A stretch of 39,183 nt of DNA from Candidatus Micrarchaeota archaeon (GTDB lineage: Archaea > Micrarchaeota > Micrarchaeia > Anstonellales > J096). The stretch spans positions 1 through 39,183 of the forward strand of contig JALVSQ010000021.1 in the NCBI GenBank assembly GCA_027024255.1, in the 5' to 3' direction. Every line of letters begins with the position of its first letter. Position 1 is the stretch's first letter. The notes beneath the pieces were generated by a model, which saw only the letters and a list, made by a program, of their open reading frames with translations, did no database searches and was not told the DNA's origin. The position numbers and the translations under genes were made by a program. Of this stretch, positions 1 through 39,183 are shown piece after piece.

Positions 1-1323
1 GTTCTGCTCAAACCATTCACTAAGACTTTCTTTGTAAAGAGAGTAGCTCCTCAACCAGTTTATAGCAGGGAAGTGTCTTCTCTGAGCTAAGGATGCATCT
101 AAGGCAAGGAAAACCTTTGTTACTCTTAATGTGTTTTGAGAAACAGGTTCTGATAGATCACCACCTGGCGGGGAAACAGCACCTATAACACTGACGCTCC
201 CATCTTTACCTGAGAATGTTTTTACTCTTCCTGCTCTTTCGTAAAATTCTGCAATCTTTCTTGCTAAGTAAGCAGGGTAACCCTCTTCACCAGGCATTTC
301 CTCAAGTCTTCCTCCTATTTCTCTTAATGCCTCAGCCCATCTACTTGTGGAGTCAGCCATCAAAGCCACACTGTAACCCATATCTCTATAATATTCAGCT
401 AATGTAATGCCTGTGTAAATGCTCGCCTCTCTTGCAGCAACAGGCATGTTTGATGTATTTGCAATTAAAACAGTTCTTTCCATCAAAGGCTTTCCTGTTC
501 TTGGGTCCTCTAAATGAGGGAATTCTGTTAGTACTTCTGTCATCTCATTACCTCTTTCTCCGCAACCAATGTAAACAACGATGTCTGCATCGCTCCATTT
601 AGCTAAGCTTTGCTGCGTAACTGTTTTTCCTGAACCAAAAGGCCCGGGTATTGCTGCTGTTCCTCCTTTTGCAATAGGGAAGAATGTGTCTATAACTCTC
701 ATGCCTGTTACAAGGGGTAATGAAGGCGGATACTTCTCAACATAAGGCCTGGGTTTTCTCACGAACCATTTTTGATAGAGCTTTAACCCTTTCTTTTTTC
801 CCTCAACTTCAATCTCTCCAATAACATCTTCAACAGTGTACTTCCCGCTTTTTATATCAAGTATCTTTCCTGTGTAAGGAGATAAGACTTTATGCTCCAC
901 AACTTCAGTTTCTTTAACAACACCTATTACCTGTCCATATTCCACTCTTTGCCCTTTCTTAACCTTTGCTTCAAATTCCCACTTCTTTTTTCTGTCTAAT
1001 GCCTCTGCTTTAACACCTCTTGGAATAAAAACACTTTTACTTTTGTCTGCTATGACCTTCAAAGGTCTTTGAATTCCATCGTATATGTTCTTTAATATAC
1101 CAGGCCCGAGCTCAACAGCTAATGGCATACCTGTTGATTCTACTTTTTCACCTGGCTTTAAACCACTTGTGTCTTCGTAAACCTGAATGACAATATTATT
1201 GCCGCTTATCTTAATCACTTCACCTATTAGCTCCTCTTCACCTACTTTAACAACATCATACATCTTTGCTTTCAAGTCCCTTGCAACAACAACAGGTCCA
1301 GAAATCCTGTAAAGATAACCCAT
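1..1323 (-). CDS. atpA: A-type ATP synthase subunit A (3' end runs off window)
   Basis: Not in the ORF track; translated by hand from ATG at 1323: [14 protein letters not shown]...[13 protein letters not shown]...Walker [19 protein letters not shown]...[19 protein letters not shown] upstream; no intein after Walker A. Confidence 0.97.
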
Positions 1324-1332
1324 ATTATCACC

Positions 1333-1644
1333 TCATTTTTTTAATTCAAACCCTAATGCTCTTTTTATCAATACATCTATACTTTCTCCAACAACTTCCT
1401 TTCCTTTAACATTAACAGGAACAACAACAGGTACTGCTCTGTTTTCAATCTCCTTCTTTAGCTTCCAGTTTATACTGCTTAAAAACTCATCCTCAGCAAG
1501 TATAATACCTACTTCTTGATTATTCAGCAATTCTTCGAGCTTTTCCTCAAACTCTGAGGTAGAGGTAACAGTAACAACATCTTCAAGTCCTGCAATCTTA
1601 AAGCCTGTTGAGAATAGCCGTGTACCTATTGCCACAATTTTCAC
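1333..1644 (-). CDS. atpF: A-type ATP synthase subunit F
   Basis: MKIVAIG...GFKIAGL and C-terminal IKRALGFEL; 103 aa; operon position. Confidence 0.93.
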   Translation of the reverse strand: MKIVAIGTRLFSTGFKIAGLEDVVTVTSTSEFEEKLEELLNNQEVGIILAEDEFLSSINWKLKKEIENRAVPVVVPVNVKGKEVVGESIDVLIKRALGFELKK

Positions 1645-2636
1645 AGCAACAACACCTCCACATCCTTTTTAGATATGTTTAGTTCCTTTGCAACTCCTAT
1701 TCTGTGCAGGTTTGTTACTTCATACTCAAGCAGTAGCAGGAACAAAGTTGCTTTATCCAATCGCATTATGGTTAAAGGCATTAACTTTCTTGCCCTGTCT
1801 GCAATTAATTTATATGCTCTCTGCTCTACACTGAATAATGATTCCCCTTCCTTTACATCAAGCATTTTAAACCACTTTTTCTTAATTTGCTCTGTATTTA
1901 AACCAAACATGCTAGCATCAAATTTCATGTTTCTTTCATTTGCTCTTTCAGCTGTGATGAGGGCCTTTACCTCAACTATACCCTTTAATATTGAGGCAGT
2001 GAGCTTAAAACTACCCCCAGCTTTTGATAACTCTATTAAATTAGAAAGCATCAAATAATCCATCAGCATTGAGAAGTATGCTGTTCTGTTTCCTGTTTTC
2101 ATCAATTCCAGTAAAACATTTCTGAATCCTTCTGGAATATCTGAGAGCCTTAATTCAGTTATGACCCTTCCTACTGGGTGGAGTCTTAAACATTTTATCA
2201 TATCTTTTTCCTTAAACATTCTCTTATAAGTGCTTAATGAAACACTTCCTTCTATAATATAAGGCTCAACCTCATCAAAATTCTCGTGTTTTTTTGACAT
2301 AAATGCCTTCAAGCTTAGAATATCCCATCTCGATATAAACTTGTCATAAATGCCTAAATCTGATTTAGGAATTGATTTTCTTATCAGCCTTATTAACATG
2401 GATAACCTTTTGGCAGCACTTATATCAATTAACTCCACACCTGAGTAATAAGGCACATAAGCGTCAATATACCTTTTGTAAGGAGTTTTTGTTAGCAAAT
2501 CAATTAAACCATCAACTGTTGAAACATTTGAAGCTTCGTTGTAAAAAGAAGGAGCAAGAAGCTTTGCCTTTAATGCTGAAACCTTTGCATTCATATAGCC
2601 ATAAGATAGAGGATAAAAAATGTTCAGGTTTATCAC
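1641..2636 (-). CDS. atpC: A-type ATP synthase subunit C (divergent)
   Basis: YGYMNAKVSALKAKLL N-terminus and EYEVTNLHRI C-terminus; lies between E and F. Confidence 0.88.
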   Translation of the reverse strand: MINLNIFYPLSYGYMNAKVSALKAKLLAPSFYNEASNVSTVDGLIDLLTKTPYKRYIDAYVPYYSGVELIDISAAKRLSMLIRLIRKSIPKSDLGIYDKFISRWDILSLKAFMSKKHENFDEVEPYIIEGSVSLSTYKRMFKEKDMIKCLRLHPVGRVITELRLSDIPEGFRNVLLELMKTGNRTAYFSMLMDYLMLSNLIELSKAGGSFKLTASILKGIVEVKALITAERANERNMKFDASMFGLNTEQIKKKWFKMLDVKEGESLFSVEQRAYKLIADRARKLMPLTIMRLDKATLFLLLLEYEVTNLHRIGVAKELNISKKDVEVLLL

Positions 2637-3172
2637 CTCAACTCTTTCTCATATACTATTCTCCTTATTTCATCTCTGTAGAGGTCAATCATATCCTCGA
2701 CTGTGTAACTATAAACTACCTTTCCATCTTTGCTTTCAACTACAAAACCAGCCACTGAATCTAAGTCCTTCTTTACTTTAAATCCCTTTATATCAATACT
2801 TGAATCTTTCGGTAGCCTTATTACTATATCCCCAGCTTCCTTCTTTATTTCACTGGCAACCTTTTTGATGAGCTCTGCAAACTCCTTTGTATTTGCTTTT
2901 TTCTTAAATACTTTTATCACATCTTCTATGGCCTTTTCAACTACCTTTTCGAATGCCCTTGCCTTTATCCTCTTTGCTTCAAGTTTTGCCCATGCGATTC
3001 TTTCATTACCTATCTCCTCTGCTTCTTTCCTTGCCTTTTCCTCTGCTTCCTTAAGCCTTTTTTCCCAGTACTTTTTTCTTTCATTGATTATTTTGTTTGC
3101 TTCTTTTTTAGCCTCGCTTACAATAGCCTCTGCTCTCTTCTTTGCATCGCTGATTATCGCTTCCTTAAACAT
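2633..3172 (-). CDS. atpE: A-type ATP synthase subunit E
   Basis: N-terminal E/K/A coiled coil, C-terminal GFVVESKDGKV; operon position. Confidence 0.88.
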   Translation of the reverse strand: MFKEAIISDAKKRAEAIVSEAKKEANKIINERKKYWEKRLKEAEEKARKEAEEIGNERIAWAKLEAKRIKARAFEKVVEKAIEDVIKVFKKKANTKEFAELIKKVASEIKKEAGDIVIRLPKDSSIDIKGFKVKKDLDSVAGFVVESKDGKVVYSYTVEDMIDLYRDEIRRIVYEKELR

Positions 3173-3182
3173 TTACATCACT

Positions 3183-3449
3183 TCAATGGCCAGGGCTTAT
3201 CTGACCTACCAGGAAGTATGCTATAATAAACCCGAGTATAGCCAGTGTTTCTGGTATAGCAATCCATATAATCACATTTCCTGCAATCTCTGGTTTTTCA
3301 CTAACCGCTCCCATGGCTGAAGAACCTATGCTGGACTGGCTCCAGGCTGTTGCCAGTGCAGAGATGGCCATTGTTACCGCTGCACTTAAAGCCACAACAC
3401 CCGGTGATTCCAGAATGGGTCCTGCAATTCCACTAATTGGTTCTGCCAT
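3183..3449 (-). CDS. atpK: A-type ATP synthase subunit K (c proteolipid), single hairpin
   Basis: Two hydrophobic helices, GAVSEKPE loop, IPET ion-binding Glu. Start moved to ATG 3449 because GGAGGTGA RBS precedes it. Confidence 0.95.
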   Translation of the reverse strand: MAEPISGIAGPILESPGVVALSAAVTMAISALATAWSQSSIGSSAMGAVSEKPEIAGNVIIWIAIPETLAILGFIIAYFLVGQISPGH

Positions 3450-3450
3450 A

Positions 3451-5292
3451 TTATTCACCTCCTAGCATAAATGGTTTATATTCTTTTCCTCCACCTGAAA
3501 AGAACTTACTGCCAAATTCAACAAGGTTAAGCCTGCCGCCATGAATCAAACTTTCAAACATGGCGAGCAGGGCATTTGAGAAGTGGAGGAATATTAAAAC
3601 AGGTAGCATGATTAATCCACCTATATTTGTTGGTGCAAAGAATTCATTTATCATCTCTGCAATAACAACACCTACAACACCAACAGCTGCAATTCTTGCA
3701 TAGCTGAATATATTGCCTAATACACCCGGAATTTCAAATAATCCTGCAACTTTTTCAATAGCAACCATAACCAGAGCTGATATTACTGTTATGTAAAGAG
3801 CTATGTTTGCAATGCTTTCAGGTACTACATTGAAGAGGAGTCCGCTTACTGCAACTGCTCCTCCTAAGATTAAAGGAATCCAGGCAAGTTTTCCTAAGGC
3901 ATGCAACTTTGAATGTTTCCATTCTCTTATTGCTCCAAGCAAAAATCCAAGGCAGAGATGAGCAATGCCTACAATTACAGTTGCAAGAATCAACAATGTG
4001 ATTTGATGCATTCTGTGAATCAAGGGATGGTAAAGAGGTTCAAAGCTTAGTCCTGCAAACTTACCTATGATGTTAAGCCAGTAAGCATGGCTTGCACCCA
4101 TCCATTCATCAAAGAGCAAGCCCCAGAATATACCTCCTATTGTGCCTACTTTCCATATATCTGTGAATCCCTTAATGTATGGATGCTTTATTTTCTTTTG
4201 TAAGTAGTCTGCAAATGCAAAGGCCATTAAAGAATACACAACATCTCCTATTATCATTCCATAAAGGAAAGGAACTGTAAAAAGATAGATTATGGAAGGG
4301 TCAAGCTCGTCCCCTCTTGGCAACGATGTGAATTTAACAAGAAATTCAAAAGGCTTAACAAAGGATGGATTCTTAAGCAATGTTGGAGGAACCTCATGCG
4401 TGTGGAGTTCCTCTACATAAACATCCTCATTGAATTCTTTCAACCTGCTCTTGAATTCATCGAGTTTTTTCCTTGGCAACCAGCCCTCAACAACCGTGAA
4501 AAATGAAGACCTGCCGAACTTTGCAATGACTCTTTCTCTCTCAGCATAAACAGATAACGAGAAATACAGGTCACCAATCCTTTCTTTATACTTCTCTTTT
4601 ATCTCCTCCAATTTTTTGCTTAGTTCATTTAGCCTTTTCTCAATTTCTTTTATTCTTTCAAGGAGCTCTTTTTCAGCTTCTTTAAGTGGTTTTTGAGGAG
4701 CATAAATGGGTTCAACATCATAGTTTGAATAAATCTTGGAGAGGTTTCCCTTCAAAGCAACTATGAATACGAACTTATCTTCTAATTTCTTATAATCTAC
4801 AACAACATGCTCATATGAGAGCAGGATTTCCTCTTCGATGTTCTTTGCATCCTTTTCGCTGACTTTGAATGCCTCTATTCTCCAGTTTTCAGGCACTTTC
4901 TCATAACTCAATCCAAGTTTTTTGAGCAACCTTATATCTTCAAGTTTTCCTTTCAATTCGCTTAACTCTTCTCTTAATCTTATAGTCTCTTTGTTTATGC
5001 TCTCAACTTCATCGGGCAGGCTTTTTATTTCATCAAATAGCTTTATAGCTTCCTCAAGTGATAAAAGTTTACCCCTCTTTTTTATACCAAATGTTTTTGC
5101 AAGTATTCTGACTTTGTTGAGCATTCCAGCCACTCTATCATACATCTCTCCTGGCACTCCTTTTAGTAGATTTTCTTCATTCACTTCTTCTACATGCAAC
5201 AATCCAAGTTCATGGAGTTTCTTAACGAAAGACTTCAATTTGGATGAGACTGCATATATCCTTACTTTAACCATTTCCTCAGGTCTAAACAT
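3451..5292 (-). CDS. atpI: A-type ATP synthase subunit I (a)
   Basis: MFRPEEMVKV, PPTLLKNP, GMIIGD, SYARIAA, RLNLVEF motifs. Confidence 0.96.
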   Translation of the reverse strand: MFRPEEMVKVRIYAVSSKLKSFVKKLHELGLLHVEEVNEENLLKGVPGEMYDRVAGMLNKVRILAKTFGIKKRGKLLSLEEAIKLFDEIKSLPDEVESINKETIRLREELSELKGKLEDIRLLKKLGLSYEKVPENWRIEAFKVSEKDAKNIEEEILLSYEHVVVDYKKLEDKFVFIVALKGNLSKIYSNYDVEPIYAPQKPLKEAEKELLERIKEIEKRLNELSKKLEEIKEKYKERIGDLYFSLSVYAERERVIAKFGRSSFFTVVEGWLPRKKLDEFKSRLKEFNEDVYVEELHTHEVPPTLLKNPSFVKPFEFLVKFTSLPRGDELDPSIIYLFTVPFLYGMIIGDVVYSLMAFAFADYLQKKIKHPYIKGFTDIWKVGTIGGIFWGLLFDEWMGASHAYWLNIIGKFAGLSFEPLYHPLIHRMHQITLLILATVIVGIAHLCLGFLLGAIREWKHSKLHALGKLAWIPLILGGAVAVSGLLFNVVPESIANIALYITVISALVMVAIEKVAGLFEIPGVLGNIFSYARIAAVGVVGVVIAEMINEFFAPTNIGGLIMLPVLIFLHFSNALLAMFESLIHGGRLNLVEFGSKFFSGGGKEYKPFMLGGE

Positions 5293-5293
5293 G

Positions 5294-5623
5294 TTAAACC
5301 CTCATGTTTGAAAGTAAAAAGTCCACGATTTCATTTACTGTGGTTTTGTTAATGGCCTTATTCTCAATCTTTTTACTCTCTTTCTCAGCCTCTTTTATAA
5401 TCTCTTTTACTTTTCCTTCAATCTTTTTCATGTGGCTTTTTATTATTTCTTCCCTTCTTTTTGCCACCTTTTCCTTCATTTCTTCATCCATTCTTTCAAT
5501 TGATTTTTTAGATGATTCTCTTATTTTTTCAGCCTCTTTCTCAGCCTTCCCAATAATTTCTTTGGCCTTCTCCTCTGCCCTGAACAATTCATCCATTTTT
5601 TCATTGAAAGATTTGGTATGCAT
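5294..5623 (-). CDS. atpH: A-type ATP synthase subunit H (peripheral stalk)
   Basis: About 100 aa E/K coiled coil directly upstream of atpI; true start may be ATG 5596. Confidence 0.8.
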   Translation of the reverse strand: MHTKSFNEKMDELFRAEEKAKEIIGKAEKEAEKIRESSKKSIERMDEEMKEKVAKRREEIIKSHMKKIEGKVKEIIKEAEKESKKIENKAINKTTVNEIVDFLLSNMRV

Positions 5624-5677
5624 GCAGGCTTATTAATTGAGAGTTGTATTTATAAATCTTTCCTCTCTTATGGCCTT

Positions 5678-6781
5678 ATGACCAGTTCCCCCAAGTTAAA
5701 GACATTTTTAGTTAGAGAGGAAAAGAAGAGATTAAAATTAGGAGATGTAAAAGAGGAAACACAACCCTTTATCCCTATAAAACAAAGATTGTTGAATGAT
5801 GAGGAGGCAAGGGTTGTTATCTCTCTTGTGACTAATAAAAAAATTGGTGTTGATATTAGCGAGGAGGAGCTTAACTTGTTTATGAATCAATACTTTGCTA
5901 ATCCCACTTCTTTCTTTAAGGAAGTTGAGATAAGTATTTTGCCTGTTCAAAGGAGGGAGTTTGCGTGGCACTCAACTGCTTCCCAGAGGCTCAGACTTAA
6001 ACTCAGGAAAAAGGCAAAGGAAGTTGTTGAGACAATCTCATCTGCTTCTCAGGTTCTTCTGGATGGTTTTAAAGTATTGGCAGATGATACGTTCAGGCCT
6101 GTTTTAAAGCAGGATGAATTCGATGATATGGAGATTTATGTTGAAAGAAAGCCAAAGAAAAGAAATGGAGAAAGGAGCGGCATCTCTGCCTTTAATTACA
6201 GAGTGCATTACAATGATTCCGTTTACAGAGTTGCAGGCTTTGTTGAGGTTAAGAACGAGAAGAGGAAAGAAGAGCACAAGGTTGCTGATATGCTGGCAGA
6301 TGAACTGATAGAGTTAATTATTAAGAATATCCCGAGCTACAATGAGAAGGTCCTTGGTGATGCTCTGAATGAATTTGTCAGCAGGTGGAATATCAGGATA
6401 AGACAGGAATTTAACAGTGTTGCTGGCTTTGCCCTTTTAGTCGTTTCAGATGGAGCTGTTCTTTACAGTGCAGGAAATGTCGAGGTAGGTTATGTTGAAG
6501 GAAGGGCCTTTAAGAGCCTTTTTAAGTCCGAAACTCCGATGATAGGGGAGATGGTTCAAGCAGTTAAGTCAAGAGGTAGAATCATCTATATAGATAATCC
6601 TGTCAGAGTTCAGGTTAAAACAATTCCTTTACTCCCTCTTTATGTATTGTTGAGTAAGGGTCTGGTGTCAAGGCTAAAAGACAACACAAAGGTTAATCCA
6701 AAAAACATTGCAAAAAGTTTGGTTAAAAAGGCAAGGAAGCTTGCTCCATTCAGGGATGATATTTGCTGTATAGTTGGTTAA
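5678..6781 (+). CDS. Hypothetical protein with degenerate PP2C/PPM-like C-terminal domain
   Basis: SAGNVEVG, VLLSKGL and terminal RDDICCIV resemble PP2C motifs NVGDSR, LCSDGL and DNITVIV. Start ATG 5678 chosen from TTTATAAA box ~25 bp upstream. Confidence 0.6.
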   Translation: MTSSPKLKTFLVREEKKRLKLGDVKEETQPFIPIKQRLLNDEEARVVISLVTNKKIGVDISEEELNLFMNQYFANPTSFFKEVEISILPVQRREFAWHSTASQRLRLKLRKKAKEVVETISSASQVLLDGFKVLADDTFRPVLKQDEFDDMEIYVERKPKKRNGERSGISAFNYRVHYNDSVYRVAGFVEVKNEKRKEEHKVADMLADELIELIIKNIPSYNEKVLGDALNEFVSRWNIRIRQEFNSVAGFALLVVSDGAVLYSAGNVEVGYVEGRAFKSLFKSETPMIGEMVQAVKSRGRIIYIDNPVRVQVKTIPLLPLYVLLSKGLVSRLKDNTKVNPKNIAKSLVKKARKLAPFRDDICCIVG

Positions 6782-7149
6782 AATATACTCTTGTGAGGTT
6801 CAGAAGGCAGGTCGTACTTTAGCCTGTAAGACTCAACAACTATGCTTGCCTTTTTTATGGCTTTCTTCTTGTCTTCGTAAAGCTCAACTCCACCATTTTT
6901 TATAAACCAATCTATGTACAGGCCAAAATCGGCTAAATTTTTACTTCCATCTTCAACCATTTTTTGCATGATAATGGCAATTAATTCAAGTCCTTCATCA
7001 TCAGTTCCCCAGATGCTTAATGCCAATGCAACCTGATTTGTAAAGTGCTCCTTATCCTCCTCACTCATCGTTTTCCATATCCTGACCATCTCCCTCTTTA
7101 TTTCATTGGGCACCTTTGAAAAAGGACCTTTTTTTATTTTCCTTCTCAT
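6778..7149 (-). CDS. Hypothetical protein
   Basis: 123 aa ORF with protein-like composition; 4-bp overlap with upstream ORF. Confidence 0.75.
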   Translation of the reverse strand: MRRKIKKGPFSKVPNEIKREMVRIWKTMSEEDKEHFTNQVALALSIWGTDDEGLELIAIIMQKMVEDGSKNLADFGLYIDWFIKNGGVELYEDKKKAIKKASIVVESYRLKYDLPSEPHKSIF

Positions 7150-7499
7150 GCTAACTTCCCCCTCCTCTGCGGCCAGTAGTCCAGTTTTTTAAACTTTCCT
7201 TCCTCAAGAATTTTACTTAATTGCCCTGCAAATTCCCGGGCCTTTTCTTTTTGGTAACCGCTGTATCCTCTTTCCTTTGGTACATTCTCTTTAATCTTCA
7301 GAATAACTCCCCCCAAATAATATTCCAGACCCTCTTTCTTAAGCTTCTTGGTGCTTTCTTTTACCTTTTCTTCAATCACCTTAATTCCATTATCAATATT
7401 ATTTTTTTCCTTCGTTTTACCACCTTCTCCTTCCAATAATTTAGCTATTTTTTCTTTCAATTTTTTTATTTTAACAGCCTCCTTTACCATTTCAGCCAC
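7146..7499 (-). CDS. Hypothetical K/E-rich protein
   Basis: 117 aa ORF, GTG start, TTTAAAAA box ~25 bp upstream. Confidence 0.7.
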   Translation of the reverse strand: MAEMVKEAVKIKKLKEKIAKLLEGEGGKTKEKNNIDNGIKVIEEKVKESTKKLKKEGLEYYLGGVILKIKENVPKERGYSGYQKEKAREFAGQLSKILEEGKFKKLDYWPQRRGKLA

Positions 7500-7559
7500 C
7501 TTATTTATTTTACATTGAAGTGTTTTTAAAGAATTATGGTGTTTGAAAGCCTGCTGGAG

Positions 7560-7589
7560 TGTCAGGTAATTCCTTAAAAGAATTTTTCA
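7560..7589. repeat. Dispersed palindromic intergenic element, copy A
   Basis: TGTCAGGTAATTCCTTAAAAGAATTTTTCA matches the reverse complement of 33068-33097 at 28/30. Confidence 0.75.
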
Positions 7590-7623
7590 AGTTTATTAGC
7601 CCCCTATCTCTAACAATTACCAA

Positions 7624-8859
7624 TTACCTGAACAGCATATGTACAGCAAATTTGAGTAACTCAAGAGAGTAAATAGCTATAATAATCTTGAATAATGTGA
7701 ACCTGGCAACATCATCTTTTCTAAGCTCTTCTTTGATTATCTCTTTGTGCTTTAATGCCCATCCAATAAGTGTTTTGCTATCCAGTTTTGGTTTTATTTT
7801 CTTCAACGATCGTCTTGCAGCCTTACTCACAGAAGGCCATTCATGAAATATGTAAAGTACGAGTAATCTCGCTATAGACTTTAAGGCTGTTTTATTCCTG
7901 TTTAATTCATCTTTACTTAAATCAACCAGTAACTCCCCTATCTTTGTTGCAGCTTCTTTTTTAGTATCTTTATCACTATATAAAGTCAACGCATTTAATA
8001 TTTCGAGCAAAGCTTCACAAATATCAGGGTCTTTCCTGTCAATATTTCTCATAATTAGGTCAACCCCCATCATTACTACTGGCTTGGGATACCAGAAAAA
8101 CCAGGCTGACTGAGCCCTTTCTTTTATACTTTCTATTACTTTTTTATCTCCTAAAGCCAGCAAACTCAAAGAAGAGAGAAATCTAACTTCAACCATGGAA
8201 CTGCTTTCTAGTAATTCTATTTTCTTCTTAAATTTAGTGAGTTTTAGCATTCCTATTGCTATTATAGCCCCGGGTCTGAGCTCAAAAAGATTGTTTCGGG
8301 CAGTTTTTTCAATTACTTTTTCAACCTCTCCTGGATTGTTGAAAGCCCATTCAAAAAGGTCTTTATAGTTAAGTTTAAGTTTAATTTTTTCCCATGCTTT
8401 CCCGGCACTTTCCTTAATTTCTTTAACTTCATCTAATGTTAAAATAAACAATGCTGCGAGCAACTTTCGGGACTCTTTATTTTCCAGTTCTTCTTTGCTT
8501 AACCTGCTTAAGACCTCTCCTATTAACTCTGTTGATGCTCTTCTTATGTTAACATCCCAGCTGAATGCCTTTTCAATCAATACCTGAGAACTAACTTTTA
8601 TGGCAACATCTTCTCCAAAACTCCTTTCAATTTCGTTAAATAATTCTAGATTAAAAATTACTCTCTCATCATTTAAATTAAACATATCAATAACTTTCTT
8701 ACTGATATTACTTCTCCATTCATCGAGCTGAGAAGGAGCTATTGTTTCAACAAGCTCTCTTGAAGGGATTCCTTTATTAAACAGGTTTTTAACTACTTCC
8801 TTTTCCCTTTTTATCGCATTTTTAATGAGTTTTTCCTTCATTGGCAATAGCTTTTTCAT
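7624..8859 (-). CDS. HEAT/ARM-repeat-like protein, distant paralog of 31552..32979
   Basis: N-terminal KGIPSRELVETIAPSQ and EIERSFGEDV match paralog KGIPDEKLVRLIAPSQ and EIKERFGEEV; degenerate helical repeats. Confidence 0.72.
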   Translation of the reverse strand: MKKLLPMKEKLIKNAIKREKEVVKNLFNKGIPSRELVETIAPSQLDEWRSNISKKVIDMFNLNDERVIFNLELFNEIERSFGEDVAIKVSSQVLIEKAFSWDVNIRRASTELIGEVLSRLSKEELENKESRKLLAALFILTLDEVKEIKESAGKAWEKIKLKLNYKDLFEWAFNNPGEVEKVIEKTARNNLFELRPGAIIAIGMLKLTKFKKKIELLESSSMVEVRFLSSLSLLALGDKKVIESIKERAQSAWFFWYPKPVVMMGVDLIMRNIDRKDPDICEALLEILNALTLYSDKDTKKEAATKIGELLVDLSKDELNRNKTALKSIARLLVLYIFHEWPSVSKAARRSLKKIKPKLDSKTLIGWALKHKEIIKEELRKDDVARFTLFKIIIAIYSLELLKFAVHMLFR

Positions 8860-8896
8860 GTGTTGTAATTTATGATTAGAAGGGTTTTTAAGACTT

Positions 8897-10168
8897 CTAT
8901 TCTCTGCTGAATAATGACCACTTCCACACAGGCTTTACAGTTATTCTTTTCCCCTGCATTTCTACTTCATCTTCCTGGTCATAAGTTAAGATCAAACCTT
9001 CATCTAAGTTAAAGTAATCCATAGCCTCCAACAGACCCTTTATTTCTCTGTCCTTATTTTGCCTGCTCAACTCATAAGTCACCTGAACTGCTTTTGTAAC
9101 GCGCTGAGAGCCATGTTCCTTTACAATAAAGTCGCATTCTCTACCTGCTTTATAGAAGTTCAGGTCGTCACCATATCTCCTCAATAATTCAATTAAAACT
9201 AGATTTTCAAGTAGATGGCCTTTATTCAGTTTGTCTGGTTGTACAAAGTACTTTATGTAAGCATTATCTATTATATATATTTTCTTTGGACTCCTCAAAG
9301 ACTTCTTTGGAGAGTGTGAGAACGGTTCTAATGAGAACAATAAGAAACTCTGCTCACCGTAAAACACATACTTTTTAACAGTGTGTATATCTATTTTTTG
9401 CTGGATAGCATTCATAATGCTGTTGTATGTGTATGTTCTACCTGCATTTCTTATAAGATAAATTAACACCTCTTTCAGAAGAGGAATGTTTTTTACATGC
9501 CATCTGGCAGCAATATCTTTGTAAACTATGTCCTCAAAGTAAGTGCTTATATAAGCTGTGGTGTTTGATTTGACAAGCTCAGGAAAACCTCCATTTATCA
9601 GAAAATTGCTGAATTCTTTTTTTATTTTCCCTTTAATATCAAATCTATAAGCTTTTTTGAAGTCTATCTTTTTATAGGTAAGGTACTCTTTGAAGGAGAA
9701 AGGATATAAAGTGAAGTCAGTATGCCTTCCTGTTAAGTATGTGGTTATCTCTTTACTCAATAATGTTGAGTTTGAGCCTGTGATTATTACCTTATAACCC
9801 ATTTTTATCAATCTATTCAGGAACATATTCCAGTTGGGTTTATTCTGGACTTCATCAAATAAGATAAGCTCAAAATCAGAGCCATCCATGCTGAATACTT
9901 CAAGAATTAAGTCGTATTGGTCTGGCTTGAGATAAACCAGCCGTTCATCGCTGAAATCAAGGTACCTGAACCTGTGGTTTTGAGCAATCTGTCTGAGAAC
10001 GGTACTTTTTCCCACTCTTCTGTGACCGGTAATTACGCAGATTTTTTGCAAAGGACTTTTTAACTCATTTTCTATTTTTTTGTTTATCTCTCTTGTTACT
10101 CCATGTTCCTGTTTAATGAAAAAATCCCTTTGTTCCAGGTATATGTGCCTTAACTCATTAATCTGCAT
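8897..10168 (-). CDS. COG1373-type AAA_14 ATPase with DUF4143 C-terminal domain
   Basis: Walker A GHRRVGKST, LFDEVQ, ITGSNS, LTGR, GGFPE, PKKIYIID, LLENLV, ECDFIV..AVQV. Start ATG 10168 follows TTTATAAA. Confidence 0.9.
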   Translation of the reverse strand: MQINELRHIYLEQRDFFIKQEHGVTREINKKIENELKSPLQKICVITGHRRVGKSTVLRQIAQNHRFRYLDFSDERLVYLKPDQYDLILEVFSMDGSDFELILFDEVQNKPNWNMFLNRLIKMGYKVIITGSNSTLLSKEITTYLTGRHTDFTLYPFSFKEYLTYKKIDFKKAYRFDIKGKIKKEFSNFLINGGFPELVKSNTTAYISTYFEDIVYKDIAARWHVKNIPLLKEVLIYLIRNAGRTYTYNSIMNAIQQKIDIHTVKKYVFYGEQSFLLFSLEPFSHSPKKSLRSPKKIYIIDNAYIKYFVQPDKLNKGHLLENLVLIELLRRYGDDLNFYKAGRECDFIVKEHGSQRVTKAVQVTYELSRQNKDREIKGLLEAMDYFNLDEGLILTYDQEDEVEMQGKRITVKPVWKWSLFSRE

Positions 10169-10211
10169 AAATAATATTGTGCCTTTAATCTTTATAAACC
10201 TATTACTTTTA

Positions 10212-10295
10212 TGAAGTCCAAGCACATAAAAAATGCCTTATATTTGAAGTACATGCACATAAAAAAGAGCTTTTATATGGAATTTGCACACAAAC
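10212..10295. repeat. Degenerate tandem repeat (GCACA cores at 10222, 10255, 10286) between ATPase and gatD
   Basis: TGAAGTCCAAGCACATAAAAAATGCCTTATATT vs TGAAGTACATGCACATAAAAAAGAGCTTTTATAT, then partial GCACACAAA. Confidence 0.8.
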
Positions 10296-10339
10296 ACTTT
10301 CATCAAAGCCTTTTAAATATTACCGGGCAGGATTTAAGC

Positions 10340-11530
10340 ATGAAAAAGGTTAAACTTAGATGGAGGGAAAAGGAGATCGAGGGTCTACTGATTGCTAAAA
10401 AAGGAGAATATCTTGAAATAAAGTTAAAGAGCGGCTACAACATAATGTTGAATGAAAATGAAGTTGAAATTCTTAAGGAAGAGGAATTCAAAAGGAGCTA
10501 TGCAAGAGGAGGAGAAGGTAAAGGAGAAGTCAGGATAATAGGATGTGGTGGCACCATAGGCTCCAAGGTAGATTATGAAACAGGAGGTGTTTCTCCTCAA
10601 ATAAGTGCGAGTGAGCTTGTTGCACAATACCCTGAGATAAAAGATATTGCAGGTGTTGAAACAAGGATGCTTTTTTCAATTCTCAGCGAGAATATGAGGC
10701 AGGAGCACTGGGAAAAGATAGTTGATGAAGTGGCAAAAGCATTTGAAGAGGAAAAGAGAGTTGTTTTACTTCATGGCACAGACACAATGCACTACACTGC
10801 CTCAGCTCTGGCATTTGCATTTAGAGGTATGCCTTCTCCTGTTGTTCTTACGGGCTCTCAAAGAAGTTCAGACAGGCCGAGCAGTGATGCGAGGCTTAAC
10901 CTGCTTAATGCTATTTACACATCAAAACAGGAATTTGGAGAAGTTGCTATAGTCATGCATTCATCAATAAACGATAATGAAGGAGTTGTTTTAAGGGGAG
11001 TTAGAGCAAGAAAAATGCATTCAACAAGAAGAGATGCATTTAAACCAATAAACGAAAGTCCATTGGCTTTTGTTGATTTTAAAAAGGGCATAGAATGGCT
11101 GAGCAAACCATCAAAGCCTGTTAGTGATTGGAAGGTTGAGAACGGCTTTTCAAGAAAAGTGGCCATGGTTTATATTTATCCGGGCATTGAGGAAGGAGTG
11201 TTTGATTATTATAAAAGCTATGATGGAATTGTTTTGCTCGGCACAGGCATGGGCCATACACCTACAGATATCATTGAAAAGATAAATGAAATGAAGGGCA
11301 TTGTTGTTATGAGCACTCAAACAATATACGGAAGGATTAACCTCAATGTTTATTCAACAGGGAGATTGCTCAAAAAGGCAGGAGTTATAGGTCATGAGCT
11401 TGATATTACGCCAGAAGCAGCATTTGTAAAGCTTTCATGGATTCTTTATAGAACGAAGGAGAGGCAAGAGGTGAAAAGGCTGTTTTACACAAATATGGCA
11501 AATGAATTTAGCATGAGGAGTGTTATTTAA
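10340..11530 (+). CDS. gatD: Glutamyl-tRNA(Gln) amidotransferase subunit D
   Basis: IKLKSGYNI N-domain, GGTIGSKVDYETG, HGTDTMHY, GSQRSSDRPSSD, KMHSTRRDAF. Start moved to ATG 10340. Confidence 0.95.
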   Translation: MKKVKLRWREKEIEGLLIAKKGEYLEIKLKSGYNIMLNENEVEILKEEEFKRSYARGGEGKGEVRIIGCGGTIGSKVDYETGGVSPQISASELVAQYPEIKDIAGVETRMLFSILSENMRQEHWEKIVDEVAKAFEEEKRVVLLHGTDTMHYTASALAFAFRGMPSPVVLTGSQRSSDRPSSDARLNLLNAIYTSKQEFGEVAIVMHSSINDNEGVVLRGVRARKMHSTRRDAFKPINESPLAFVDFKKGIEWLSKPSKPVSDWKVENGFSRKVAMVYIYPGIEEGVFDYYKSYDGIVLLGTGMGHTPTDIIEKINEMKGIVVMSTQTIYGRINLNVYSTGRLLKKAGVIGHELDITPEAAFVKLSWILYRTKERQEVKRLFYTNMANEFSMRSVI

Positions 11531-11554
11531 ATACTTTAACCTTCTATTTTTTAT

Positions 11555-12076
11555 GTGGATTACGAAACCTTAGTTGATATTTACAGGAAGGAAATGGCAA
11601 GTTCTGAATTGGTTAAGGTAGATCCTAACTTTTATACTGAATTAAAGAAACTTTTAGAGGAGAAGAAGAAAAGCCTTAGCGAGGATGATTTGTTAAGCCA
11701 GAAGGAGTACTGGAACCTTAAAAAGATGGTTAGCAGAATTGTTTCAAAAAGAATTCAGAAAATAATAATTGCTGCAAGCGAGGATATCGAGGTTGAGGCA
11801 ACACCTGAGGAGCAGGAGTTGTACGCAAGGGTTAAAGGAGCAATAGAAGGGTTTAAATCAGGAATAGAAACAGTAAAAGAGAATAAGCCCAGAGAAGAGG
11901 AGAAAGAAGAGGAAGTCCAGACTAACCTGAAGAAAATAAAGATAATAAAGTTTGTTGAGAAGTACATAGGAGAAAATGAGAAAGTTTATGGCCCTTACAA
12001 TGTAGGCGATATCGTTGAAATAGAGAAAGAAGAGGCAGAATGGCTTATTTCAACAGGTTATGCTGAAGAAGCCTAG
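11555..12076 (+). CDS. GINS subunit (Gins15/51-type, A domain then B domain)
   Basis: ELVKVDPNFY, KRIQKII, TPEEQELY, C-terminal YGPYNVGDIVEI..AEWLI..GYAE. Confidence 0.85.
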   Translation: MDYETLVDIYRKEMASSELVKVDPNFYTELKKLLEEKKKSLSEDDLLSQKEYWNLKKMVSRIVSKRIQKIIIAASEDIEVEATPEEQELYARVKGAIEGFKSGIETVKENKPREEEKEEEVQTNLKKIKIIKFVEKYIGENEKVYGPYNVGDIVEIEKEEAEWLISTGYAEEA

Positions 12077-12530
12077 CATAGAGCGTTAATGCAATTGTTT
12101 TTGATTTTCTGAATATGAGGTTTATAATAGTTGAGAGTAGCAGTACAGGATTATTTGACTTCCTTGTTTTGTGGTAAAGGATTGTTTTGAGCACAGCATT
12201 TTTCAGGGATTTTATGCTTTTTGAGAATATGAAGTATGTCTCCTTTGGAAAAAAGAAGGAGAAAAACCAGACTTTTTCATCCTCGCTTGTATCAACAAAC
12301 ATTAAATAGCCTGTATAAAAGCTTGTGAACGGATAAATGAGTAGAGAGGTTTTCCCGGAAACAATGAACAATATAATTGATATGATTAGAGATGGGATTA
12401 AAATAAATTTGGGCATTCCGTAACCTTTTAGAATTCCATATGCCACTAAAACAAGGAATAAAGGAGGCAGGGCATTCTCTGGGAAGAAAGGCAGCAAAAG
12501 AATTAAAGTAAAGAAGAGCAACAACTTCAT
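12045..12530 (-). CDS. Membrane protein, probable reduced ECF transporter T component
   Basis: Hydrophobic N-terminal half, C-terminal IALTLYAR resembling the EcfT motif; coupled to ECF-type ATPase. Confidence 0.55.
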   Translation of the reverse strand: MKLLLFFTLILLLPFFPENALPPLFLVLVAYGILKGYGMPKFILIPSLIISIILFIVSGKTSLLIYPFTSFYTGYLMFVDTSEDEKVWFFSFFFPKETYFIFSKSIKSLKNAVLKTILYHKTRKSNNPVLLLSTIINLIFRKSKTIALTLYARLLQHNLLK

Positions 12531-13192
12531 ATTCTCAGAGGCCTCAATCCAAACTGTTTTGCTTTTTTTAACAGCTCCTTTCCGAAGAGTATTTTCCTGT
12601 CTTTTATTATACCAACTTTTGTGGCATATTTGTATGCAAGGTATGTATCGTGAGTGGATACAATTATTATCCTCTCTTTACTCATCTTTCTGAGCAATTT
12701 GAATAGATTTTCTGCAACTGAAAAATCGAGGCTACTTGTTGGCTCATCGAGGATTATGAGCTTTGCCTTGCTTGATATGGCTGCACTTAGCAAGGTCCTT
12801 AACTTCTCCCCATAGGATATCTCAAACACATCCTTGTTCCTTAATTTGTATATAGCCATCTCTTTCAGGGCTTTTACTGCATCTTCCTCTGTTTTTGCGT
12901 TTATAAGCACATCATCCATTACAGTTGGGCCTATCAACTCGTTCTCTATGTCCTGGAACATGAAAAACTTGTCCTTGAACTCAGAAGGTCTTTTTCCAAA
13001 AATACTTATTCTTCCATCCACATTACATTCAATTTCATCTGGTATGATGCCGTATATGGCATAAAGAAGGGTTGTTTTTCCAGAGCCGTTAGGGCCAAGT
13101 AAGGCAAAGAGGTTCGAGGTCCTTAAGTCAAAGCTGATGTTTTTGAGTATTTCATTGGTGTAGGCAAGTGTAAGGTTTTTAACAGAAAGCAT
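12527..13192 (-). CDS. ABC ATPase, ECF (CbiO/EcfA-like)
   Basis: GPNGSGKTT, FMFQD, PTVMDDV, ISYGE signature, LDEPTSSLD, STHD. Confidence 0.85.
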   Translation of the reverse strand: MLSVKNLTLAYTNEILKNISFDLRTSNLFALLGPNGSGKTTLLYAIYGIIPDEIECNVDGRISIFGKRPSEFKDKFFMFQDIENELIGPTVMDDVLINAKTEEDAVKALKEMAIYKLRNKDVFEISYGEKLRTLLSAAISSKAKLIILDEPTSSLDFSVAENLFKLLRKMSKERIIIVSTHDTYLAYKYATKVGIIKDRKILFGKELLKKAKQFGLRPLRI

Positions 13193-13276
13193 AATCCCTT
13201 CTTTATGCCAAGGCATTAAAATCTTTTCTTTTTAAATATTTCCAAGTGCATTTGGAAGGGTTTTTAAAGGAGCTTT

Positions 13277-13321
13277 TATTTCCACACGGAAAAATTTTCC
13301 CAGCATTTTATTTCCACACGG
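13277..13321. repeat. 45-bp direct repeat copy 1 (two TTTCCACACGG cores 32 bp apart)
   Basis: TATTTCCACACGGAAAAATTTTCCCAGCATTTTATTTCCACACGG, identical to 13415-13459. Confidence 0.95.
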
Positions 13322-13414
13322 AAATAAAATTGCAGTCCTTTGAACTAATAAATCAGGGACATCATGATTATCTACTGAAAAAATCATGATAATATAATAA
13401 AAACATAGAAAAAA

Positions 13415-13459
13415 TATTTCCACACGGAAAAATTTTCCCAGCATTTTATTTCCACACGG
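13415..13459. repeat. 45-bp direct repeat copy 2, just upstream of ATPase TATA box
   Basis: Identical to 13277-13321; followed by TTTTTAAAA and ATG 13493. Confidence 0.95.
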
Positions 13460-13492
13460 GAAAATTTTTAAAAGTTTCACATAATTAGCTAT

Positions 13493-14689
13493 ATGATGGA
13501 CGAGGACATGTTTACAAATGTTGTATCCTATTCACAAAAAATGATAAACAGCAATCTTGTTTCAAAACTCAGGCCTTTATCAATGGAAATAGTAAAAATG
13601 ATTCAAAATCAAAGCATTATAACAGCCATAAAGGGGTTAAGAGGTGTGGGCAAATCCTCTCTCCTCATATACTTTCTTTATCATCAAAAAGATAGCATTT
13701 ACATAAATGCTGAATATCTTCTTAAGCAAGGGCTTTCTCTGTATGAAGTGCTTGACTATGCTTATTCTCAGGGTTACAGGGTTTTCGGTATTGATGAAAT
13801 CCATGTTTTGAAAAACTGGCCTCTTGATGTAAAGCTCTTTTATGACCAAACCAGAGCAAAGATTGTGCTGACAGGTTCTTCAGCAATCTCTTTGCATATA
13901 ACCAGCTCTGAATTATCAAGAAGGGTTGTGTCAGTGGATTTAAAGCCGTTTTCGTTCAGGGAGTTTATATACTTTAAGACAGGCGTTTTACTTGAGAAAA
14001 GAACATTGAAAGAAATTTTAGAGAATAAAAAAGAGATAGCAAGGGAAATTGCTCCATTTGTAAGTATTTACAATGAGTTTCTGGAGTATTATGCTCTCCC
14101 TGCTGCTTTTTTTGAGAGTAAGGATGTTTATCCTGGCATAATAGAGAAGATAGTATATCATGATTTGATTTCATTGAAGAGCATTGATTTCAGTTATGTG
14201 GATGCTGCTTTTAAGACATTAAGATTTCTTGTTTCTTCAAAACCAGGGGAAATAAGTTATAATTCTCTGGCAAGTTCTCTGGGCAAATCTGTAAAGTTTT
14301 CAATCAGTCTGATTAATCTTTTAGCAAATGCAGGCATTCTTAATATAATCAATGCCCATGGAAGAGGGCATAAACCAATCAGAAGCGGGGTTAAAATCTC
14401 ATTACCTTTATCGTTCAGAAGCGCACTTGCCAGATACTTTAATACCGAAGTAGAAAAAGGAGCATTGAGAGAAGATTTTTTTATTCACCATGTTGGAAAC
14501 GCTTTTTATGTAAAGGAGATGGGTAGAAGATCTCCTGATTACTGGGTTGATGGTTATGTGTTTGAAATAGGTGGTCCTTCAAAGGGCAAAAGCCAGTTGG
14601 AAAGGTCTGAGAGAGGATTCCTGGTTAAGGAATCTTTATCAACCATGTCAAACGATGTGCCTATTTATCTGTTTGGTTTACTTTATTGA
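13493..14689 (+). CDS. AAA_14/COG1373-type ATPase with C-terminal nuclease-like motif
   Basis: GLRGVGKSS, IDEIH, LTGSSA, LSRR, GALREDFF, PDY..FEIGGPSK; paralog of 37463..38695. Confidence 0.88.
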   Translation: MMDEDMFTNVVSYSQKMINSNLVSKLRPLSMEIVKMIQNQSIITAIKGLRGVGKSSLLIYFLYHQKDSIYINAEYLLKQGLSLYEVLDYAYSQGYRVFGIDEIHVLKNWPLDVKLFYDQTRAKIVLTGSSAISLHITSSELSRRVVSVDLKPFSFREFIYFKTGVLLEKRTLKEILENKKEIAREIAPFVSIYNEFLEYYALPAAFFESKDVYPGIIEKIVYHDLISLKSIDFSYVDAAFKTLRFLVSSKPGEISYNSLASSLGKSVKFSISLINLLANAGILNIINAHGRGHKPIRSGVKISLPLSFRSALARYFNTEVEKGALREDFFIHHVGNAFYVKEMGRRSPDYWVDGYVFEIGGPSKGKSQLERSERGFLVKESLSTMSNDVPIYLFGLLY

Positions 14690-14732
14690 AACCCACCAAC
14701 TTTTAAAAACAACCTCACCCCATTCTTAACTT

Positions 14733-15305
14733 ATGATTACTTTAACAATACTTGCTGCTCTTTTCATAGTGTTTTTAATGCAGATAGCATTCCCCCCTTT
14801 AACCCAGTTATTTATGTTTTATCCTGATAGAGCATTAACTCAACCATGGCTTTTCATAACAGCGATTTTTTTGCATGCTAACTTTGCCCACATCTTCTTT
14901 AACTCCTATGCTTTATTCTTATTCGGTCCCCTTGTTGAGAGGAAGATGGGAAAAAATGAGTTTTTGAAAATATTTTTTGGAGCAGGTATATTTGGTTCTC
15001 TCCTGTACTGGCTAACATACATTCTGGGTATAATCCCACCTATACCTGCATTGGGAGCAAGTGGGGCCATATACGGCATAATGGCTGCTGCAGCAGTTCT
15101 TTACCCCAATTTAAGGATATTCATGTTCTTCTTTCCCATGAGATTGAGGGAAGCAGTTGTTGTCTGGTTCATTATTTCTTTTATAGGCACTTTTGATGTT
15201 TCATCAGGCATTGCAGCAGCAGCTCATTTAGGCGGTTTAATATTTGGCTATTTGTATGCAAAGGATTGGATGAAAAAACAGGTTTATGAGTGGTGGTGGG
15301 TTTGA
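14733..15305 (+). CDS. Rhomboid intramembrane serine protease
   Basis: FLHANFAHIFFN, GASGAIYG, AHLGGLIFG. Confidence 0.95.
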   Translation: MITLTILAALFIVFLMQIAFPPLTQLFMFYPDRALTQPWLFITAIFLHANFAHIFFNSYALFLFGPLVERKMGKNEFLKIFFGAGIFGSLLYWLTYILGIIPPIPALGASGAIYGIMAAAAVLYPNLRIFMFFFPMRLREAVVVWFIISFIGTFDVSSGIAAAAHLGGLIFGYLYAKDWMKKQVYEWWWV

Positions 15306-16297
15306 AGATACTGTTTAAAGACCTTAAAAAAGGAATAATAAAGCTACATATAAATGTGCCAGAGGATTTGTGGTATTTGAGCACGCTCATAAAAAAAGGG
15401 GATATTGTTTCTGGAAACACATACAGAGCAGTTAAGTTCGGTAATAAGGAGGAAAGAAAGCCTGTCTGGATAAGAATGGTTGTTGAAAGCGTTAATTTTT
15501 CGTCTTATGAAGGAAGGTTAAGGCTCTTAGGCATTATAAAGGAAGGAAAGCCAGAAGAGTTCATTCAGGTTGGAAAGCATCATGGAATGGATTTAAAGGT
15601 AGGGGACAGAATAACAATTGAGAAGGACTGGCTTGAATCTGAGTTGGAGAAGTTAAATGAGGCAGTAAAAGAATCTAAAAAGCCAAGGGCAACAGTTGTT
15701 TTGATAGATGATAAAAAGGCTTTGATAGCGAACATAGTTGCTTATGGATTTGATGTTTTAAATGAGATTTACTTCAATGTAAGCAAAAGAATGAGCGATA
15801 AGGATATTGATAAAGAAAGGCAGAAGTTTTATGAAAGAATAAGACCGTTTTTATCCACTAAATTAGTTATTGTGGGGGGCCCTGGCTTTGAGAAGGAGAA
15901 ATTCAGAGATTATTTGATAAGGAAGGGATTTGAGGTTAAGCTTGTTGATGCAGGTTATGCAGAAGTCTCTTCATTAAAAGAGTTGAGTGAAAAAGGCATT
16001 CTTGATGAAGTGCTTGGTATGATAAGGTTGAGGATGGAAGAGGAGTTATTTAACGAGTTTTTGAAGCATTTGATGAGAGAGGATGGCCTTGCTGTTTATG
16101 GAGTTGAAGATGTTAAGAAAGCCATTGCTCTTGGAGCTCTTGATAAGCTGCTGGTTGACATATCCCTGCTTAAAAATGAAGAAATTAGAAAAATCATGAG
16201 GGGTGCTGAAAGCACAGGAACCAATATAATTCTCTCCACATCAGATAAAATAAAGGGATTTGGAGGATTGGTTGGTATTTTAAGATTTAGCTTATAA
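15290..16297 (+). CDS. pelA: Pelota/Dom34 ribosome rescue factor
   Basis: EDLWYLSTLI..GD, RLRLLG, GKHH, GPGF, AVYG, GFGGLVGILRF. Start may be TTG 15302. Confidence 0.93.
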   Translation: MVVGLKILFKDLKKGIIKLHINVPEDLWYLSTLIKKGDIVSGNTYRAVKFGNKEERKPVWIRMVVESVNFSSYEGRLRLLGIIKEGKPEEFIQVGKHHGMDLKVGDRITIEKDWLESELEKLNEAVKESKKPRATVVLIDDKKALIANIVAYGFDVLNEIYFNVSKRMSDKDIDKERQKFYERIRPFLSTKLVIVGGPGFEKEKFRDYLIRKGFEVKLVDAGYAEVSSLKELSEKGILDEVLGMIRLRMEEELFNEFLKHLMREDGLAVYGVEDVKKAIALGALDKLLVDISLLKNEEIRKIMRGAESTGTNIILSTSDKIKGFGGLVGILRFSL

Positions 16298-16513
16298 CAC
16301 AAACTCTATCTTTATATTGGGCTCATTGTTTCTGTACATTTTTCTGAACTCCATCTTGCTCCAGCAGTCTTTACATATAACAAGCCTCTTTATATCTCTT
16401 CTTTTCACTTTCTTTGATGCTTTTATACAGTGGAAGCAAACTGCTCTTCCACAATAGTTGCAGACCTCAACCTTTGCTGTCTTTCTTCCACATCTTTCAC
16501 ATTCAACGATCAT
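16292..16513 (-). CDS. Small zinc-finger protein (four CxxC pairs)
   Basis: CERC, CNYC, CFHC, CKDC in 73 aa; AGGTGA RBS upstream. Confidence 0.8.
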   Translation of the reverse strand: MIVECERCGRKTAKVEVCNYCGRAVCFHCIKASKKVKRRDIKRLVICKDCWSKMEFRKMYRNNEPNIKIEFVL

Positions 16514-16553
16514 CCTATCACCTTTTAAAATATTTTTAACATTTGCTTTGTTA

Positions 16554-16904
16554 ATGGAGGAACATATTAAAAGGGTTTTGCTTGCCTTTTCAGTTATACT
16601 TCTGTTTTATGCCACTGGCATTGTTGTTTTTAACCATGTTGAGGGCTGGGATTATGTTGATGCGGCTTACTTTTTAACTGCCACATTCACAACCATTGGC
16701 TATGGGGATGTTGTGCCTTTTACAAAAGAAGGAAAGATTCTTGCTATTTTATTTGCATGGTTCGGCGTTGGTGCAGGCCTTTATTTCATATATACTCTTG
16801 CTGCATACAGAGAGAAGGTTCTTGATGATAAAATAAAGAGGGTTATGGAAAAAATTTCAACCAGGAACAGAAGGAAGATTTATTATAAGCCTCAAAAGAA
16901 ATAG
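16554..16904 (+). CDS. Two-TM potassium channel, KcsA-like, no RCK domain
   Basis: EGWDYVDAAYF and TTIGYGD selectivity filter; start at ATG 16554. Confidence 0.92.
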   Translation: MEEHIKRVLLAFSVILLFYATGIVVFNHVEGWDYVDAAYFLTATFTTIGYGDVVPFTKEGKILAILFAWFGVGAGLYFIYTLAAYREKVLDDKIKRVMEKISTRNRRKIYYKPQKK

Positions 16905-16944
16905 GCAACATTTTTATATATTCCTTTTAAACATAAAAAACCAT

Positions 16945-17017
16945 GCCCCGGTAGCTCAGCTGGTAGAGCGTCCGGCTGTTAACCGGAAGGTCGGCGGTTC
17001 GAGTCCGCCCCGGGGCG
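16945..17017 (+). tRNA. tRNA-Asn(GTT), no intron, CCA not encoded
   Basis: GCCCCGG/CCGGGGC acceptor, TCCGG-CTGTTAA-CCGGA anticodon arm, GGTTCGAGTCC T arm. Confidence 0.97.
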
Positions 17018-17018
17018 C

Positions 17019-18521
17019 TTAAATAATCTCCTCTATTTTTTTAACCTCACCAAACTCATTGACCCTTTCAAGGCTCTCTACGCTTTCCTCTACCGTTTGA
17101 GGAATTGCATATCTCGCATAATCAACAAAGCTGAGTATAGAGAAATACCAATCTATATTTAACGGAGGTATTTCAGGTGGAATTTGCTTTTCAGCCCTTC
17201 TTGCAGCAACCTTCACCCTTTTTGCCTGCTCCCTTGCTATCTCCTCAGTTACAAGATAGACAAGAACTCCGAAAGGAACTACCATGTTTCTTTTCTTCAA
17301 TTCCTCTGTTACTTTCTCATAGGAAGGCATTAATATTCTGTTCTCTTCTAAAAGGAGTTTTATAACACCTACATTTATCATATGCACGAGTATATTCTGG
17401 TAATCTTTGTTTGGAGAGGCAAACAGTGCTTTGAATAACTCCTCATCAACATTCTTTGCAAATGCTTCATCAAGATTCATTCTATATGCAGGGTTTGAAA
17501 CAGCGGCTTTCAACTCTGCCATGACAGCCTCTCTATAATCTTCTCCTAACTTTACCAGTGTCTTTAGCATTAAATACATCTTTGTTGCTGATGTTATGTA
17601 GCCGCAGGTTGTATGGAATTCAGAGTGAATAATGCCATGTGGGTTTCTGAGCATTACTCTAATCATTTCATCAACAGTTAAAATGCTTCCGAGTGTTTTT
17701 ACAACTCTTTCTATTTCACCGAGGTTGTGGCTCCTTGCATCGCAACACCTTATAGCTGTGTTGAATAAGGCTAACTCAACAATATCTGGCAAATCAGCTT
17801 TAACATTTTCCATTTTCTCAACAACCTTTTCCTTTATCCATTCAGCAGGTGTTTTTGTTCTGCCTGCCCACTCCCTTAAAGGCATCTTTGTCATGCTGTT
17901 CTCATCCAGCACGTAAAATTTGTTCTTCCCCGGGTTGTAAACCACAATAATTAAGGGAATTTTCACATGCTCTCTGCCGTTTTTATGATAAACAACTTCA
18001 ACAGCATTTTCATCTTCTAAGTAAAGCCTTTTTGATGCTTTTAGTTGCTCTATGAATTTCTCCTTTCTTTTGAGTATGTCTTTTATGCTGTGTGGTGTAT
18101 CAAATGCTAAAAACATCACAAACGGAATCTTTTTACCTGCATGAATTAGATGATTTAGCATGTAGGCAAACTGAGCATAGTCGTTCCTGTTCTTTGCTTC
18201 CCTTCCGTCTATCTCTCCTGTTTCACCGAATATGCCCTCTGTTTGAACGCCATCCACAGCTAAGGGTTTTGCATCATAAACAATGTGGTTAAGGTTTACC
18301 CTGCCTGTATTGGATATAAGCAGAAAATCAGGTAGCTGGTCTTTGTTTGAAGGTGCTTTTTCCTTCAGCGTTCTTAAATTTAAATTGAATGTCCAGAGAT
18401 TTTCAGGGCTAACAGCTCTTTTCAGCCTGGTGAACTCTTCTGATATCTGTCCGGGATTTGACTTTACCTTTGGACTCTTAAACCCAAAGTGTATTTTTAC
18501 AAGATGTGTTTTTGGTGGCAT
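17019..18521 (-). CDS. Hypothetical 500-aa protein with beta-carbonic-anhydrase-like zinc motifs
   Basis: CCDAR (CxDxR) followed ~40 aa later by HTTCG (HxxCG). Confidence 0.6.
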   Translation of the reverse strand: MPPKTHLVKIHFGFKSPKVKSNPGQISEEFTRLKRAVSPENLWTFNLNLRTLKEKAPSNKDQLPDFLLISNTGRVNLNHIVYDAKPLAVDGVQTEGIFGETGEIDGREAKNRNDYAQFAYMLNHLIHAGKKIPFVMFLAFDTPHSIKDILKRKEKFIEQLKASKRLYLEDENAVEVVYHKNGREHVKIPLIIVVYNPGKNKFYVLDENSMTKMPLREWAGRTKTPAEWIKEKVVEKMENVKADLPDIVELALFNTAIRCCDARSHNLGEIERVVKTLGSILTVDEMIRVMLRNPHGIIHSEFHTTCGYITSATKMYLMLKTLVKLGEDYREAVMAELKAAVSNPAYRMNLDEAFAKNVDEELFKALFASPNKDYQNILVHMINVGVIKLLLEENRILMPSYEKVTEELKKRNMVVPFGVLVYLVTEEIAREQAKRVKVAARRAEKQIPPEIPPLNIDWYFSILSFVDYARYAIPQTVEESVESLERVNEFGEVKKIEEII

Positions 18522-18574
18522 AAATTAAAGGAAAGTGGAGAAAGATTTTTAAATCAGGTTGTTCAACTCCTACC

Positions 18575-19243
18575 ATGAAAACAAAAATAGAAAAACTTAG
18601 TTTGGGTGAAATTTTAAGGGTTAGCATGAACAAAGGAGAGGAGATATTTGCCCAGCCAGGAGCTTTGATATCTGCAAAAGGAGAAATTGAGGTTGAATCA
18701 AAGGTGGGCAATTTAGCCAGCAGTTTTATGAGGGCATTTGCAGGGGGAGAGTCTTTGTTTCAAACAAGAATAAAAGCTGTTGATGATAATGTGGAGGTGG
18801 AGATAGGAACTGCCGTGCCGAGTGAACTCATAAAGATAGAGTTAGATGGTGCAATGTTGCTTGGAGATGGGGCCTATCTAGCACATACAGGAGATATTGA
18901 TGTGAGTGCTAAGTGGGGAGGTCTCAACTCACTCGTTGCTGGCTCAGGCCTACTTTTCCTTTATGCAAAGGGCAAAGGTGATTTATACTTGGCAGGAGGA
19001 GAAGCAATACTTTCAAAGGAACTAAAAGAAGGAGAATTTATGTACTTAGATAACACAAGTTTTCTGGCTGTGCCAGAGGGCACAAAGATGGAAAAGAAGT
19101 GGATAGGCAAGGGGCTTATGAGCAAAGTCTTTAGCGGAGAAGGTTTCATGTTCAAGATATATGGGCCTACAACTGTTATCTATCAAACAGAGGCTCCATC
19201 TGCATTGGCAAGGGCAATAGCAAGATATCTAAGACTTCGTTAA
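18575..19243 (+). CDS. AIM24/DUF124 family protein
   Basis: AQPGALIS, RAFAGGESLF, GAYLA, SGEGFMFKIYGP. Confidence 0.9.
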   Translation: MKTKIEKLSLGEILRVSMNKGEEIFAQPGALISAKGEIEVESKVGNLASSFMRAFAGGESLFQTRIKAVDDNVEVEIGTAVPSELIKIELDGAMLLGDGAYLAHTGDIDVSAKWGGLNSLVAGSGLLFLYAKGKGDLYLAGGEAILSKELKEGEFMYLDNTSFLAVPEGTKMEKKWIGKGLMSKVFSGEGFMFKIYGPTTVIYQTEAPSALARAIARYLRLR

Positions 19244-20625
19244 TCAAGACTGTACTCCGTTTCTTTTCCTTTATCTTTCAGGTTTATGCCTGCTTCCTTC
19301 AATCTTTGCCTTATTTTATCTGCTAACTCATATCTTTTTTCTTTTCTCAACTCATTTCTTACATCTATTACTGCCCTTATTATCATGTCCTCTCTTGTTG
19401 AAATTTCCTTTGTTTCAACCCTTATGCCAAATATGAATTGAAACTCGTTTATGAGAAGTTTGGCAATCTGTAAAGCAGCCCTATCCAGGTTTTCCTGATT
19501 TCTAAACAGCTCATTTATAGATGAGAAAAGGAATGAGAGTGCCTTTGGAGTATCGAAATCGTTTTCAAGAGCTTCAAAGAATTTCTTTCTGTTTTCAGCA
19601 ATTGATTTTCTTAATTTTGGGTTTATGTTTGGATTTTCCTCGTTGTTTTTTATGAAGACCATTGCTTCCTTTATCCTTTTAAGAGAGTTTTTGGCCTGTT
19701 CAACTGCTCTACTTGAGAAATCAACAGGTGAGTTGTACTTTGTTGAAACAAAAAATAACCTCAGAGCCATCGGGTCATACTGGCTTAACGCATCTTTAAG
19801 TGTTATGAAGTTGCCCAAACTCTTGCTCATCTTTACCCCGTTTACAGTCAGGAATCCTGTATGAATCCATAAATCGACGAACTTTCTGCCTGTTGCTGCT
19901 TCGCTTTGAGCAATTTCGTTTTCATGGTGAGGGAATATTAAGTCTCTTGCCCCTCCATGAATGTCAATTGTGTTGCCTCCTGTATATTTTAAAGACATTG
20001 CTGAACATTCAATATGCCATCCAGGCCTTCCATAACCAAATGGACTTTCCCAGCCTACTGGCTCTTCTCCTTTCTTTGTTTTCTTCCATAAAGCAAAGTC
20101 TATTGGGCTTTTTTTGGTTTTATCAGGTTCAATTCTATGTTTTTTCTTTATTTCCTCAATTTTTTGACCTGAAAGCTTGCCATAGTCTTTAAACCTTTCA
20201 ACATTAAAATAAATGCCAGTTGGAGTTTCATACGCATAGCCATTCTCAATTATTTTATTAATCAGGTTTATGATATCGTTGATATGCTCAGAGACCCTTG
20301 GATAAACATCTGCTCTTAATATATTCAATTTATCAAACAATTCAAGGGCTTCATTATGAAATTTTGTTGCCAGCTCAATAGGATTTTCCCCTGTTTCCTT
20401 AGCCCTTTTCAATATCTTATCATCCACATCAGTTATGTTTTGAATATGGAATATGTTATAGCCTTTGTACATTAAATATCTTTTTAATACATCAAAGGCA
20501 ACATATGTTCTTGCATGGCCTAAATGTGCATGGTCATAAGGCGTTAGCCCACACACATACATGTAAATGGTTTCCTTCTTTGGAAGTTCCTTTTCCTTTT
20601 TTGTTAATGAATCGTATATGAACAT
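19240..20625 (-). CDS. cysS: Cysteine--tRNA ligase
   Basis: MYVCGLTPYD, HLGH, DFALWK, GRPGWHIECS, FPHHENEIAQ, KMSKS. Confidence 0.98.
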   Translation of the reverse strand: MFIYDSLTKKEKELPKKETIYMYVCGLTPYDHAHLGHARTYVAFDVLKRYLMYKGYNIFHIQNITDVDDKILKRAKETGENPIELATKFHNEALELFDKLNILRADVYPRVSEHINDIINLINKIIENGYAYETPTGIYFNVERFKDYGKLSGQKIEEIKKKHRIEPDKTKKSPIDFALWKKTKKGEEPVGWESPFGYGRPGWHIECSAMSLKYTGGNTIDIHGGARDLIFPHHENEIAQSEAATGRKFVDLWIHTGFLTVNGVKMSKSLGNFITLKDALSQYDPMALRLFFVSTKYNSPVDFSSRAVEQAKNSLKRIKEAMVFIKNNEENPNINPKLRKSIAENRKKFFEALENDFDTPKALSFLFSSINELFRNQENLDRAALQIAKLLINEFQFIFGIRVETKEISTREDMIIRAVIDVRNELRKEKRYELADKIRQRLKEAGINLKDKGKETEYSLD

Positions 20626-20710
20626 AAACAACAAATTGGAAGAAATGATTTTAAATCAATTTGATTGGAGCCTCCTGTTATCTTACTGTTCTCAAATCTC
20701 CGAGGAAAAG

Positions 20711-20728
20711 CGGGCCCGGAGGGATTTG
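20711..20728 (-). repeat. 18-bp duplicate of tRNA-Arg 3' end (att-like)
   Basis: CGGGCCCGGAGGGATTTG at 20711-20728 is identical to 20813-20830. Confidence 0.9.
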
Positions 20729-20753
20729 CCCCTCTTCTCGGGTTCAAATCTTT

Positions 20754-20770
20754 CCATTGCTTCGCAATGG
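20754..20770. other. Perfect hairpin downstream of tRNA-Arg
   Basis: CCATTGC-TTC-GCAATGG. Confidence 0.6.
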
Positions 20771-20812
20771 AGCCTACTATTTTTAGGAGAATACTAATAC
20801 CCAATAATTACA

Positions 20813-20887
20813 CGGGCCCGGAGGGATTTGAACCCTCGACCTTCGGCTTAGAAGGCCGCCGCTCTATCCAGGCTGAGCTACGGGCCC
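20813..20887 (-). tRNA. tRNA-Arg(TCT), no intron, CCA not encoded
   Basis: Reverse complement: GGGCCCG acceptor, CT-TCT-AA anticodon loop, GAGGGTTCAAATCCCTC T arm. Confidence 0.96.
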
Positions 20888-20967
20888 TACTTTCAAACTA
20901 TCTCTTGGAGAATAATTAAAAATATTGCAGTTAGGTTTAAAAACACTTATTTTCACTAAATATCACC

Positions 20968-21915
20968 ATGGCATATAAAATAAAGGTTAATATTGCAAAT
21001 TTGTTTTTAGGCAATGAAAGAATTATTAATTTAGGTCATAAAGTACTGGCTCAAACCCGGCTTTCAAATAAGGAAAAATTTCTGAAGGAAGTTATAAGAG
21101 CACTTGATAAAATTGCAGAGAGAGAAGGCAGGGAAGCAACCCAAAGAGCTTATGTGGAGATTCTTCAACTACTTGAGCTTCCTGTTGAGTATATAGAGAG
21201 ATTCAATAAGGTGACAAGCACAATCACTTCGCTTGAAGGACTCAATAAAGCCCTGAGGATAGCTGTTGGAGATGTTGAAAAGCGTTATGGAGAAAAAGAG
21301 ATGAGAAATTTATTCAAAGAAGAGGACTGGACAGTTGTTATGAGAGAAATCTCTATATTAAGAGCAGGCACAGATGAAGGCTTGTTTAATTCAGCTATTT
21401 ACCACATTAAAGAAATATTGAAGGGTAATGAAAAAGATTGGAATTCTTTGATATGGAGAAAAATTGTATCAAATGTGTTGAGCGATTATGAGATAACAAA
21501 GTACAGAGTTGAGGTTCTGGATTTACTCAGGAAGATAAAAACCCAGAGATTGAGGACTTCTGATTTAGACACATTTATTTCATTTATCGATGTGGTTGGG
21601 GATGTAGAGGATAAAATTAAATTCCTTGGTTTGACAATATCTATCCTTTCTTATATCAGGGATCCCACATATGAAAATTATGTTTTGTTGGTCTTGCCTT
21701 CGCTTTACTTAACGAGAAAGGCAGCAGAAGTAAAAGAAGAGGATTTCTTTTACTCTTTGAACAAAATCATTGATGAGTTGAATAAGGCATACAATGAAAG
21801 AATCAAGAAAGGGAAAAAGCTTAAAGACAAAGAGGTTCTTGAGATAATAAATAAAGTTTCCCAAGAAAAAGTTAAATCTCCAAACTCAACCATGATATTG
21901 CCGACAGTTAAATGA
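20968..21915 (+). CDS. Hypothetical helical protein
   Basis: 315 aa ORF, TTTAAAAA box upstream; no recognised motif. Confidence 0.75.
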   Translation: MAYKIKVNIANLFLGNERIINLGHKVLAQTRLSNKEKFLKEVIRALDKIAEREGREATQRAYVEILQLLELPVEYIERFNKVTSTITSLEGLNKALRIAVGDVEKRYGEKEMRNLFKEEDWTVVMREISILRAGTDEGLFNSAIYHIKEILKGNEKDWNSLIWRKIVSNVLSDYEITKYRVEVLDLLRKIKTQRLRTSDLDTFISFIDVVGDVEDKIKFLGLTISILSYIRDPTYENYVLLVLPSLYLTRKAAEVKEEDFFYSLNKIIDELNKAYNERIKKGKKLKDKEVLEIINKVSQEKVKSPNSTMILPTVK

Positions 21916-23089
21916 ACTCTTTATCCATCTCTTTTTGCTCGCCTGATTCCATGTCTCTTAAAGTAACAACATTCTTTTCCCTTTCTTTATCCCCTACAAT
22001 AATCACTTTTTTGAATCCCATATTTGATGCGTATTCAAGCTGCTTACTCAAACTTCTTTTTGAATAGTTCATATCAACTCTGTAACCTTTTTTTCTCAGT
22101 GCCTGGGCTACTTCAAAGGCATAATCAAAGTTATCCCCTATGAAGGCTATATAAAAATCAATTGCCTGCTTCCTCTCTGCTTTTTTTGATAAGAGGTAGT
22201 AAAGCCTCTCAAACCCCAGGCTTATGCCAACAGCATAATCTCCCTGACCATATATGCTTAGCAACTCATCATATCTTCCACCACCTGCGACACTCCCTAT
22301 TTTGTCACTTAGCTTCACTTCAAAAATAGGACCTGTGTAATAATCAAGGCCCCTGACAAGTGTTAAATCAACTCTTCCGCCGAAGCGAGAGGTTATAAAG
22401 GCTAATGCTTCATAAGCCTCATCACTATACTCCCTAATAAACTTCAGAGGGTCTTTTGCATTACTCAACTCATCAATAATTTTCTCAGCGTTATTGTACC
22501 TCTCCTTCAAAAGTTTAACAACACCTTCTTTGCCTATTTTATCTATTTTGTCAATTGTTCTGAAGAAGAAGGGTTCTTTTACATTCATAGCCTCAGCGTA
22601 GGCAAATAAAAATCTTCTATCGTTTATAAGGAAGTTTTCCTTCCTTACATCAAACCCGAGTTTTGTTAATGCTTCTTTAGCCATGTAAAGAAGTTCAACT
22701 TCTGCTGTTGGCTCCTTAACACCTATGATATCTGCATCTGCCTGAATGAATTCCCTGTACCTGCCTTTCTGTGCTTCTTCATTTCTCCAGACCTTTGCTA
22801 TTGCGTATCTTTTGAACGGCTTTGGTAAATCCAGCTTGCCAGCAACATACCTTGCCAGAGGTACCGTTAAATCAAACCTTAAACCTATGTCTTCACCCTT
22901 TATTATGAATATCTGCTCCTTAATCTCCTCTCCGCTTTTTGCTGTTAGAACATCTAAAAACTCCATGGCAGGCGTATCAATGGGTAAAAAGCCATATCTC
23001 TCGTAAACTTCTTTTATTGTCTTTACCATACTCTCTCTTAAAACCGTTTCCTCCCTGCTGAAGTCTCTCATACCTGTTGGTGTTTTCAT
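21908..23089 (-). CDS. hisS: Histidine--tRNA ligase
   Basis: PTGMRDF, LRFDLTVPLAR, GRYREFIQ, LVRGLDYYTG, GGGRYD, GFER, anticodon-binding domain. Confidence 0.97.
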   Translation of the reverse strand: MKTPTGMRDFSREETVLRESMVKTIKEVYERYGFLPIDTPAMEFLDVLTAKSGEEIKEQIFIIKGEDIGLRFDLTVPLARYVAGKLDLPKPFKRYAIAKVWRNEEAQKGRYREFIQADADIIGVKEPTAEVELLYMAKEALTKLGFDVRKENFLINDRRFLFAYAEAMNVKEPFFFRTIDKIDKIGKEGVVKLLKERYNNAEKIIDELSNAKDPLKFIREYSDEAYEALAFITSRFGGRVDLTLVRGLDYYTGPIFEVKLSDKIGSVAGGGRYDELLSIYGQGDYAVGISLGFERLYYLLSKKAERKQAIDFYIAFIGDNFDYAFEVAQALRKKGYRVDMNYSKRSLSKQLEYASNMGFKKVIIVGDKEREKNVVTLRDMESGEQKEMDKEFI

Positions 23090-23128
23090 AGATTTATTGT
23101 TTATGGCCCACTTTATTAAGGTTTATGC

Positions 23129-23728
23129 TCAAAACTCAAAAATCTTCTTCTGGTTTTTTATTCTATCAAGAGTTTTCCACTTTTTTCTTAAATATGGTTT
23201 TATTTCTTCGTAATGCTTTTTAACAAACTCAACAGTCCTTTCATCAGAAGGGTAGCCACTTCCAAAAAATCCAACTTTTTTACTTATCTTCTCTATCTCT
23301 TTATCCCTTATTACCTTTGCGACTATACTTGCAGCAGAAACTATGCTGTACTTCTCATCTGCTTTGTGCTCTGCAACAACATCAACTCCGTGCTTTTTTC
23401 CCACTTCTTCTATCTTTGAAGGTGAGTGCTCAAACAAATCAATGAATATTTTCTTGGGTTTGATTATCTTTATCACTTTTTCAATAAGCTGCCTCTCAAT
23501 TGAATTTATATTTCTTTTATCTATTTCGGTGGGCATTACCTTCTCTACAAAAATAAAGTCGGCTTTTTCAACTATTCCTTTGAGCAGCTCCTCTCTTTTA
23601 TTTTTAGAGAATTTCTTTGAATCCTTTTTTATAAACGATAAAAGTCCGGGTTTTCTTGAAAAAACAAATGCAATAACAAGAGGCCCTATTAAGGAGCCTC
23701 TTCCTGCCTCATCTACTCCACATATCAT
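23129..23728 (-). CDS. rnhB: Ribonuclease HII
   Basis: GVDEAGRG, DSKK, HKAD, VSAASIVAKV, GSGYPSD. Confidence 0.97.
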   Translation of the reverse strand: MICGVDEAGRGSLIGPLVIAFVFSRKPGLLSFIKKDSKKFSKNKREELLKGIVEKADFIFVEKVMPTEIDKRNINSIERQLIEKVIKIIKPKKIFIDLFEHSPSKIEEVGKKHGVDVVAEHKADEKYSIVSAASIVAKVIRDKEIEKISKKVGFFGSGYPSDERTVEFVKKHYEEIKPYLRKKWKTLDRIKNQKKIFEF

Positions 23729-23982
23729 TCAAATAGGTGCCTCTTGTCAATTATTATATAATCCCCTATTGCAGTAACAGCAGAGAAGGGAATCAATACA
23801 TAATTTCCATCCTTCCTTAACTTATCCTCCATTTTGTTATCAGGATTCGCATCAACAATTAAATCAATAACATTTCCGTCAACTTCATTAACGCTTAAAT
23901 CAACAACCCTGCCAAAGTCTTCTCCTTCGTTTGTTATAACCTTTTTCCCGGAAATTTGCCTTGCAACAACATACTTGACCAT
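23725..23982 (-). CDS. PRC-barrel domain protein (CdpB-like)
   Basis: GKKVITNEG..FGRVVDL, IPFSAVTAIGDYIII. Confidence 0.88.
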   Translation of the reverse strand: MVKYVVARQISGKKVITNEGEDFGRVVDLSVNEVDGNVIDLIVDANPDNKMEDKLRKDGNYVLIPFSAVTAIGDYIIIDKRHLFE

Positions 23983-24048
23983 ACTTCCACCTACACTTAT
24001 TTTAATTGGAAGGTTTAAAAAGGTTTAACCTTCTTAATGATTCTGGAA

Positions 24049-24121
24049 AGCCCCGTCGTCTAGCGGCCAAGGATGCAGGGTTCTGGCCCCTGTGACCCAG
24101 GTTCAAATCCTGGCGGGGCTA
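24049..24121 (+). tRNA. tRNA-Gln(CTG), A1-U72, CCA not encoded
   Basis: AGCCCCG/CGGGGCT acceptor, CAGGG-TTCTGGC-CCCTG anticodon arm, GGTTCAAATCC. Confidence 0.96.
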
Positions 24122-24188
24122 CTATAAACCGGTGATACGAAGACAGTAAGAAAGCAGAAAAGTGATATTACTCAAAGGAAGTGGGAAG

Positions 24189-24734
24189 ATGGTTGATTTA
24201 AAATCTCTTGAAAAAAGGGTTAAAGAAAACATAAGGAATATACCTGATTTTCCCAAGAAGGGCATTCAGTTCAAAGACCTGATGCCCTTGCTTAAAAAAC
24301 CGTTTTTAATGAATGAAATCATGCTGAGCTTTAGAGAGCATTTTTCAAAAAATGTTGATGGCATAGCAGGAGCAGAAGCAAGGGGTTTTATATTCGGAAG
24401 CATACTTGCTTATGAGATGGGTGTGCCCTTCATCGCTTTAAGAAAAAAAGGAAAGCTTCCTTTCAAAACACTTAGAGAGGAATTTGAATTGGAATACGGA
24501 AAAGATGTGTTTGAAATGCATATTGATGCTTTAAACAAAGGAGATAACATACTCATATTTGATGATGTAATAGCAACAGGAGGGACAGCACAAGCAGCAG
24601 CAAACCTCATAAAAAAGGCAGGCGGTAACATAAGAGGTTTTGCATTCATAGTTGAGCTTGATTACTTAAAAGGCAGGGAGAAGATTGAACCCCTTGCAGA
24701 TGATATATTCTCAATAGTGCATTATGAAAGGTGA
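24189..24734 (+). CDS. apt: Adenine phosphoribosyltransferase
   Basis: IPDFPKKGIQFKD, EARGFIFG, RKKGKLP, LEYG, DDVIATGGT. Start ATG 24189 (track uses GTG 24162). Confidence 0.95.
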   Translation: MVDLKSLEKRVKENIRNIPDFPKKGIQFKDLMPLLKKPFLMNEIMLSFREHFSKNVDGIAGAEARGFIFGSILAYEMGVPFIALRKKGKLPFKTLREEFELEYGKDVFEMHIDALNKGDNILIFDDVIATGGTAQAAANLIKKAGGNIRGFAFIVELDYLKGREKIEPLADDIFSIVHYER

Positions 24735-25594
24735 AAAACATGATAGGCATCATAGGTGGAAGCGGGATTTACGAAGGCCTTATTGAAGAAGGGAATGAGA
24801 TAGATATTGTAACACCTTTTGGAAAAACAAGTGATAATATTGTTTTAGGCAAAGTCAGTGGTGTGGATATTGCCTTTATTCCAAGGCATGGGAAAAAACA
24901 TGTCTTTCCCCCTCATAAAGTGCCTTACAAAGCCAATATATGGGCACTCAAAAGCTTAGGTGTAAAAGCAATCATAGCAGTATCTGCTGTTGGTTCTTTA
25001 AAAGAAGAGTTAAAGCCGGGTGATTTCGGCATCGTAAAGCAGTACATTGATTTTACGAAGCTGAGGGAAAGAACATTCTTTGATGGAAAAGGATTTGTTT
25101 TGCCCGAAAAATGGAGAAAGGAGATTGAAGAAAGGTTTTCTCCAGAATTTGCCGATGAACTTGCAAATAAGGTTGTGCATGTATCAATGGCTGAACCTTA
25201 TTCAAATGAGATGAACGAAATTATTTACAGAAAAGGTATTGAACTCCTCAAAGACAGAACAATCCATAAAGACTTAACATACATAACCATTGAAGGGCCT
25301 CAATTCAGCACAAAGGCAGAAAGCAGTATTTTCAGGCAATGGGCCGATGTTATAGGCATGACTGGAAATCCTGAGGTGCAGCTTGCAAGGGAAATGGAGA
25401 TGTGCTTTTCAAACATCGTTATGGTCACAGATTACGATTGCTGGAAGGAAGAGATAGTTAATGCAGAGGTTGTGAAGGAGCTTATGGCTTCAAGCATATC
25501 GGTTGTAAAAACATTGATAAAGGAAGTTGTGCCTGAAATAAGCAAACAATTAAATAAACTTAAATGCTATTCCTTAGATAACAGCGTTGTATGA
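24731..25594 (+). CDS. mtnP: 5'-methylthioadenosine/purine nucleoside phosphorylase
   Basis: IGIIGGSG, PRHG..H..PPH, EGPQFST.AES, VIGMT, VTDYDCW. Confidence 0.92.
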   Translation: MKNMIGIIGGSGIYEGLIEEGNEIDIVTPFGKTSDNIVLGKVSGVDIAFIPRHGKKHVFPPHKVPYKANIWALKSLGVKAIIAVSAVGSLKEELKPGDFGIVKQYIDFTKLRERTFFDGKGFVLPEKWRKEIEERFSPEFADELANKVVHVSMAEPYSNEMNEIIYRKGIELLKDRTIHKDLTYITIEGPQFSTKAESSIFRQWADVIGMTGNPEVQLAREMEMCFSNIVMVTDYDCWKEEIVNAEVVKELMASSISVVKTLIKEVVPEISKQLNKLKCYSLDNSVV

Positions 25595-25647
25595 TGAATG
25601 GCGAGAACTCTGAAAAATGATGAGGAATTTAAGTACTGAGTGAGAAT

Positions 25648-26730
25648 ATGGGCATTCTTGAGAAGATAAAAGAGATAGAGGAGGAGATAAGAAAAACGCA
25701 GTACAACAAAGCCACAGAAAAACATATAGGCATACTAAAAGCAAAGCTGGCAAAGTTGAGAAGAGCTTTGCTTTCATCGAAAAAAGGAGGAGGCCATGGC
25801 TTTAGCATTTCTAAATCAGGTGATGCCACAGTTGCCTTAATCGGCTTTCCTTCTGTTGGAAAATCAACACTATTGGCAAAGCTTACAAATGCCGAAACAA
25901 AGGCAGCAGGCTATGCTTTCACAACATTATCAGTTGTTCCGGGCATGTTGCTGTACAAGAAGGCAAGAATACAGATACTTGATTTACCAGGCATTATAGA
26001 AGGAGCAGCGTACGGTAAAGGAAGGGGTAAAGAGGTTATAAGTGTGGCAAGGAATGCGGATTTGCTTTTAATCCTGCTTGAGCCTTTTAATGCAGAGAAG
26101 CACTTTAAAGCGATAATGAAGGAATTAAAGGCAATGGCCATAAGGCACGGAAAAAGGCCTGAAATATATGTAGAAAGAAAGCATAAAGGAGGCATTGCTT
26201 TATTCTACTCAAAACATTTGAGTGTTGATGAGGAGTTGGTTAAATCGATATTGAATGAGTATGGTATTCACAATGCCAATGTTATAATAAGAGAGGAGGT
26301 AACGCCTGAAAAACTCATAGATGTCCTTGAAAATAACAGGGTTTACATTCCTTACATTGTTGCTATAAACAAAATAGATATGTGTGATGAAGAATTGCTT
26401 AACAAGCTCAGGTTAAAGTTTAAAGATGTCGTATTCATTTCAGCAGAAAAGGGCATTGGCATTGAAGAATTGAAGGAAGCAATATTCAATTCCCTGAATT
26501 TTATAAGGGTTTATACAAAGCCTCTTGGCGGAGAACCTGATCTGGATGAGCCGATGATGTTGAGGAGAGGAGCAACGATAAGAGAGGTTTGCTTAAAACT
26601 CCACAGGGATTTGCTCAAAAACTTCAAATATGCTCTCGTATGGGGGAAAAGCGCTAAATTTCCCGGGCAGAGGGTAGGGCTTGACCATAAACTTGAAGAT
26701 GAGGATATAGTTACCATTGTATCAAGATAA
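25648..26730 (+). CDS. DRG/OBG-family GTPase with TGS domain
   Basis: TQYNKATEKHIG, GFPSVGKST, YAFTT, DLPGIIEGA, NKID, VWGKSAKFPGQRVG. Confidence 0.96.
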   Translation: MGILEKIKEIEEEIRKTQYNKATEKHIGILKAKLAKLRRALLSSKKGGGHGFSISKSGDATVALIGFPSVGKSTLLAKLTNAETKAAGYAFTTLSVVPGMLLYKKARIQILDLPGIIEGAAYGKGRGKEVISVARNADLLLILLEPFNAEKHFKAIMKELKAMAIRHGKRPEIYVERKHKGGIALFYSKHLSVDEELVKSILNEYGIHNANVIIREEVTPEKLIDVLENNRVYIPYIVAINKIDMCDEELLNKLRLKFKDVVFISAEKGIGIEELKEAIFNSLNFIRVYTKPLGGEPDLDEPMMLRRGATIREVCLKLHRDLLKNFKYALVWGKSAKFPGQRVGLDHKLEDEDIVTIVSR

Positions 26731-26782
26731 CAATTTTCACCTCTTTCACAAATTTCACCTTTGCAATTTTCACCTGTTTCAC
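26727..26782 (+). repeat. 56-bp direct repeat, left copy (five TTTCAC units)
   Basis: 53/56 identical to 27938-27993; starts at the DRG stop codon. Confidence 0.95.
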
Positions 26783-26819
26783 CCAAAAGTTTTTAAAATC
26801 TGGGTTTCAAATACCAAGC

Positions 26820-27941
26820 ATGAAAGAACTTAAAGAGTATGTTAAAGCCCTTGAAGATAGACCACTAACATTTGAAGATGAGGATTTATTTGTAGATAGA
26901 GAAATAGAGCTAAAAAAGATGGCAGAGCTTGATTATTACTTTGAAGGAAAGATAATAGGTGTGTGCGGCCAGAGGGGCATAGGAAAAACAACTCTCTTCA
27001 ACTTTTCAAGGTTCCCTGGAAAAAATAAACTTATAATAAAAATTATAGACAGGGAAAATAAACTCTCCATCATATCCAACATAATTGGTGAGATAATTAC
27101 ATATTCAAAAACAAAGGGCTATAATGAGATTGAAAAAATGGGTAAGAAACTCTTCACAAAAATTCATGTATCAAAAAAAGAGGCTGTGGGCATATCCTAT
27201 ATAATTGAATATAAGCAAACAAAGGAGGAAAAAATATCACTCTTTAACTTCTTGAAGTCGTTTAAGAAATTCATGGATTTGTTGAGTAAAAAGGAAAGGC
27301 TCGTGATAGTACTTGATGAAATAGATAAGCAGAAGGTGGATGAGATTCTCCTTCTTGTGGATGCTATAAAAGATGCATTTGTATCAAACTCCATCACTCT
27401 GTTTGTTGCCTTGCCTTATGAATTTTACGAAAACTTTATATCATCAAAGACGAGTTCAACAGAAACTCACAACCTTGAGAATGTATTCAGTTATATGTTC
27501 CTTCTGGAACCTTTTTCAGATGACGATGTGAAGAGAATAATCTCAAGAAGATTTCCTTTAAGTCTTATTGAGGAAGAGGCATTGAATAAGATTGTTGAGT
27601 TTGCTGATGGAAATCCAAGAAAGGCAATAACAACGCTTAAAGAGGCAGGCATAATTGCAGAGGGAAAGATAAGGCTAAGTGATGTAAAAGGAGTTATATC
27701 AAGGTACATAAGAACTTGGATAAAATCAACTAAGTTAACTCAAAATGAACTGAATGTTTTCAGATTAATTGAAGATGGTAGAGTTGCAGATATAACTCAA
27801 GGAGTATCTAAAAAACTCAGAAAATCAAGGTCTGTGGTATACAAGTACTTAAAGAAGTTTGAGGAAGCAGGGCTTTTAAATCTGGAAGGTAAAAATGCTG
27901 AGCTGAGCAGGATGGGCAGGCTTGTAAAGGAAGTGATATAA
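26820..27941 (+). CDS. Archaeal AAA+/STAND-like ATPase with C-terminal winged HTH
   Basis: FVDREIEL, GQRGIGKTT, IVLDEIDK, GNPRKAI, C-terminal KSRSVVYKYLKKFEEAGLL. Confidence 0.85.
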   Translation: MKELKEYVKALEDRPLTFEDEDLFVDREIELKKMAELDYYFEGKIIGVCGQRGIGKTTLFNFSRFPGKNKLIIKIIDRENKLSIISNIIGEIITYSKTKGYNEIEKMGKKLFTKIHVSKKEAVGISYIIEYKQTKEEKISLFNFLKSFKKFMDLLSKKERLVIVLDEIDKQKVDEILLLVDAIKDAFVSNSITLFVALPYEFYENFISSKTSSTETHNLENVFSYMFLLEPFSDDDVKRIISRRFPLSLIEEEALNKIVEFADGNPRKAITTLKEAGIIAEGKIRLSDVKGVISRYIRTWIKSTKLTQNELNVFRLIEDGRVADITQGVSKKLRKSRSVVYKYLKKFEEAGLLNLEGKNAELSRMGRLVKEVI

Positions 27942-27993
27942 CAGTTTTCACCTCTTTCACAAATTTCACCTTTACAATTTTCACCTCTTTCAC
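27938..27993 (+). repeat. 56-bp direct repeat, right copy
   Basis: ATAACAGTTTTCACCTCTTTCACAAATTTCACCTTTACAATTTTCACCTCTTTCAC; starts at the ATPase stop codon. Confidence 0.95.
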
Positions 27994-28331
27994 TTCCTTA
28001 TATGTATTTCAATGCCTTCAACAACGCCCTTTATCAACTTTTTCCTTGCGTTCTTTACGAGCCTTGCTATTGTTGATTTTGAAATATTCATCTTCTTTCC
28101 TGCATTAGCATAGGTCATTCCGAGCATATCAACGAGCCTCATTGCTTCAACCTCGTCAGCGCTTATCTCAACAACACCTTCATTGCACACAGGTTCAGGA
28201 ATAAATCTTTCTATGAGCATCTTTAACGATATTTTCCTTGGCTTGGGCTTTCTACCTACTTTACAGACTCTTTCAGTCCACCACATAATTTGATTGGATA
28301 TAATGAGAATAAAAATGTTTAAGTTATACAC
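27990..28331 (-). CDS. DUF134/UPF0251 HTH protein
   Basis: GRKPKPRKI, FIP, DEVEAMRLVD, AGKKMNISKST, ARKKL. True start is probably downstream of 28331. Confidence 0.88.
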   Translation of the reverse strand: MYNLNIFILIISNQIMWWTERVCKVGRKPKPRKISLKMLIERFIPEPVCNEGVVEISADEVEAMRLVDMLGMTYANAGKKMNISKSTIARLVKNARKKLIKGVVEGIEIHIRK

Positions 28332-28366
28332 ACATTTTTAAACTTTTCCCGGAACAACATTCACTT

Positions 28367-28483
28367 ATGATAAAGAAAAAGGTTACATCCGAAGAGGGTG
28401 TAATCGTAGTTAAAGAGTACATATTGGGTGTTGAGATAAGTAAGAAGCATATATACAAGCCTAAATCTTCAGGTTCTGATTAA
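28367..28483 (+). CDS. Putative 38-aa small protein
   Basis: Hand translation MIKKKVTSEEGVIVVKEYILGVEISKKHIYKPKSSGSD*; TTTTTAAA box ~25 bp upstream; below ORF track cutoff. Confidence 0.45.
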   Translation: MIKKKVTSEEGVIVVKEYILGVEISKKHIYKPKSSGSD

Positions 28484-29428
28484 AACAGTATTGCACAGTG
28501 GGTCTTCTGTAAAGTATAATGATAAAAAGAGTTTATAATAACCTAAATAAGGAACTCTAAATACAACTTTCCCCAGCACATTGCTCTTTTTTACAGGATA
28601 ATTGCCTTTGTTGAACTTATAAGAGTAAAATTGAATATCCATAACATTGTTATTATCTCCTTGAGTCAGGTAATACTCATTCCCTTTTTCATCAACGAGC
28701 CTTACATAAGCTCTGTGAACTATGTCCCCGAACATGCCAAAGAGTTCTGCCTTTGTTGGTCTATAAACAAGAACATCGTTTGATGCATTGAAGAATATTT
28801 TTTCATCTTTGTACTGGAGGTAAGCAAGGCACGGTTCCTCTTTTTCAGTGTTTAAACCTAAAAACTTTCTTGTGCATTTTTTGTATTGAAAAGTAAAGTT
28901 CCCCTTGACCTCTTTATAATTGCCTGGATTACTGGCAAAATCAACGCACCAACCTTCAAGCGTTGCCTGACAATAACTCATTATTGAACCGGGAATTGAA
29001 CCAAGATACTCATTTCCCCTATACACTCTGGATAAGCCTTTTAGACTGGCTATGTCTTTACCTGTTACATGTAAAACAGGAGCCCTGTATTCATCAAGTC
29101 CTTTGACAAATATTAAATCCCCTCTATCAAGAGAGGGAAGCATGGAGCATGAAACAATAGCACTTATGGGTGTTTCTGTATGCATAACCCTCTGAAACCC
29201 GAACCAGAGGAGTAAGGCAACAATTACAGTCGCTATTGTTTCTAGAATTTCTTTTTTAACACCGTGCTTTTTTATTCCAACATACACCTCAATACCCACT
29301 GCGAAAAGAATGAATAAAGCAGTAAGAACTGCAAATATTACACTCTTCGTTAACAGATAAAAGGCAAGTAAAATAAGCAATATTGCAAACTGAACATTAC
29401 CTTTCTCCAACCGCTCTATCCAGTCCAT
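28469..29428 (-). CDS. Signal peptidase I (Sec11/S26B type) with large insertion
   Basis: IVSCSMLP..RGD, IVHR, TQGDNN, GKVVFRVPYLG. Confidence 0.88.
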   Translation of the reverse strand: MDWIERLEKGNVQFAILLILLAFYLLTKSVIFAVLTALFILFAVGIEVYVGIKKHGVKKEILETIATVIVALLLWFGFQRVMHTETPISAIVSCSMLPSLDRGDLIFVKGLDEYRAPVLHVTGKDIASLKGLSRVYRGNEYLGSIPGSIMSYCQATLEGWCVDFASNPGNYKEVKGNFTFQYKKCTRKFLGLNTEKEEPCLAYLQYKDEKIFFNASNDVLVYRPTKAELFGMFGDIVHRAYVRLVDEKGNEYYLTQGDNNNVMDIQFYSYKFNKGNYPVKKSNVLGKVVFRVPYLGYYKLFLSLYFTEDPLCNTVLIRT

Positions 29429-29432
29429 AAAC

Positions 29433-29690
29433 TCACTCTAATACCTTTTCAATGCCTTTCAATTCCTTTACAATTGATTTTATTGCCTTTTTGAGTGATG
29501 CTCTTGGGTCTTTTGATTTAACAACTACTAAAGGATAACCTGCCAGAGGGTGTTCCCATTTGTAGGCTGCAAATGAGACATCTTTATCTTCATTAAGCCT
29601 TTCAACTATGAGTTCTGCTAAGCCAGGGTCTTTATCAAGAATCCTGAATTCAAGAATACCTTTTTTATCATTCAGTATTTCAATCTCCAT
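29433..29690 (-). CDS. rpoL: RNA polymerase subunit L (Rpo11)
   Basis: VSFAAYKWEHPL motif, size; GGTG RBS before ATG 29690. Confidence 0.88.
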   Translation of the reverse strand: MEIEILNDKKGILEFRILDKDPGLAELIVERLNEDKDVSFAAYKWEHPLAGYPLVVVKSKDPRASLKKAIKSIVKELKGIEKVLE

Positions 29691-29778
29691 AAAACCACCT
29701 AACAAACATTTTTAGCAATTGTTTTAAAACCTTAACCGTTCTCCCTTATGAATAAGAATTAGATAAAAAAGAAAGAGG

Positions 29779-31398
29779 TTAGTCTAACTCATTGCTTTCG
29801 TTTTCCTTTTTACTTGTTCCTTTTGCAGATATTATATCATCGATTCTTAAGACAAGCCTTGCTGTCTCAACTGCTGAAGATATGGCCTGCCTTTTCACTT
29901 TCAATGGTTCAAGCACACCCAACTCTTTCATATCGCTTACCTTTCCATTGCCTACATCAACACCAAAGTAAATTCCGTTTTCCTTTGAATGCTTGCTCCT
30001 CAGTTCTACAAGTGTGTCTATGGCATCCATACCTGCATTCTCTGCAAGTGTTGTTGGTATTGATTCAAGTGCATCTGCAAATGCCTCAACAGCTAATTGC
30101 TCCCTTCCTCCGACCTCTACAGCGTAATCCCTCAATCTCTTTGCCAGCTCTATTTCAACGCTTCCTCCTCCTGCAACGTACTTACCTACTTCAAGGGTTG
30201 ATGCCACACTGCCCAATGCATCTTTTATTGCTCTTTCAACCTCATTTACAACATGTTCTGTTCCTCCCCTTACAAATATTGTAACACTCTTAGGGTCTTT
30301 GCAGTTTTCTACAAACACCATTGCTTCTCCACCAACCTTTCTTTCCTCAACAATCTCTGCTTCTCCTAAGTCTTTCTCGCTTAAATCGTCAAGGCTTGAT
30401 GCTATTCTGGCTCCTGTTGCCCTGCTCAATTTCTCCATATCACTCTTCTTAACCCTTCTAACCGCTAATATACCTGCCTTTGCTAAGTAATGCTGTGCAA
30501 CATCGTCAATGCCTTTCTGAACAAAAACAACATTTGCCCCAGCCTTCTTTATCTTTTCAACCATCTTCTTTAACATTTCCTCTTCCTGCCTTAAAAATGC
30601 CTCTAACTGCTCAGGAGCCGTTATGTTTATCTTTGCATCTGTCTCTGTTTTCTCAACCTCCAATGCAGCATCAATCAACGCAATTTTTGCATTCTTTATT
30701 TTCTTTGGCATACCTGCATGCACAACTTCTTTGTCAATAACAATCCCGTTTACAAGCCTTGTATCCGCAACCTCCCCTCCTGCTTTCTTTTCTATCTTTA
30801 CAAGGTCTAAATCAACATAGTACTTTCCATCTCTTTTTTCTGAGACTTGCTTTACTGCCTTTACAACAATATCTGCAATCAATTCCTTTTCCTTATCACT
30901 GCCTATACCCTTTGAACCCATGGCAACCATTGCAATTCTCTTTAAAGTCTCAGAATCATCAGGTGTTACATCCTCTCCTATTTTCTCAAGCTCCTCTTGA
31001 GCTTTTGCTTCTGCTAATTCAAACCCTTTTATTATGGTTGTTGGATGTATATTTTTGTCTAACAATTGACCTGCATTTTTTAGCAAGTTTCCTGCAATAA
31101 CAACGCTTGTTGTTGTTCCATCTCCAACCTCTTTGTCCTGTGTCTTTGCAATCTCAACCATCAGCTTTGCTGTTGGATGTTCCACATTCATCTCTTCAAG
31201 AATTGTTGCTCCATCGTTTGTGATTATTATGTCTCCTAAATCGCTTACAAGCATCTTGTCCATGCCCTTAGGGCCAAGTGTTGTTTTCACTATTTGTGCA
31301 ATTGCATAGCCGATGGCTATGTTCAATCTCATTGCATCTCTACCTATAATCCTCTGTGCCCCTTCGGGCAAAGGTTCTGAACTTATCTTTCCTGCCAT
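29779..31398 (-). CDS. ths: Thermosome (group II chaperonin) subunit
   Basis: [30 protein letters not shown]. Confidence 0.98.
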
Positions 31399-31551
31399 TT
31401 ATACCACCCCAAAATAACGGATTTTTTGTCAATACTTATGGTAAAAACATTTAAAAATATTGCTTTGCCTTTTGGGCTTTTTGGTCTGTCAGATAGTAAT
31501 TCAGTAAAGAAAACTCCAGCCTCTCTTATTTTTAACCTGCTATTAACTTTC

Positions 31552-32979
31552 TTATTCTTTCTCTAACTTCAGGGTTTTTTCTGCTAATTGTTCAAGTGCT
31601 GTTTCAGATGCTTCTTTAACATCATAATCCTCGTATTTATCCTTTAACCTTTCCATAAGAGCATTAATGATCTTCCTATTTGCTACCCCTAATTTTCCTA
31701 AAGCCTTAGCAGCTGTTTCTTTAACATACCATTCTTCATTTTTGTCTTTTAACCTCTCTACAAGAGCATTAACAACTTCTTTATTTGCTACTCCTAATTT
31801 TCCTAAAGCCTTAGCAGCTGCTTTTCTAACACTTGGGTGTTCACTTTCATCATTCAACCTTTCTACAAGAGCATCAATAACCTTTTCACTCGCACCACCT
31901 AATTCTCCTAAAGCCAAACATACTCCAGCTCTTTCTTTCCAATCTGTGCTGTTAATATCAGGTAAAATTCTCTCAACAATTTCTTCCTCCATTTTGTTCT
32001 TTTTAGCTATTTTACCAAGGGCTTCAGCAGCTGCTTTTCTAACACTTGGGTGTTCACTTTCATCATTCAACCTTTCTACAAGAGCATTAATAACTTCCTC
32101 ACTTGGAACTCCTAATTCTCCTAAAGCCAGACATACTCCATGTCTTTCTTTCCACTCTGTGCTGTTAATACCGGGTAAAATTCTTTCAACAATTTCGTTT
32201 TCAATGTTATTCTTCTTAGCTGTTTTACCAAGAGCTTCGACAACTGCTTCTCTAACATCTTCATCCTCATCTTTCAGCCTCCCTACAAGAGCATTAATAA
32301 CCTTTTTATTTGCAACCTCCAGTTTACCTAAAGCCTCAGCAACTGCTTTTTTAACATCCCATTTTTCGTTCTCATCCTTCAACCTCTTTACAAGTACTTT
32401 AATGAGCTTCTCGTTTTCTTCCACTGACTTAACCAATGCTTTAATAACTGTTTTTATAACCTTTCGGAATTTACCTTCCTTTTTAAGTTTATCTGTCGTA
32501 GATTTGGTTTCTTTTCTTGCAGCCCCTAATTTGCCAAGGGCTTCAGCAGCTTCTTTTCTAACCCTTGTGTATTCCCTTTTATCATTCAACCTCTCTACAA
32601 GAGCATTAATAACCTTCTTACTTTTTACTCCCAGATCACCCAGGGCAGCACAGGCTTCCATCCTTTCCTCCCAATCCTCACTATTAATCTTAACCAAAAG
32701 AGTTTCTATTACTTTATTGACCAGTTCCTTGGTTACTTCCTCTCCGAACCTTTCCTTTATCTCTTCAATAGTCTTTTTATCAGGGATTCCTTCCTTAAAC
32801 TCTTCAAGCAATCTTTTAACCACCTCTTCTTTGTATTTATGGACCTGAGAAGGAGCTATAAGTCTTACTAACTTTTCATCAGGAATTCCTTTTCCTTCCA
32901 TTAACTTATTAAGTAAATTGGCCTCTCTTCTTTTAGCTTCTTCTATATTCTCCTTCACCCTTTCCTTGAATTTTCTCAT
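31552..32979 (-). CDS. HEAT (PBS-lyase-type) repeat protein
   Basis: Repeated VINALVERL.D....VRKAAAEALGKLG units; 213-bp internal DNA duplication (31813 vs 32026). Confidence 0.92.
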   Translation of the reverse strand: MRKFKERVKENIEEAKRREANLLNKLMEGKGIPDEKLVRLIAPSQVHKYKEEVVKRLLEEFKEGIPDKKTIEEIKERFGEEVTKELVNKVIETLLVKINSEDWEERMEACAALGDLGVKSKKVINALVERLNDKREYTRVRKEAAEALGKLGAARKETKSTTDKLKKEGKFRKVIKTVIKALVKSVEENEKLIKVLVKRLKDENEKWDVKKAVAEALGKLEVANKKVINALVGRLKDEDEDVREAVVEALGKTAKKNNIENEIVERILPGINSTEWKERHGVCLALGELGVPSEEVINALVERLNDESEHPSVRKAAAEALGKIAKKNKMEEEIVERILPDINSTDWKERAGVCLALGELGGASEKVIDALVERLNDESEHPSVRKAAAKALGKLGVANKEVVNALVERLKDKNEEWYVKETAAKALGKLGVANRKIINALMERLKDKYEDYDVKEASETALEQLAEKTLKLEKE

Positions 32980-33067
32980 TATGTTAATTATTGTGTAGGA
33001 AAATGTTTAAAAAACTTAGATGGATTATTTCTCAGGAGTTCTGGACAGAGCAGAAGTTAAATCAATC

Positions 33068-33097
33068 TGAAAAATTCTTTTAAAGAATTACCGGACA
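33068..33097. repeat. Dispersed palindromic intergenic element, copy B
   Basis: Contains perfect inverted repeat AATTCTTT-T-AAAGAATT; reverse complement is 28/30 identical to 7560-7589. Confidence 0.75.
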
Positions 33098-33140
33098 GAC
33101 CAGGCTTTTCTTTATAAACATATCCTCTGCTTACCATTTT

Positions 33141-33710
33141 ATGAGAAGAATTTCATGGCCTCTGTACATAGCTGCCTTTACCATAAGCTTATTCATATTT
33201 GCTCTTGGCTTTTACTTTGCTTTGCTTGTGGAGGAGCACGCCAAAGCGACCATGGCTGAGAAACTTGATAAATTAACTCAAAACAGCGTTTTAATGCAAC
33301 TCTTTTTATTGACAAATTATGATCCTTCATTCTGCCCCATCTATAAGGAGGCTTTGAAGAGGAGTTATGAAGAAGTTGAGACAATAGGCAATGAACTAAC
33401 ATACCTTGAAGAGGTTAGAGGAGAAAGAAATCTGGAATTAAAGAAGGATTATTTTATGTTTGAGTTAAAGACATTTTTACTTGCTAAAAGAGTAAAGGAG
33501 ATATGCAGTACTGATGAGCATTTTGCCCTTTACTTTTATTCTAAAAATTGTTCTGAATGCGATGAGTTAGGAAAGCAATTGATTAATGAGAGAAAGAAGG
33601 ACCCCTCTCTAAAAGTTTTTTCGTTTGAAGATGGTATTAATAGTTCTGTTGTTGAATCATTAAAAGCAAAGTACAATGTTACAGTGCCATCTGTAATTAG
33701 AGTTGATTGA
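33141..33710 (+). CDS. Membrane-anchored protein with C-terminal thioredoxin-like CxxC domain
   Basis: N-terminal TM helix, LYFYSKNCSEC, KYNVTVPSVI. Confidence 0.75.
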   Translation: MRRISWPLYIAAFTISLFIFALGFYFALLVEEHAKATMAEKLDKLTQNSVLMQLFLLTNYDPSFCPIYKEALKRSYEEVETIGNELTYLEEVRGERNLELKKDYFMFELKTFLLAKRVKEICSTDEHFALYFYSKNCSECDELGKQLINERKKDPSLKVFSFEDGINSSVVESLKAKYNVTVPSVIRVD

Positions 33711-34743
33711 ATAGTTTTATCCACCTTTTAGCAATTCTTTTTATATCATATTCCTTTGCCTTTTTAATGCACTCCTTTTCATCTGCTTTCTTTGCTTCTT
33801 CAAACGCTTTCATAAAAGAGTGCCTGTCCCAGAATACACTTGTTGCTAATTCCTCTCCTGCTGTGCCTTTTAATGCAATCACAGGCATGCCTGAGGCTAA
33901 GGCCTCAAGAACAACCAGCCCCTGAGTATCAAATTTTGAAGTGAATATAAGGGCAGTTTTTGTTTTGTAAAGTCTTTTTAGCTCTTCATCGCTTACAAAG
34001 CCAAGAAAATGAACAAGGTGAGAAACATTGAATTCTTTTGCTTTTGATTTAAAATAATCAATTCCCGGCCCTTTTCCAGCAATATACAAGTGAATATTCT
34101 TTAAGTAAGGAAATACAACATCAAATCCTTTTTCTTTAACAACCCTGCCAACATGTAGAAGTGAATCTTCTTTACATTCTCTTTTTCCTTTGAATGCATC
34201 TGTTTTTATGCCGTTAGGCATTACAATAGCATTTATTCCATGTGCCTTTAATTTATTTGATGCATATGTGGTTGGAGCAGTTACAACATCGAATTTTGAG
34301 TAAAGAAATTTTAAGTATGCCCAGGCAAGTTTTTCAGCACTCTTTTCTATTAACTTGTTCTTTGCTATGTAATGGGTTGCATCTGCGATGCTTGTGTGGA
34401 ATGTGGCTATTGAAGGAATGCTAAATGCATGTGCCATTGCCAGTGCAGCCCATGCAGTTAGAGCAACACCATGGTTATGCACTATGTCAATGTTCTTTTC
34501 CTTAAATAGGCTCTTTAATTTTAGAAAGTTGGGAAATGCAAATTTATAGTCGGGATAAGGCTTGAAAGGTGTTGATGTGAAGTAAAACACATCTTTAGTT
34601 TGCATTTCTTTACCATCAGGAGATGGAGCAAATACATAAACCTTATGGCCCAGTTTTTCTAACTCTTCTTTAAGCAATGAAATGCTCACAACAACACCGT
34701 CTTTATTTGGTAAATAACTGTCTGTAAAAAAGGCTATATTCAT
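33697..34743 (-). CDS. Glycosyltransferase family 4
   Basis: FTDSYLPNKDGV, PNGI, HVGRVVKEKG, DTQGLVVLEALASGMPV. Confidence 0.93.
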   Translation of the reverse strand: MNIAFFTDSYLPNKDGVVVSISLLKEELEKLGHKVYVFAPSPDGKEMQTKDVFYFTSTPFKPYPDYKFAFPNFLKLKSLFKEKNIDIVHNHGVALTAWAALAMAHAFSIPSIATFHTSIADATHYIAKNKLIEKSAEKLAWAYLKFLYSKFDVVTAPTTYASNKLKAHGINAIVMPNGIKTDAFKGKRECKEDSLLHVGRVVKEKGFDVVFPYLKNIHLYIAGKGPGIDYFKSKAKEFNVSHLVHFLGFVSDEELKRLYKTKTALIFTSKFDTQGLVVLEALASGMPVIALKGTAGEELATSVFWDRHSFMKAFEEAKKADEKECIKKAKEYDIKRIAKRWIKLFNQL

Positions 34744-35438
34744 TCTCTCACAGCCTCATATTTGTTAAATGAGGAGTTGAGTAAATTTACTTTAAAAAAG
34801 TTTATTGTGTGAAAAACAGCATATCTCAACCAGCCCCATTTCCTTATCCTTCTGTTACTTGTGAATGTTCTTGCATTCTCAACAAAAACAACCTTACATA
34901 TTTTCTTTACTCTTTTTATTAAATCAGTATCTTCACCTGTTTGCATATCTCTGATTCCACCAACCTTATCGTAAACACTCCTTTTTATTGCTATACTGTC
35001 ACCTGAGGCAAACACAAAGCCTATTAAGAAAGCAAGAGGGATGAGGCATTTATTTAATATGAATCCACCTACTCTTTCAATTAAATTTGATTCTTCAACA
35101 TAAATGCTTCCCACAGCAGCGCAGGCTTTTCCTTCTATTATTGGTCTGGTTAAGTTGTAAAGCCACTCATTATCATAAACTGCATCGGCACTTGCCAAAA
35201 CAATTATATCTCCTTTTGCCTTTTCAACACCCTTTGCCCTTCCATAGCCAATACCTTCTCTCTTCACATCAACAATTCTGCATTTGAATTTCTTTGCTAT
35301 TTCCCTTGTCTTATCTTTACTTTTATAATCAGCTATTATTACCTCATCAGGTTTAAGGCTTTGTCTCATTATACTTTTCAGTGTCTTTGCTAAATACCTC
35401 TCTTCATTGTAAGTTGGAATAACGATGCTTATCCTCAC
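34740..35438 (-). CDS. Glycosyltransferase family 2
   Basis: ISIVIPTYNEE, SKDKT, SAD in place of DxD, GED, TSNRR. Confidence 0.92.
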   Translation of the reverse strand: MRISIVIPTYNEERYLAKTLKSIMRQSLKPDEVIIADYKSKDKTREIAKKFKCRIVDVKREGIGYGRAKGVEKAKGDIIVLASADAVYDNEWLYNLTRPIIEGKACAAVGSIYVEESNLIERVGGFILNKCLIPLAFLIGFVFASGDSIAIKRSVYDKVGGIRDMQTGEDTDLIKRVKKICKVVFVENARTFTSNRRIRKWGWLRYAVFHTINFFKVNLLNSSFNKYEAVRE

Positions 35439-35537
35439 AACTTATGCTTAACAAACAACATTTAAAAAAATTCCTGAGGCAGTGTGTTTTGCTTTTTGGA
35501 GTAATTTCTCTTCATTTTTAACCTGCTATTAACTTTC

Positions 35538-36352
35538 TTATTCTTTCTCTAACTTCAGGGTTTTTTCTGCTAATTGTTCAAGTGCTGTTTCAGATGCTTC
35601 TTTAACATCATAATCCTCGTATTTGTCCTTTAACCTTTCCATAAGAGCATTAATGACTTCTTCATTTGCTACTCCCAATTCTCCCTGCGTATTTTAACTA
35701 AAGCCTCAGCAACTGCTTTTTTAACATCCCATTTTTCGTTCTCATCTTTTAACCTCCCTATAAGAGCATCCATTACTTCTTTACTTGCAATTCCTAATTC
35801 TCCTAAAGCCAGACATACTTCATATCTTTCTTCCGGGTTTCTGCTGTTAATACCGGGTAAAATTCTTTCAACAATTTCTTCCTCCATTTTGTTCTTTTTA
35901 GCTATTTTACCCAGGGCTTCAGCAACTGCTTTTTTAACATACGGCAATTCGCTCCCATCTTTCAACCTTTCTAAAAGAGCATTAATAACCTTCTTACTTT
36001 TTACTCCCAGATCACCCAGGGCAGCACAGGCTTCCATCCTTTCCTCCCAGTCCTCACTATTAATCTTAACCAAAAGAGTTTCTATTACTTTATTGACCAG
36101 TTCCTTGGTTACTTCCTCTCCGAACCTTTCCTTTATCTCTTCAATAGTCTTTTTATCAGGGATTCCTTCCTTAAACTCTTCAAGCAATCTTTTAACCACC
36201 TCTTCTTTGTATTTATGGACCTGAGAAGGAGCTATAAGTCTTACCAACTTTTCATCAGGAATTCCATCTTCCATTAACTTCTTAAATAAATTAGCCTCTC
36301 TTCTTTTGGCTTCTTCTATATTCTCCTTCACTATTTTCATCAATTTTCTCAT
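35538..36352 (-). pseudogene. Frameshifted, internally deleted paralog of HEAT gene 31552..32979
   Basis: ORF stops at 35669, but the paralog's C-terminus (NALMERLKDKYEDYDV...LEKE*) continues in another frame to TAA at 35538-35540. A 14-nt junction at 35685-35698 shifts the frame. A 227-aa product may still be made. Confidence 0.8.
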
Positions 36353-36464
36353 TATGTTAATTATTGTGGAATGAAATGTTTAAAAAACTTAGATGGAATT
36401 ATCCTGAATGATTATCTGGAAAGCACCTGTTTTAAATAATCTTTGTTGAGTTAAATACAAAACC

Positions 36465-37409
36465 ATGAATGTTATGCTTATTGCTGAGGGCAACGGTTAT
36501 GGTCATGCTTCCAGGCTTTCTTTATTGGCTACTTACTTCAAGGAGCCTATAATTACATTCTACAAAGGCGTTGAGTTTTGTAAAAAAGAGGGCATTCCAT
36601 ACATTGATATTGGCACGCCTTACTACATTGATGATGAAAATGTTGCCTTAAAGTTAAACATAAATGGTATGAAAAGATGGTTCAAGCCCCTTTTGCTCAA
36701 AAATCTTGTGGATATGGCTAAGGAAAAGGATGTAATTATAGGGGATACATCTCTTTTAGCATTGGTAATCGGCAAGATAGCAAAGAAGCCAGTCATAGGT
36801 ATTTTCAGCGATGTTTACAGCAATACATTTATCCCTTCATTTATAAATCCAATAAGCAAGAAGACTATTGCAGCAGTCCTGAATATGTTTGATTCTCTCC
36901 TCATTCCTGATTTTCCACCACCTTATTCAATTTCCTCCTTAAACCTTCAATTAAAAAAAGCAAGGTTCATAGGACCTATGGTTAAGCCCATCAGGCAGGT
37001 AAAGCATAACATTCCATTAGTTGTTTCAGCAGGGGGCAACGGCATTGAGGTTAAGAGGATTAAAGACCTTGGTTTAAGGTTTATTTCTCAATACGATGTT
37101 AAAAACATAAGGCAGTATTACAAGCATGCAAAGGGTATTTTGACCCATGGTGGCCACACAACAATAATGGAAGGCATTTACTATGCTAAACCACTTTTGT
37201 TTTTTGTTAATAAAAAGTACAAAGAAAGGCTCAACAACTCTGTGAAGGCAGAATCCTTAGGCATTGGAAGGATTGTTTCCTTAGAGAGTTTACCCATGGC
37301 CATTGATGAGATTGATTTTATGAAAAAGAGGGTTTTGTGGTTTTCCAAATGGGCAAGAAGGTTTAATCCTGTAAAAGATGTTGAAGATGAAATAAGTAAA
37401 TTTGTTTAA
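36465..37409 (+). CDS. GT-B glycosyltransferase (MJ1255/GT28-like)
   Basis: GNGYGHASR, IPDFPPPYSIS, FIGP, THGGHTTIMEG..KP. Confidence 0.85.
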   Translation: MNVMLIAEGNGYGHASRLSLLATYFKEPIITFYKGVEFCKKEGIPYIDIGTPYYIDDENVALKLNINGMKRWFKPLLLKNLVDMAKEKDVIIGDTSLLALVIGKIAKKPVIGIFSDVYSNTFIPSFINPISKKTIAAVLNMFDSLLIPDFPPPYSISSLNLQLKKARFIGPMVKPIRQVKHNIPLVVSAGGNGIEVKRIKDLGLRFISQYDVKNIRQYYKHAKGILTHGGHTTIMEGIYYAKPLLFFVNKKYKERLNNSVKAESLGIGRIVSLESLPMAIDEIDFMKKRVLWFSKWARRFNPVKDVEDEISKFV

Positions 37410-37413
37410 TTGT

Positions 37414-37461
37414 CCATTTTTCTGGACAAAAATTTCAATTTTTGTAAATTTTTCTGGACAA
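37414..37461. repeat. 48-bp direct repeat, copy adjacent to ATPase stop codon
   Basis: CCATTTTTCTGGACAAAAATTTCAATTTTTGTAAATTTTTCTGGACAA, identical to 38732-38779. Confidence 0.96.
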
Positions 37462-37462
37462 G

Positions 37463-38695
37463 CTATACAAGGCAGGCAAGGTATAAGGGTAAGGTGACCA
37501 CATTACCTTCTATACTTATCTCTTCTCCTTCTTTTAAAAGAAAGCCCTTTCTTATCTGGCTTTTTGTTTTTGACGGGCCTCCTATTTCAAGGTCAAGGAA
37601 CGCATTGCCTGCCCTTATCTTATAATCAGGCTGTTTTTTTCCATGATTGTAGAAAAGAGGTATTTTTTTGTAATAAAAAGAGGAGACAACTGCATCTTCT
37701 CTGAGGCCACCTATGTTTTCTCTGAGATAAAGGTTAAGTGTTAAGCTGTGCCTTAATAAAGGAGATGAAAACAAAAACTTTCTTTCTTTCCTTAACGAAG
37801 CAGATGAAGGGGGATATGGCAACACAGATATAAGAAAGGAGGATGTTTCAAGAGCATTTAAGATGTTCAACACAGTCGTTCTTGATGTTCCTGCTATTTC
37901 TGCAAACCTCTGGAGCGATATCTTTTCAGGTGGGGAAAGGGCTATTGTTTCAACTATCTTTCTTGCTTTTTCACCTGCATCTATGTTGAAGCCTCCTATG
38001 TAGGGGAAATCAAATGTTACTATCTGGGAGAGGAGGCTGTAAGCAACATCCCTGACATTCATCCCGAATGCAAGGGGAAATCCATGGGTGAGGTATTCCC
38101 TGAATTCGTAGCTTAAACTCCTTAACCTTAATAAATAATCTTTTGCCTTTGTGTATGCATCCTTTGGCATAGATGAAAATATGTCAATTGCAGATTCATT
38201 TACATGTATGCCTTTCTTTATTCTCAGATATTCCCTGAAGGTAAGAGGAGGCAGTTCATAGAATACGGCCCTTCTTGCCATTGCAGAACCTTTGAGCCTT
38301 ATCTTTATGGCTGAGGATCCCGTTGCTATTATTTTAAGCTTGAAGTTATCATATATTATTTTAAGCTTTTTATCCCATTCGCTAATGTCTGTTAGCTCAT
38401 CTATGTAAAGTGTTCGGAGGTTGGTGTGCTTTATGTAGTCTTTAACAACCTTCACAATGTCCAGTTTGTAATAAGATAGACTCGACCCGTCTATGAACAT
38501 GCCGTCTCTTTCAGCCATTGCCTGATTCAATGAAACAGATTTTCCTATACCTCTTAATCCGTAATATATGAAAGCAAGTTCTCCTTTTTCATTTTTGAGC
38601 CTTTCAACAATATCTCTTTGTTTGTACTTTTTAGCATCTTCTTTTCTTTCCTCTTTCTTTTCTTCCATGAACCTTATGAATTCAAAAACGTCCAT
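37463..38695 (-). CDS. AAA_14/COG1373-type ATPase with HTH and nuclease-like C-terminus
   Basis: GLRGIGKS, IDEL, ATGSSA, GFP, HTH LQRFAEIAGTSRTTV, GGLRED, PDY..LEIGGPSK. Confidence 0.88.
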   Translation of the reverse strand: MDVFEFIRFMEEKKEERKEDAKKYKQRDIVERLKNEKGELAFIYYGLRGIGKSVSLNQAMAERDGMFIDGSSLSYYKLDIVKVVKDYIKHTNLRTLYIDELTDISEWDKKLKIIYDNFKLKIIATGSSAIKIRLKGSAMARRAVFYELPPLTFREYLRIKKGIHVNESAIDIFSSMPKDAYTKAKDYLLRLRSLSYEFREYLTHGFPLAFGMNVRDVAYSLLSQIVTFDFPYIGGFNIDAGEKARKIVETIALSPPEKISLQRFAEIAGTSRTTVLNILNALETSSFLISVLPYPPSSASLRKERKFLFSSPLLRHSLTLNLYLRENIGGLREDAVVSSFYYKKIPLFYNHGKKQPDYKIRAGNAFLDLEIGGPSKTKSQIRKGFLLKEGEEISIEGNVVTLPLYLACLV

Positions 38696-38731
38696 TGTAA
38701 GTCTTTTTAATAAAATACTTTAAAAATATTG

Positions 38732-38779
38732 CCATTTTTCTGGACAAAAATTTCAATTTTTGTAAATTTTTCTGGACAA
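38732..38779. repeat. 48-bp direct repeat, copy upstream of ATPase TATA box
   Basis: Identical to 37414-37461; CTGGACAA cores 32 bp apart. Confidence 0.96.
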
Positions 38780-38815
38780 ATAAAATAATAAATAAAGAAA
38801 AAAGAGAGTTTAGAT

Positions 38816-39183
38816 TTACTGTCTCTGTAAAGCAGATATGAACTGCTGTGCTGCTGAGACTGTGTCTTCTGCTGTCCAACCTGCAACAACGATCTTGCCA
38901 CCAACTTCCTTGACAACCACTGGGTTCTCTGGACTTAACTCAACATCGCTGCCTTCAAGTGCTGCTGCTGTAACACTGTTTACAGCAGGACCACCGACTG
39001 TTACGACTGTACCTGTGTCTGGAGCCTGTGAATCAAGGACAACTAAGTCACTTACTGTACCTGATGGAACTGCTGCCTGGAATGTTGTGTATGTCTGCGA
39101 ACCATCGCTTATAACTGCTGAAACTCCGCTCATGTCAGCAGTTGTTCCTCCTTCTGCTGATGCAGTGCATGATGCTGTTGCCT
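38816..39183 (-). CDS. S-layer protein, C-terminal part (start lies beyond window)
   Basis: VTVGGPAVNSVT and KIVVAGWTAEDT..AA motifs typical of archaeal S-layer C-termini; A/S/T/V rich; frame is open to the window edge. Confidence 0.8.
   Translation of the reverse strand, partial: ATASCTASAEGGTTADMSGVSAVISDGSQTYTTFQAAVPSGTVSDLVVLDSQAPDTGTVVTVGGPAVNSVTAAALEGSDVELSPENPVVVKEVGGKIVVAGWTAEDTVSAAQQFISALQRQ

Follow-up and report, generated by a model that had tools for sequence, protein, structure and literature searches.

An ATPase gene family of an 875-kb archaeal genome (G000) is marked by direct repeats at the two ends of many of its genes: 12 of the 24 family members are bracketed by a direct repeat of 41–60 bp, with one copy at the promoter and the other at the stop codon, and each repeat consists of two sites (palindromes or hexamer clusters) placed 31–33 bp apart. 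When brackets were called at an upstream/downstream match score of at least 32, none of the 794 other ORFs of G000 carried one. The best non-family scores (31, 30, and 24) came from two ORF calls within a CRISPR array and from a repeat-protein gene; with these three rows dropped, the difference (12/24 versus 0/791) gave a Fisher p of 1.6e-20. Each repeat is private to its own locus, and the cassettes are scattered across at least 15 contigs of this 52-contig metagenome assembly, which is 90.9% complete. From the sequence comparisons, we consider it somewhat probable, taking the whole together, that the repeats are operators of the encoded protein itself, that each cassette is gained and lost as a unit, and that paired arrays are bridged. 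No account of such a private-operator cassette arrangement was found in the literature for this very common candidate anti-virus family.

The window, i.e. the whole 39,183-nucleotide stretch of DNA analysed, is one contig of G000 and contains four family genes (g1–g4), whose neighbours are housekeeping genes. The four stand-alone ATPase ORFs of the original prediction are all present, as are their repeats with the predicted spacings (33/31 bp at g1, 32 bp at g2, 33 bp at g3, and 32 bp at g4). The genes, arrays, and A/T boxes are as follows.

8897..10168, minus strand: g1, AAA_14 + DUF4143 ATPase-winged-helix-nuclease of PDC-S01 type, 423 aa (Pfam, PADLOC, AF2)
10222..10297, no strand assigned: g1 array, three GCACA(T/C)AAA sites with first bases at 10222, 10255, and 10286 (33 and 31 bp apart)
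13277..13324, plus strand: distal copy of the g2 array, with a pair of partly palindromic TTTCCACACGGAAA sites at 32-bp spacing
13415..13462, plus strand: promoter-proximal copy of the g2 array, 98% identical to the distal one and ending 30 bp 5' of the ATG
13465-13474, plus strand: g2 A/T box, TTTTTAAAAG
13493..14689, plus strand: g2, AAA_14 ATPase of the same family (Pfam AAA_14, 77 bits; PADLOC)
26727..26782, plus strand: g3 upstream array, 56 nt, five TTTCAC hexamers with a 33-bp internal period
26790-26798, plus strand: g3 A/T box, TTTTTAAAA
26820..27941, plus strand: g3, ATPase_2-like P-loop ATPase with a Csa3/CasR-like C-terminal winged helix (Pfam, PADLOC)
27938..27993, plus strand: g3 downstream array, 56 nt, 95% identical to the upstream array
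37414..37461, minus strand: g4 downstream array, 48 nt, 100% identical to the upstream array and ending one base before the stop codon
37463..38695, minus strand: g4, AAA_14 ATPase of PDC-S01 type (Pfam AAA_14, 65 bits; weak DUF4143, 19 bits, below cut-off; PADLOC)
38719-38727, minus strand: g4 A/T box
38732..38779, minus strand: g4 upstream array, 48 nt, two TTTTTCTGGACAA sites (plus-strand writing) at 32-bp spacing, the array lying 36 bp 5' of the ATG

The g3 upstream array begins inside the stop codon of a DRG-GTPase gene and ends 37 bp 5' of the g3 ATG; its downstream copy runs from within the g3 stop codon to the stop codon of a convergent DUF134 gene, which it overlaps. At g2, each 48-nt block holds two TTTCCACACGG sites at 32-bp spacing and both blocks lie upstream of the gene, a point that the original prediction did not mention; no repeat copy was found at the g2 stop codon, and none was found at that of g1 (upstream/downstream score 7). 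The g1 array (offset 33, score 16 in the internal-repeat scan of upstream regions) is located in a divergent intergenic region, its nearest GCACA site being 53 bp from the g1 ATG and 43 bp from that of an asparaginase-like gene (10340-11530), so the sites are present as predicted but the divergent neighbour may be their owner. The proximal block stands just upstream of a TTTTTAAA-like box in g2, g3, and g4, 30–37 bp before the ATG. Full second copies at the stop codon were confirmed for two genes, as predicted; these are g3 and g4. The proposed unit of repeat, promoter, ORF, and repeat describes these two in the window, and 12 of the 24 genes genome-wide, but not g1 and g2. Since 12 of the 24 family genes, including g1 and g2, are without a downstream copy, that copy is not essential.

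The fixed spacing is also a property of the family. The best internal offset was 31–33 bp in 10 of the 24 family upstream regions versus 14 of 797 others (p = 8e-11), and at least 8 of those 14 are neighbours sharing the same intergenic space. The chance that the repeats are random matches or assembly artefacts is negligible. The assembly is a fragmented metagenome and contigs of an independent run (X1) break at the 48-nt exact repeat of g4, but another X1 contig covers 24095-30519, including both g3 copies, with zero differences, which excludes an artefact there; the within-genome statistics and the occurrence of the bracket architecture in other genera, other families, and one bacterium likewise stand against it.

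Among relatives of the same order, brackets were identified in 20 of 68 family genes and 0 of 75 others, and of the 30 family upstream regions that scored, 26 had a best offset of 31–33 bp, as did 6 of 7 from other families of the class. A mostly bacterial sample gave a best offset of exactly 32 bp in 10 of 18 scoring regions, and this offset occurred at 10 of 60 family genes versus 5 of 241 others (p = 7e-5). In the bacterial cases, palindromic 32-bp units are arranged in tandem and end at most 36 bp from the called ORF start, with two of these arrays extending a few bp beyond it. Judged by sequence, the 32-bp geometry is kept across Archaea and Bacteria while the site sequence varies freely. 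Orthologous cassettes retain the site arms and have diverged in the spacers, as seen for one cassette of G000 (A) and its counterpart in G001, and for another (C40a) compared with that in G018. Close homologues of g3 were found in G069 alone, where one that is 42% identical to g3 has the same TTTCAC/GTGAAA hexamer array within a 50-bp bracket of 100% identity.

The products of g1 and, probably, of g2 and g4 are AAA_14/DUF4143-type ATPase-winged-helix-nuclease proteins, corresponding to the PADLOC candidate PDC-S01. Their P-loop AAA_14 domains score 118.3, 77.4, and 65.3 bits, respectively, over the curated Pfam cut-off (27 bits), which g3 does not reach; DUF4143 scored 69 bits in g1 and 19.3 bits in g4 (cut-off 28.1), with no Pfam match in g2. 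PDC-S01 models matched g1 over its full length (PDLC04787, 6e-100), g2 (3.8e-23), and g4 (3.9e-20). In contrast, g3 gave a weak ATPase_2 match alone in Pfam (24.3 bits, cut-off 33.2) and matched just Csa3/CasR-like C-terminal models in PADLOC, none for PDC-S01, and no nuclease domain was found in either search; g3 is not of the COG1373 type. The Walker A and B motifs, R148, E321, and D346 are invariant in an alignment of 61 sequences (g2 and g4 included for E321 and D346), the last two belonging to a PD-(D/E)XK nuclease motif. Structural modelling of g1 (AF2, pLDDT 95.2) predicts an AAA+ plus winged-helix fold resembling SSO1545, PABY2304, CED-4, and ORC/Cdc6. Foldseek matched the model to 2fna, 2qen, and CED-4, behind which rank ORC subunits and 2qby (Cdc6/Orc1), a resemblance only. 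Brackets are also present around members without a nuclease (g3 and the short forms C1, C11, and C31), which excludes a requirement for the nuclease in cis.

The number of AAA_14 genes varies from 0 to 30 across 30 relatives, and orthologous cassettes occupy different genomic contexts. In another genus, a 1,482-bp cassette is 97.9% identical between two genomes (G094 and G119) precisely from repeat to repeat, and its flanks are 83% identical. Across the cassettes, the repeats enclose no ORF other than that of the ATPase. A search for empty sites in a related strain (run X3) yielded a contig joining 26733 to 27978, an empty g3 site with its junction at the repeats. Searches of the 90.9% complete G000 found neither tyrosine recombinases (PF00589, 0 matches) nor serine recombinases, TnpB, or Y1 transposases. 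The prediction of a cassette that can be excised but lacks its own recombinase is supported by the empty site and by these searches, and the cassette is probably the unit of gain and loss, with the direct repeats making the gene deletable through recombination between them.

We propose that each gene forms a self-contained one-gene cassette. Its product, a winged-helix P-loop ATPase of AAA+/STAND-like type that in most members also has a C-terminal PD-(D/E)XK nuclease (g3 being a nuclease-less cousin), would bind its own private repeats as cognate operators at two, sometimes three, sites 31–33 bp centre to centre. This distance is about three helical turns and would place the sites on one DNA face; since the sites abut or overlap the TATA/BRE region, the protein may control its own promoter, most likely by repression. 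That the repeats are cognate operators with autoregulation is, in our view, probable. The predicted own bipartite site of each protein is strongly supported by the private sites, the 32-bp geometry, and the arms kept in orthologues, whereas the winged helix of STAND proteins, which is often structural and without DNA binding, counts against the operator reading. In the G000 lineage, the whole array is present again at the stop codon in about half of the copies, and ATP-dependent oligomers could bridge both arrays and loop out the 1.1–1.3 kb gene, and so keep a potentially toxic nuclease under its own tight and insulated control. Binding of the downstream array and looping are put forward tentatively, as a possibility. 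The presence of a bracket does not depend on neighbour-gene orientation (p = 0.35), which argues against a simple anti-read-through role. The idea of a ‘self-targeting’ ATPase–DNA site system found no support, and the original interpretation is, as a whole, partly supported.

The bracket could instead be a footprint of cassette movement, its downstream copy being a non-regulatory terminal redundancy or att-like end left by trans-acting or host recombination and the operator array merely a duplicated part; we regard this as rather unlikely. It would account for the precise end of the high-identity unit at the repeats in G094 and G119, and for bracket ends that vary relative to the promoter, with the TATA box or leader included in some and absent in others. 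Left and right copies are 96–98% identical within a genome, compared with ~90% for orthologous cassettes, and most brackets are 95–100% identical over spacers as well as arms, a pattern more readily explained by recent duplication or gene conversion than by selection acting independently on two sets of operators. Among 33 well-kept brackets, mismatches were not significantly rarer in the site arms (3.0% versus 4.4% elsewhere, p = 0.14). On the other hand, the downstream palindrome arms are kept in diverged brackets: mismatches at L019 affect 3 of 28 arm positions versus 24 of 72 elsewhere, and L090 and L014 behave similarly, although the pooled arm-conservation test is weak (p = 0.038, several poor alignments). 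Some relatives do show att-like features, the bracket being a tRNA 3' end at L105 (tRNA-Asn by ARAGORN) and at L029 (read by eye as an intron-bearing tRNA, with no ARAGORN call), and at least six att-like copies with mixed cargo lying beside tRNA-Asn in G119. Genomes with such tRNA-type brackets encode tyrosine recombinases elsewhere, those of G094, G119, and G024 being on other contigs. In contrast, no tyrosine recombinase was found in G001 and G069, which carry operator-type brackets, nor in G000; moreover, the bracket sequences all differ, so a single sequence-specific integrase cannot serve all of them, and they travel with the gene rather than deriving from the target.

It is improbable that the ATPase-winged-helix(-nuclease) protein synapses the two arrays and itself drives excision and re-insertion of its gene with no separate recombinase, although the apparent lack of a classical recombinase in G000, the ATPase as sole gene inside the unit, the invariant E321 and D346, the arrays precisely at the unit ends, and the differing contexts with one empty site would suit it. 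If true, the arrays would be promoter control and transposon ends at once, and integrase-less small symbiont-type archaeal genomes could shuffle a large defence-type repertoire. However, nuclease-less members are bracketed as well, no circular junction was seen and no cassette was observed to be inserted twice, and the empty g3 site skips 1,244 bp and not 1,211 bp, as would be expected from slippage or homologous recombination between 16-nt sub-repeats. We know of no biochemical precedent for an ATPase mobilizing its own gene. An integrated mini-replicon, with an Orc1/Cdc6-like initiator and the array as an iteron-type origin, is very improbable. The ORC/Cdc6 chains among the fold matches and the repeated sites with A/T-rich spacers recall such an element, and private specificity would avoid incompatibility among copies, but the family has 24 copies in 875 kb, its direct repeats border a gene rather than an unwinding element, the 32-bp units of bacterial homologues sit operator-like against the start codon, a single X1 contig passes through g3 and its flanks, and no plasmid or viral relatives were found.

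The operator-cassette arrangement that we favour can be compared with several known systems. In the available text of PMC12988326, PDC-S01 ranks fourth in frequency among prokaryotic defence candidates and is described as an ATPase–PD-(D/E)XK fusion not yet validated, and in that of PMC3424549, DUF4143/COG1373 is listed as a PD-(D/E)XK of unknown function; the available portions of both describe no cis elements, autoregulation, or flanking repeats for PDC-S01/COG1373. As in PDC-S01, a patchy single-gene system expanded in Archaea, g1, g2, and g4 match the models, whereas g3 and the short forms fall outside them yet share the repeat architecture. The winged-helix antitoxin AbiEi occupies paired sites in its own promoter by cooperative binding, according to the available part of PMC7319586. 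Paired sites at the own promoter are thus shared with AbiEi-type autoregulated defence or toxin–antitoxin genes. Dual-operator loops are represented by lambda CI with OL and OR, and by lac and gal; the lambda CI gene has an array of its own operators on either side, the two being bridged by oligomers, and a location between two arrays of the same logic holds for g3 and g4 in the window and for 12 of the 24 genes genome-wide. Unlike in AbiEi and lambda CI, the regulator here would be the ATPase effector itself, the near-identical arrays lie 1.1–1.3 kb apart at the exact gene ends, and there are ~24 paralogues, each with a private sequence. Archaeal Orc1/Cdc6 proteins have repeated binding sites adjoining their own genes and a fold that the Foldseek results predict to be similar (AAA+ plus winged helix), but the ATPases studied here occur in many copies per genome, have a nuclease domain, and are bracketed by direct repeats instead of inverted boxes around an A/T-rich unwinding element.

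Integron cassettes and tRNA-att elements are likewise one-gene units with repeat boundaries, presence/absence among strains, and arrays (as in G119). In contrast to integrons, no IntI-type tyrosine recombinase with attI was found next to the cassettes, which are dispersed rather than collected in one array, carry a full repeat at both ends instead of one attC at the 3' end, and in G000 each have their own repeat, including its promoter-side sites. Unlike tRNA integrative elements, the cassettes contain no integrase, and the g1–g4 repeats are not parts of tRNA 3' ends, a feature seen in relatives (L105 and L029); the window tRNAs at 16945, 20813, and 24049 do not adjoin these genes. In REPtrons, a RAYT transposase gene is flanked by its own REP sequences, which are thought to be recognized by its product, and a single gene flanked by repeats of this kind is the common element; REP sequences surround the gene in inverted orientation and are scattered in many copies, whereas each repeat described here occurs only twice, in direct orientation.

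All four stand-alone P-loop ATPase genes of the window and their repeats were recovered in the window at the positions given in the original prediction, as was the second full repeat copy claimed for the stop codon of two genes (g3 and g4). The genes and their repeats are as follows.

8897-10168, minus strand: g1, AAA_14 type; three GCACA sites starting at 10222, 10255, and 10286, common to the divergent asparaginase-like gene
13493-14689, plus strand: g2, AAA_14 type; 48-nt block present twice, both copies upstream (13277-13324 and 13415-13462)
26820-27941, plus strand: g3, ATPase_2-like; 56-nt block at 26727-26782 and 27938-27993, 95% identical, bracketing the gene
37463-38695, minus strand: g4, AAA_14 type; 48-nt block at 37414-37461 and 38732-38779, 100% identical, bracketing the gene

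In all blocks of the window, a shorter site occurs twice, 31-33 bp apart. The promoter-side blocks of g2-g4 end 30-37 bp before the ATG and are adjoined by an A/T box, which we read as a TATA box by analogy with archaeal promoters; start codons are approximate because ORF calling simply took the longest frame. The array of g2 is doubled upstream instead of at the stop codon, and no ORF lies in the 90 bp between its two copies (13325-13414), which contain ATCATGAT as a short direct repeat.

The genome containing the window as its contig C21 (G000; 874,647 bp, 52 contigs, 90.9% complete) yielded 34 AAA_14 matches in a family search and 23 true family genes in an iterated profile search; with g3, this gives 24 family genes. 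In a self-comparison of the genome, direct repeats of 41-60 nt with a spacing of 1090-1320 bp coincide with family ATPase genes. Every ORF was then assigned a bracket score, defined as the best ungapped match between its upstream (-220 to +60) and downstream (-60 to +160) regions. Twelve of the 24 family genes scored 32-57, and three more, located in a tandem cluster on contig C26, matched solely via the coding 3' ends of neighbouring paralogues. The top scores among the 794 non-family ORFs were 31 and 30 (calls within a CRISPR array) and 24 (a repeat protein), with all others at 16 or below; the enrichment at family genes is highly significant (Fisher p = 1.6e-20, for 12/24 versus 0/791 after these three top non-family rows were dropped). 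Measured from the last base of the stop codon, the downstream copy begins at positions from 40 bp before to 23 bp after. Each repeat is private to its own locus; only one has a third copy, located where contig C30 begins, and this copy represents an alternative junction. There, the end of the C40b cassette that faces the promoter, made up of the leader, the array, and the next 37 bp (C40:24998-25112), recurs at C30:1-115 with 98% identity, after which C30 runs into different sequence. This second assembly stems either from a variant strain or from another context. A 28-nt repeat pair on C48 (895/1984) encloses no ATPase gene, and no closed ORF of at least 60 aa was found there. The C26 cluster (24540-34992), outside the window, comprises six family ATPase genes without brackets in 11 kb, three of which have near-identical 3' coding ends, pointing to recent tandem duplication.

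The spacing of the sites was measured as the best internal direct-repeat offset of each upstream region, with regions of score >=9 regarded as scoring. In G000, offsets of 31-33 bp were found in 10 of the 14 scoring family genes versus 14 of the 223 scoring non-family regions, at least eight of which are neighbours in the same intergenic space. Such repeats are thus not equally common beside unrelated genes, in line with the original prediction, and no strong 31-33 bp array (score >=12) was seen in G000 away from family genes. The same offset occurs in 26 of the 30 scoring family regions of the order (exactly 32 in 17) and in 6/7 of those of the class. In a mostly bacterial sample, an offset of exactly 32 bp was found in 10/18 family regions versus 5/29 other genes (10/60 versus 5/241 when all genes are counted; p = 7e-5), and the hosts of these bacterial cases include Gammaproteobacteria, Bacteroidota, Desulfobulbaceae, and Chlamydiae, among others. 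The bacterial arrays consist of two, once three, tandem units, which are near-palindromic and ~32 bp long in 8 of the 10 cases and shorter direct repeats 32 bp apart in the other two; the end of the last unit falls within a range from 36 bp before the called ORF start to 11 bp past it. Since the spacing recurs across Archaea and Bacteria with differing sequence, the geometry is characteristic of the protein family, and each gene has its own private sequence. Because the ATPase gene is the only gene travelling with each site pair, we infer that the site pairs are probably cognate operators of the encoded ATPase.

Conservation between orthologues follows the same pattern, in that the arms of the sites are retained and the spacers are lost. 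The proteins of cassette A in G000 and the relative G001 are 76% identical, and both loci have ACTCA...TGAGT arms; a pair of TGCTCA-N6-TGAGCA palindromes with a 32-bp spacing is present both at C40a and at its G018 orthologue. Close homologues of g3 (39-43% identity) were found solely in G069, which belongs to a different taxonomic family, against 0 of 18 in its own family. One of them, 42% identical to g3, has a 50-nt, 100%-identical bracket built of the same TTTCAC/GTGAAA hexamers, and another has a 36-nt bracket on a different motif.

The proteins encoded by g1, g2, and g4 match the PADLOC candidate defence system PDC-S01 (AAA_14 ATPase and DUF4143 nuclease), and the C-terminus of g3 matches the winged helices of Csa3/CasR in PADLOC. 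No PDB relative was found by sequence. The AF2 model of g1 (pLDDT 95.2, pTM 0.93) has as its best structural neighbours 2fna and 2qen, both uncharacterised archaeal ATPases, followed by CED-4, ORC/Cdc6, RuvB, clamp loaders, Avs4, and Apaf-1. Walker A, Walker B, R148, E321, and D346 are invariant in 61 aligned sequences. A homodimer prediction for g1 from protein alignment A1 gave no dimer support and is uninformative either way. A short subfamily (C1, C11, C31, and C26_25840) stops after the winged helix; since C1, C11, and C31 are bracketed, the nuclease domain is not needed in cis for the bracket.

Among 30 relatives, all with genomes of 0.5-1.5 Mb, which suggests that G000 too is a DPANN-type archaeon with a small genome, the AAA_14 copy number ranges from 0 to 30, and matches at 1e-10 are present in 18 of 31 genomes including G000. 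The sample from the same taxonomic family and order comprised 66 loci with 68 evaluable ATPase genes, the relatives not being independent, and brackets of 40-78 nt were found in 20 of the 68 genes, two at atypical positions. Seven more scored 16-25, including five in which one short site is left downstream and one (L029) with a tRNA-end repeat; the 75 other ORFs in these loci scored 18 or below (p = 6e-8). In other families of the class, 3/24 genes have clear brackets and three others have matches of 23-43 nt. In an all-prokaryote sample of 80 loci collected with a degenerate Walker-A pattern, 77 of them from Bacteria and 3 from Archaea according to their record titles, a full bracket was present in one of the 58 evaluable family genes, and one more has a 32-nt palindromic match. 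The full case is an AAA_14 gene of a Saprospirales bacterium (L222, 2567-3700) with a 63-nt repeat at the promoter and stop codon containing two sites 32 bp apart. Brackets are therefore strongly enriched in, but not confined to, the archaeal lineage. Scans of viral contigs with the g1 protein and of genome contigs with the g3 protein found no relative, and when metagenomes were scanned with the site arms of the C29-type array, the one stretch returned was an irrelevant terminator-like hairpin in an unrelated contig.

The window occurs in four sequencing runs (X1-X4) labelled as hydrothermal vent metagenomes, and an empty site, which the original prediction had proposed to look for in related genomes, was found in one of them. 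In X3, a different sample whose contigs are ~1.3-1.7% off the window, a 1692-nt contig spans 26414-26733 and then 27978-29349; it lacks g3 and all but one sub-repeat, whereas g3 is covered in X1, X2, and X4. The contig skips 1244 bp, and 16 nt at the joint fit both sides. The skip is as long as the repeat spacing (1211) and one internal period (33) together, which fits a deletion between sub-repeats; alternatively, the joint may be an ancestral single site. A gap over g4 in X3 (37860-38526 uncovered, flanks covered) was rejected as an empty site, as no joint is listed.

Two side observations concern other parts of the window. Two HEAT-repeat paralogues with long internal repeats are located at 31552-32979 and 35669-36352, and the second is missing in related strains, because contigs of X3 and X4 skip 35484-36428 (943 bp). 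Logan contig depth is unusable for copy number. Summed depth is very high in all four runs at 20518-21184 and 23853-24519, and these peaks coincide with tRNA-Arg (20813-20887) and tRNA-Gln (24049-24122) and so reflect conserved sequence from other organisms rather than a copy-number signal.

The original prediction had counted uniform synteny of orthologous loci against a mobile cassette; such synteny was not found. Cassettes A and B adjoin in G001 and lie on separate contigs with unrelated flanks in G000, and in the same-genus pair G010/G016 the ATPase gene is the sole shared part. Between G094 and G119, from one genus in another family of the class, a segment of 1482 bp reaching from one repeat to the other, each included to its outermost base, is 97.9% identical, versus 83% for the tRNA-Asn flank. 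These sharp repeat-to-repeat borders, the differing contexts, and the empty site together indicate that the cassettes are discrete units that move or are exchanged. The downstream repeat in G094 is the 3' end of tRNA-Asn. In G119 (L144, contig C19, 5711-13092), a ~50-nt att-like repeat occurs at least six times behind tRNA-Asn, and the cargo between its copies comprises a small ORF, which we take to encode a putative secreted protein, the ATPase, hemerythrin, DUF488, GNAT, and a 442-aa ORF without family. No integrase was found on the stretch read, and from its organization the region looks like an integron-like or tandem-accretion island. A 21-nt bracket in G024 matches the 3' end of a candidate intron-bearing tRNA read by eye, at which ARAGORN called no tRNA.

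In G000, no match to Phage_integrase, Resolvase, the TnpB-type domain, or Y1_Tnp was found, and the tyrosine recombinase family, including the Xer type, had no match in G000, G001, or G069; the genomes searched are 86-94% complete, and such absence is therefore not proof. The three genomes with tRNA-type brackets (G024, G094, and G119) encode tyrosine recombinases on other contigs. The only integrase-like gene found in G000 is Cas1, encoded beside a CRISPR array on contig C13 (CRISPR arrays and Cas1: C13:12837-14262, C46:2414-2713, and C13:14762-15574; repeats of 29-30 nt, period ~66 bp), and one might speculate on this ground that a Cas1-type, repeat-duplicating insertion makes the brackets.

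The downstream copy may be functional, as a bound site array, or a footprint of duplication or movement. In favour of function, the span of the bracket usually equals exactly the site array, and diverged brackets keep the palindrome arms downstream: L019 has mismatches at 3/28 arm positions versus 24/72 elsewhere, and L090 retains two good palindromes. A pooled arm-versus-rest test on diverged brackets gave p = 0.038, a weak result that includes several bad alignments. The footprint reading is favoured by the median identity of ~97.6% in 33 well-kept brackets, in which arm mismatches are not significantly rarer than others (3.0 versus 4.4%, p = 0.14), and by bracket ends whose position shifts with respect to the promoter. 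Within a genome, the left and right copies also resemble each other more than copies of orthologues do. Taken together, the observations would fit gene conversion under selection as well as renewal at each move. Bracket presence showed no association with neighbour-gene orientation (p = 0.35 downstream, p = 0.29 upstream).

In the model we propose, which extends from sequence to binding, the sign of regulation, looping, and insertion, paired units of the ATPase would bind the two sites of its own promoter, separated by three helical turns, and would thereby control that promoter. At genes with a second array at the stop codon, oligomers that form in an ATP-dependent manner may bridge both arrays and enclose the gene, and the direct repeats would make the gene deletable and define the unit exchanged between strains. 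The 32-bp rule in Archaea and Bacteria offers a testable handle, since under it the effector ATPase should bind DNA sequence-specifically and control itself, and the site pairs name the DNA for binding, structural, and reporter work. With the full bracket, a single gene becomes a discrete, sharply bordered unit, and such units vary among close strains, in genomes without a detectable integrase. Should the bracket be regulatory, it would form a compact self-looping unit; should it instead reflect movement, it would point to an undescribed way of moving single genes. Under either reading, an 875-kb genome could hold 24 diverged copies without regulatory cross-talk.

Integrons, tRNA-integrating elements, and Orc1 origins were considered as the identity of the cassettes, and each fails in a defining feature tested. 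A 2026 survey (PMC12988326) ranks PDC-S01 with the commonest defence gene candidates of prokaryotes. In the open-access text searched, no description of private 32-bp-spaced sites or gene-bracketing repeats was found for this ATPase family; as far as that literature goes, the protein family is already known as a defence candidate, and the private sites and the gene-bracketing repeats appear to be new. We would file the arrangement as a probable combination of two kinds already described, one being a single-gene defence candidate under its own control and the other a gene cassette bounded by repeats.

Follow-up and report, generated by a model that had tools for sequence, protein, structure and literature searches.

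In the plasmids P1 and mini-F, iterons lie on both sides of the rep gene, in the arrangements incC-repA-incA and incB-repE-incC, and the parC/ParR system of plasmid R1 has two sets of five 11-bp repeats placed around a promoter. The locus described here, which lies in a 39,183-nt stretch of DNA from a Candidatus Micrarchaeota archaeon (GenBank assembly GCA_027024255.1, contig JALVSQ010000021.1, positions 1 to 39,183; hereafter the window), resembles both. As in P1 and mini-F, the gene for a DNA-binding protein stands between direct-repeat arrays of what are predicted to be that protein's own sites, an upstream array of about five sites lies at the promoter, implying autoregulation, and the presence of two arrays would allow pairing. 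However, the protein is an AAA+ ATPase with a winged helix-turn-helix (wHTH) rather than a WH1–WH2 Rep, the units measure 5–6 bp with 9–11-bp phasing as against iterons of 17–22 bp, and the cassette is chromosomal, with no plasmid copy found and with neither an unwinding element nor DnaA boxes. With R1 parC/ParR it shares two sets of five phased direct repeats, the overlap of repeats with a promoter, and an implied protein filament on the array. In contrast to R1, there is no partner motor gene, the putative reader being itself the ATPase, and the arrays flank a gene rather than a promoter, on a chromosome. The locus comprises the following features.

25648..26730, + strand: DRG-type GTPase gene (MMR_HSR1, MMR_HSR1_Xtn, TGS), left flank, outside the cassette
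26727..26782, + strand: upstream array, a 56-nt copy with five TTTCAC units (starts 26735, 26744, 26753, 26768, and 26777), assigned from the repeats and the family layout
26790..26798, + strand: TATA-like TTTTTAAAA, directly 3′ of the array and about 26 nt ahead of the ATG, recognized by eye
26820..27941, + strand: AAA+/winged-helix gene, 373 aa, assigned from domains, invariant columns, and selection in relatives
27938..27993, + strand: downstream array, the second 56-nt copy (53/56) with five TTTCAC units, ending over the DUF134 stop, from the repeat search
27990..28331, − strand: DUF134 gene (PF02001), right flank, convergent, outside the cassette

A repeat search of the window returned a single repeat family with two direct copies of 56 nt (26727–26782 and 27938–27993), which are 53/56 identical (95%), lie 1,211 nt apart from start to start, and bracket the gene for the 373-aa AAA+/winged-helix protein. 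This bears out an earlier sequence-only reading of the same DNA, which had described two such copies with five TTTCAC units each; the units follow one another at spacings of 9, 9, 15, and 9 nt. The pattern TTTCACNNNTTTCAC matches the window six times, always within the two 56-nt copies, and not once in 100 shuffles. By inspection, all three mismatches between the copies fall outside the TTTCAC units, two of them scored as spacer. The reading had also placed the start of each repeat at a stop codon, and each indeed begins 1 nt ahead of a TAA, that of DRG on the left (26728–26730, within the first 4 nt of the repeat) and that of the ATPase on the right (27939–27941); the DUF134 stop, which the right copy had been said to overlap, is the complement of 27990–27992, within the last TTTCAC unit of that copy. 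Taken alone, the ATAA that opens both copies is weak evidence, because TAA stops are common in a genome of 37% GC.

In the assembly as a whole (874,647 nt, 90.9% complete, 37% GC), these two arrays are the only clusters of at least three TTTCAC units, and dimers of the unit occur elsewhere at the chance level (10, compared with 4–13 in 10 shuffles). The array is therefore not a common genome-wide terminator, a possibility that had been raised at the outset. Rfam recognized three tRNAs across the whole window and nothing at the arrays, and a change in GC skew near 27.8 kb coincides with the switch in gene strand. Chance similarity or an assembly artefact may be dismissed almost entirely: no match arose in the 100 shuffles, the array junctions are covered by independent contigs from three studies (so the copies are not an assembly duplicate, as the earlier reading had held), the same layout recurs across dozens of genomes, and nothing was found in favor of this explanation. 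In other strains, the SNPs 26763 G>A and 27944 G>A bring both copies closer to identity.

The encoded ATPase carries Walker A (G50–T57, 26967–26990), Walker B (V162–K170, 27303–27329), a GNPRKA sensor-2 motif (27609–27626), and a C-terminal wHTH (approximately residues 300–373, 27717–27938); G50, G53, G55, K56, D166, E167, D169, and G264-N265-P266-R267 are invariant in 16 sequences. Judged by profile comparison, it belongs to no curated family, and its likeness to Orc1/Cdc6 is only remote. The best Pfam neighborhood is that of ATPase_2 (PF01637), AAA_16, and KAP (“archaeal ATPase,” STAND-like); however, residues 24–268 score 24.3 bits against ATPase_2, below the gathering threshold of 33.2, as do two relatives (28.0 and 26.3 bits), and the protein has no DUF234 or sensor-repeat domain. 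Like Orc1/Cdc6 with its ORB and mini-ORB sites, the locus combines an AAA+ base, a lid with a G-N/D-x-R sensor-2 motif, and a C-terminal winged helix with repeated sites adjoining the gene. In hhalign, the AAA+ core aligns with Orc1 over Walker A, Walker B, and the Arg of sensor 2 in the lid; the probability is 87% for the Orc1 of this genome and 96.5% for a second Orc-like gene in it, with whose wHTH the ATPase C-terminus is paired. This points to a remote Orc1/Cdc6-like AAA+-lid-wHTH similarity. In contrast, the TIGR02928 (Orc1/Cdc6) score is 27.9 bits against a cut-off of 181.3, with 355.1 bits for the same genome's true Orc1/Cdc6 on contig C5. Nine of the 16 family members match this model weakly (best E 3e-8), no match to the Cdc6_C winged helix (PF09079) is present in the ATPase, and its C-terminus gives only sub-threshold matches to wHTHs of the ArsR/TrmB/MarR and Csa3 types. 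Moreover, half of the cassette family is bacterial, and the cassette sites are direct and flank the gene, whereas ORB sites are inverted around an unwinding element. The earlier remark that the protein is not recognizably Orc1 thus stands, and of the Orc1/Cdc6-type layout proposed with it the remote architectural similarity survives, but membership of the Orc1/Cdc6 family does not. A search of 1.84 billion representatives showed the family to be small and sharply bounded, with 40 clusters at E <= 1e-30; the relatives next in line are ATPase_2/AAA_16/KAP-like proteins about 400 residues long, a MarR-type wHTH being present in some. The protein matches no Rep-family initiator in Pfam or NCBIfam, and neither it nor the cassette contains a recombinase, nuclease, or transposase domain.

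Comparison of cassette sequences indicates that a gene between two arrays is a hallmark of the whole protein family, in two domains of life. Arrays were seen on both sides in about 39 of the 46 cassettes examined, whose sources are many Thermotogota and a single further archaeal MAG. In a scripted comparison, 28 of 38 unique full-length cassettes gave an upstream/downstream match score of at least 20 (shuffle maximum, 17). The script missed L027, whose repeat is 48/48, only because its stop was miscalled, and in L090 and L095 arrays are present at either end but their spacers have diverged. All eight second copies (8/8) likewise have both arrays. About seven of the 46 are without a clear downstream array, with upstream units only in L096, L099, and L103 and no clear array pair in L025, L035, L101, and L108. 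Across the family an array has about five units phased at 9–11 bp; in Thermotogota five units cover 38 bp regardless of unit sequence, and the archaeal TTTCAC arrays (the window and L020) span 41–42 bp. In a third bacterial clade, strict 9-nt tandem arrays follow the gene, with some 27 units in L038, and no upstream array was seen. Downstream arrays start 0–12 nt from the ATPase stop or overlap it. Archaeal and bacterial cassettes alike have direct-repeat arrays at the promoter of their own gene: in bacteria the upstream array is followed directly by a TATAAT −10 box, and in the archaeal L020 and L022 a TATA-like box occupies the same position. In the window, the placement of TTTTTAAAA, judged by eye, would yield a leaderless or near-leaderless transcript.

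The unit sequences found across the family are TTTCAC, TTCCC, GTCACA, GTCGAG, GTCGGA, and TTCCA, and the unit changes together with the recognition helix of the winged helix, which reads KRQTAYTYINRL in the GTCACA class, KRTTAYS..QL in the GTCGAG class, KRTT[AS]YSTIERL in the GTCGGA class, and KSRS.[VI]YKYL in the TTTCAC class. The classes track clades on the tree (nine changes against a minimum of eight and a shuffled mean of 23.3), and because classes coincide with clades the covariation of helix and unit is confounded by phylogeny. Where one genome holds two cassettes, they belong to different classes (seven of seven genomes). The conserved layout and the covariation lend sequence-level support to the proposal, made in the earlier reading, that the repeats are iteron-like sites for the wHTH. 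Both parts of the cassette are maintained. The ATPase gene is under purifying selection (dN/dS 0.04–0.17 in relatives), and the arrays are more conserved than synonymous sites, array and promoter being about 100% conserved between orthologues with a dS of 0.24–0.31. Between the two copies of an array, mismatches number 13/652 in unit cores and 26/389 in spacers (Fisher p = 2.7e-4).

The cassette behaves as a discrete unit of 1.2–1.3 kb, and its neighbors are unrelated housekeeping genes. Cassettes that are 95–96% DNA-identical lie in unrelated flanks, with homology stopping at the array edges, and no target-site duplication was found at the borders of three such copies. Of 18 same-family genomes, 17 contain a full-length match to DRG; DUF134 adjoins DRG in none of 17 same-family relatives (whose DRG is at most 59% identical) and is unlinked to the cassette at every other locus. 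The flanks of the L082 cassette are highly repeated short elements. The archaeal distribution is very patchy (2 of 401 genomes), inheritance is mostly vertical within Thermotogota clades, and some genomes carry several copies and, occasionally, pseudogenes. Cassette positions vary among complete Thermotogota genomes, and the site is constant across Fervidobacterium species that are only 71% DNA-identical. Fervidobacterium G045 retains a solo array where three relatives hold the full cassette, the product expected from the earlier suggestion that a crossover between copies would leave one repeat, and G047 has an extra solo array elsewhere in its genome. Intact arrays occur without a family gene (E <= 1e-15) in two Fervidobacterium genomes, G045 (one) and G044 (two, 3 kb apart and enclosing two unrelated ATPase genes); arrays can therefore outlive their reader or serve something else. 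The same arrays can also bracket another gene: L032 reads array-ATPase-array-methyltransferase-array, and the closely related L030 is missing precisely the methyltransferase segment.

Integration of a small circle, the other origin proposed in the sequence-only reading, found no support in searches for free forms. Using tblastn, none of the 72,556 plasmid records and 50,697 phage records gave a match, protein searches yielded no member among viral contigs and none that was confirmed among metagenome contigs, and a pattern scan of metagenomes for five TTCAC units returned 73 stretches, none encoding a family member and all being simple tandem or coding repeats. The contigs of four runs, which as assembled sequences drop rare variants and rare circles, contained neither a circle joint nor a deletion joint, and showed no excess of depth across the cassette. 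A single joint was listed, from 25773 to 26043; it falls within DRG, comes from one contig of low depth, and has nothing to do with the cassette. A transposon of the type that duplicates its target site was rejected, no duplication being seen at the cassette borders, and hallmarks of insertion sequences and transposons are absent, the cassette having a single ORF without such domains and termini that are direct repeats. A chromosomal replication origin was considered unlikely: the genome has its own Orc1, and cassette positions vary among complete Thermotogota genomes. The repeats are direct rather than inverted, and no unwinding element was seen.

These data are best explained, in our view with somewhat better than even confidence, by a “reader plus sites” cassette, self-contained and about 1.27 kb long, that would form ATP-dependent oligomers on its arrays and regulate itself; we infer binding, oligomer size, autoregulation, and array pairing from sequence. 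The C-terminal winged helix of the AAA+ ATPase would read short units in the arrays that bracket its own gene, and five units at 9–11-bp phasing may seed an ATP-dependent oligomer, about five protomers in size, that winds along the DNA. AAA+ rings are usually hexameric, and five sites do not fit a hexamer. We propose that the upstream array is bound by the wHTH that the cassette encodes and serves as the operator of the cassette's promoter: it abuts what are probably the BRE/TATA elements in archaea and the −35/−10 region in Thermotogota, so the protein is proposed to control its own production. The downstream array, which has the same orientation and lies at the stop codon, would provide a second assembly site that could pair with the upstream array by looping or “handcuffing.” Because the two arrays form a direct repeat of 50 nt, the unit would also be prone to deletion, relocation, and the capture of neighboring genes.

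Two quite different alternatives appear about equally unlikely to us. The cassette might be an integrated minimal iteron-type replicon, with an Orc-like initiator, arrays serving as origin and copy-control iterons, and a 1.2-kb circle that re-enters solo arrays. The array–gene–array order with a promoter beside the upstream array as in P1 and F, the remote Orc1/Cdc6 similarity, the solo array at a syntenic site and the extra one in G047, the unrelated flanks, and the invariable difference in class between cassettes of one genome, which resembles incompatibility, are in keeping with this possibility, as are the many homologues on contigs of about 1.3–1.4 kb, although assemblies would break at repeats anyway. 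It is opposed by the failure to match any of the plasmid and phage records or viral contigs searched, by the lack of a circle joint or excess depth in the contigs of the four runs, by the lack of an AT-rich unwinding element inside the conserved unit, by the constancy of the Fervidobacterium site, by units of 5–6 bp at 9-bp phasing in place of iterons of 17–22 bp, and by the need for an Orc-like initiator to load a bacterial helicase, for which it has no known means. Conversely, the ATPase might be an ordinary host transcription factor repressing or activating its own promoter, the downstream copy being a secondary operator or roadblock and the relocations ordinary rearrangements without any mobility. 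Oligomerizing ATPase–HTH regulators that bind direct-repeat boxes exist, MalT being an example, and the array at the promoter, the strong purifying selection, and the mostly vertical inheritance in Thermotogota clades with stable Fervidobacterium synteny would suit such a factor. However, the genome has no other target sites, and such a factor would thus have itself as its sole target; upstream and downstream arrays are equally conserved, and the third clade has the downstream one alone; and neither the very patchy archaeal distribution nor the near-identical cassettes that sit in unrelated flanks and share no homology beyond the array edges are readily accommodated.

Less likely again is a recombination or mobility module in which the ATPase pairs arrays and directs host recombination, so that segments are excised, inserted, or swapped like integron cassettes or Xer-dependent modules. 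The breaks in synteny exactly at array edges, the methyltransferase segment that distinguishes L032 from L030, the paired arrays around unrelated ATPase genes in G044, and the solo array in G045 could all be read in this way; yet only three such cases were seen, plain homologous recombination between 50-nt repeats accounts for the deletions, target-site duplications are lacking, and no recombinase, nuclease, or transposase domain is encoded. A single-gene anti-phage or conflict system, with the arrays as decoy or sensor platform, seems very improbable. It would fit the patchy distribution, the several copies per genome, and the occasional pseudogenes, as well as weak PADLOC matches (mad8 in 11 of 16 members, best E 8e-7) and weak partial matches to Csa3/CasR-type wHTHs (best E about 1e-11 in some members), but all of these matches fall in the generic P-loop or wHTH regions, an effector domain is lacking, and the neighbors are housekeeping genes rather than defense islands. 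A bolder proposal, which we consider doubtful, is a new class of selfish single-gene elements spanning Archaea and Bacteria: an AAA+ reader would polymerize on 9-bp-phased arrays that form the direct-repeat ends of its own 1.2–1.3-kb cassette, and array pairing would lead, without a transposase or integrase, to excision, re-insertion at solo arrays, and gene capture, or to replication as the smallest Orc-like replicon.

No published description of the cassette was found in a full-text literature search whose sources, including PMC4980987, were mostly available at the abstract level. The same combination of gene and arrays is found again, at times in a different place, among thermophilic bacteria and very small archaea, and it therefore appears to be a self-contained genetic cassette not described before. 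If the proposed reading holds, one ATPase and one 40-bp array would constitute a compact, portable pair with several orthogonal recognition classes, conserved from DPANN-type archaea to Thermotogota, and the family would offer a natural series in which changes in the site are tracked by changes in the recognition helix. It would likewise provide a simple model of how AAA+ initiator-like proteins assemble on phased sites, and cultivable hosts (Fervidobacterium islandicum, Marinitoga, and Thermotoga) make the cassette directly testable. Furthermore, it may represent a mobile or replicating unit of an undescribed kind, and it would preserve a record of gene exchange between the archaea and bacteria of hot springs or vents.

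The cassette, an AAA+/winged-helix ATPase gene (26820-27941) set between two arrays of short units, lies among housekeeping genes, in the order phosphoribosyltransferase, PNP_UDP_1 phosphorylase, DRG GTPase, cassette, DUF134, a 319-aa ORF, RNA polymerase subunit L, and thermosome subunit. Its GC content (0.33-0.35) is slightly below that of the adjoining DNA (0.37-0.40), in an assembly of 874,647 nt (52 contigs, 36.7% GC, 90.9% complete). The window makes up one entire contig of this assembly (C21, 39,183 nt). A repeat search recovered the two direct copies of 56 nt (26727-26782 and 27938-27993), which are 53/56 identical, lie 1211 nt apart, and each hold five TTTCAC units (spacing 9, 9, 15, 9). 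As the sequence-only reading had it, both copies are placed at stop codons: the left begins 1 nt ahead of the DRG stop and the right 1 nt ahead of the ATPase stop, and the convergent DUF134 gene has its stop within the final unit of the right copy. The repeat is not an assembly artefact, as that reading had also argued, because contigs from three hydrothermal-vent metagenome studies contain the gene and span the same repeat junctions. The three mismatches between the copies all fall outside the TTTCAC units, and the six matches in the window to the unit-dimer pattern TTTCACNNNTTTCAC all lie inside the two copies (none in 100 shuffles). The possibility that the TTTCAC array is a common genome-wide terminator is not borne out: in the whole genome, clusters of at least three units occur only at these two sites, and there are 10 looser dimers elsewhere, within the range of ten shuffles (4-13). 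Rfam returned no match over the whole window besides three tRNA genes. A homologue of the 319-aa ORF (38% identical) adjoins DRG in one same-family genome (locus L058).

Other features of the window and its genome
28469-29428, minus strand: 319-aa membrane-type ORF, N-terminal hydrophobic segments, no Pfam family
16945-17017, plus strand: tRNA gene 1, Rfam match
20813-20887, minus strand: tRNA gene 2, Rfam match
24049-24121, plus strand: tRNA gene 3, Rfam match, 2.6 kb upstream of the cassette
Contig C38, 4131-5060 (locus L004, 1438-2433), minus strand: second, short (332 aa) Orc-like gene, 131.5 bits, under the TIGR02928 cut-off

In the 373-aa product, Walker A, Walker B, and a GNPR(R/K)A sensor-2 motif are invariant, and a winged helix forms the C terminus. 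No curated family claims the protein: the match to Pfam ATPase_2 reaches 24.3 bits where the threshold is 33.2, those to AAA_16, KAP, and Cdc6_lid are lower still, and matches in a defence library are weak. The earlier remark that it is not recognisably Orc1 stands: its TIGR02928 (Orc1/Cdc6) score is 27.9 bits and the cut-off 181.3; the true Orc1/Cdc6 of the same genome, on contig C5, scores 355.1 bits. Profile comparison nevertheless points to a remote Orc1/Cdc6-like domain order, with a probability of 87% against the C5 Orc1, spanning the AAA+ base and lid, and of 96.5% against the C38 gene, where the alignment starts at Walker B, crosses the lid, and takes in the winged helix. The C38 gene is also the nearest match in the genome to the lid and winged helix of the cassette ATPase. 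Matches in a PDB sequence search were limited to the RuvB lid-plus-winged-helix and BlaI/MecI-type winged helices.

The family is small, comprising 29 proteins from a word-indexed search of 5.8 billion and 40 clusters at E <= 1e-30 in 1.84 billion representatives; beyond a sharp drop lie ATPase_2/AAA_16/KAP-like proteins of ~400 aa, not canonical Orc1. Homologues come from a MAG named 'Candidatus Micrarchaeota' that shares its order with the genome of the window (four copies), from Thermotogota including Fervidobacterium islandicum, Marinitoga lauensis, Thermotoga, and Mesoaciditoga, and from a few other bacteria. The family is present in 50/151 Thermotogota species genomes, in only 2/401 sampled genomes of the window's archaeal phylum, and in none of 18 genomes of its own family.

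The gene-between-arrays layout is a hallmark of these ATPases. A script applied to the 38 unique full-length cassettes whose flanks were usable gave an upstream/downstream match score of at least 20 in 28 (shuffle maximum 17); in two loci (L087, L102) the score came from another repeat, but arrays are nonetheless at both ends. The script missed L027, whose repeat is 48/48 identical; L090 and L095 carry arrays at both ends with diverged spacers, three loci (L096, L099, L103) have units upstream only, and the examined flanks of four (L025, L035, L101, L108) show no clear array pair. Further second copies have both arrays in 8/8 cases. Thermotogota arrays hold five units over exactly 38 bp (9, 10-11, 9-10, 9) regardless of the unit, and the two archaeal TTTCAC arrays (window, L020) span 41-42 bp. 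A promoter directly follows the upstream array, with TATAAT in bacterial cassettes and, in the three archaeal ones, a TATA-like box ~26 nt ahead of the ATG. At the other end of the gene, the downstream array overlaps the stop codon or starts 0-12 nt from it. In a third bacterial clade, strict 9-nt tandem arrays lie 3' of the gene (~27 units in L038, six in L040, four in L035) and an upstream array is not evident. Reverse-complemented, the L038 unit gives the TTTCAC motif of the window.

Features in other loci
L038, about 880-1110: ~27 tandem 9-nt units GTGAAATCA/GCGAAATCA, directly after the family gene, Bacteroidia MAG
L113 (G044:C18), 3219-6293: pair of intact GTCGAG-type arrays separated by 3 kb, enclosing ATPase_2+DUF234 and AAA_14+DUF4143 genes
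L032, 7197-8296: SAM-dependent methyltransferase gene, flanked by the downstream array of the cassette and by a third array

Several lines of evidence agree in pointing to the arrays as candidate sites of the cassette's own ATPase. The unit varies by clade (TTTCAC, TTCCC, TTCCA, GTCACA, GTCGAG, GTCGAA, GTCGGA/GACGG), and the recognition helix of the winged helix varies along with it, a covariation confounded by descent. A quick maximum-likelihood tree of 86 proteins requires 9 changes of unit class against a minimum of 8 (shuffled mean 23.3; 0/200 shuffles as low), a pattern likewise confounded by descent; in genomes with two cassettes the classes differ in 7/7. Unit cores hold fewer mismatches between copies (13/652) than spacers do (26/389; p = 2.7e-4), with a mild bias from cores being defined from either copy. 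In contigs of other strains, two of the window's three mismatches are affected by changes, G>A at 26763 (X3, X5) and at 27944 (X2, X5), that each give the base of the opposite copy. Array and promoter are nearly unchanged between orthologous cassettes at dS 0.24-0.31, and the gene is under purifying selection (dN/dS 0.04-0.17). No additional arrays were found in the window's genome, nor in 4/5 Thermotogota genomes checked for one class, so the system looks self-contained. Together, layout and unit/helix covariation lend the proposal of putative iteron-like sites for the winged helix good support at the family level.

An integrated small circle, the other proposal of the sequence-only reading, may also account for the cassette. 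Mapping assembled contigs to the window gave no circle joint, deletion joint, or excess depth over the cassette; no copies were found on plasmids, phages, or viral contigs, and neither a recombinase nor an unwinding element was found in the cassette. DRG adjoins DUF134 in 0/17 relatives, so the window locus offers no empty-site comparison. Mobility is visible elsewhere in the family. Copies in G114, G107, and G113 are 95-96% identical across ~1322 bp within unrelated, repeat-rich flanks; the homology extends ~20 nt beyond the upstream array on the left and 5-9 nt beyond the downstream array on the right, and no target duplication is seen at these borders. Cassette flanks at L082/L116 (G114:C35) and in G113 consist of 100-200-nt elements repeated about a hundred times in these Thermotogota genomes of ~3 Mb. 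The outer edge of the upstream array is the exact point at which synteny is lost in two locus pairs, L087/L088 and L085/L086. At L087 a 61-69-nt stretch containing the downstream gene start is duplicated (1348-1416 and 2705-2773, 85% identical), and one copy closely borders the upstream array on its outer side; the duplication may have been left by an insertion or may derive from the start of a paralogous gene.

Probable loss is seen in Fervidobacterium, in which G041, G047, and G054 carry the cassette at one syntenic site and G045 has, between the same two flanks, a solo array and no family gene. G045 is 90% identical to G047, as close as G054 is, and because the more distant G041 carries the cassette, the solo array is most simply explained by deletion between arrays. 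An additional solo array elsewhere in G047 is the same as one of the two in G044, a genome in which no cassette family gene was found. L032 has the order array-ATPase-array-methyltransferase-array, and its close relative L030 is without exactly the methyltransferase segment, including one array. The gene immediately upstream of the cassette is of the radical-SAM type in both L027 (4925-5830, Fervidobacterium) and L032 (5187-5882, Thermotoga). The same cassette is stable at one site across species just 71% identical in DNA, and is therefore a long-term resident, occasionally moved or lost, rather than a fast transposon.

We propose that the winged helix would read the array units, with ATP-bound protomers lining up next to one another on the five phased sites in a complex that, given the 9-bp phasing, would wind around the DNA. 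Upstream, this complex on the promoter would set the ATPase's own level, and the downstream array would carry a second complex able to pair with the first. Two 50-nt direct repeats would make the cassette both deletable and portable.

Iteron-controlled rep genes, such as those of P1 and F, carry iterons on both sides, and would be the closest working resemblance; the cassette is not one of them, having no Rep domain and being seen only in chromosomes. Orc1/Cdc6 with its ORB repeats is similar in domain order; the ATPase is not a member of that family, scoring under its cut-off and giving no Cdc6_C match. A literature search at abstract level, and in part of PMC4980987, found no description of such a cassette. 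A gene for a DNA-binding protein flanked by arrays of its own sites is a known logic, of which the cassette would be a variant, with a real chance of its being a selfish element of a new kind.

Follow-up and report, generated by a model that had tools for sequence, protein, structure and literature searches.

Paired dyads bracket a divergent AAA_14 ATPase-nuclease gene in a Micrarchaeota genome and are candidate operators of that gene

In a 39,183-nt stretch of DNA from a Candidatus Micrarchaeota archaeon (the window), a single gene for a predicted ATPase-nuclease lies between two identical copies of a 48-mer, and the locus raises the question of whether such repeats are sites read by the encoded protein, the ends of a mobile element or the trace of an insertion. 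A repeat-family search of the window recovered the two copies (CCATTTTTCTGGACAAAAATTTCAATTTTTGTAAATTTTTCTGGACAA) at 100% identity and 1318 nt from start to start, an exact pair that simple arithmetic does not lead one to expect by chance in 39 kb. What a preliminary description of the locus had said of the 48-mers, their positions, the dyad, the TATA-like box and the neighbouring genes holds throughout (Table 1).

Each 48-mer contains two 20-bp dyads of the form TTGTCCA-N6-TGGACAA, whose starts are 32 nt apart and which are separated by a spacer of 12 nt, and the left copy extends outward into a perfect dyad (TTGTCCATTTTTCTGGACAA). The stretch caatatttttaaag (38731 to 38718 on the gene strand) precedes the right copy, with a TATA-like box recognised by eye and the ATG at 38695. 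Throughout, visual reading and a simple ORF rule served to place TATA boxes and start codons, and the distance between the two at this gene suggests a leaderless or near-leaderless transcript. The BRE position under the promoter-proximal dyad is presumed from general archaeal promoter architecture.

Table 1 Positions of the repeats, dyads and genes at the ATPase locus, and of two further modules in the window
Feature	Position	Strand	Remarks
Left (3'-end) 48-mer copy	37414..37461	+	ends 1 nt from the ATPase stop codon at 37463-37465
Right (promoter-side) 48-mer copy	38732..38779	+	abuts the TATA-like box
Dyad 4, outermost of the 3' pair	37410..37429		perfect palindrome TTGTCCA-TTTTTC-TGGACAA, 0 mismatches; directly after the glycosyltransferase stop codon
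Dyad 3, inner of the 3' pair	37442..37461		2 mismatches to consensus; start 32 nt from dyad 4; end 1 nt from the ATPase stop
Dyad 2, promoter-proximal	38728..38747		3 mismatches; start at -52 from the ATG; over the presumed BRE position
Dyad 1	38760..38779		2 mismatches; start at -84 from the ATG
TATA-like box	38719..38728	-	atatttttaa on the gene strand, ~29 nt upstream of the ATG; read by eye
ATPase-nuclease gene	37463..38695	-	410 aa; AAA+ core 1-160, lid 170-235, winged helix ~239-310, PD-(D/E)XK-like nuclease 312-410
Glycosyltransferase gene, convergent neighbour	36465..37409	+	Glyco_tran_28_C 31.6 bits, cut-off 22; outside the module
S-layer-like gene, 3' part, upstream neighbour	38816..39181	-	cut by the contig end; S_layer_C 22.8 bits, just under the cut-off of 23.9; outside the module
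Second module	26727..27993	+	56-mers 26727-26782 and 27938-27993, alike at 53/56 positions (95%); TTTTCACCT-type units 33 nt apart
Third module, both pairs upstream	13277..14689	+	AAA_14 gene 13493-14689; four TTTCC-ACAC-GGAAA dyads at -216, -184, -78 and -46

Searches of the whole assembly (874,647 bases in 52 contigs) returned exactly two copies of the 48-mer at up to 3 mismatches, both flanking the ATPase gene, and none of its backwards control. The sites are private to this gene: the 14-mer TTGTCCAGAAAAAT occurs four times in the genome, each time here, which excludes the widely dispersed regulator site that the preliminary description had named as its refuting case. Allowing up to 3 mismatches in the dyad gave 61 places genome-wide against 27-47 in five shuffles, a search too loose for use. 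Across 185,579 species genomes, the exact 20-mer was found at six loci, comprising two Micrarchaeota records (one of them duplicating the ortholog locus L004) and four single bacterial matches, about the number due to chance.

Independent support for the assembly was sought in Logan contigs from four runs (X1-X4), a data type from which rare forms can drop out. The left copy is fully bridged by contigs of two other samples (X2 record 12, covering 37310-37514 with 0 differences, and X4 record 28, covering 37394-37579), while among the contig pieces listed none fully bridges the right copy. The X1 contigs break off within each copy, which is how a de Bruijn graph behaves at a repeat of 48 nt. 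None of the contigs in the four runs skips the gene (37462-38779), spans an empty site or closes a circle, although contigs can miss rare forms. One short X4 contig departs from the window at 38790, with 33 unmatched letters, and a 610-nt X3 contig with 218 unmatched letters also begins matching there.

The encoded protein matches AAA_14 (Pfam PF13173; E 7.3e-18, 65.3 bits against a cut-off of 27), whereas its DUF4143 (PF13635) score of 19.3 bits falls under the cut-off of 28.1; judged by these profiles, it is a divergent branch of the AAA_14/DUF4143 family. Among 45 sequences, the Walker A residues G46, G51 and K52 and the Walker B residues D99 and E100 are invariant, as are E333 and D357 in the predicted nuclease domain, where E370 is present in at least 90% of members. 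The structure model (pLDDT 93.2) has an alpha/beta domain at residues 312-410, and Foldseek relates its AAA+ core, lid and winged helix to Orc1/Cdc6-DNA complexes, DnaA, RuvB and the archaeal ATPases 2qen and 2fna (E ~1e-6). Matches to the Orc1/Cdc6 structures 2qby and 2v1u (E ~2-3e-06) have TM-scores of ~0.3 and are to be read at the level of architecture. In addition, the PADLOC profile PDLC04787 of PDC-S01 matches residues 18-358 of the window protein (E 3.9e-20), and the paralog at 8897-10225 reaches 1e-99; we take PDC-S01 to be a putative system, a 'phage defence candidate'. The four modules of the window sit among housekeeping genes, outside any defence island. With the AAA_14 and DUF4143 ATPases (COG1373; PDC-S01) the protein shares the AAA_14 and PDC-S01 matches and probably the C-terminal PD-(D/E)XK-like domain, and it differs from them in its sub-threshold DUF4143 score. 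DUF4143 itself is listed among PD-(D/E)XK families in an entry that gives its function as 'unknown' (PMC3424549).

Homologs of the glycosyltransferase were found in 9 of 18 family genomes at 26-35% identity, none adjoining an S-layer fragment or an AAA_14 gene, and synteny of the two neighbours is uninformative because the relatives are too distant. A metagenome scan with the glycosyltransferase protein gave 415 pattern matches, of which 0 were confirmed.

The dyads themselves can be followed further. Five orthologs of the ATPase, at 46-52% protein identity, retain the TTGTCCA-N6-TGGACAA dyad in different gene neighbourhoods, beside truB, UDG or an amino-acid kinase gene depending on the genome, as against the glycosyltransferase and S-layer genes here. 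The orthologs in G022, G040, G035 and G170 have four dyad sites each, and the geometry is fixed to within a single base (±1): the proximal pairs of four orthologs start at -84/-52, -83/-51, -84/-52 and -85/-53 from the ATG, while the second pair lies at the stop codon or farther upstream. In the orthologs L004 and L006 both pairs are upstream and the 3' end is empty, with the four sites at fixed positions. Since the cysteinyl-tRNA synthetase (CysRS) of the ortholog genomes is only 40-51% identical to that of this genome (G000), the dyads have survived deep divergence. The perfect identity of the 48-mers had been attributed to recent duplication or selection; the retention of the dyads at this distance supports selection, and with a module this old a recent duplication need not be invoked. 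Within the orthogroup the winged helix is the most conserved domain (61% identity, against 47-53% in the others and 23% across the family), and its helix S-(R/K)-T-T-x-x-N-I-L-N-A is almost fixed; the 12-nt spacer differs between orthologs. Dyad clusters checked in 176 genomes of the order, including all multi-site clusters, adjoin a family gene, with no solo pair among them. In G153 and G163, isolated TTGTCC...GGACAA matches are part of another type of hairpin array.

The layout also recurs elsewhere in this genome. A parallel with the unit at 26.7-28.0 kb had been pointed out and is real; the accompanying view that the two proteins belong to different families holds only superficially, both being AAA+ ATPases with a winged helix in overlapping Pfam families. 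That second module encloses a gene (26820-27941) for an AAA+ ATPase with a Csa3-like C-terminal wHTH (E 6.8e-07) and without a nuclease domain. Relatives of this protein occur in just 3 of 41 genomes, this one counted, so that its module is not traceable across genomes. When 757 ORFs of the genome were tested for a word of at least 19 nt shared between the 5' flank and the 3' end, 15 had one and all 15 were AAA_14/ATPase_2 ATPases; in two of these, members of a tandem array, the word in common comes from the coding sequence of the adjacent paralog. At least 22 modules are present in the 0.87-Mb genome, and the closest non-tandem family paralogs are 48.5% identical, with no near-identical pair.

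In related genomes, flanking copies were found for 30 of 58 homologs (2 of the 30 doubtful), each with a sequence of its own. The 42 clean flanking cases, which include this genome's units and locus L098, have a median length of 54 nt and a median identity of 97%, with 10 perfect pairs. The flanking units are internally ordered: 29 of 40 contain two related 12-mers (at least 10/12 matching) at a distance of 28-36 nt, compared with 32 of 800 shuffles, and in 19 of 27 cases 32 nt is the best direct spacing. A perfect 6+6 dyad occurs in 26 of the 40 units, compared with 166 of the 800 shuffles. The repeats co-vary with the protein lineage. Of the 26 gene pairs with a protein identity of at least 45%, 25 have a repeat 8-mer in common, compared with 308 of 877 other pairs (median shared, 15 versus 0). 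Of 52 genes with repeats, most have a proximal copy whose end lies 25-38 nt upstream of the ATG, with a TATA-like word immediately after it; the 3' copy mostly begins within ~30 nt of the stop codon. On these counts, the layout characterises the family as a whole, not just two genes. Members of 333-373 aa that are without the nuclease show it as well, so DNA binding rather than cleavage would be the common denominator. The 3' neighbours of the modules are convergent in 27 of 41 scorable cases and co-directional in 14, and the distal pair is therefore not generally a promoter element of the next gene. Among canonical DUF4143 genes sampled class-wide, 24 of 31 had no repeats, which suggests that the sites are not required for the core activity of the family.

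We favour, with moderate confidence, the reading that the 48-mers are cognate operator arrays for the winged helix, serving autoregulation and probably looping. The order pair, TATA, gene, pair is best read as a self-contained module that would be inherited, gained and lost in one piece. The dyads, spaced by about three helical turns (32 nt), would most likely be bound by winged-helix dimers of the encoded ATPase-nuclease, dimers being proposed because the dyads are palindromic, the one feature that points to them. Once bound, the promoter-side pair, which reaches up to the TATA box and lies over the BRE position, would control transcription of the gene itself, most likely as negative autoregulation that restrains a potentially harmful nuclease. 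The pair at the stop codon may cooperate with the promoter pair through protein oligomers, closing a loop of ~1.3 kb around the gene, and protein bound there could in addition serve as a roadblock to the converging neighbour gene. The two copies may be kept alike by gene conversion or unequal crossing-over; we assume such a homogenising process because selection on the sites alone leaves the identity of the 12-nt spacer unexplained. Own-promoter sites that co-vary with the protein, as seen here, are what an autoregulated protein would be expected to have, and its binding and regulatory effect are predicted from sequence.

Looping repressors offer an analogy, for example lambda CI at OL/OR, together with the controller proteins of restriction-modification systems. 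These would be alike in the paired dyad operators at the promoter, the distant second cluster and the autoregulation of a potentially harmful gene. Here, in contrast, one protein joins the DNA-reading domain to an AAA+ ATPase and a nuclease, the second cluster stands at the gene's own stop codon, and looping is a prediction. Literature searches on DUF4143, COG1373, PF13173 and direct repeats at Micrarchaeota AAA genes yielded no account of cognate flanking sites. Among uncharacterised bacterial and archaeal genes, those for COG1373/DUF4143 ATPases rank with the commonest; they are listed merely as a defence candidate and make up about 2-3% of all genes in these reduced genomes. A predicted DNA ligand for each protein would give the family its first concrete and testable molecular handle, and more than 40 natural protein-site pairs, with a 32-nt spacing and a fixed TATA position, form a data set on how winged helices choose their sequences.

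Alternatively, the pairs could be the ends of a mobile one-gene cassette, bound by its own ATPase-nuclease for cutting out and pasting in, with regulation as a by-product, a reading that we regard as possible but unlikely. The G040 ortholog lies in a clean insert of ~1.43 kb within the 3' end of truB; the insert reaches 24 and 12 nt beyond the two pairs and has CATG (4 nt, ambiguous) on both junctions. In the congener G026, truB is followed directly by tRNA-Ser and the dyads are absent from this empty site. The comparison was made at the G040/G026 ortholog locus, not at the window's own, and it implies that the repeats travel with the gene and are not target duplications. The clean indel, along with a family copy number that ranges from 0 (G026) to 31 (G034) within one genus, makes a role of the pairs in movement possible. 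A cassette would also fit the loss of DNA homology where related modules reach their pairs or the stop codon, the identity of some gene pairs above that of CysRS in the same genomes (78.6% vs 66%; 71% vs 48%), the invariant nuclease residues, and the divergence of the X4 and X3 contigs from the window 10 nt outside the right copy. However, this genome holds no near-identical family genes and only two copies of the 48-mer, and the orthologs of the window gene have diverged as much as a housekeeping gene. L004 and L006 are without a 3' pair and yet keep their four sites in place, nuclease-less members share the layout, and the repeats are direct, not inverted. Neither a solo pair, among the dyad clusters checked in the order, nor a gene-skipping or circular contig, in the four runs (where rare forms can be missed), was seen.

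Empty-site comparisons at other loci were less clear. A DNA comparison of L006 with G027 for an empty site gave as its sole match the upstream region of another module, and L098 was rejected as an empty site when five congeners proved to carry other genes there, marking a variable spot. Between L013 and L025, one flank is alike at 88% and a 1-kb two-ORF indel follows directly after the stop codon.

A bolder version, speculative and in our view rather doubtful, joins both roles in a self-bracketing one-gene element: a private four-dyad 'address' would silence its own promoter and mark the ends of the gene, and the protein would assemble across the locus to excise, copy or re-insert the unit. 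If true, such elements would be a recombinase-less class of mobile gene.

A further alternative is an initiator-and-site module. Orc1/Cdc6 initiators have lineage-specific origin recognition boxes beside their own gene, as at H. hispanica oriC2-cdc6E (PMC3936714; PMC3528665). In Haloarcula hispanica, origins depend on the cdc6 gene located with them, and oriC2 is restrained, probably through titration, by a region rich in ORBs that lies downstream of cdc6E (PMC3936714). That gene, too, has its own sites on either side. By analogy, the pairs might load or titrate the AAA+ protein for replication- or partition-type DNA transactions. The fold, which resembles Orc1/Cdc6-DNA complexes and DnaA in its AAA+ core, lid and winged helix, and the putative specific sites beside the gene are points of likeness, and the 26820 protein weakly matches TIGR02928 (E 2.7e-07). 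That match, at 29.8 bits, is far under the cut-off of 181.3, however, and the window protein, which has no NCBIfam Orc1/Cdc6 match, is not a member by sequence and carries an attached nuclease. Its dyad pairs have a direct orientation rather than an inverted one about an AT-rich unwinding element, of which there is none, and the proximal site always abuts a TATA box, pointing to promoter control. With at least 22 modules in 0.87 Mb, a function as origins is implausible, and we consider an initiator-and-site module improbable.

Insertions with long target duplications resemble the module in having a single defence-type gene between direct repeats of tens of bases and no recombinase of their own. 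The 48-mer would then be an original intergenic sequence copied when the gene was inserted, as might be read from repeats that enclose a single gene between convergent neighbours, or from the 26.7-kb 56-mer, which spans from the stop codon of the upstream GTPase gene to that of a convergent DUF134 gene. In such insertions, though, the repeat is host sequence and is present once in the empty site, whereas G026 has no repeat copy in the empty site of the G040 ortholog. The repeat here follows the gene between neighbourhoods, the dyads and their distances from the ATG being shared by orthologs in five different neighbourhoods, and its ordered internal structure, 32-nt spacing and co-variation with the protein lineage also disagree with a copied target. 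For the window gene's orthogroup, sequence comparison already contradicts this explanation, to which we give very little credence overall. Flanking repeats are not always target duplications, and models of how one-gene cassettes move should change accordingly.

A transposon or insertion sequence was rejected, given one ORF only, direct repeats, a 48-mer found twice and no closer non-tandem paralogs than those noted above. It is also most improbable that the 3' copy is a neutral leftover, the decaying promoter region of a tandem duplicate since lost, or that it arose by misassembly. Family genes do form tandem arrays (contig C26, L052), and the duplicated unit continues through the TATA-like word towards the ATG in at least 8 of 44 flanking cases, as an origin from tandem units would give. 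Against neutral decay stand the near-identity of the copies in 42 modules that are old by protein divergence and the position of most 3' copies close to the stop codon. Against an artefact stand the contigs of two other samples that bridge the left copy, and the same layout recurs in independent assemblies.

The AAA_14 ATPase-nuclease gene is flanked, as the preliminary description had reported, by two direct 48-mers that are 100% identical and lie 1318 nt apart. A search of the 874,647-base assembly allowing up to three mismatches recovered these two copies only. Each copy is a pair of 20-bp dyads of the form TTGTCCA-N6-TGGACAA, 32 nt from start to start, giving four sites in total. The dyads of the promoter pair begin at -84 and -52 from the ATG, and those of the 3′ pair 1 and 33 nt past the stop codon; the outermost 3′ dyad is a perfect palindrome that starts immediately past the convergent glycosyltransferase gene's stop codon. 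The core 14-mer of the dyad occurs four times in the genome, every time at this gene, and the motif is therefore private rather than the widely dispersed regulator site considered earlier as an alternative. The left 48-mer is bridged by contigs from two other samples; among the listed Logan contigs, none bridges the right copy and none was found that skips the gene. The runs holding the window sequence are labelled hydrothermal vent metagenomes, and the window of this small-genome archaeon also encodes a thermosome and a DRG GTPase.

Coordinates of the flanking repeats, the gene between them and the domains of its product
Feature	Position	Strand	Remarks
Left 48-mer	37414-37461		Ends 1 nt short of the gene's stop codon
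Right 48-mer	38732-38779		36 nt from the ATG; those 36 nt open with a TATA-like word
AAA_14 ATPase-nuclease gene	37463-38695	-	410 aa; AAA_14 above Pfam cut-off; DUF4143 match sub-threshold
AAA+ core	residues 1-160		AlphaFold model
Helical lid	residues 170-235		AlphaFold model
Winged helix	residues ~239-310		AlphaFold model
C-terminal alpha/beta domain	residues 312-410		E333 and D357 invariant; E370 in at least 90% of members

The domain boundaries come from a confident AlphaFold model built on 45 homologs (pLDDT 93.2, pTM 0.92), for which Foldseek returned RuvB, origin-DNA-bound Orc1/Cdc6, DnaA, CED-4/Apaf-1, and the archaeal ATPases 2qen and 2fna. DUF4143 has been assigned to the PD-(D/E)XK families (PMC3424549), and the residue pattern of the putative C-terminal nuclease domain fits that assignment. 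In PADLOC the protein is assigned to the candidate system PDC-S01, and its sequence marks it as a divergent member of the COG1373/PDC-S01 family, for which no function is known. Literature searches returned nothing on cognate or flanking sites for the COG1373/DUF4143 family.

The sites track the protein and not its location. The closest homologs, at 48-52% identity, are found in other families of the same order (genomes G022, G040, and G035), and a further one in G170 (46% identity) was located through the dyad motif. All four keep the same dyad and proximal geometry, with proximal pairs at -84/-52, -83/-51, -84/-52, and -85/-53 from the ATG, while the second pair lies at the stop codon in G040 and G170 and upstream, at -167/-135, in G022 and G035. 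Neighbouring genes differ in each genome (truB, UDG, an amino-acid kinase, a polyprenyl synthase, and an unknown gene); a uracil-DNA glycosylase gene adjoins the ortholog in G035 (locus L006) and lies one gene away in G170 (L098). Since the housekeeping yardstick CysRS is only 40-51% identical between this genome and the ortholog-bearing ones, the module is old and its non-coding sites have been kept across that span. Across the family, repeats have 8-mers in common in 25 of 26 gene pairs with at least 45% protein identity, against 308 of 877 other pairs. The winged helix is the best-conserved part within the orthogroup (61%, its third helix nearly fixed), and its identity across the whole family is only 23%.

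An empty site was recovered for the G040 ortholog, which lies between truB and a tRNA gene. In the congener G026, truB is followed after 18 nt by tRNA-Ser, and a search of that genome at E 1e-8 or better gave no DUF4143 gene. Alignment of the two places a ~1.43 kb insert at CACATG^ in the 3′ end of truB, with CATG at both junctions, the last ~12 codons of truB displaced to the far side, and boundaries 24 and 12 nt beyond the two pairs. No dyad was found at the G026 empty site; both G040 pairs therefore arrived with the gene, which contradicts a long target-site duplication in this lineage. The unit gained or lost is pair-TATA-gene-pair, and the gene behaves as a cassette. Turnover of the DUF4143 family within the genus is very fast, with 0, 31, and 6 genes (E 1e-8 or better) in G026, G034, and G040, genomes that are 93-95% complete. 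Two 115-nt tandem units (L005, 2851-3148) are found between the G040 module and tRNA-Ser; each opens with ~10 nt resembling the 5′ end of that tRNA and contains two GC-rich dyads, CTGGTCGA-CATT-TCGACCAG and TTTCGTCGG-CGTT-CCGACGAAA. They may represent a further array of sites or an att-like remnant.

The 48-mers are one instance of a strong family-wide regularity. This genome encodes at least 22 AAA_14/ATPase_2-type genes (19 by phmmer and 3 recognised later). When 757 of its 803 called ORFs were screened for an exact word common to the 5′ flank and the 3′ end, 15 had a word of at least 19 nt, and all 15 encode AAA_14/ATPase_2 ATPases; the next-best words, 15-16 nt long, belong to unrelated genes. 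Two of the 15 are members of a tandem array (contig C26), and their word comes from the coding region of the adjacent paralog; three of the 15 encode short proteins of 333-347 aa that lack the nuclease domain and end in an MCM_C-type winged helix. The previously noted likeness to the 26.7-28.0 kb unit also holds; that unit is a repeat-flanked ATPase gene of another form without nuclease, and its protein has a C-terminus like the Csa3/CasR winged helix and a weak Orc1/Cdc6 match. Among 58 homologs from 17 related genomes, 30 (2 of them doubtful) have the flanking layout of promoter pair and stop-codon pair, roughly 6 carry both pairs upstream, as does L004 on inspection by eye, and about 19 have none. 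Clean flanking cases, including this genome's units and L098 (n = 42), have repeats with a median length of 54 nt and a median identity of 97%, and the two copies are identical in 10 of them. Two related 12-mers at a distance of 28-36 nt occur in 29 of 40 flanking units vs. 32 of 800 shuffles, with 32 nt much the most frequent distance. Not every family member has the trait, such repeats being absent at 24 of 31 family ORFs taken as the best DUF4143 matches across the class.

Together these comparisons demonstrate private, lineage-specific dyads whose geometry is fixed relative to the promoter. The 48-mers are most likely selected, cassette-borne arrays of predicted binding sites, whose function we infer, rather than a target footprint or the product of recent duplication, one of the two causes first proposed for their identity; the module is old by the CysRS measure. 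A winged-helix dimer would occupy each dyad, and two dimers 32 nt apart on the same helix face, at the BRE/TATA edge, would control transcription of the gene itself. The second pair may cooperate with the first through the oligomerising ATPase, forming a loop around the 1.3-kb gene or, in forms with both pairs upstream, around a 50-nt gap. Protein bound at the 3′ end may also block the convergent neighbour; 3′ neighbours are convergent in 27 of 41 scorable cases. Identity of the copies, including the spacer that varies among orthologs, would require homogenisation, for which gene conversion or unequal crossing-over between the direct repeats would suffice; the tandem arrays of C26 and L052 would be the other product of that process. 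Because the duplicated unit extends through the TATA-like word in at least 8 of 44 flanking cases, the sequences suggest that the layout was born from head-to-tail units.

In the main rival reading, the pairs would double as the functional termini of a mobile element that its own nuclease cuts. The clean G040 insert and a copy number running from 0 to 31 within one genus speak for it, but nuclease-less members share the layout, orthologs with both pairs upstream exist, near-identical copies are absent, solo pairs were not found among the dyad clusters checked in 176 genomes of the order, and the orthologs are old; we consider it unlikely.

The nearest working analogue is an Orc1/Cdc6 initiator whose gene lies next to recognition boxes private to it. 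In Haloarcula hispanica, a stretch rich in ORBs downstream of cdc6E keeps the origin in check, probably through titration (PMC3936714). The window protein falls outside the Orc1/Cdc6 family by sequence, and its site geometry points to promoter control.

At the module edge, a short contig from run X4 departs from the window at 38790, 10 nt beyond the right 48-mer. Its 33 unmatched letters fit an ORF end on contig C46 (2323-2759); in this assembly the ORF runs directly into a CRISPR array with repeat GTTTCAATACTATATAGTACGTCTAAAAC. The window match of a 610-nt contig from run X3 also begins at 38790, leaving 218 letters unmatched, and these departures may reflect a strain rearrangement. Consecutive hairpin arrays (ATTGTxx...xxACAAT, often with ATATGCA-like words between) occur at several loci in G153 and G163 (L100-L102), not adjoining AAA_14 genes; these arrays belong to a separate class of repeat that has the TTGTCC/GGACAA arms in common by chance or by descent.

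Within the window, four TATTTCCACACGGAAA dyads at 13277-13462, upstream of a second AAA_14 gene (13493-14689), form two 48-mers spaced by 138 nt, each with its dyads at a 32-nt distance. They resemble mini origin-recognition boxes but fit the module type with both pairs upstream; a homolog in G002 (L026), 59% identical, has TTTCCAAATGGAAA in the flanking layout. A tandem pair of 33-nt units (10212-10277) lies just upstream of a canonical PDC-S01 paralog (8897-10225; PADLOC E 1e-99), whose 3′ end showed no second copy. Two HEAT-repeat genes (31552-32979 and 35669-36352) have segments in common at 81-94% DNA identity, 3.4 kb apart; the shared regions (31528-33024 and 35514-36397) lie on either side of glycosyltransferase genes and show many joints and variants in contigs of several runs. 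A 44-nt inverted repeat has arms at 7554-7597 and 33060-33103 that are 84% complementary and 25 kb apart.
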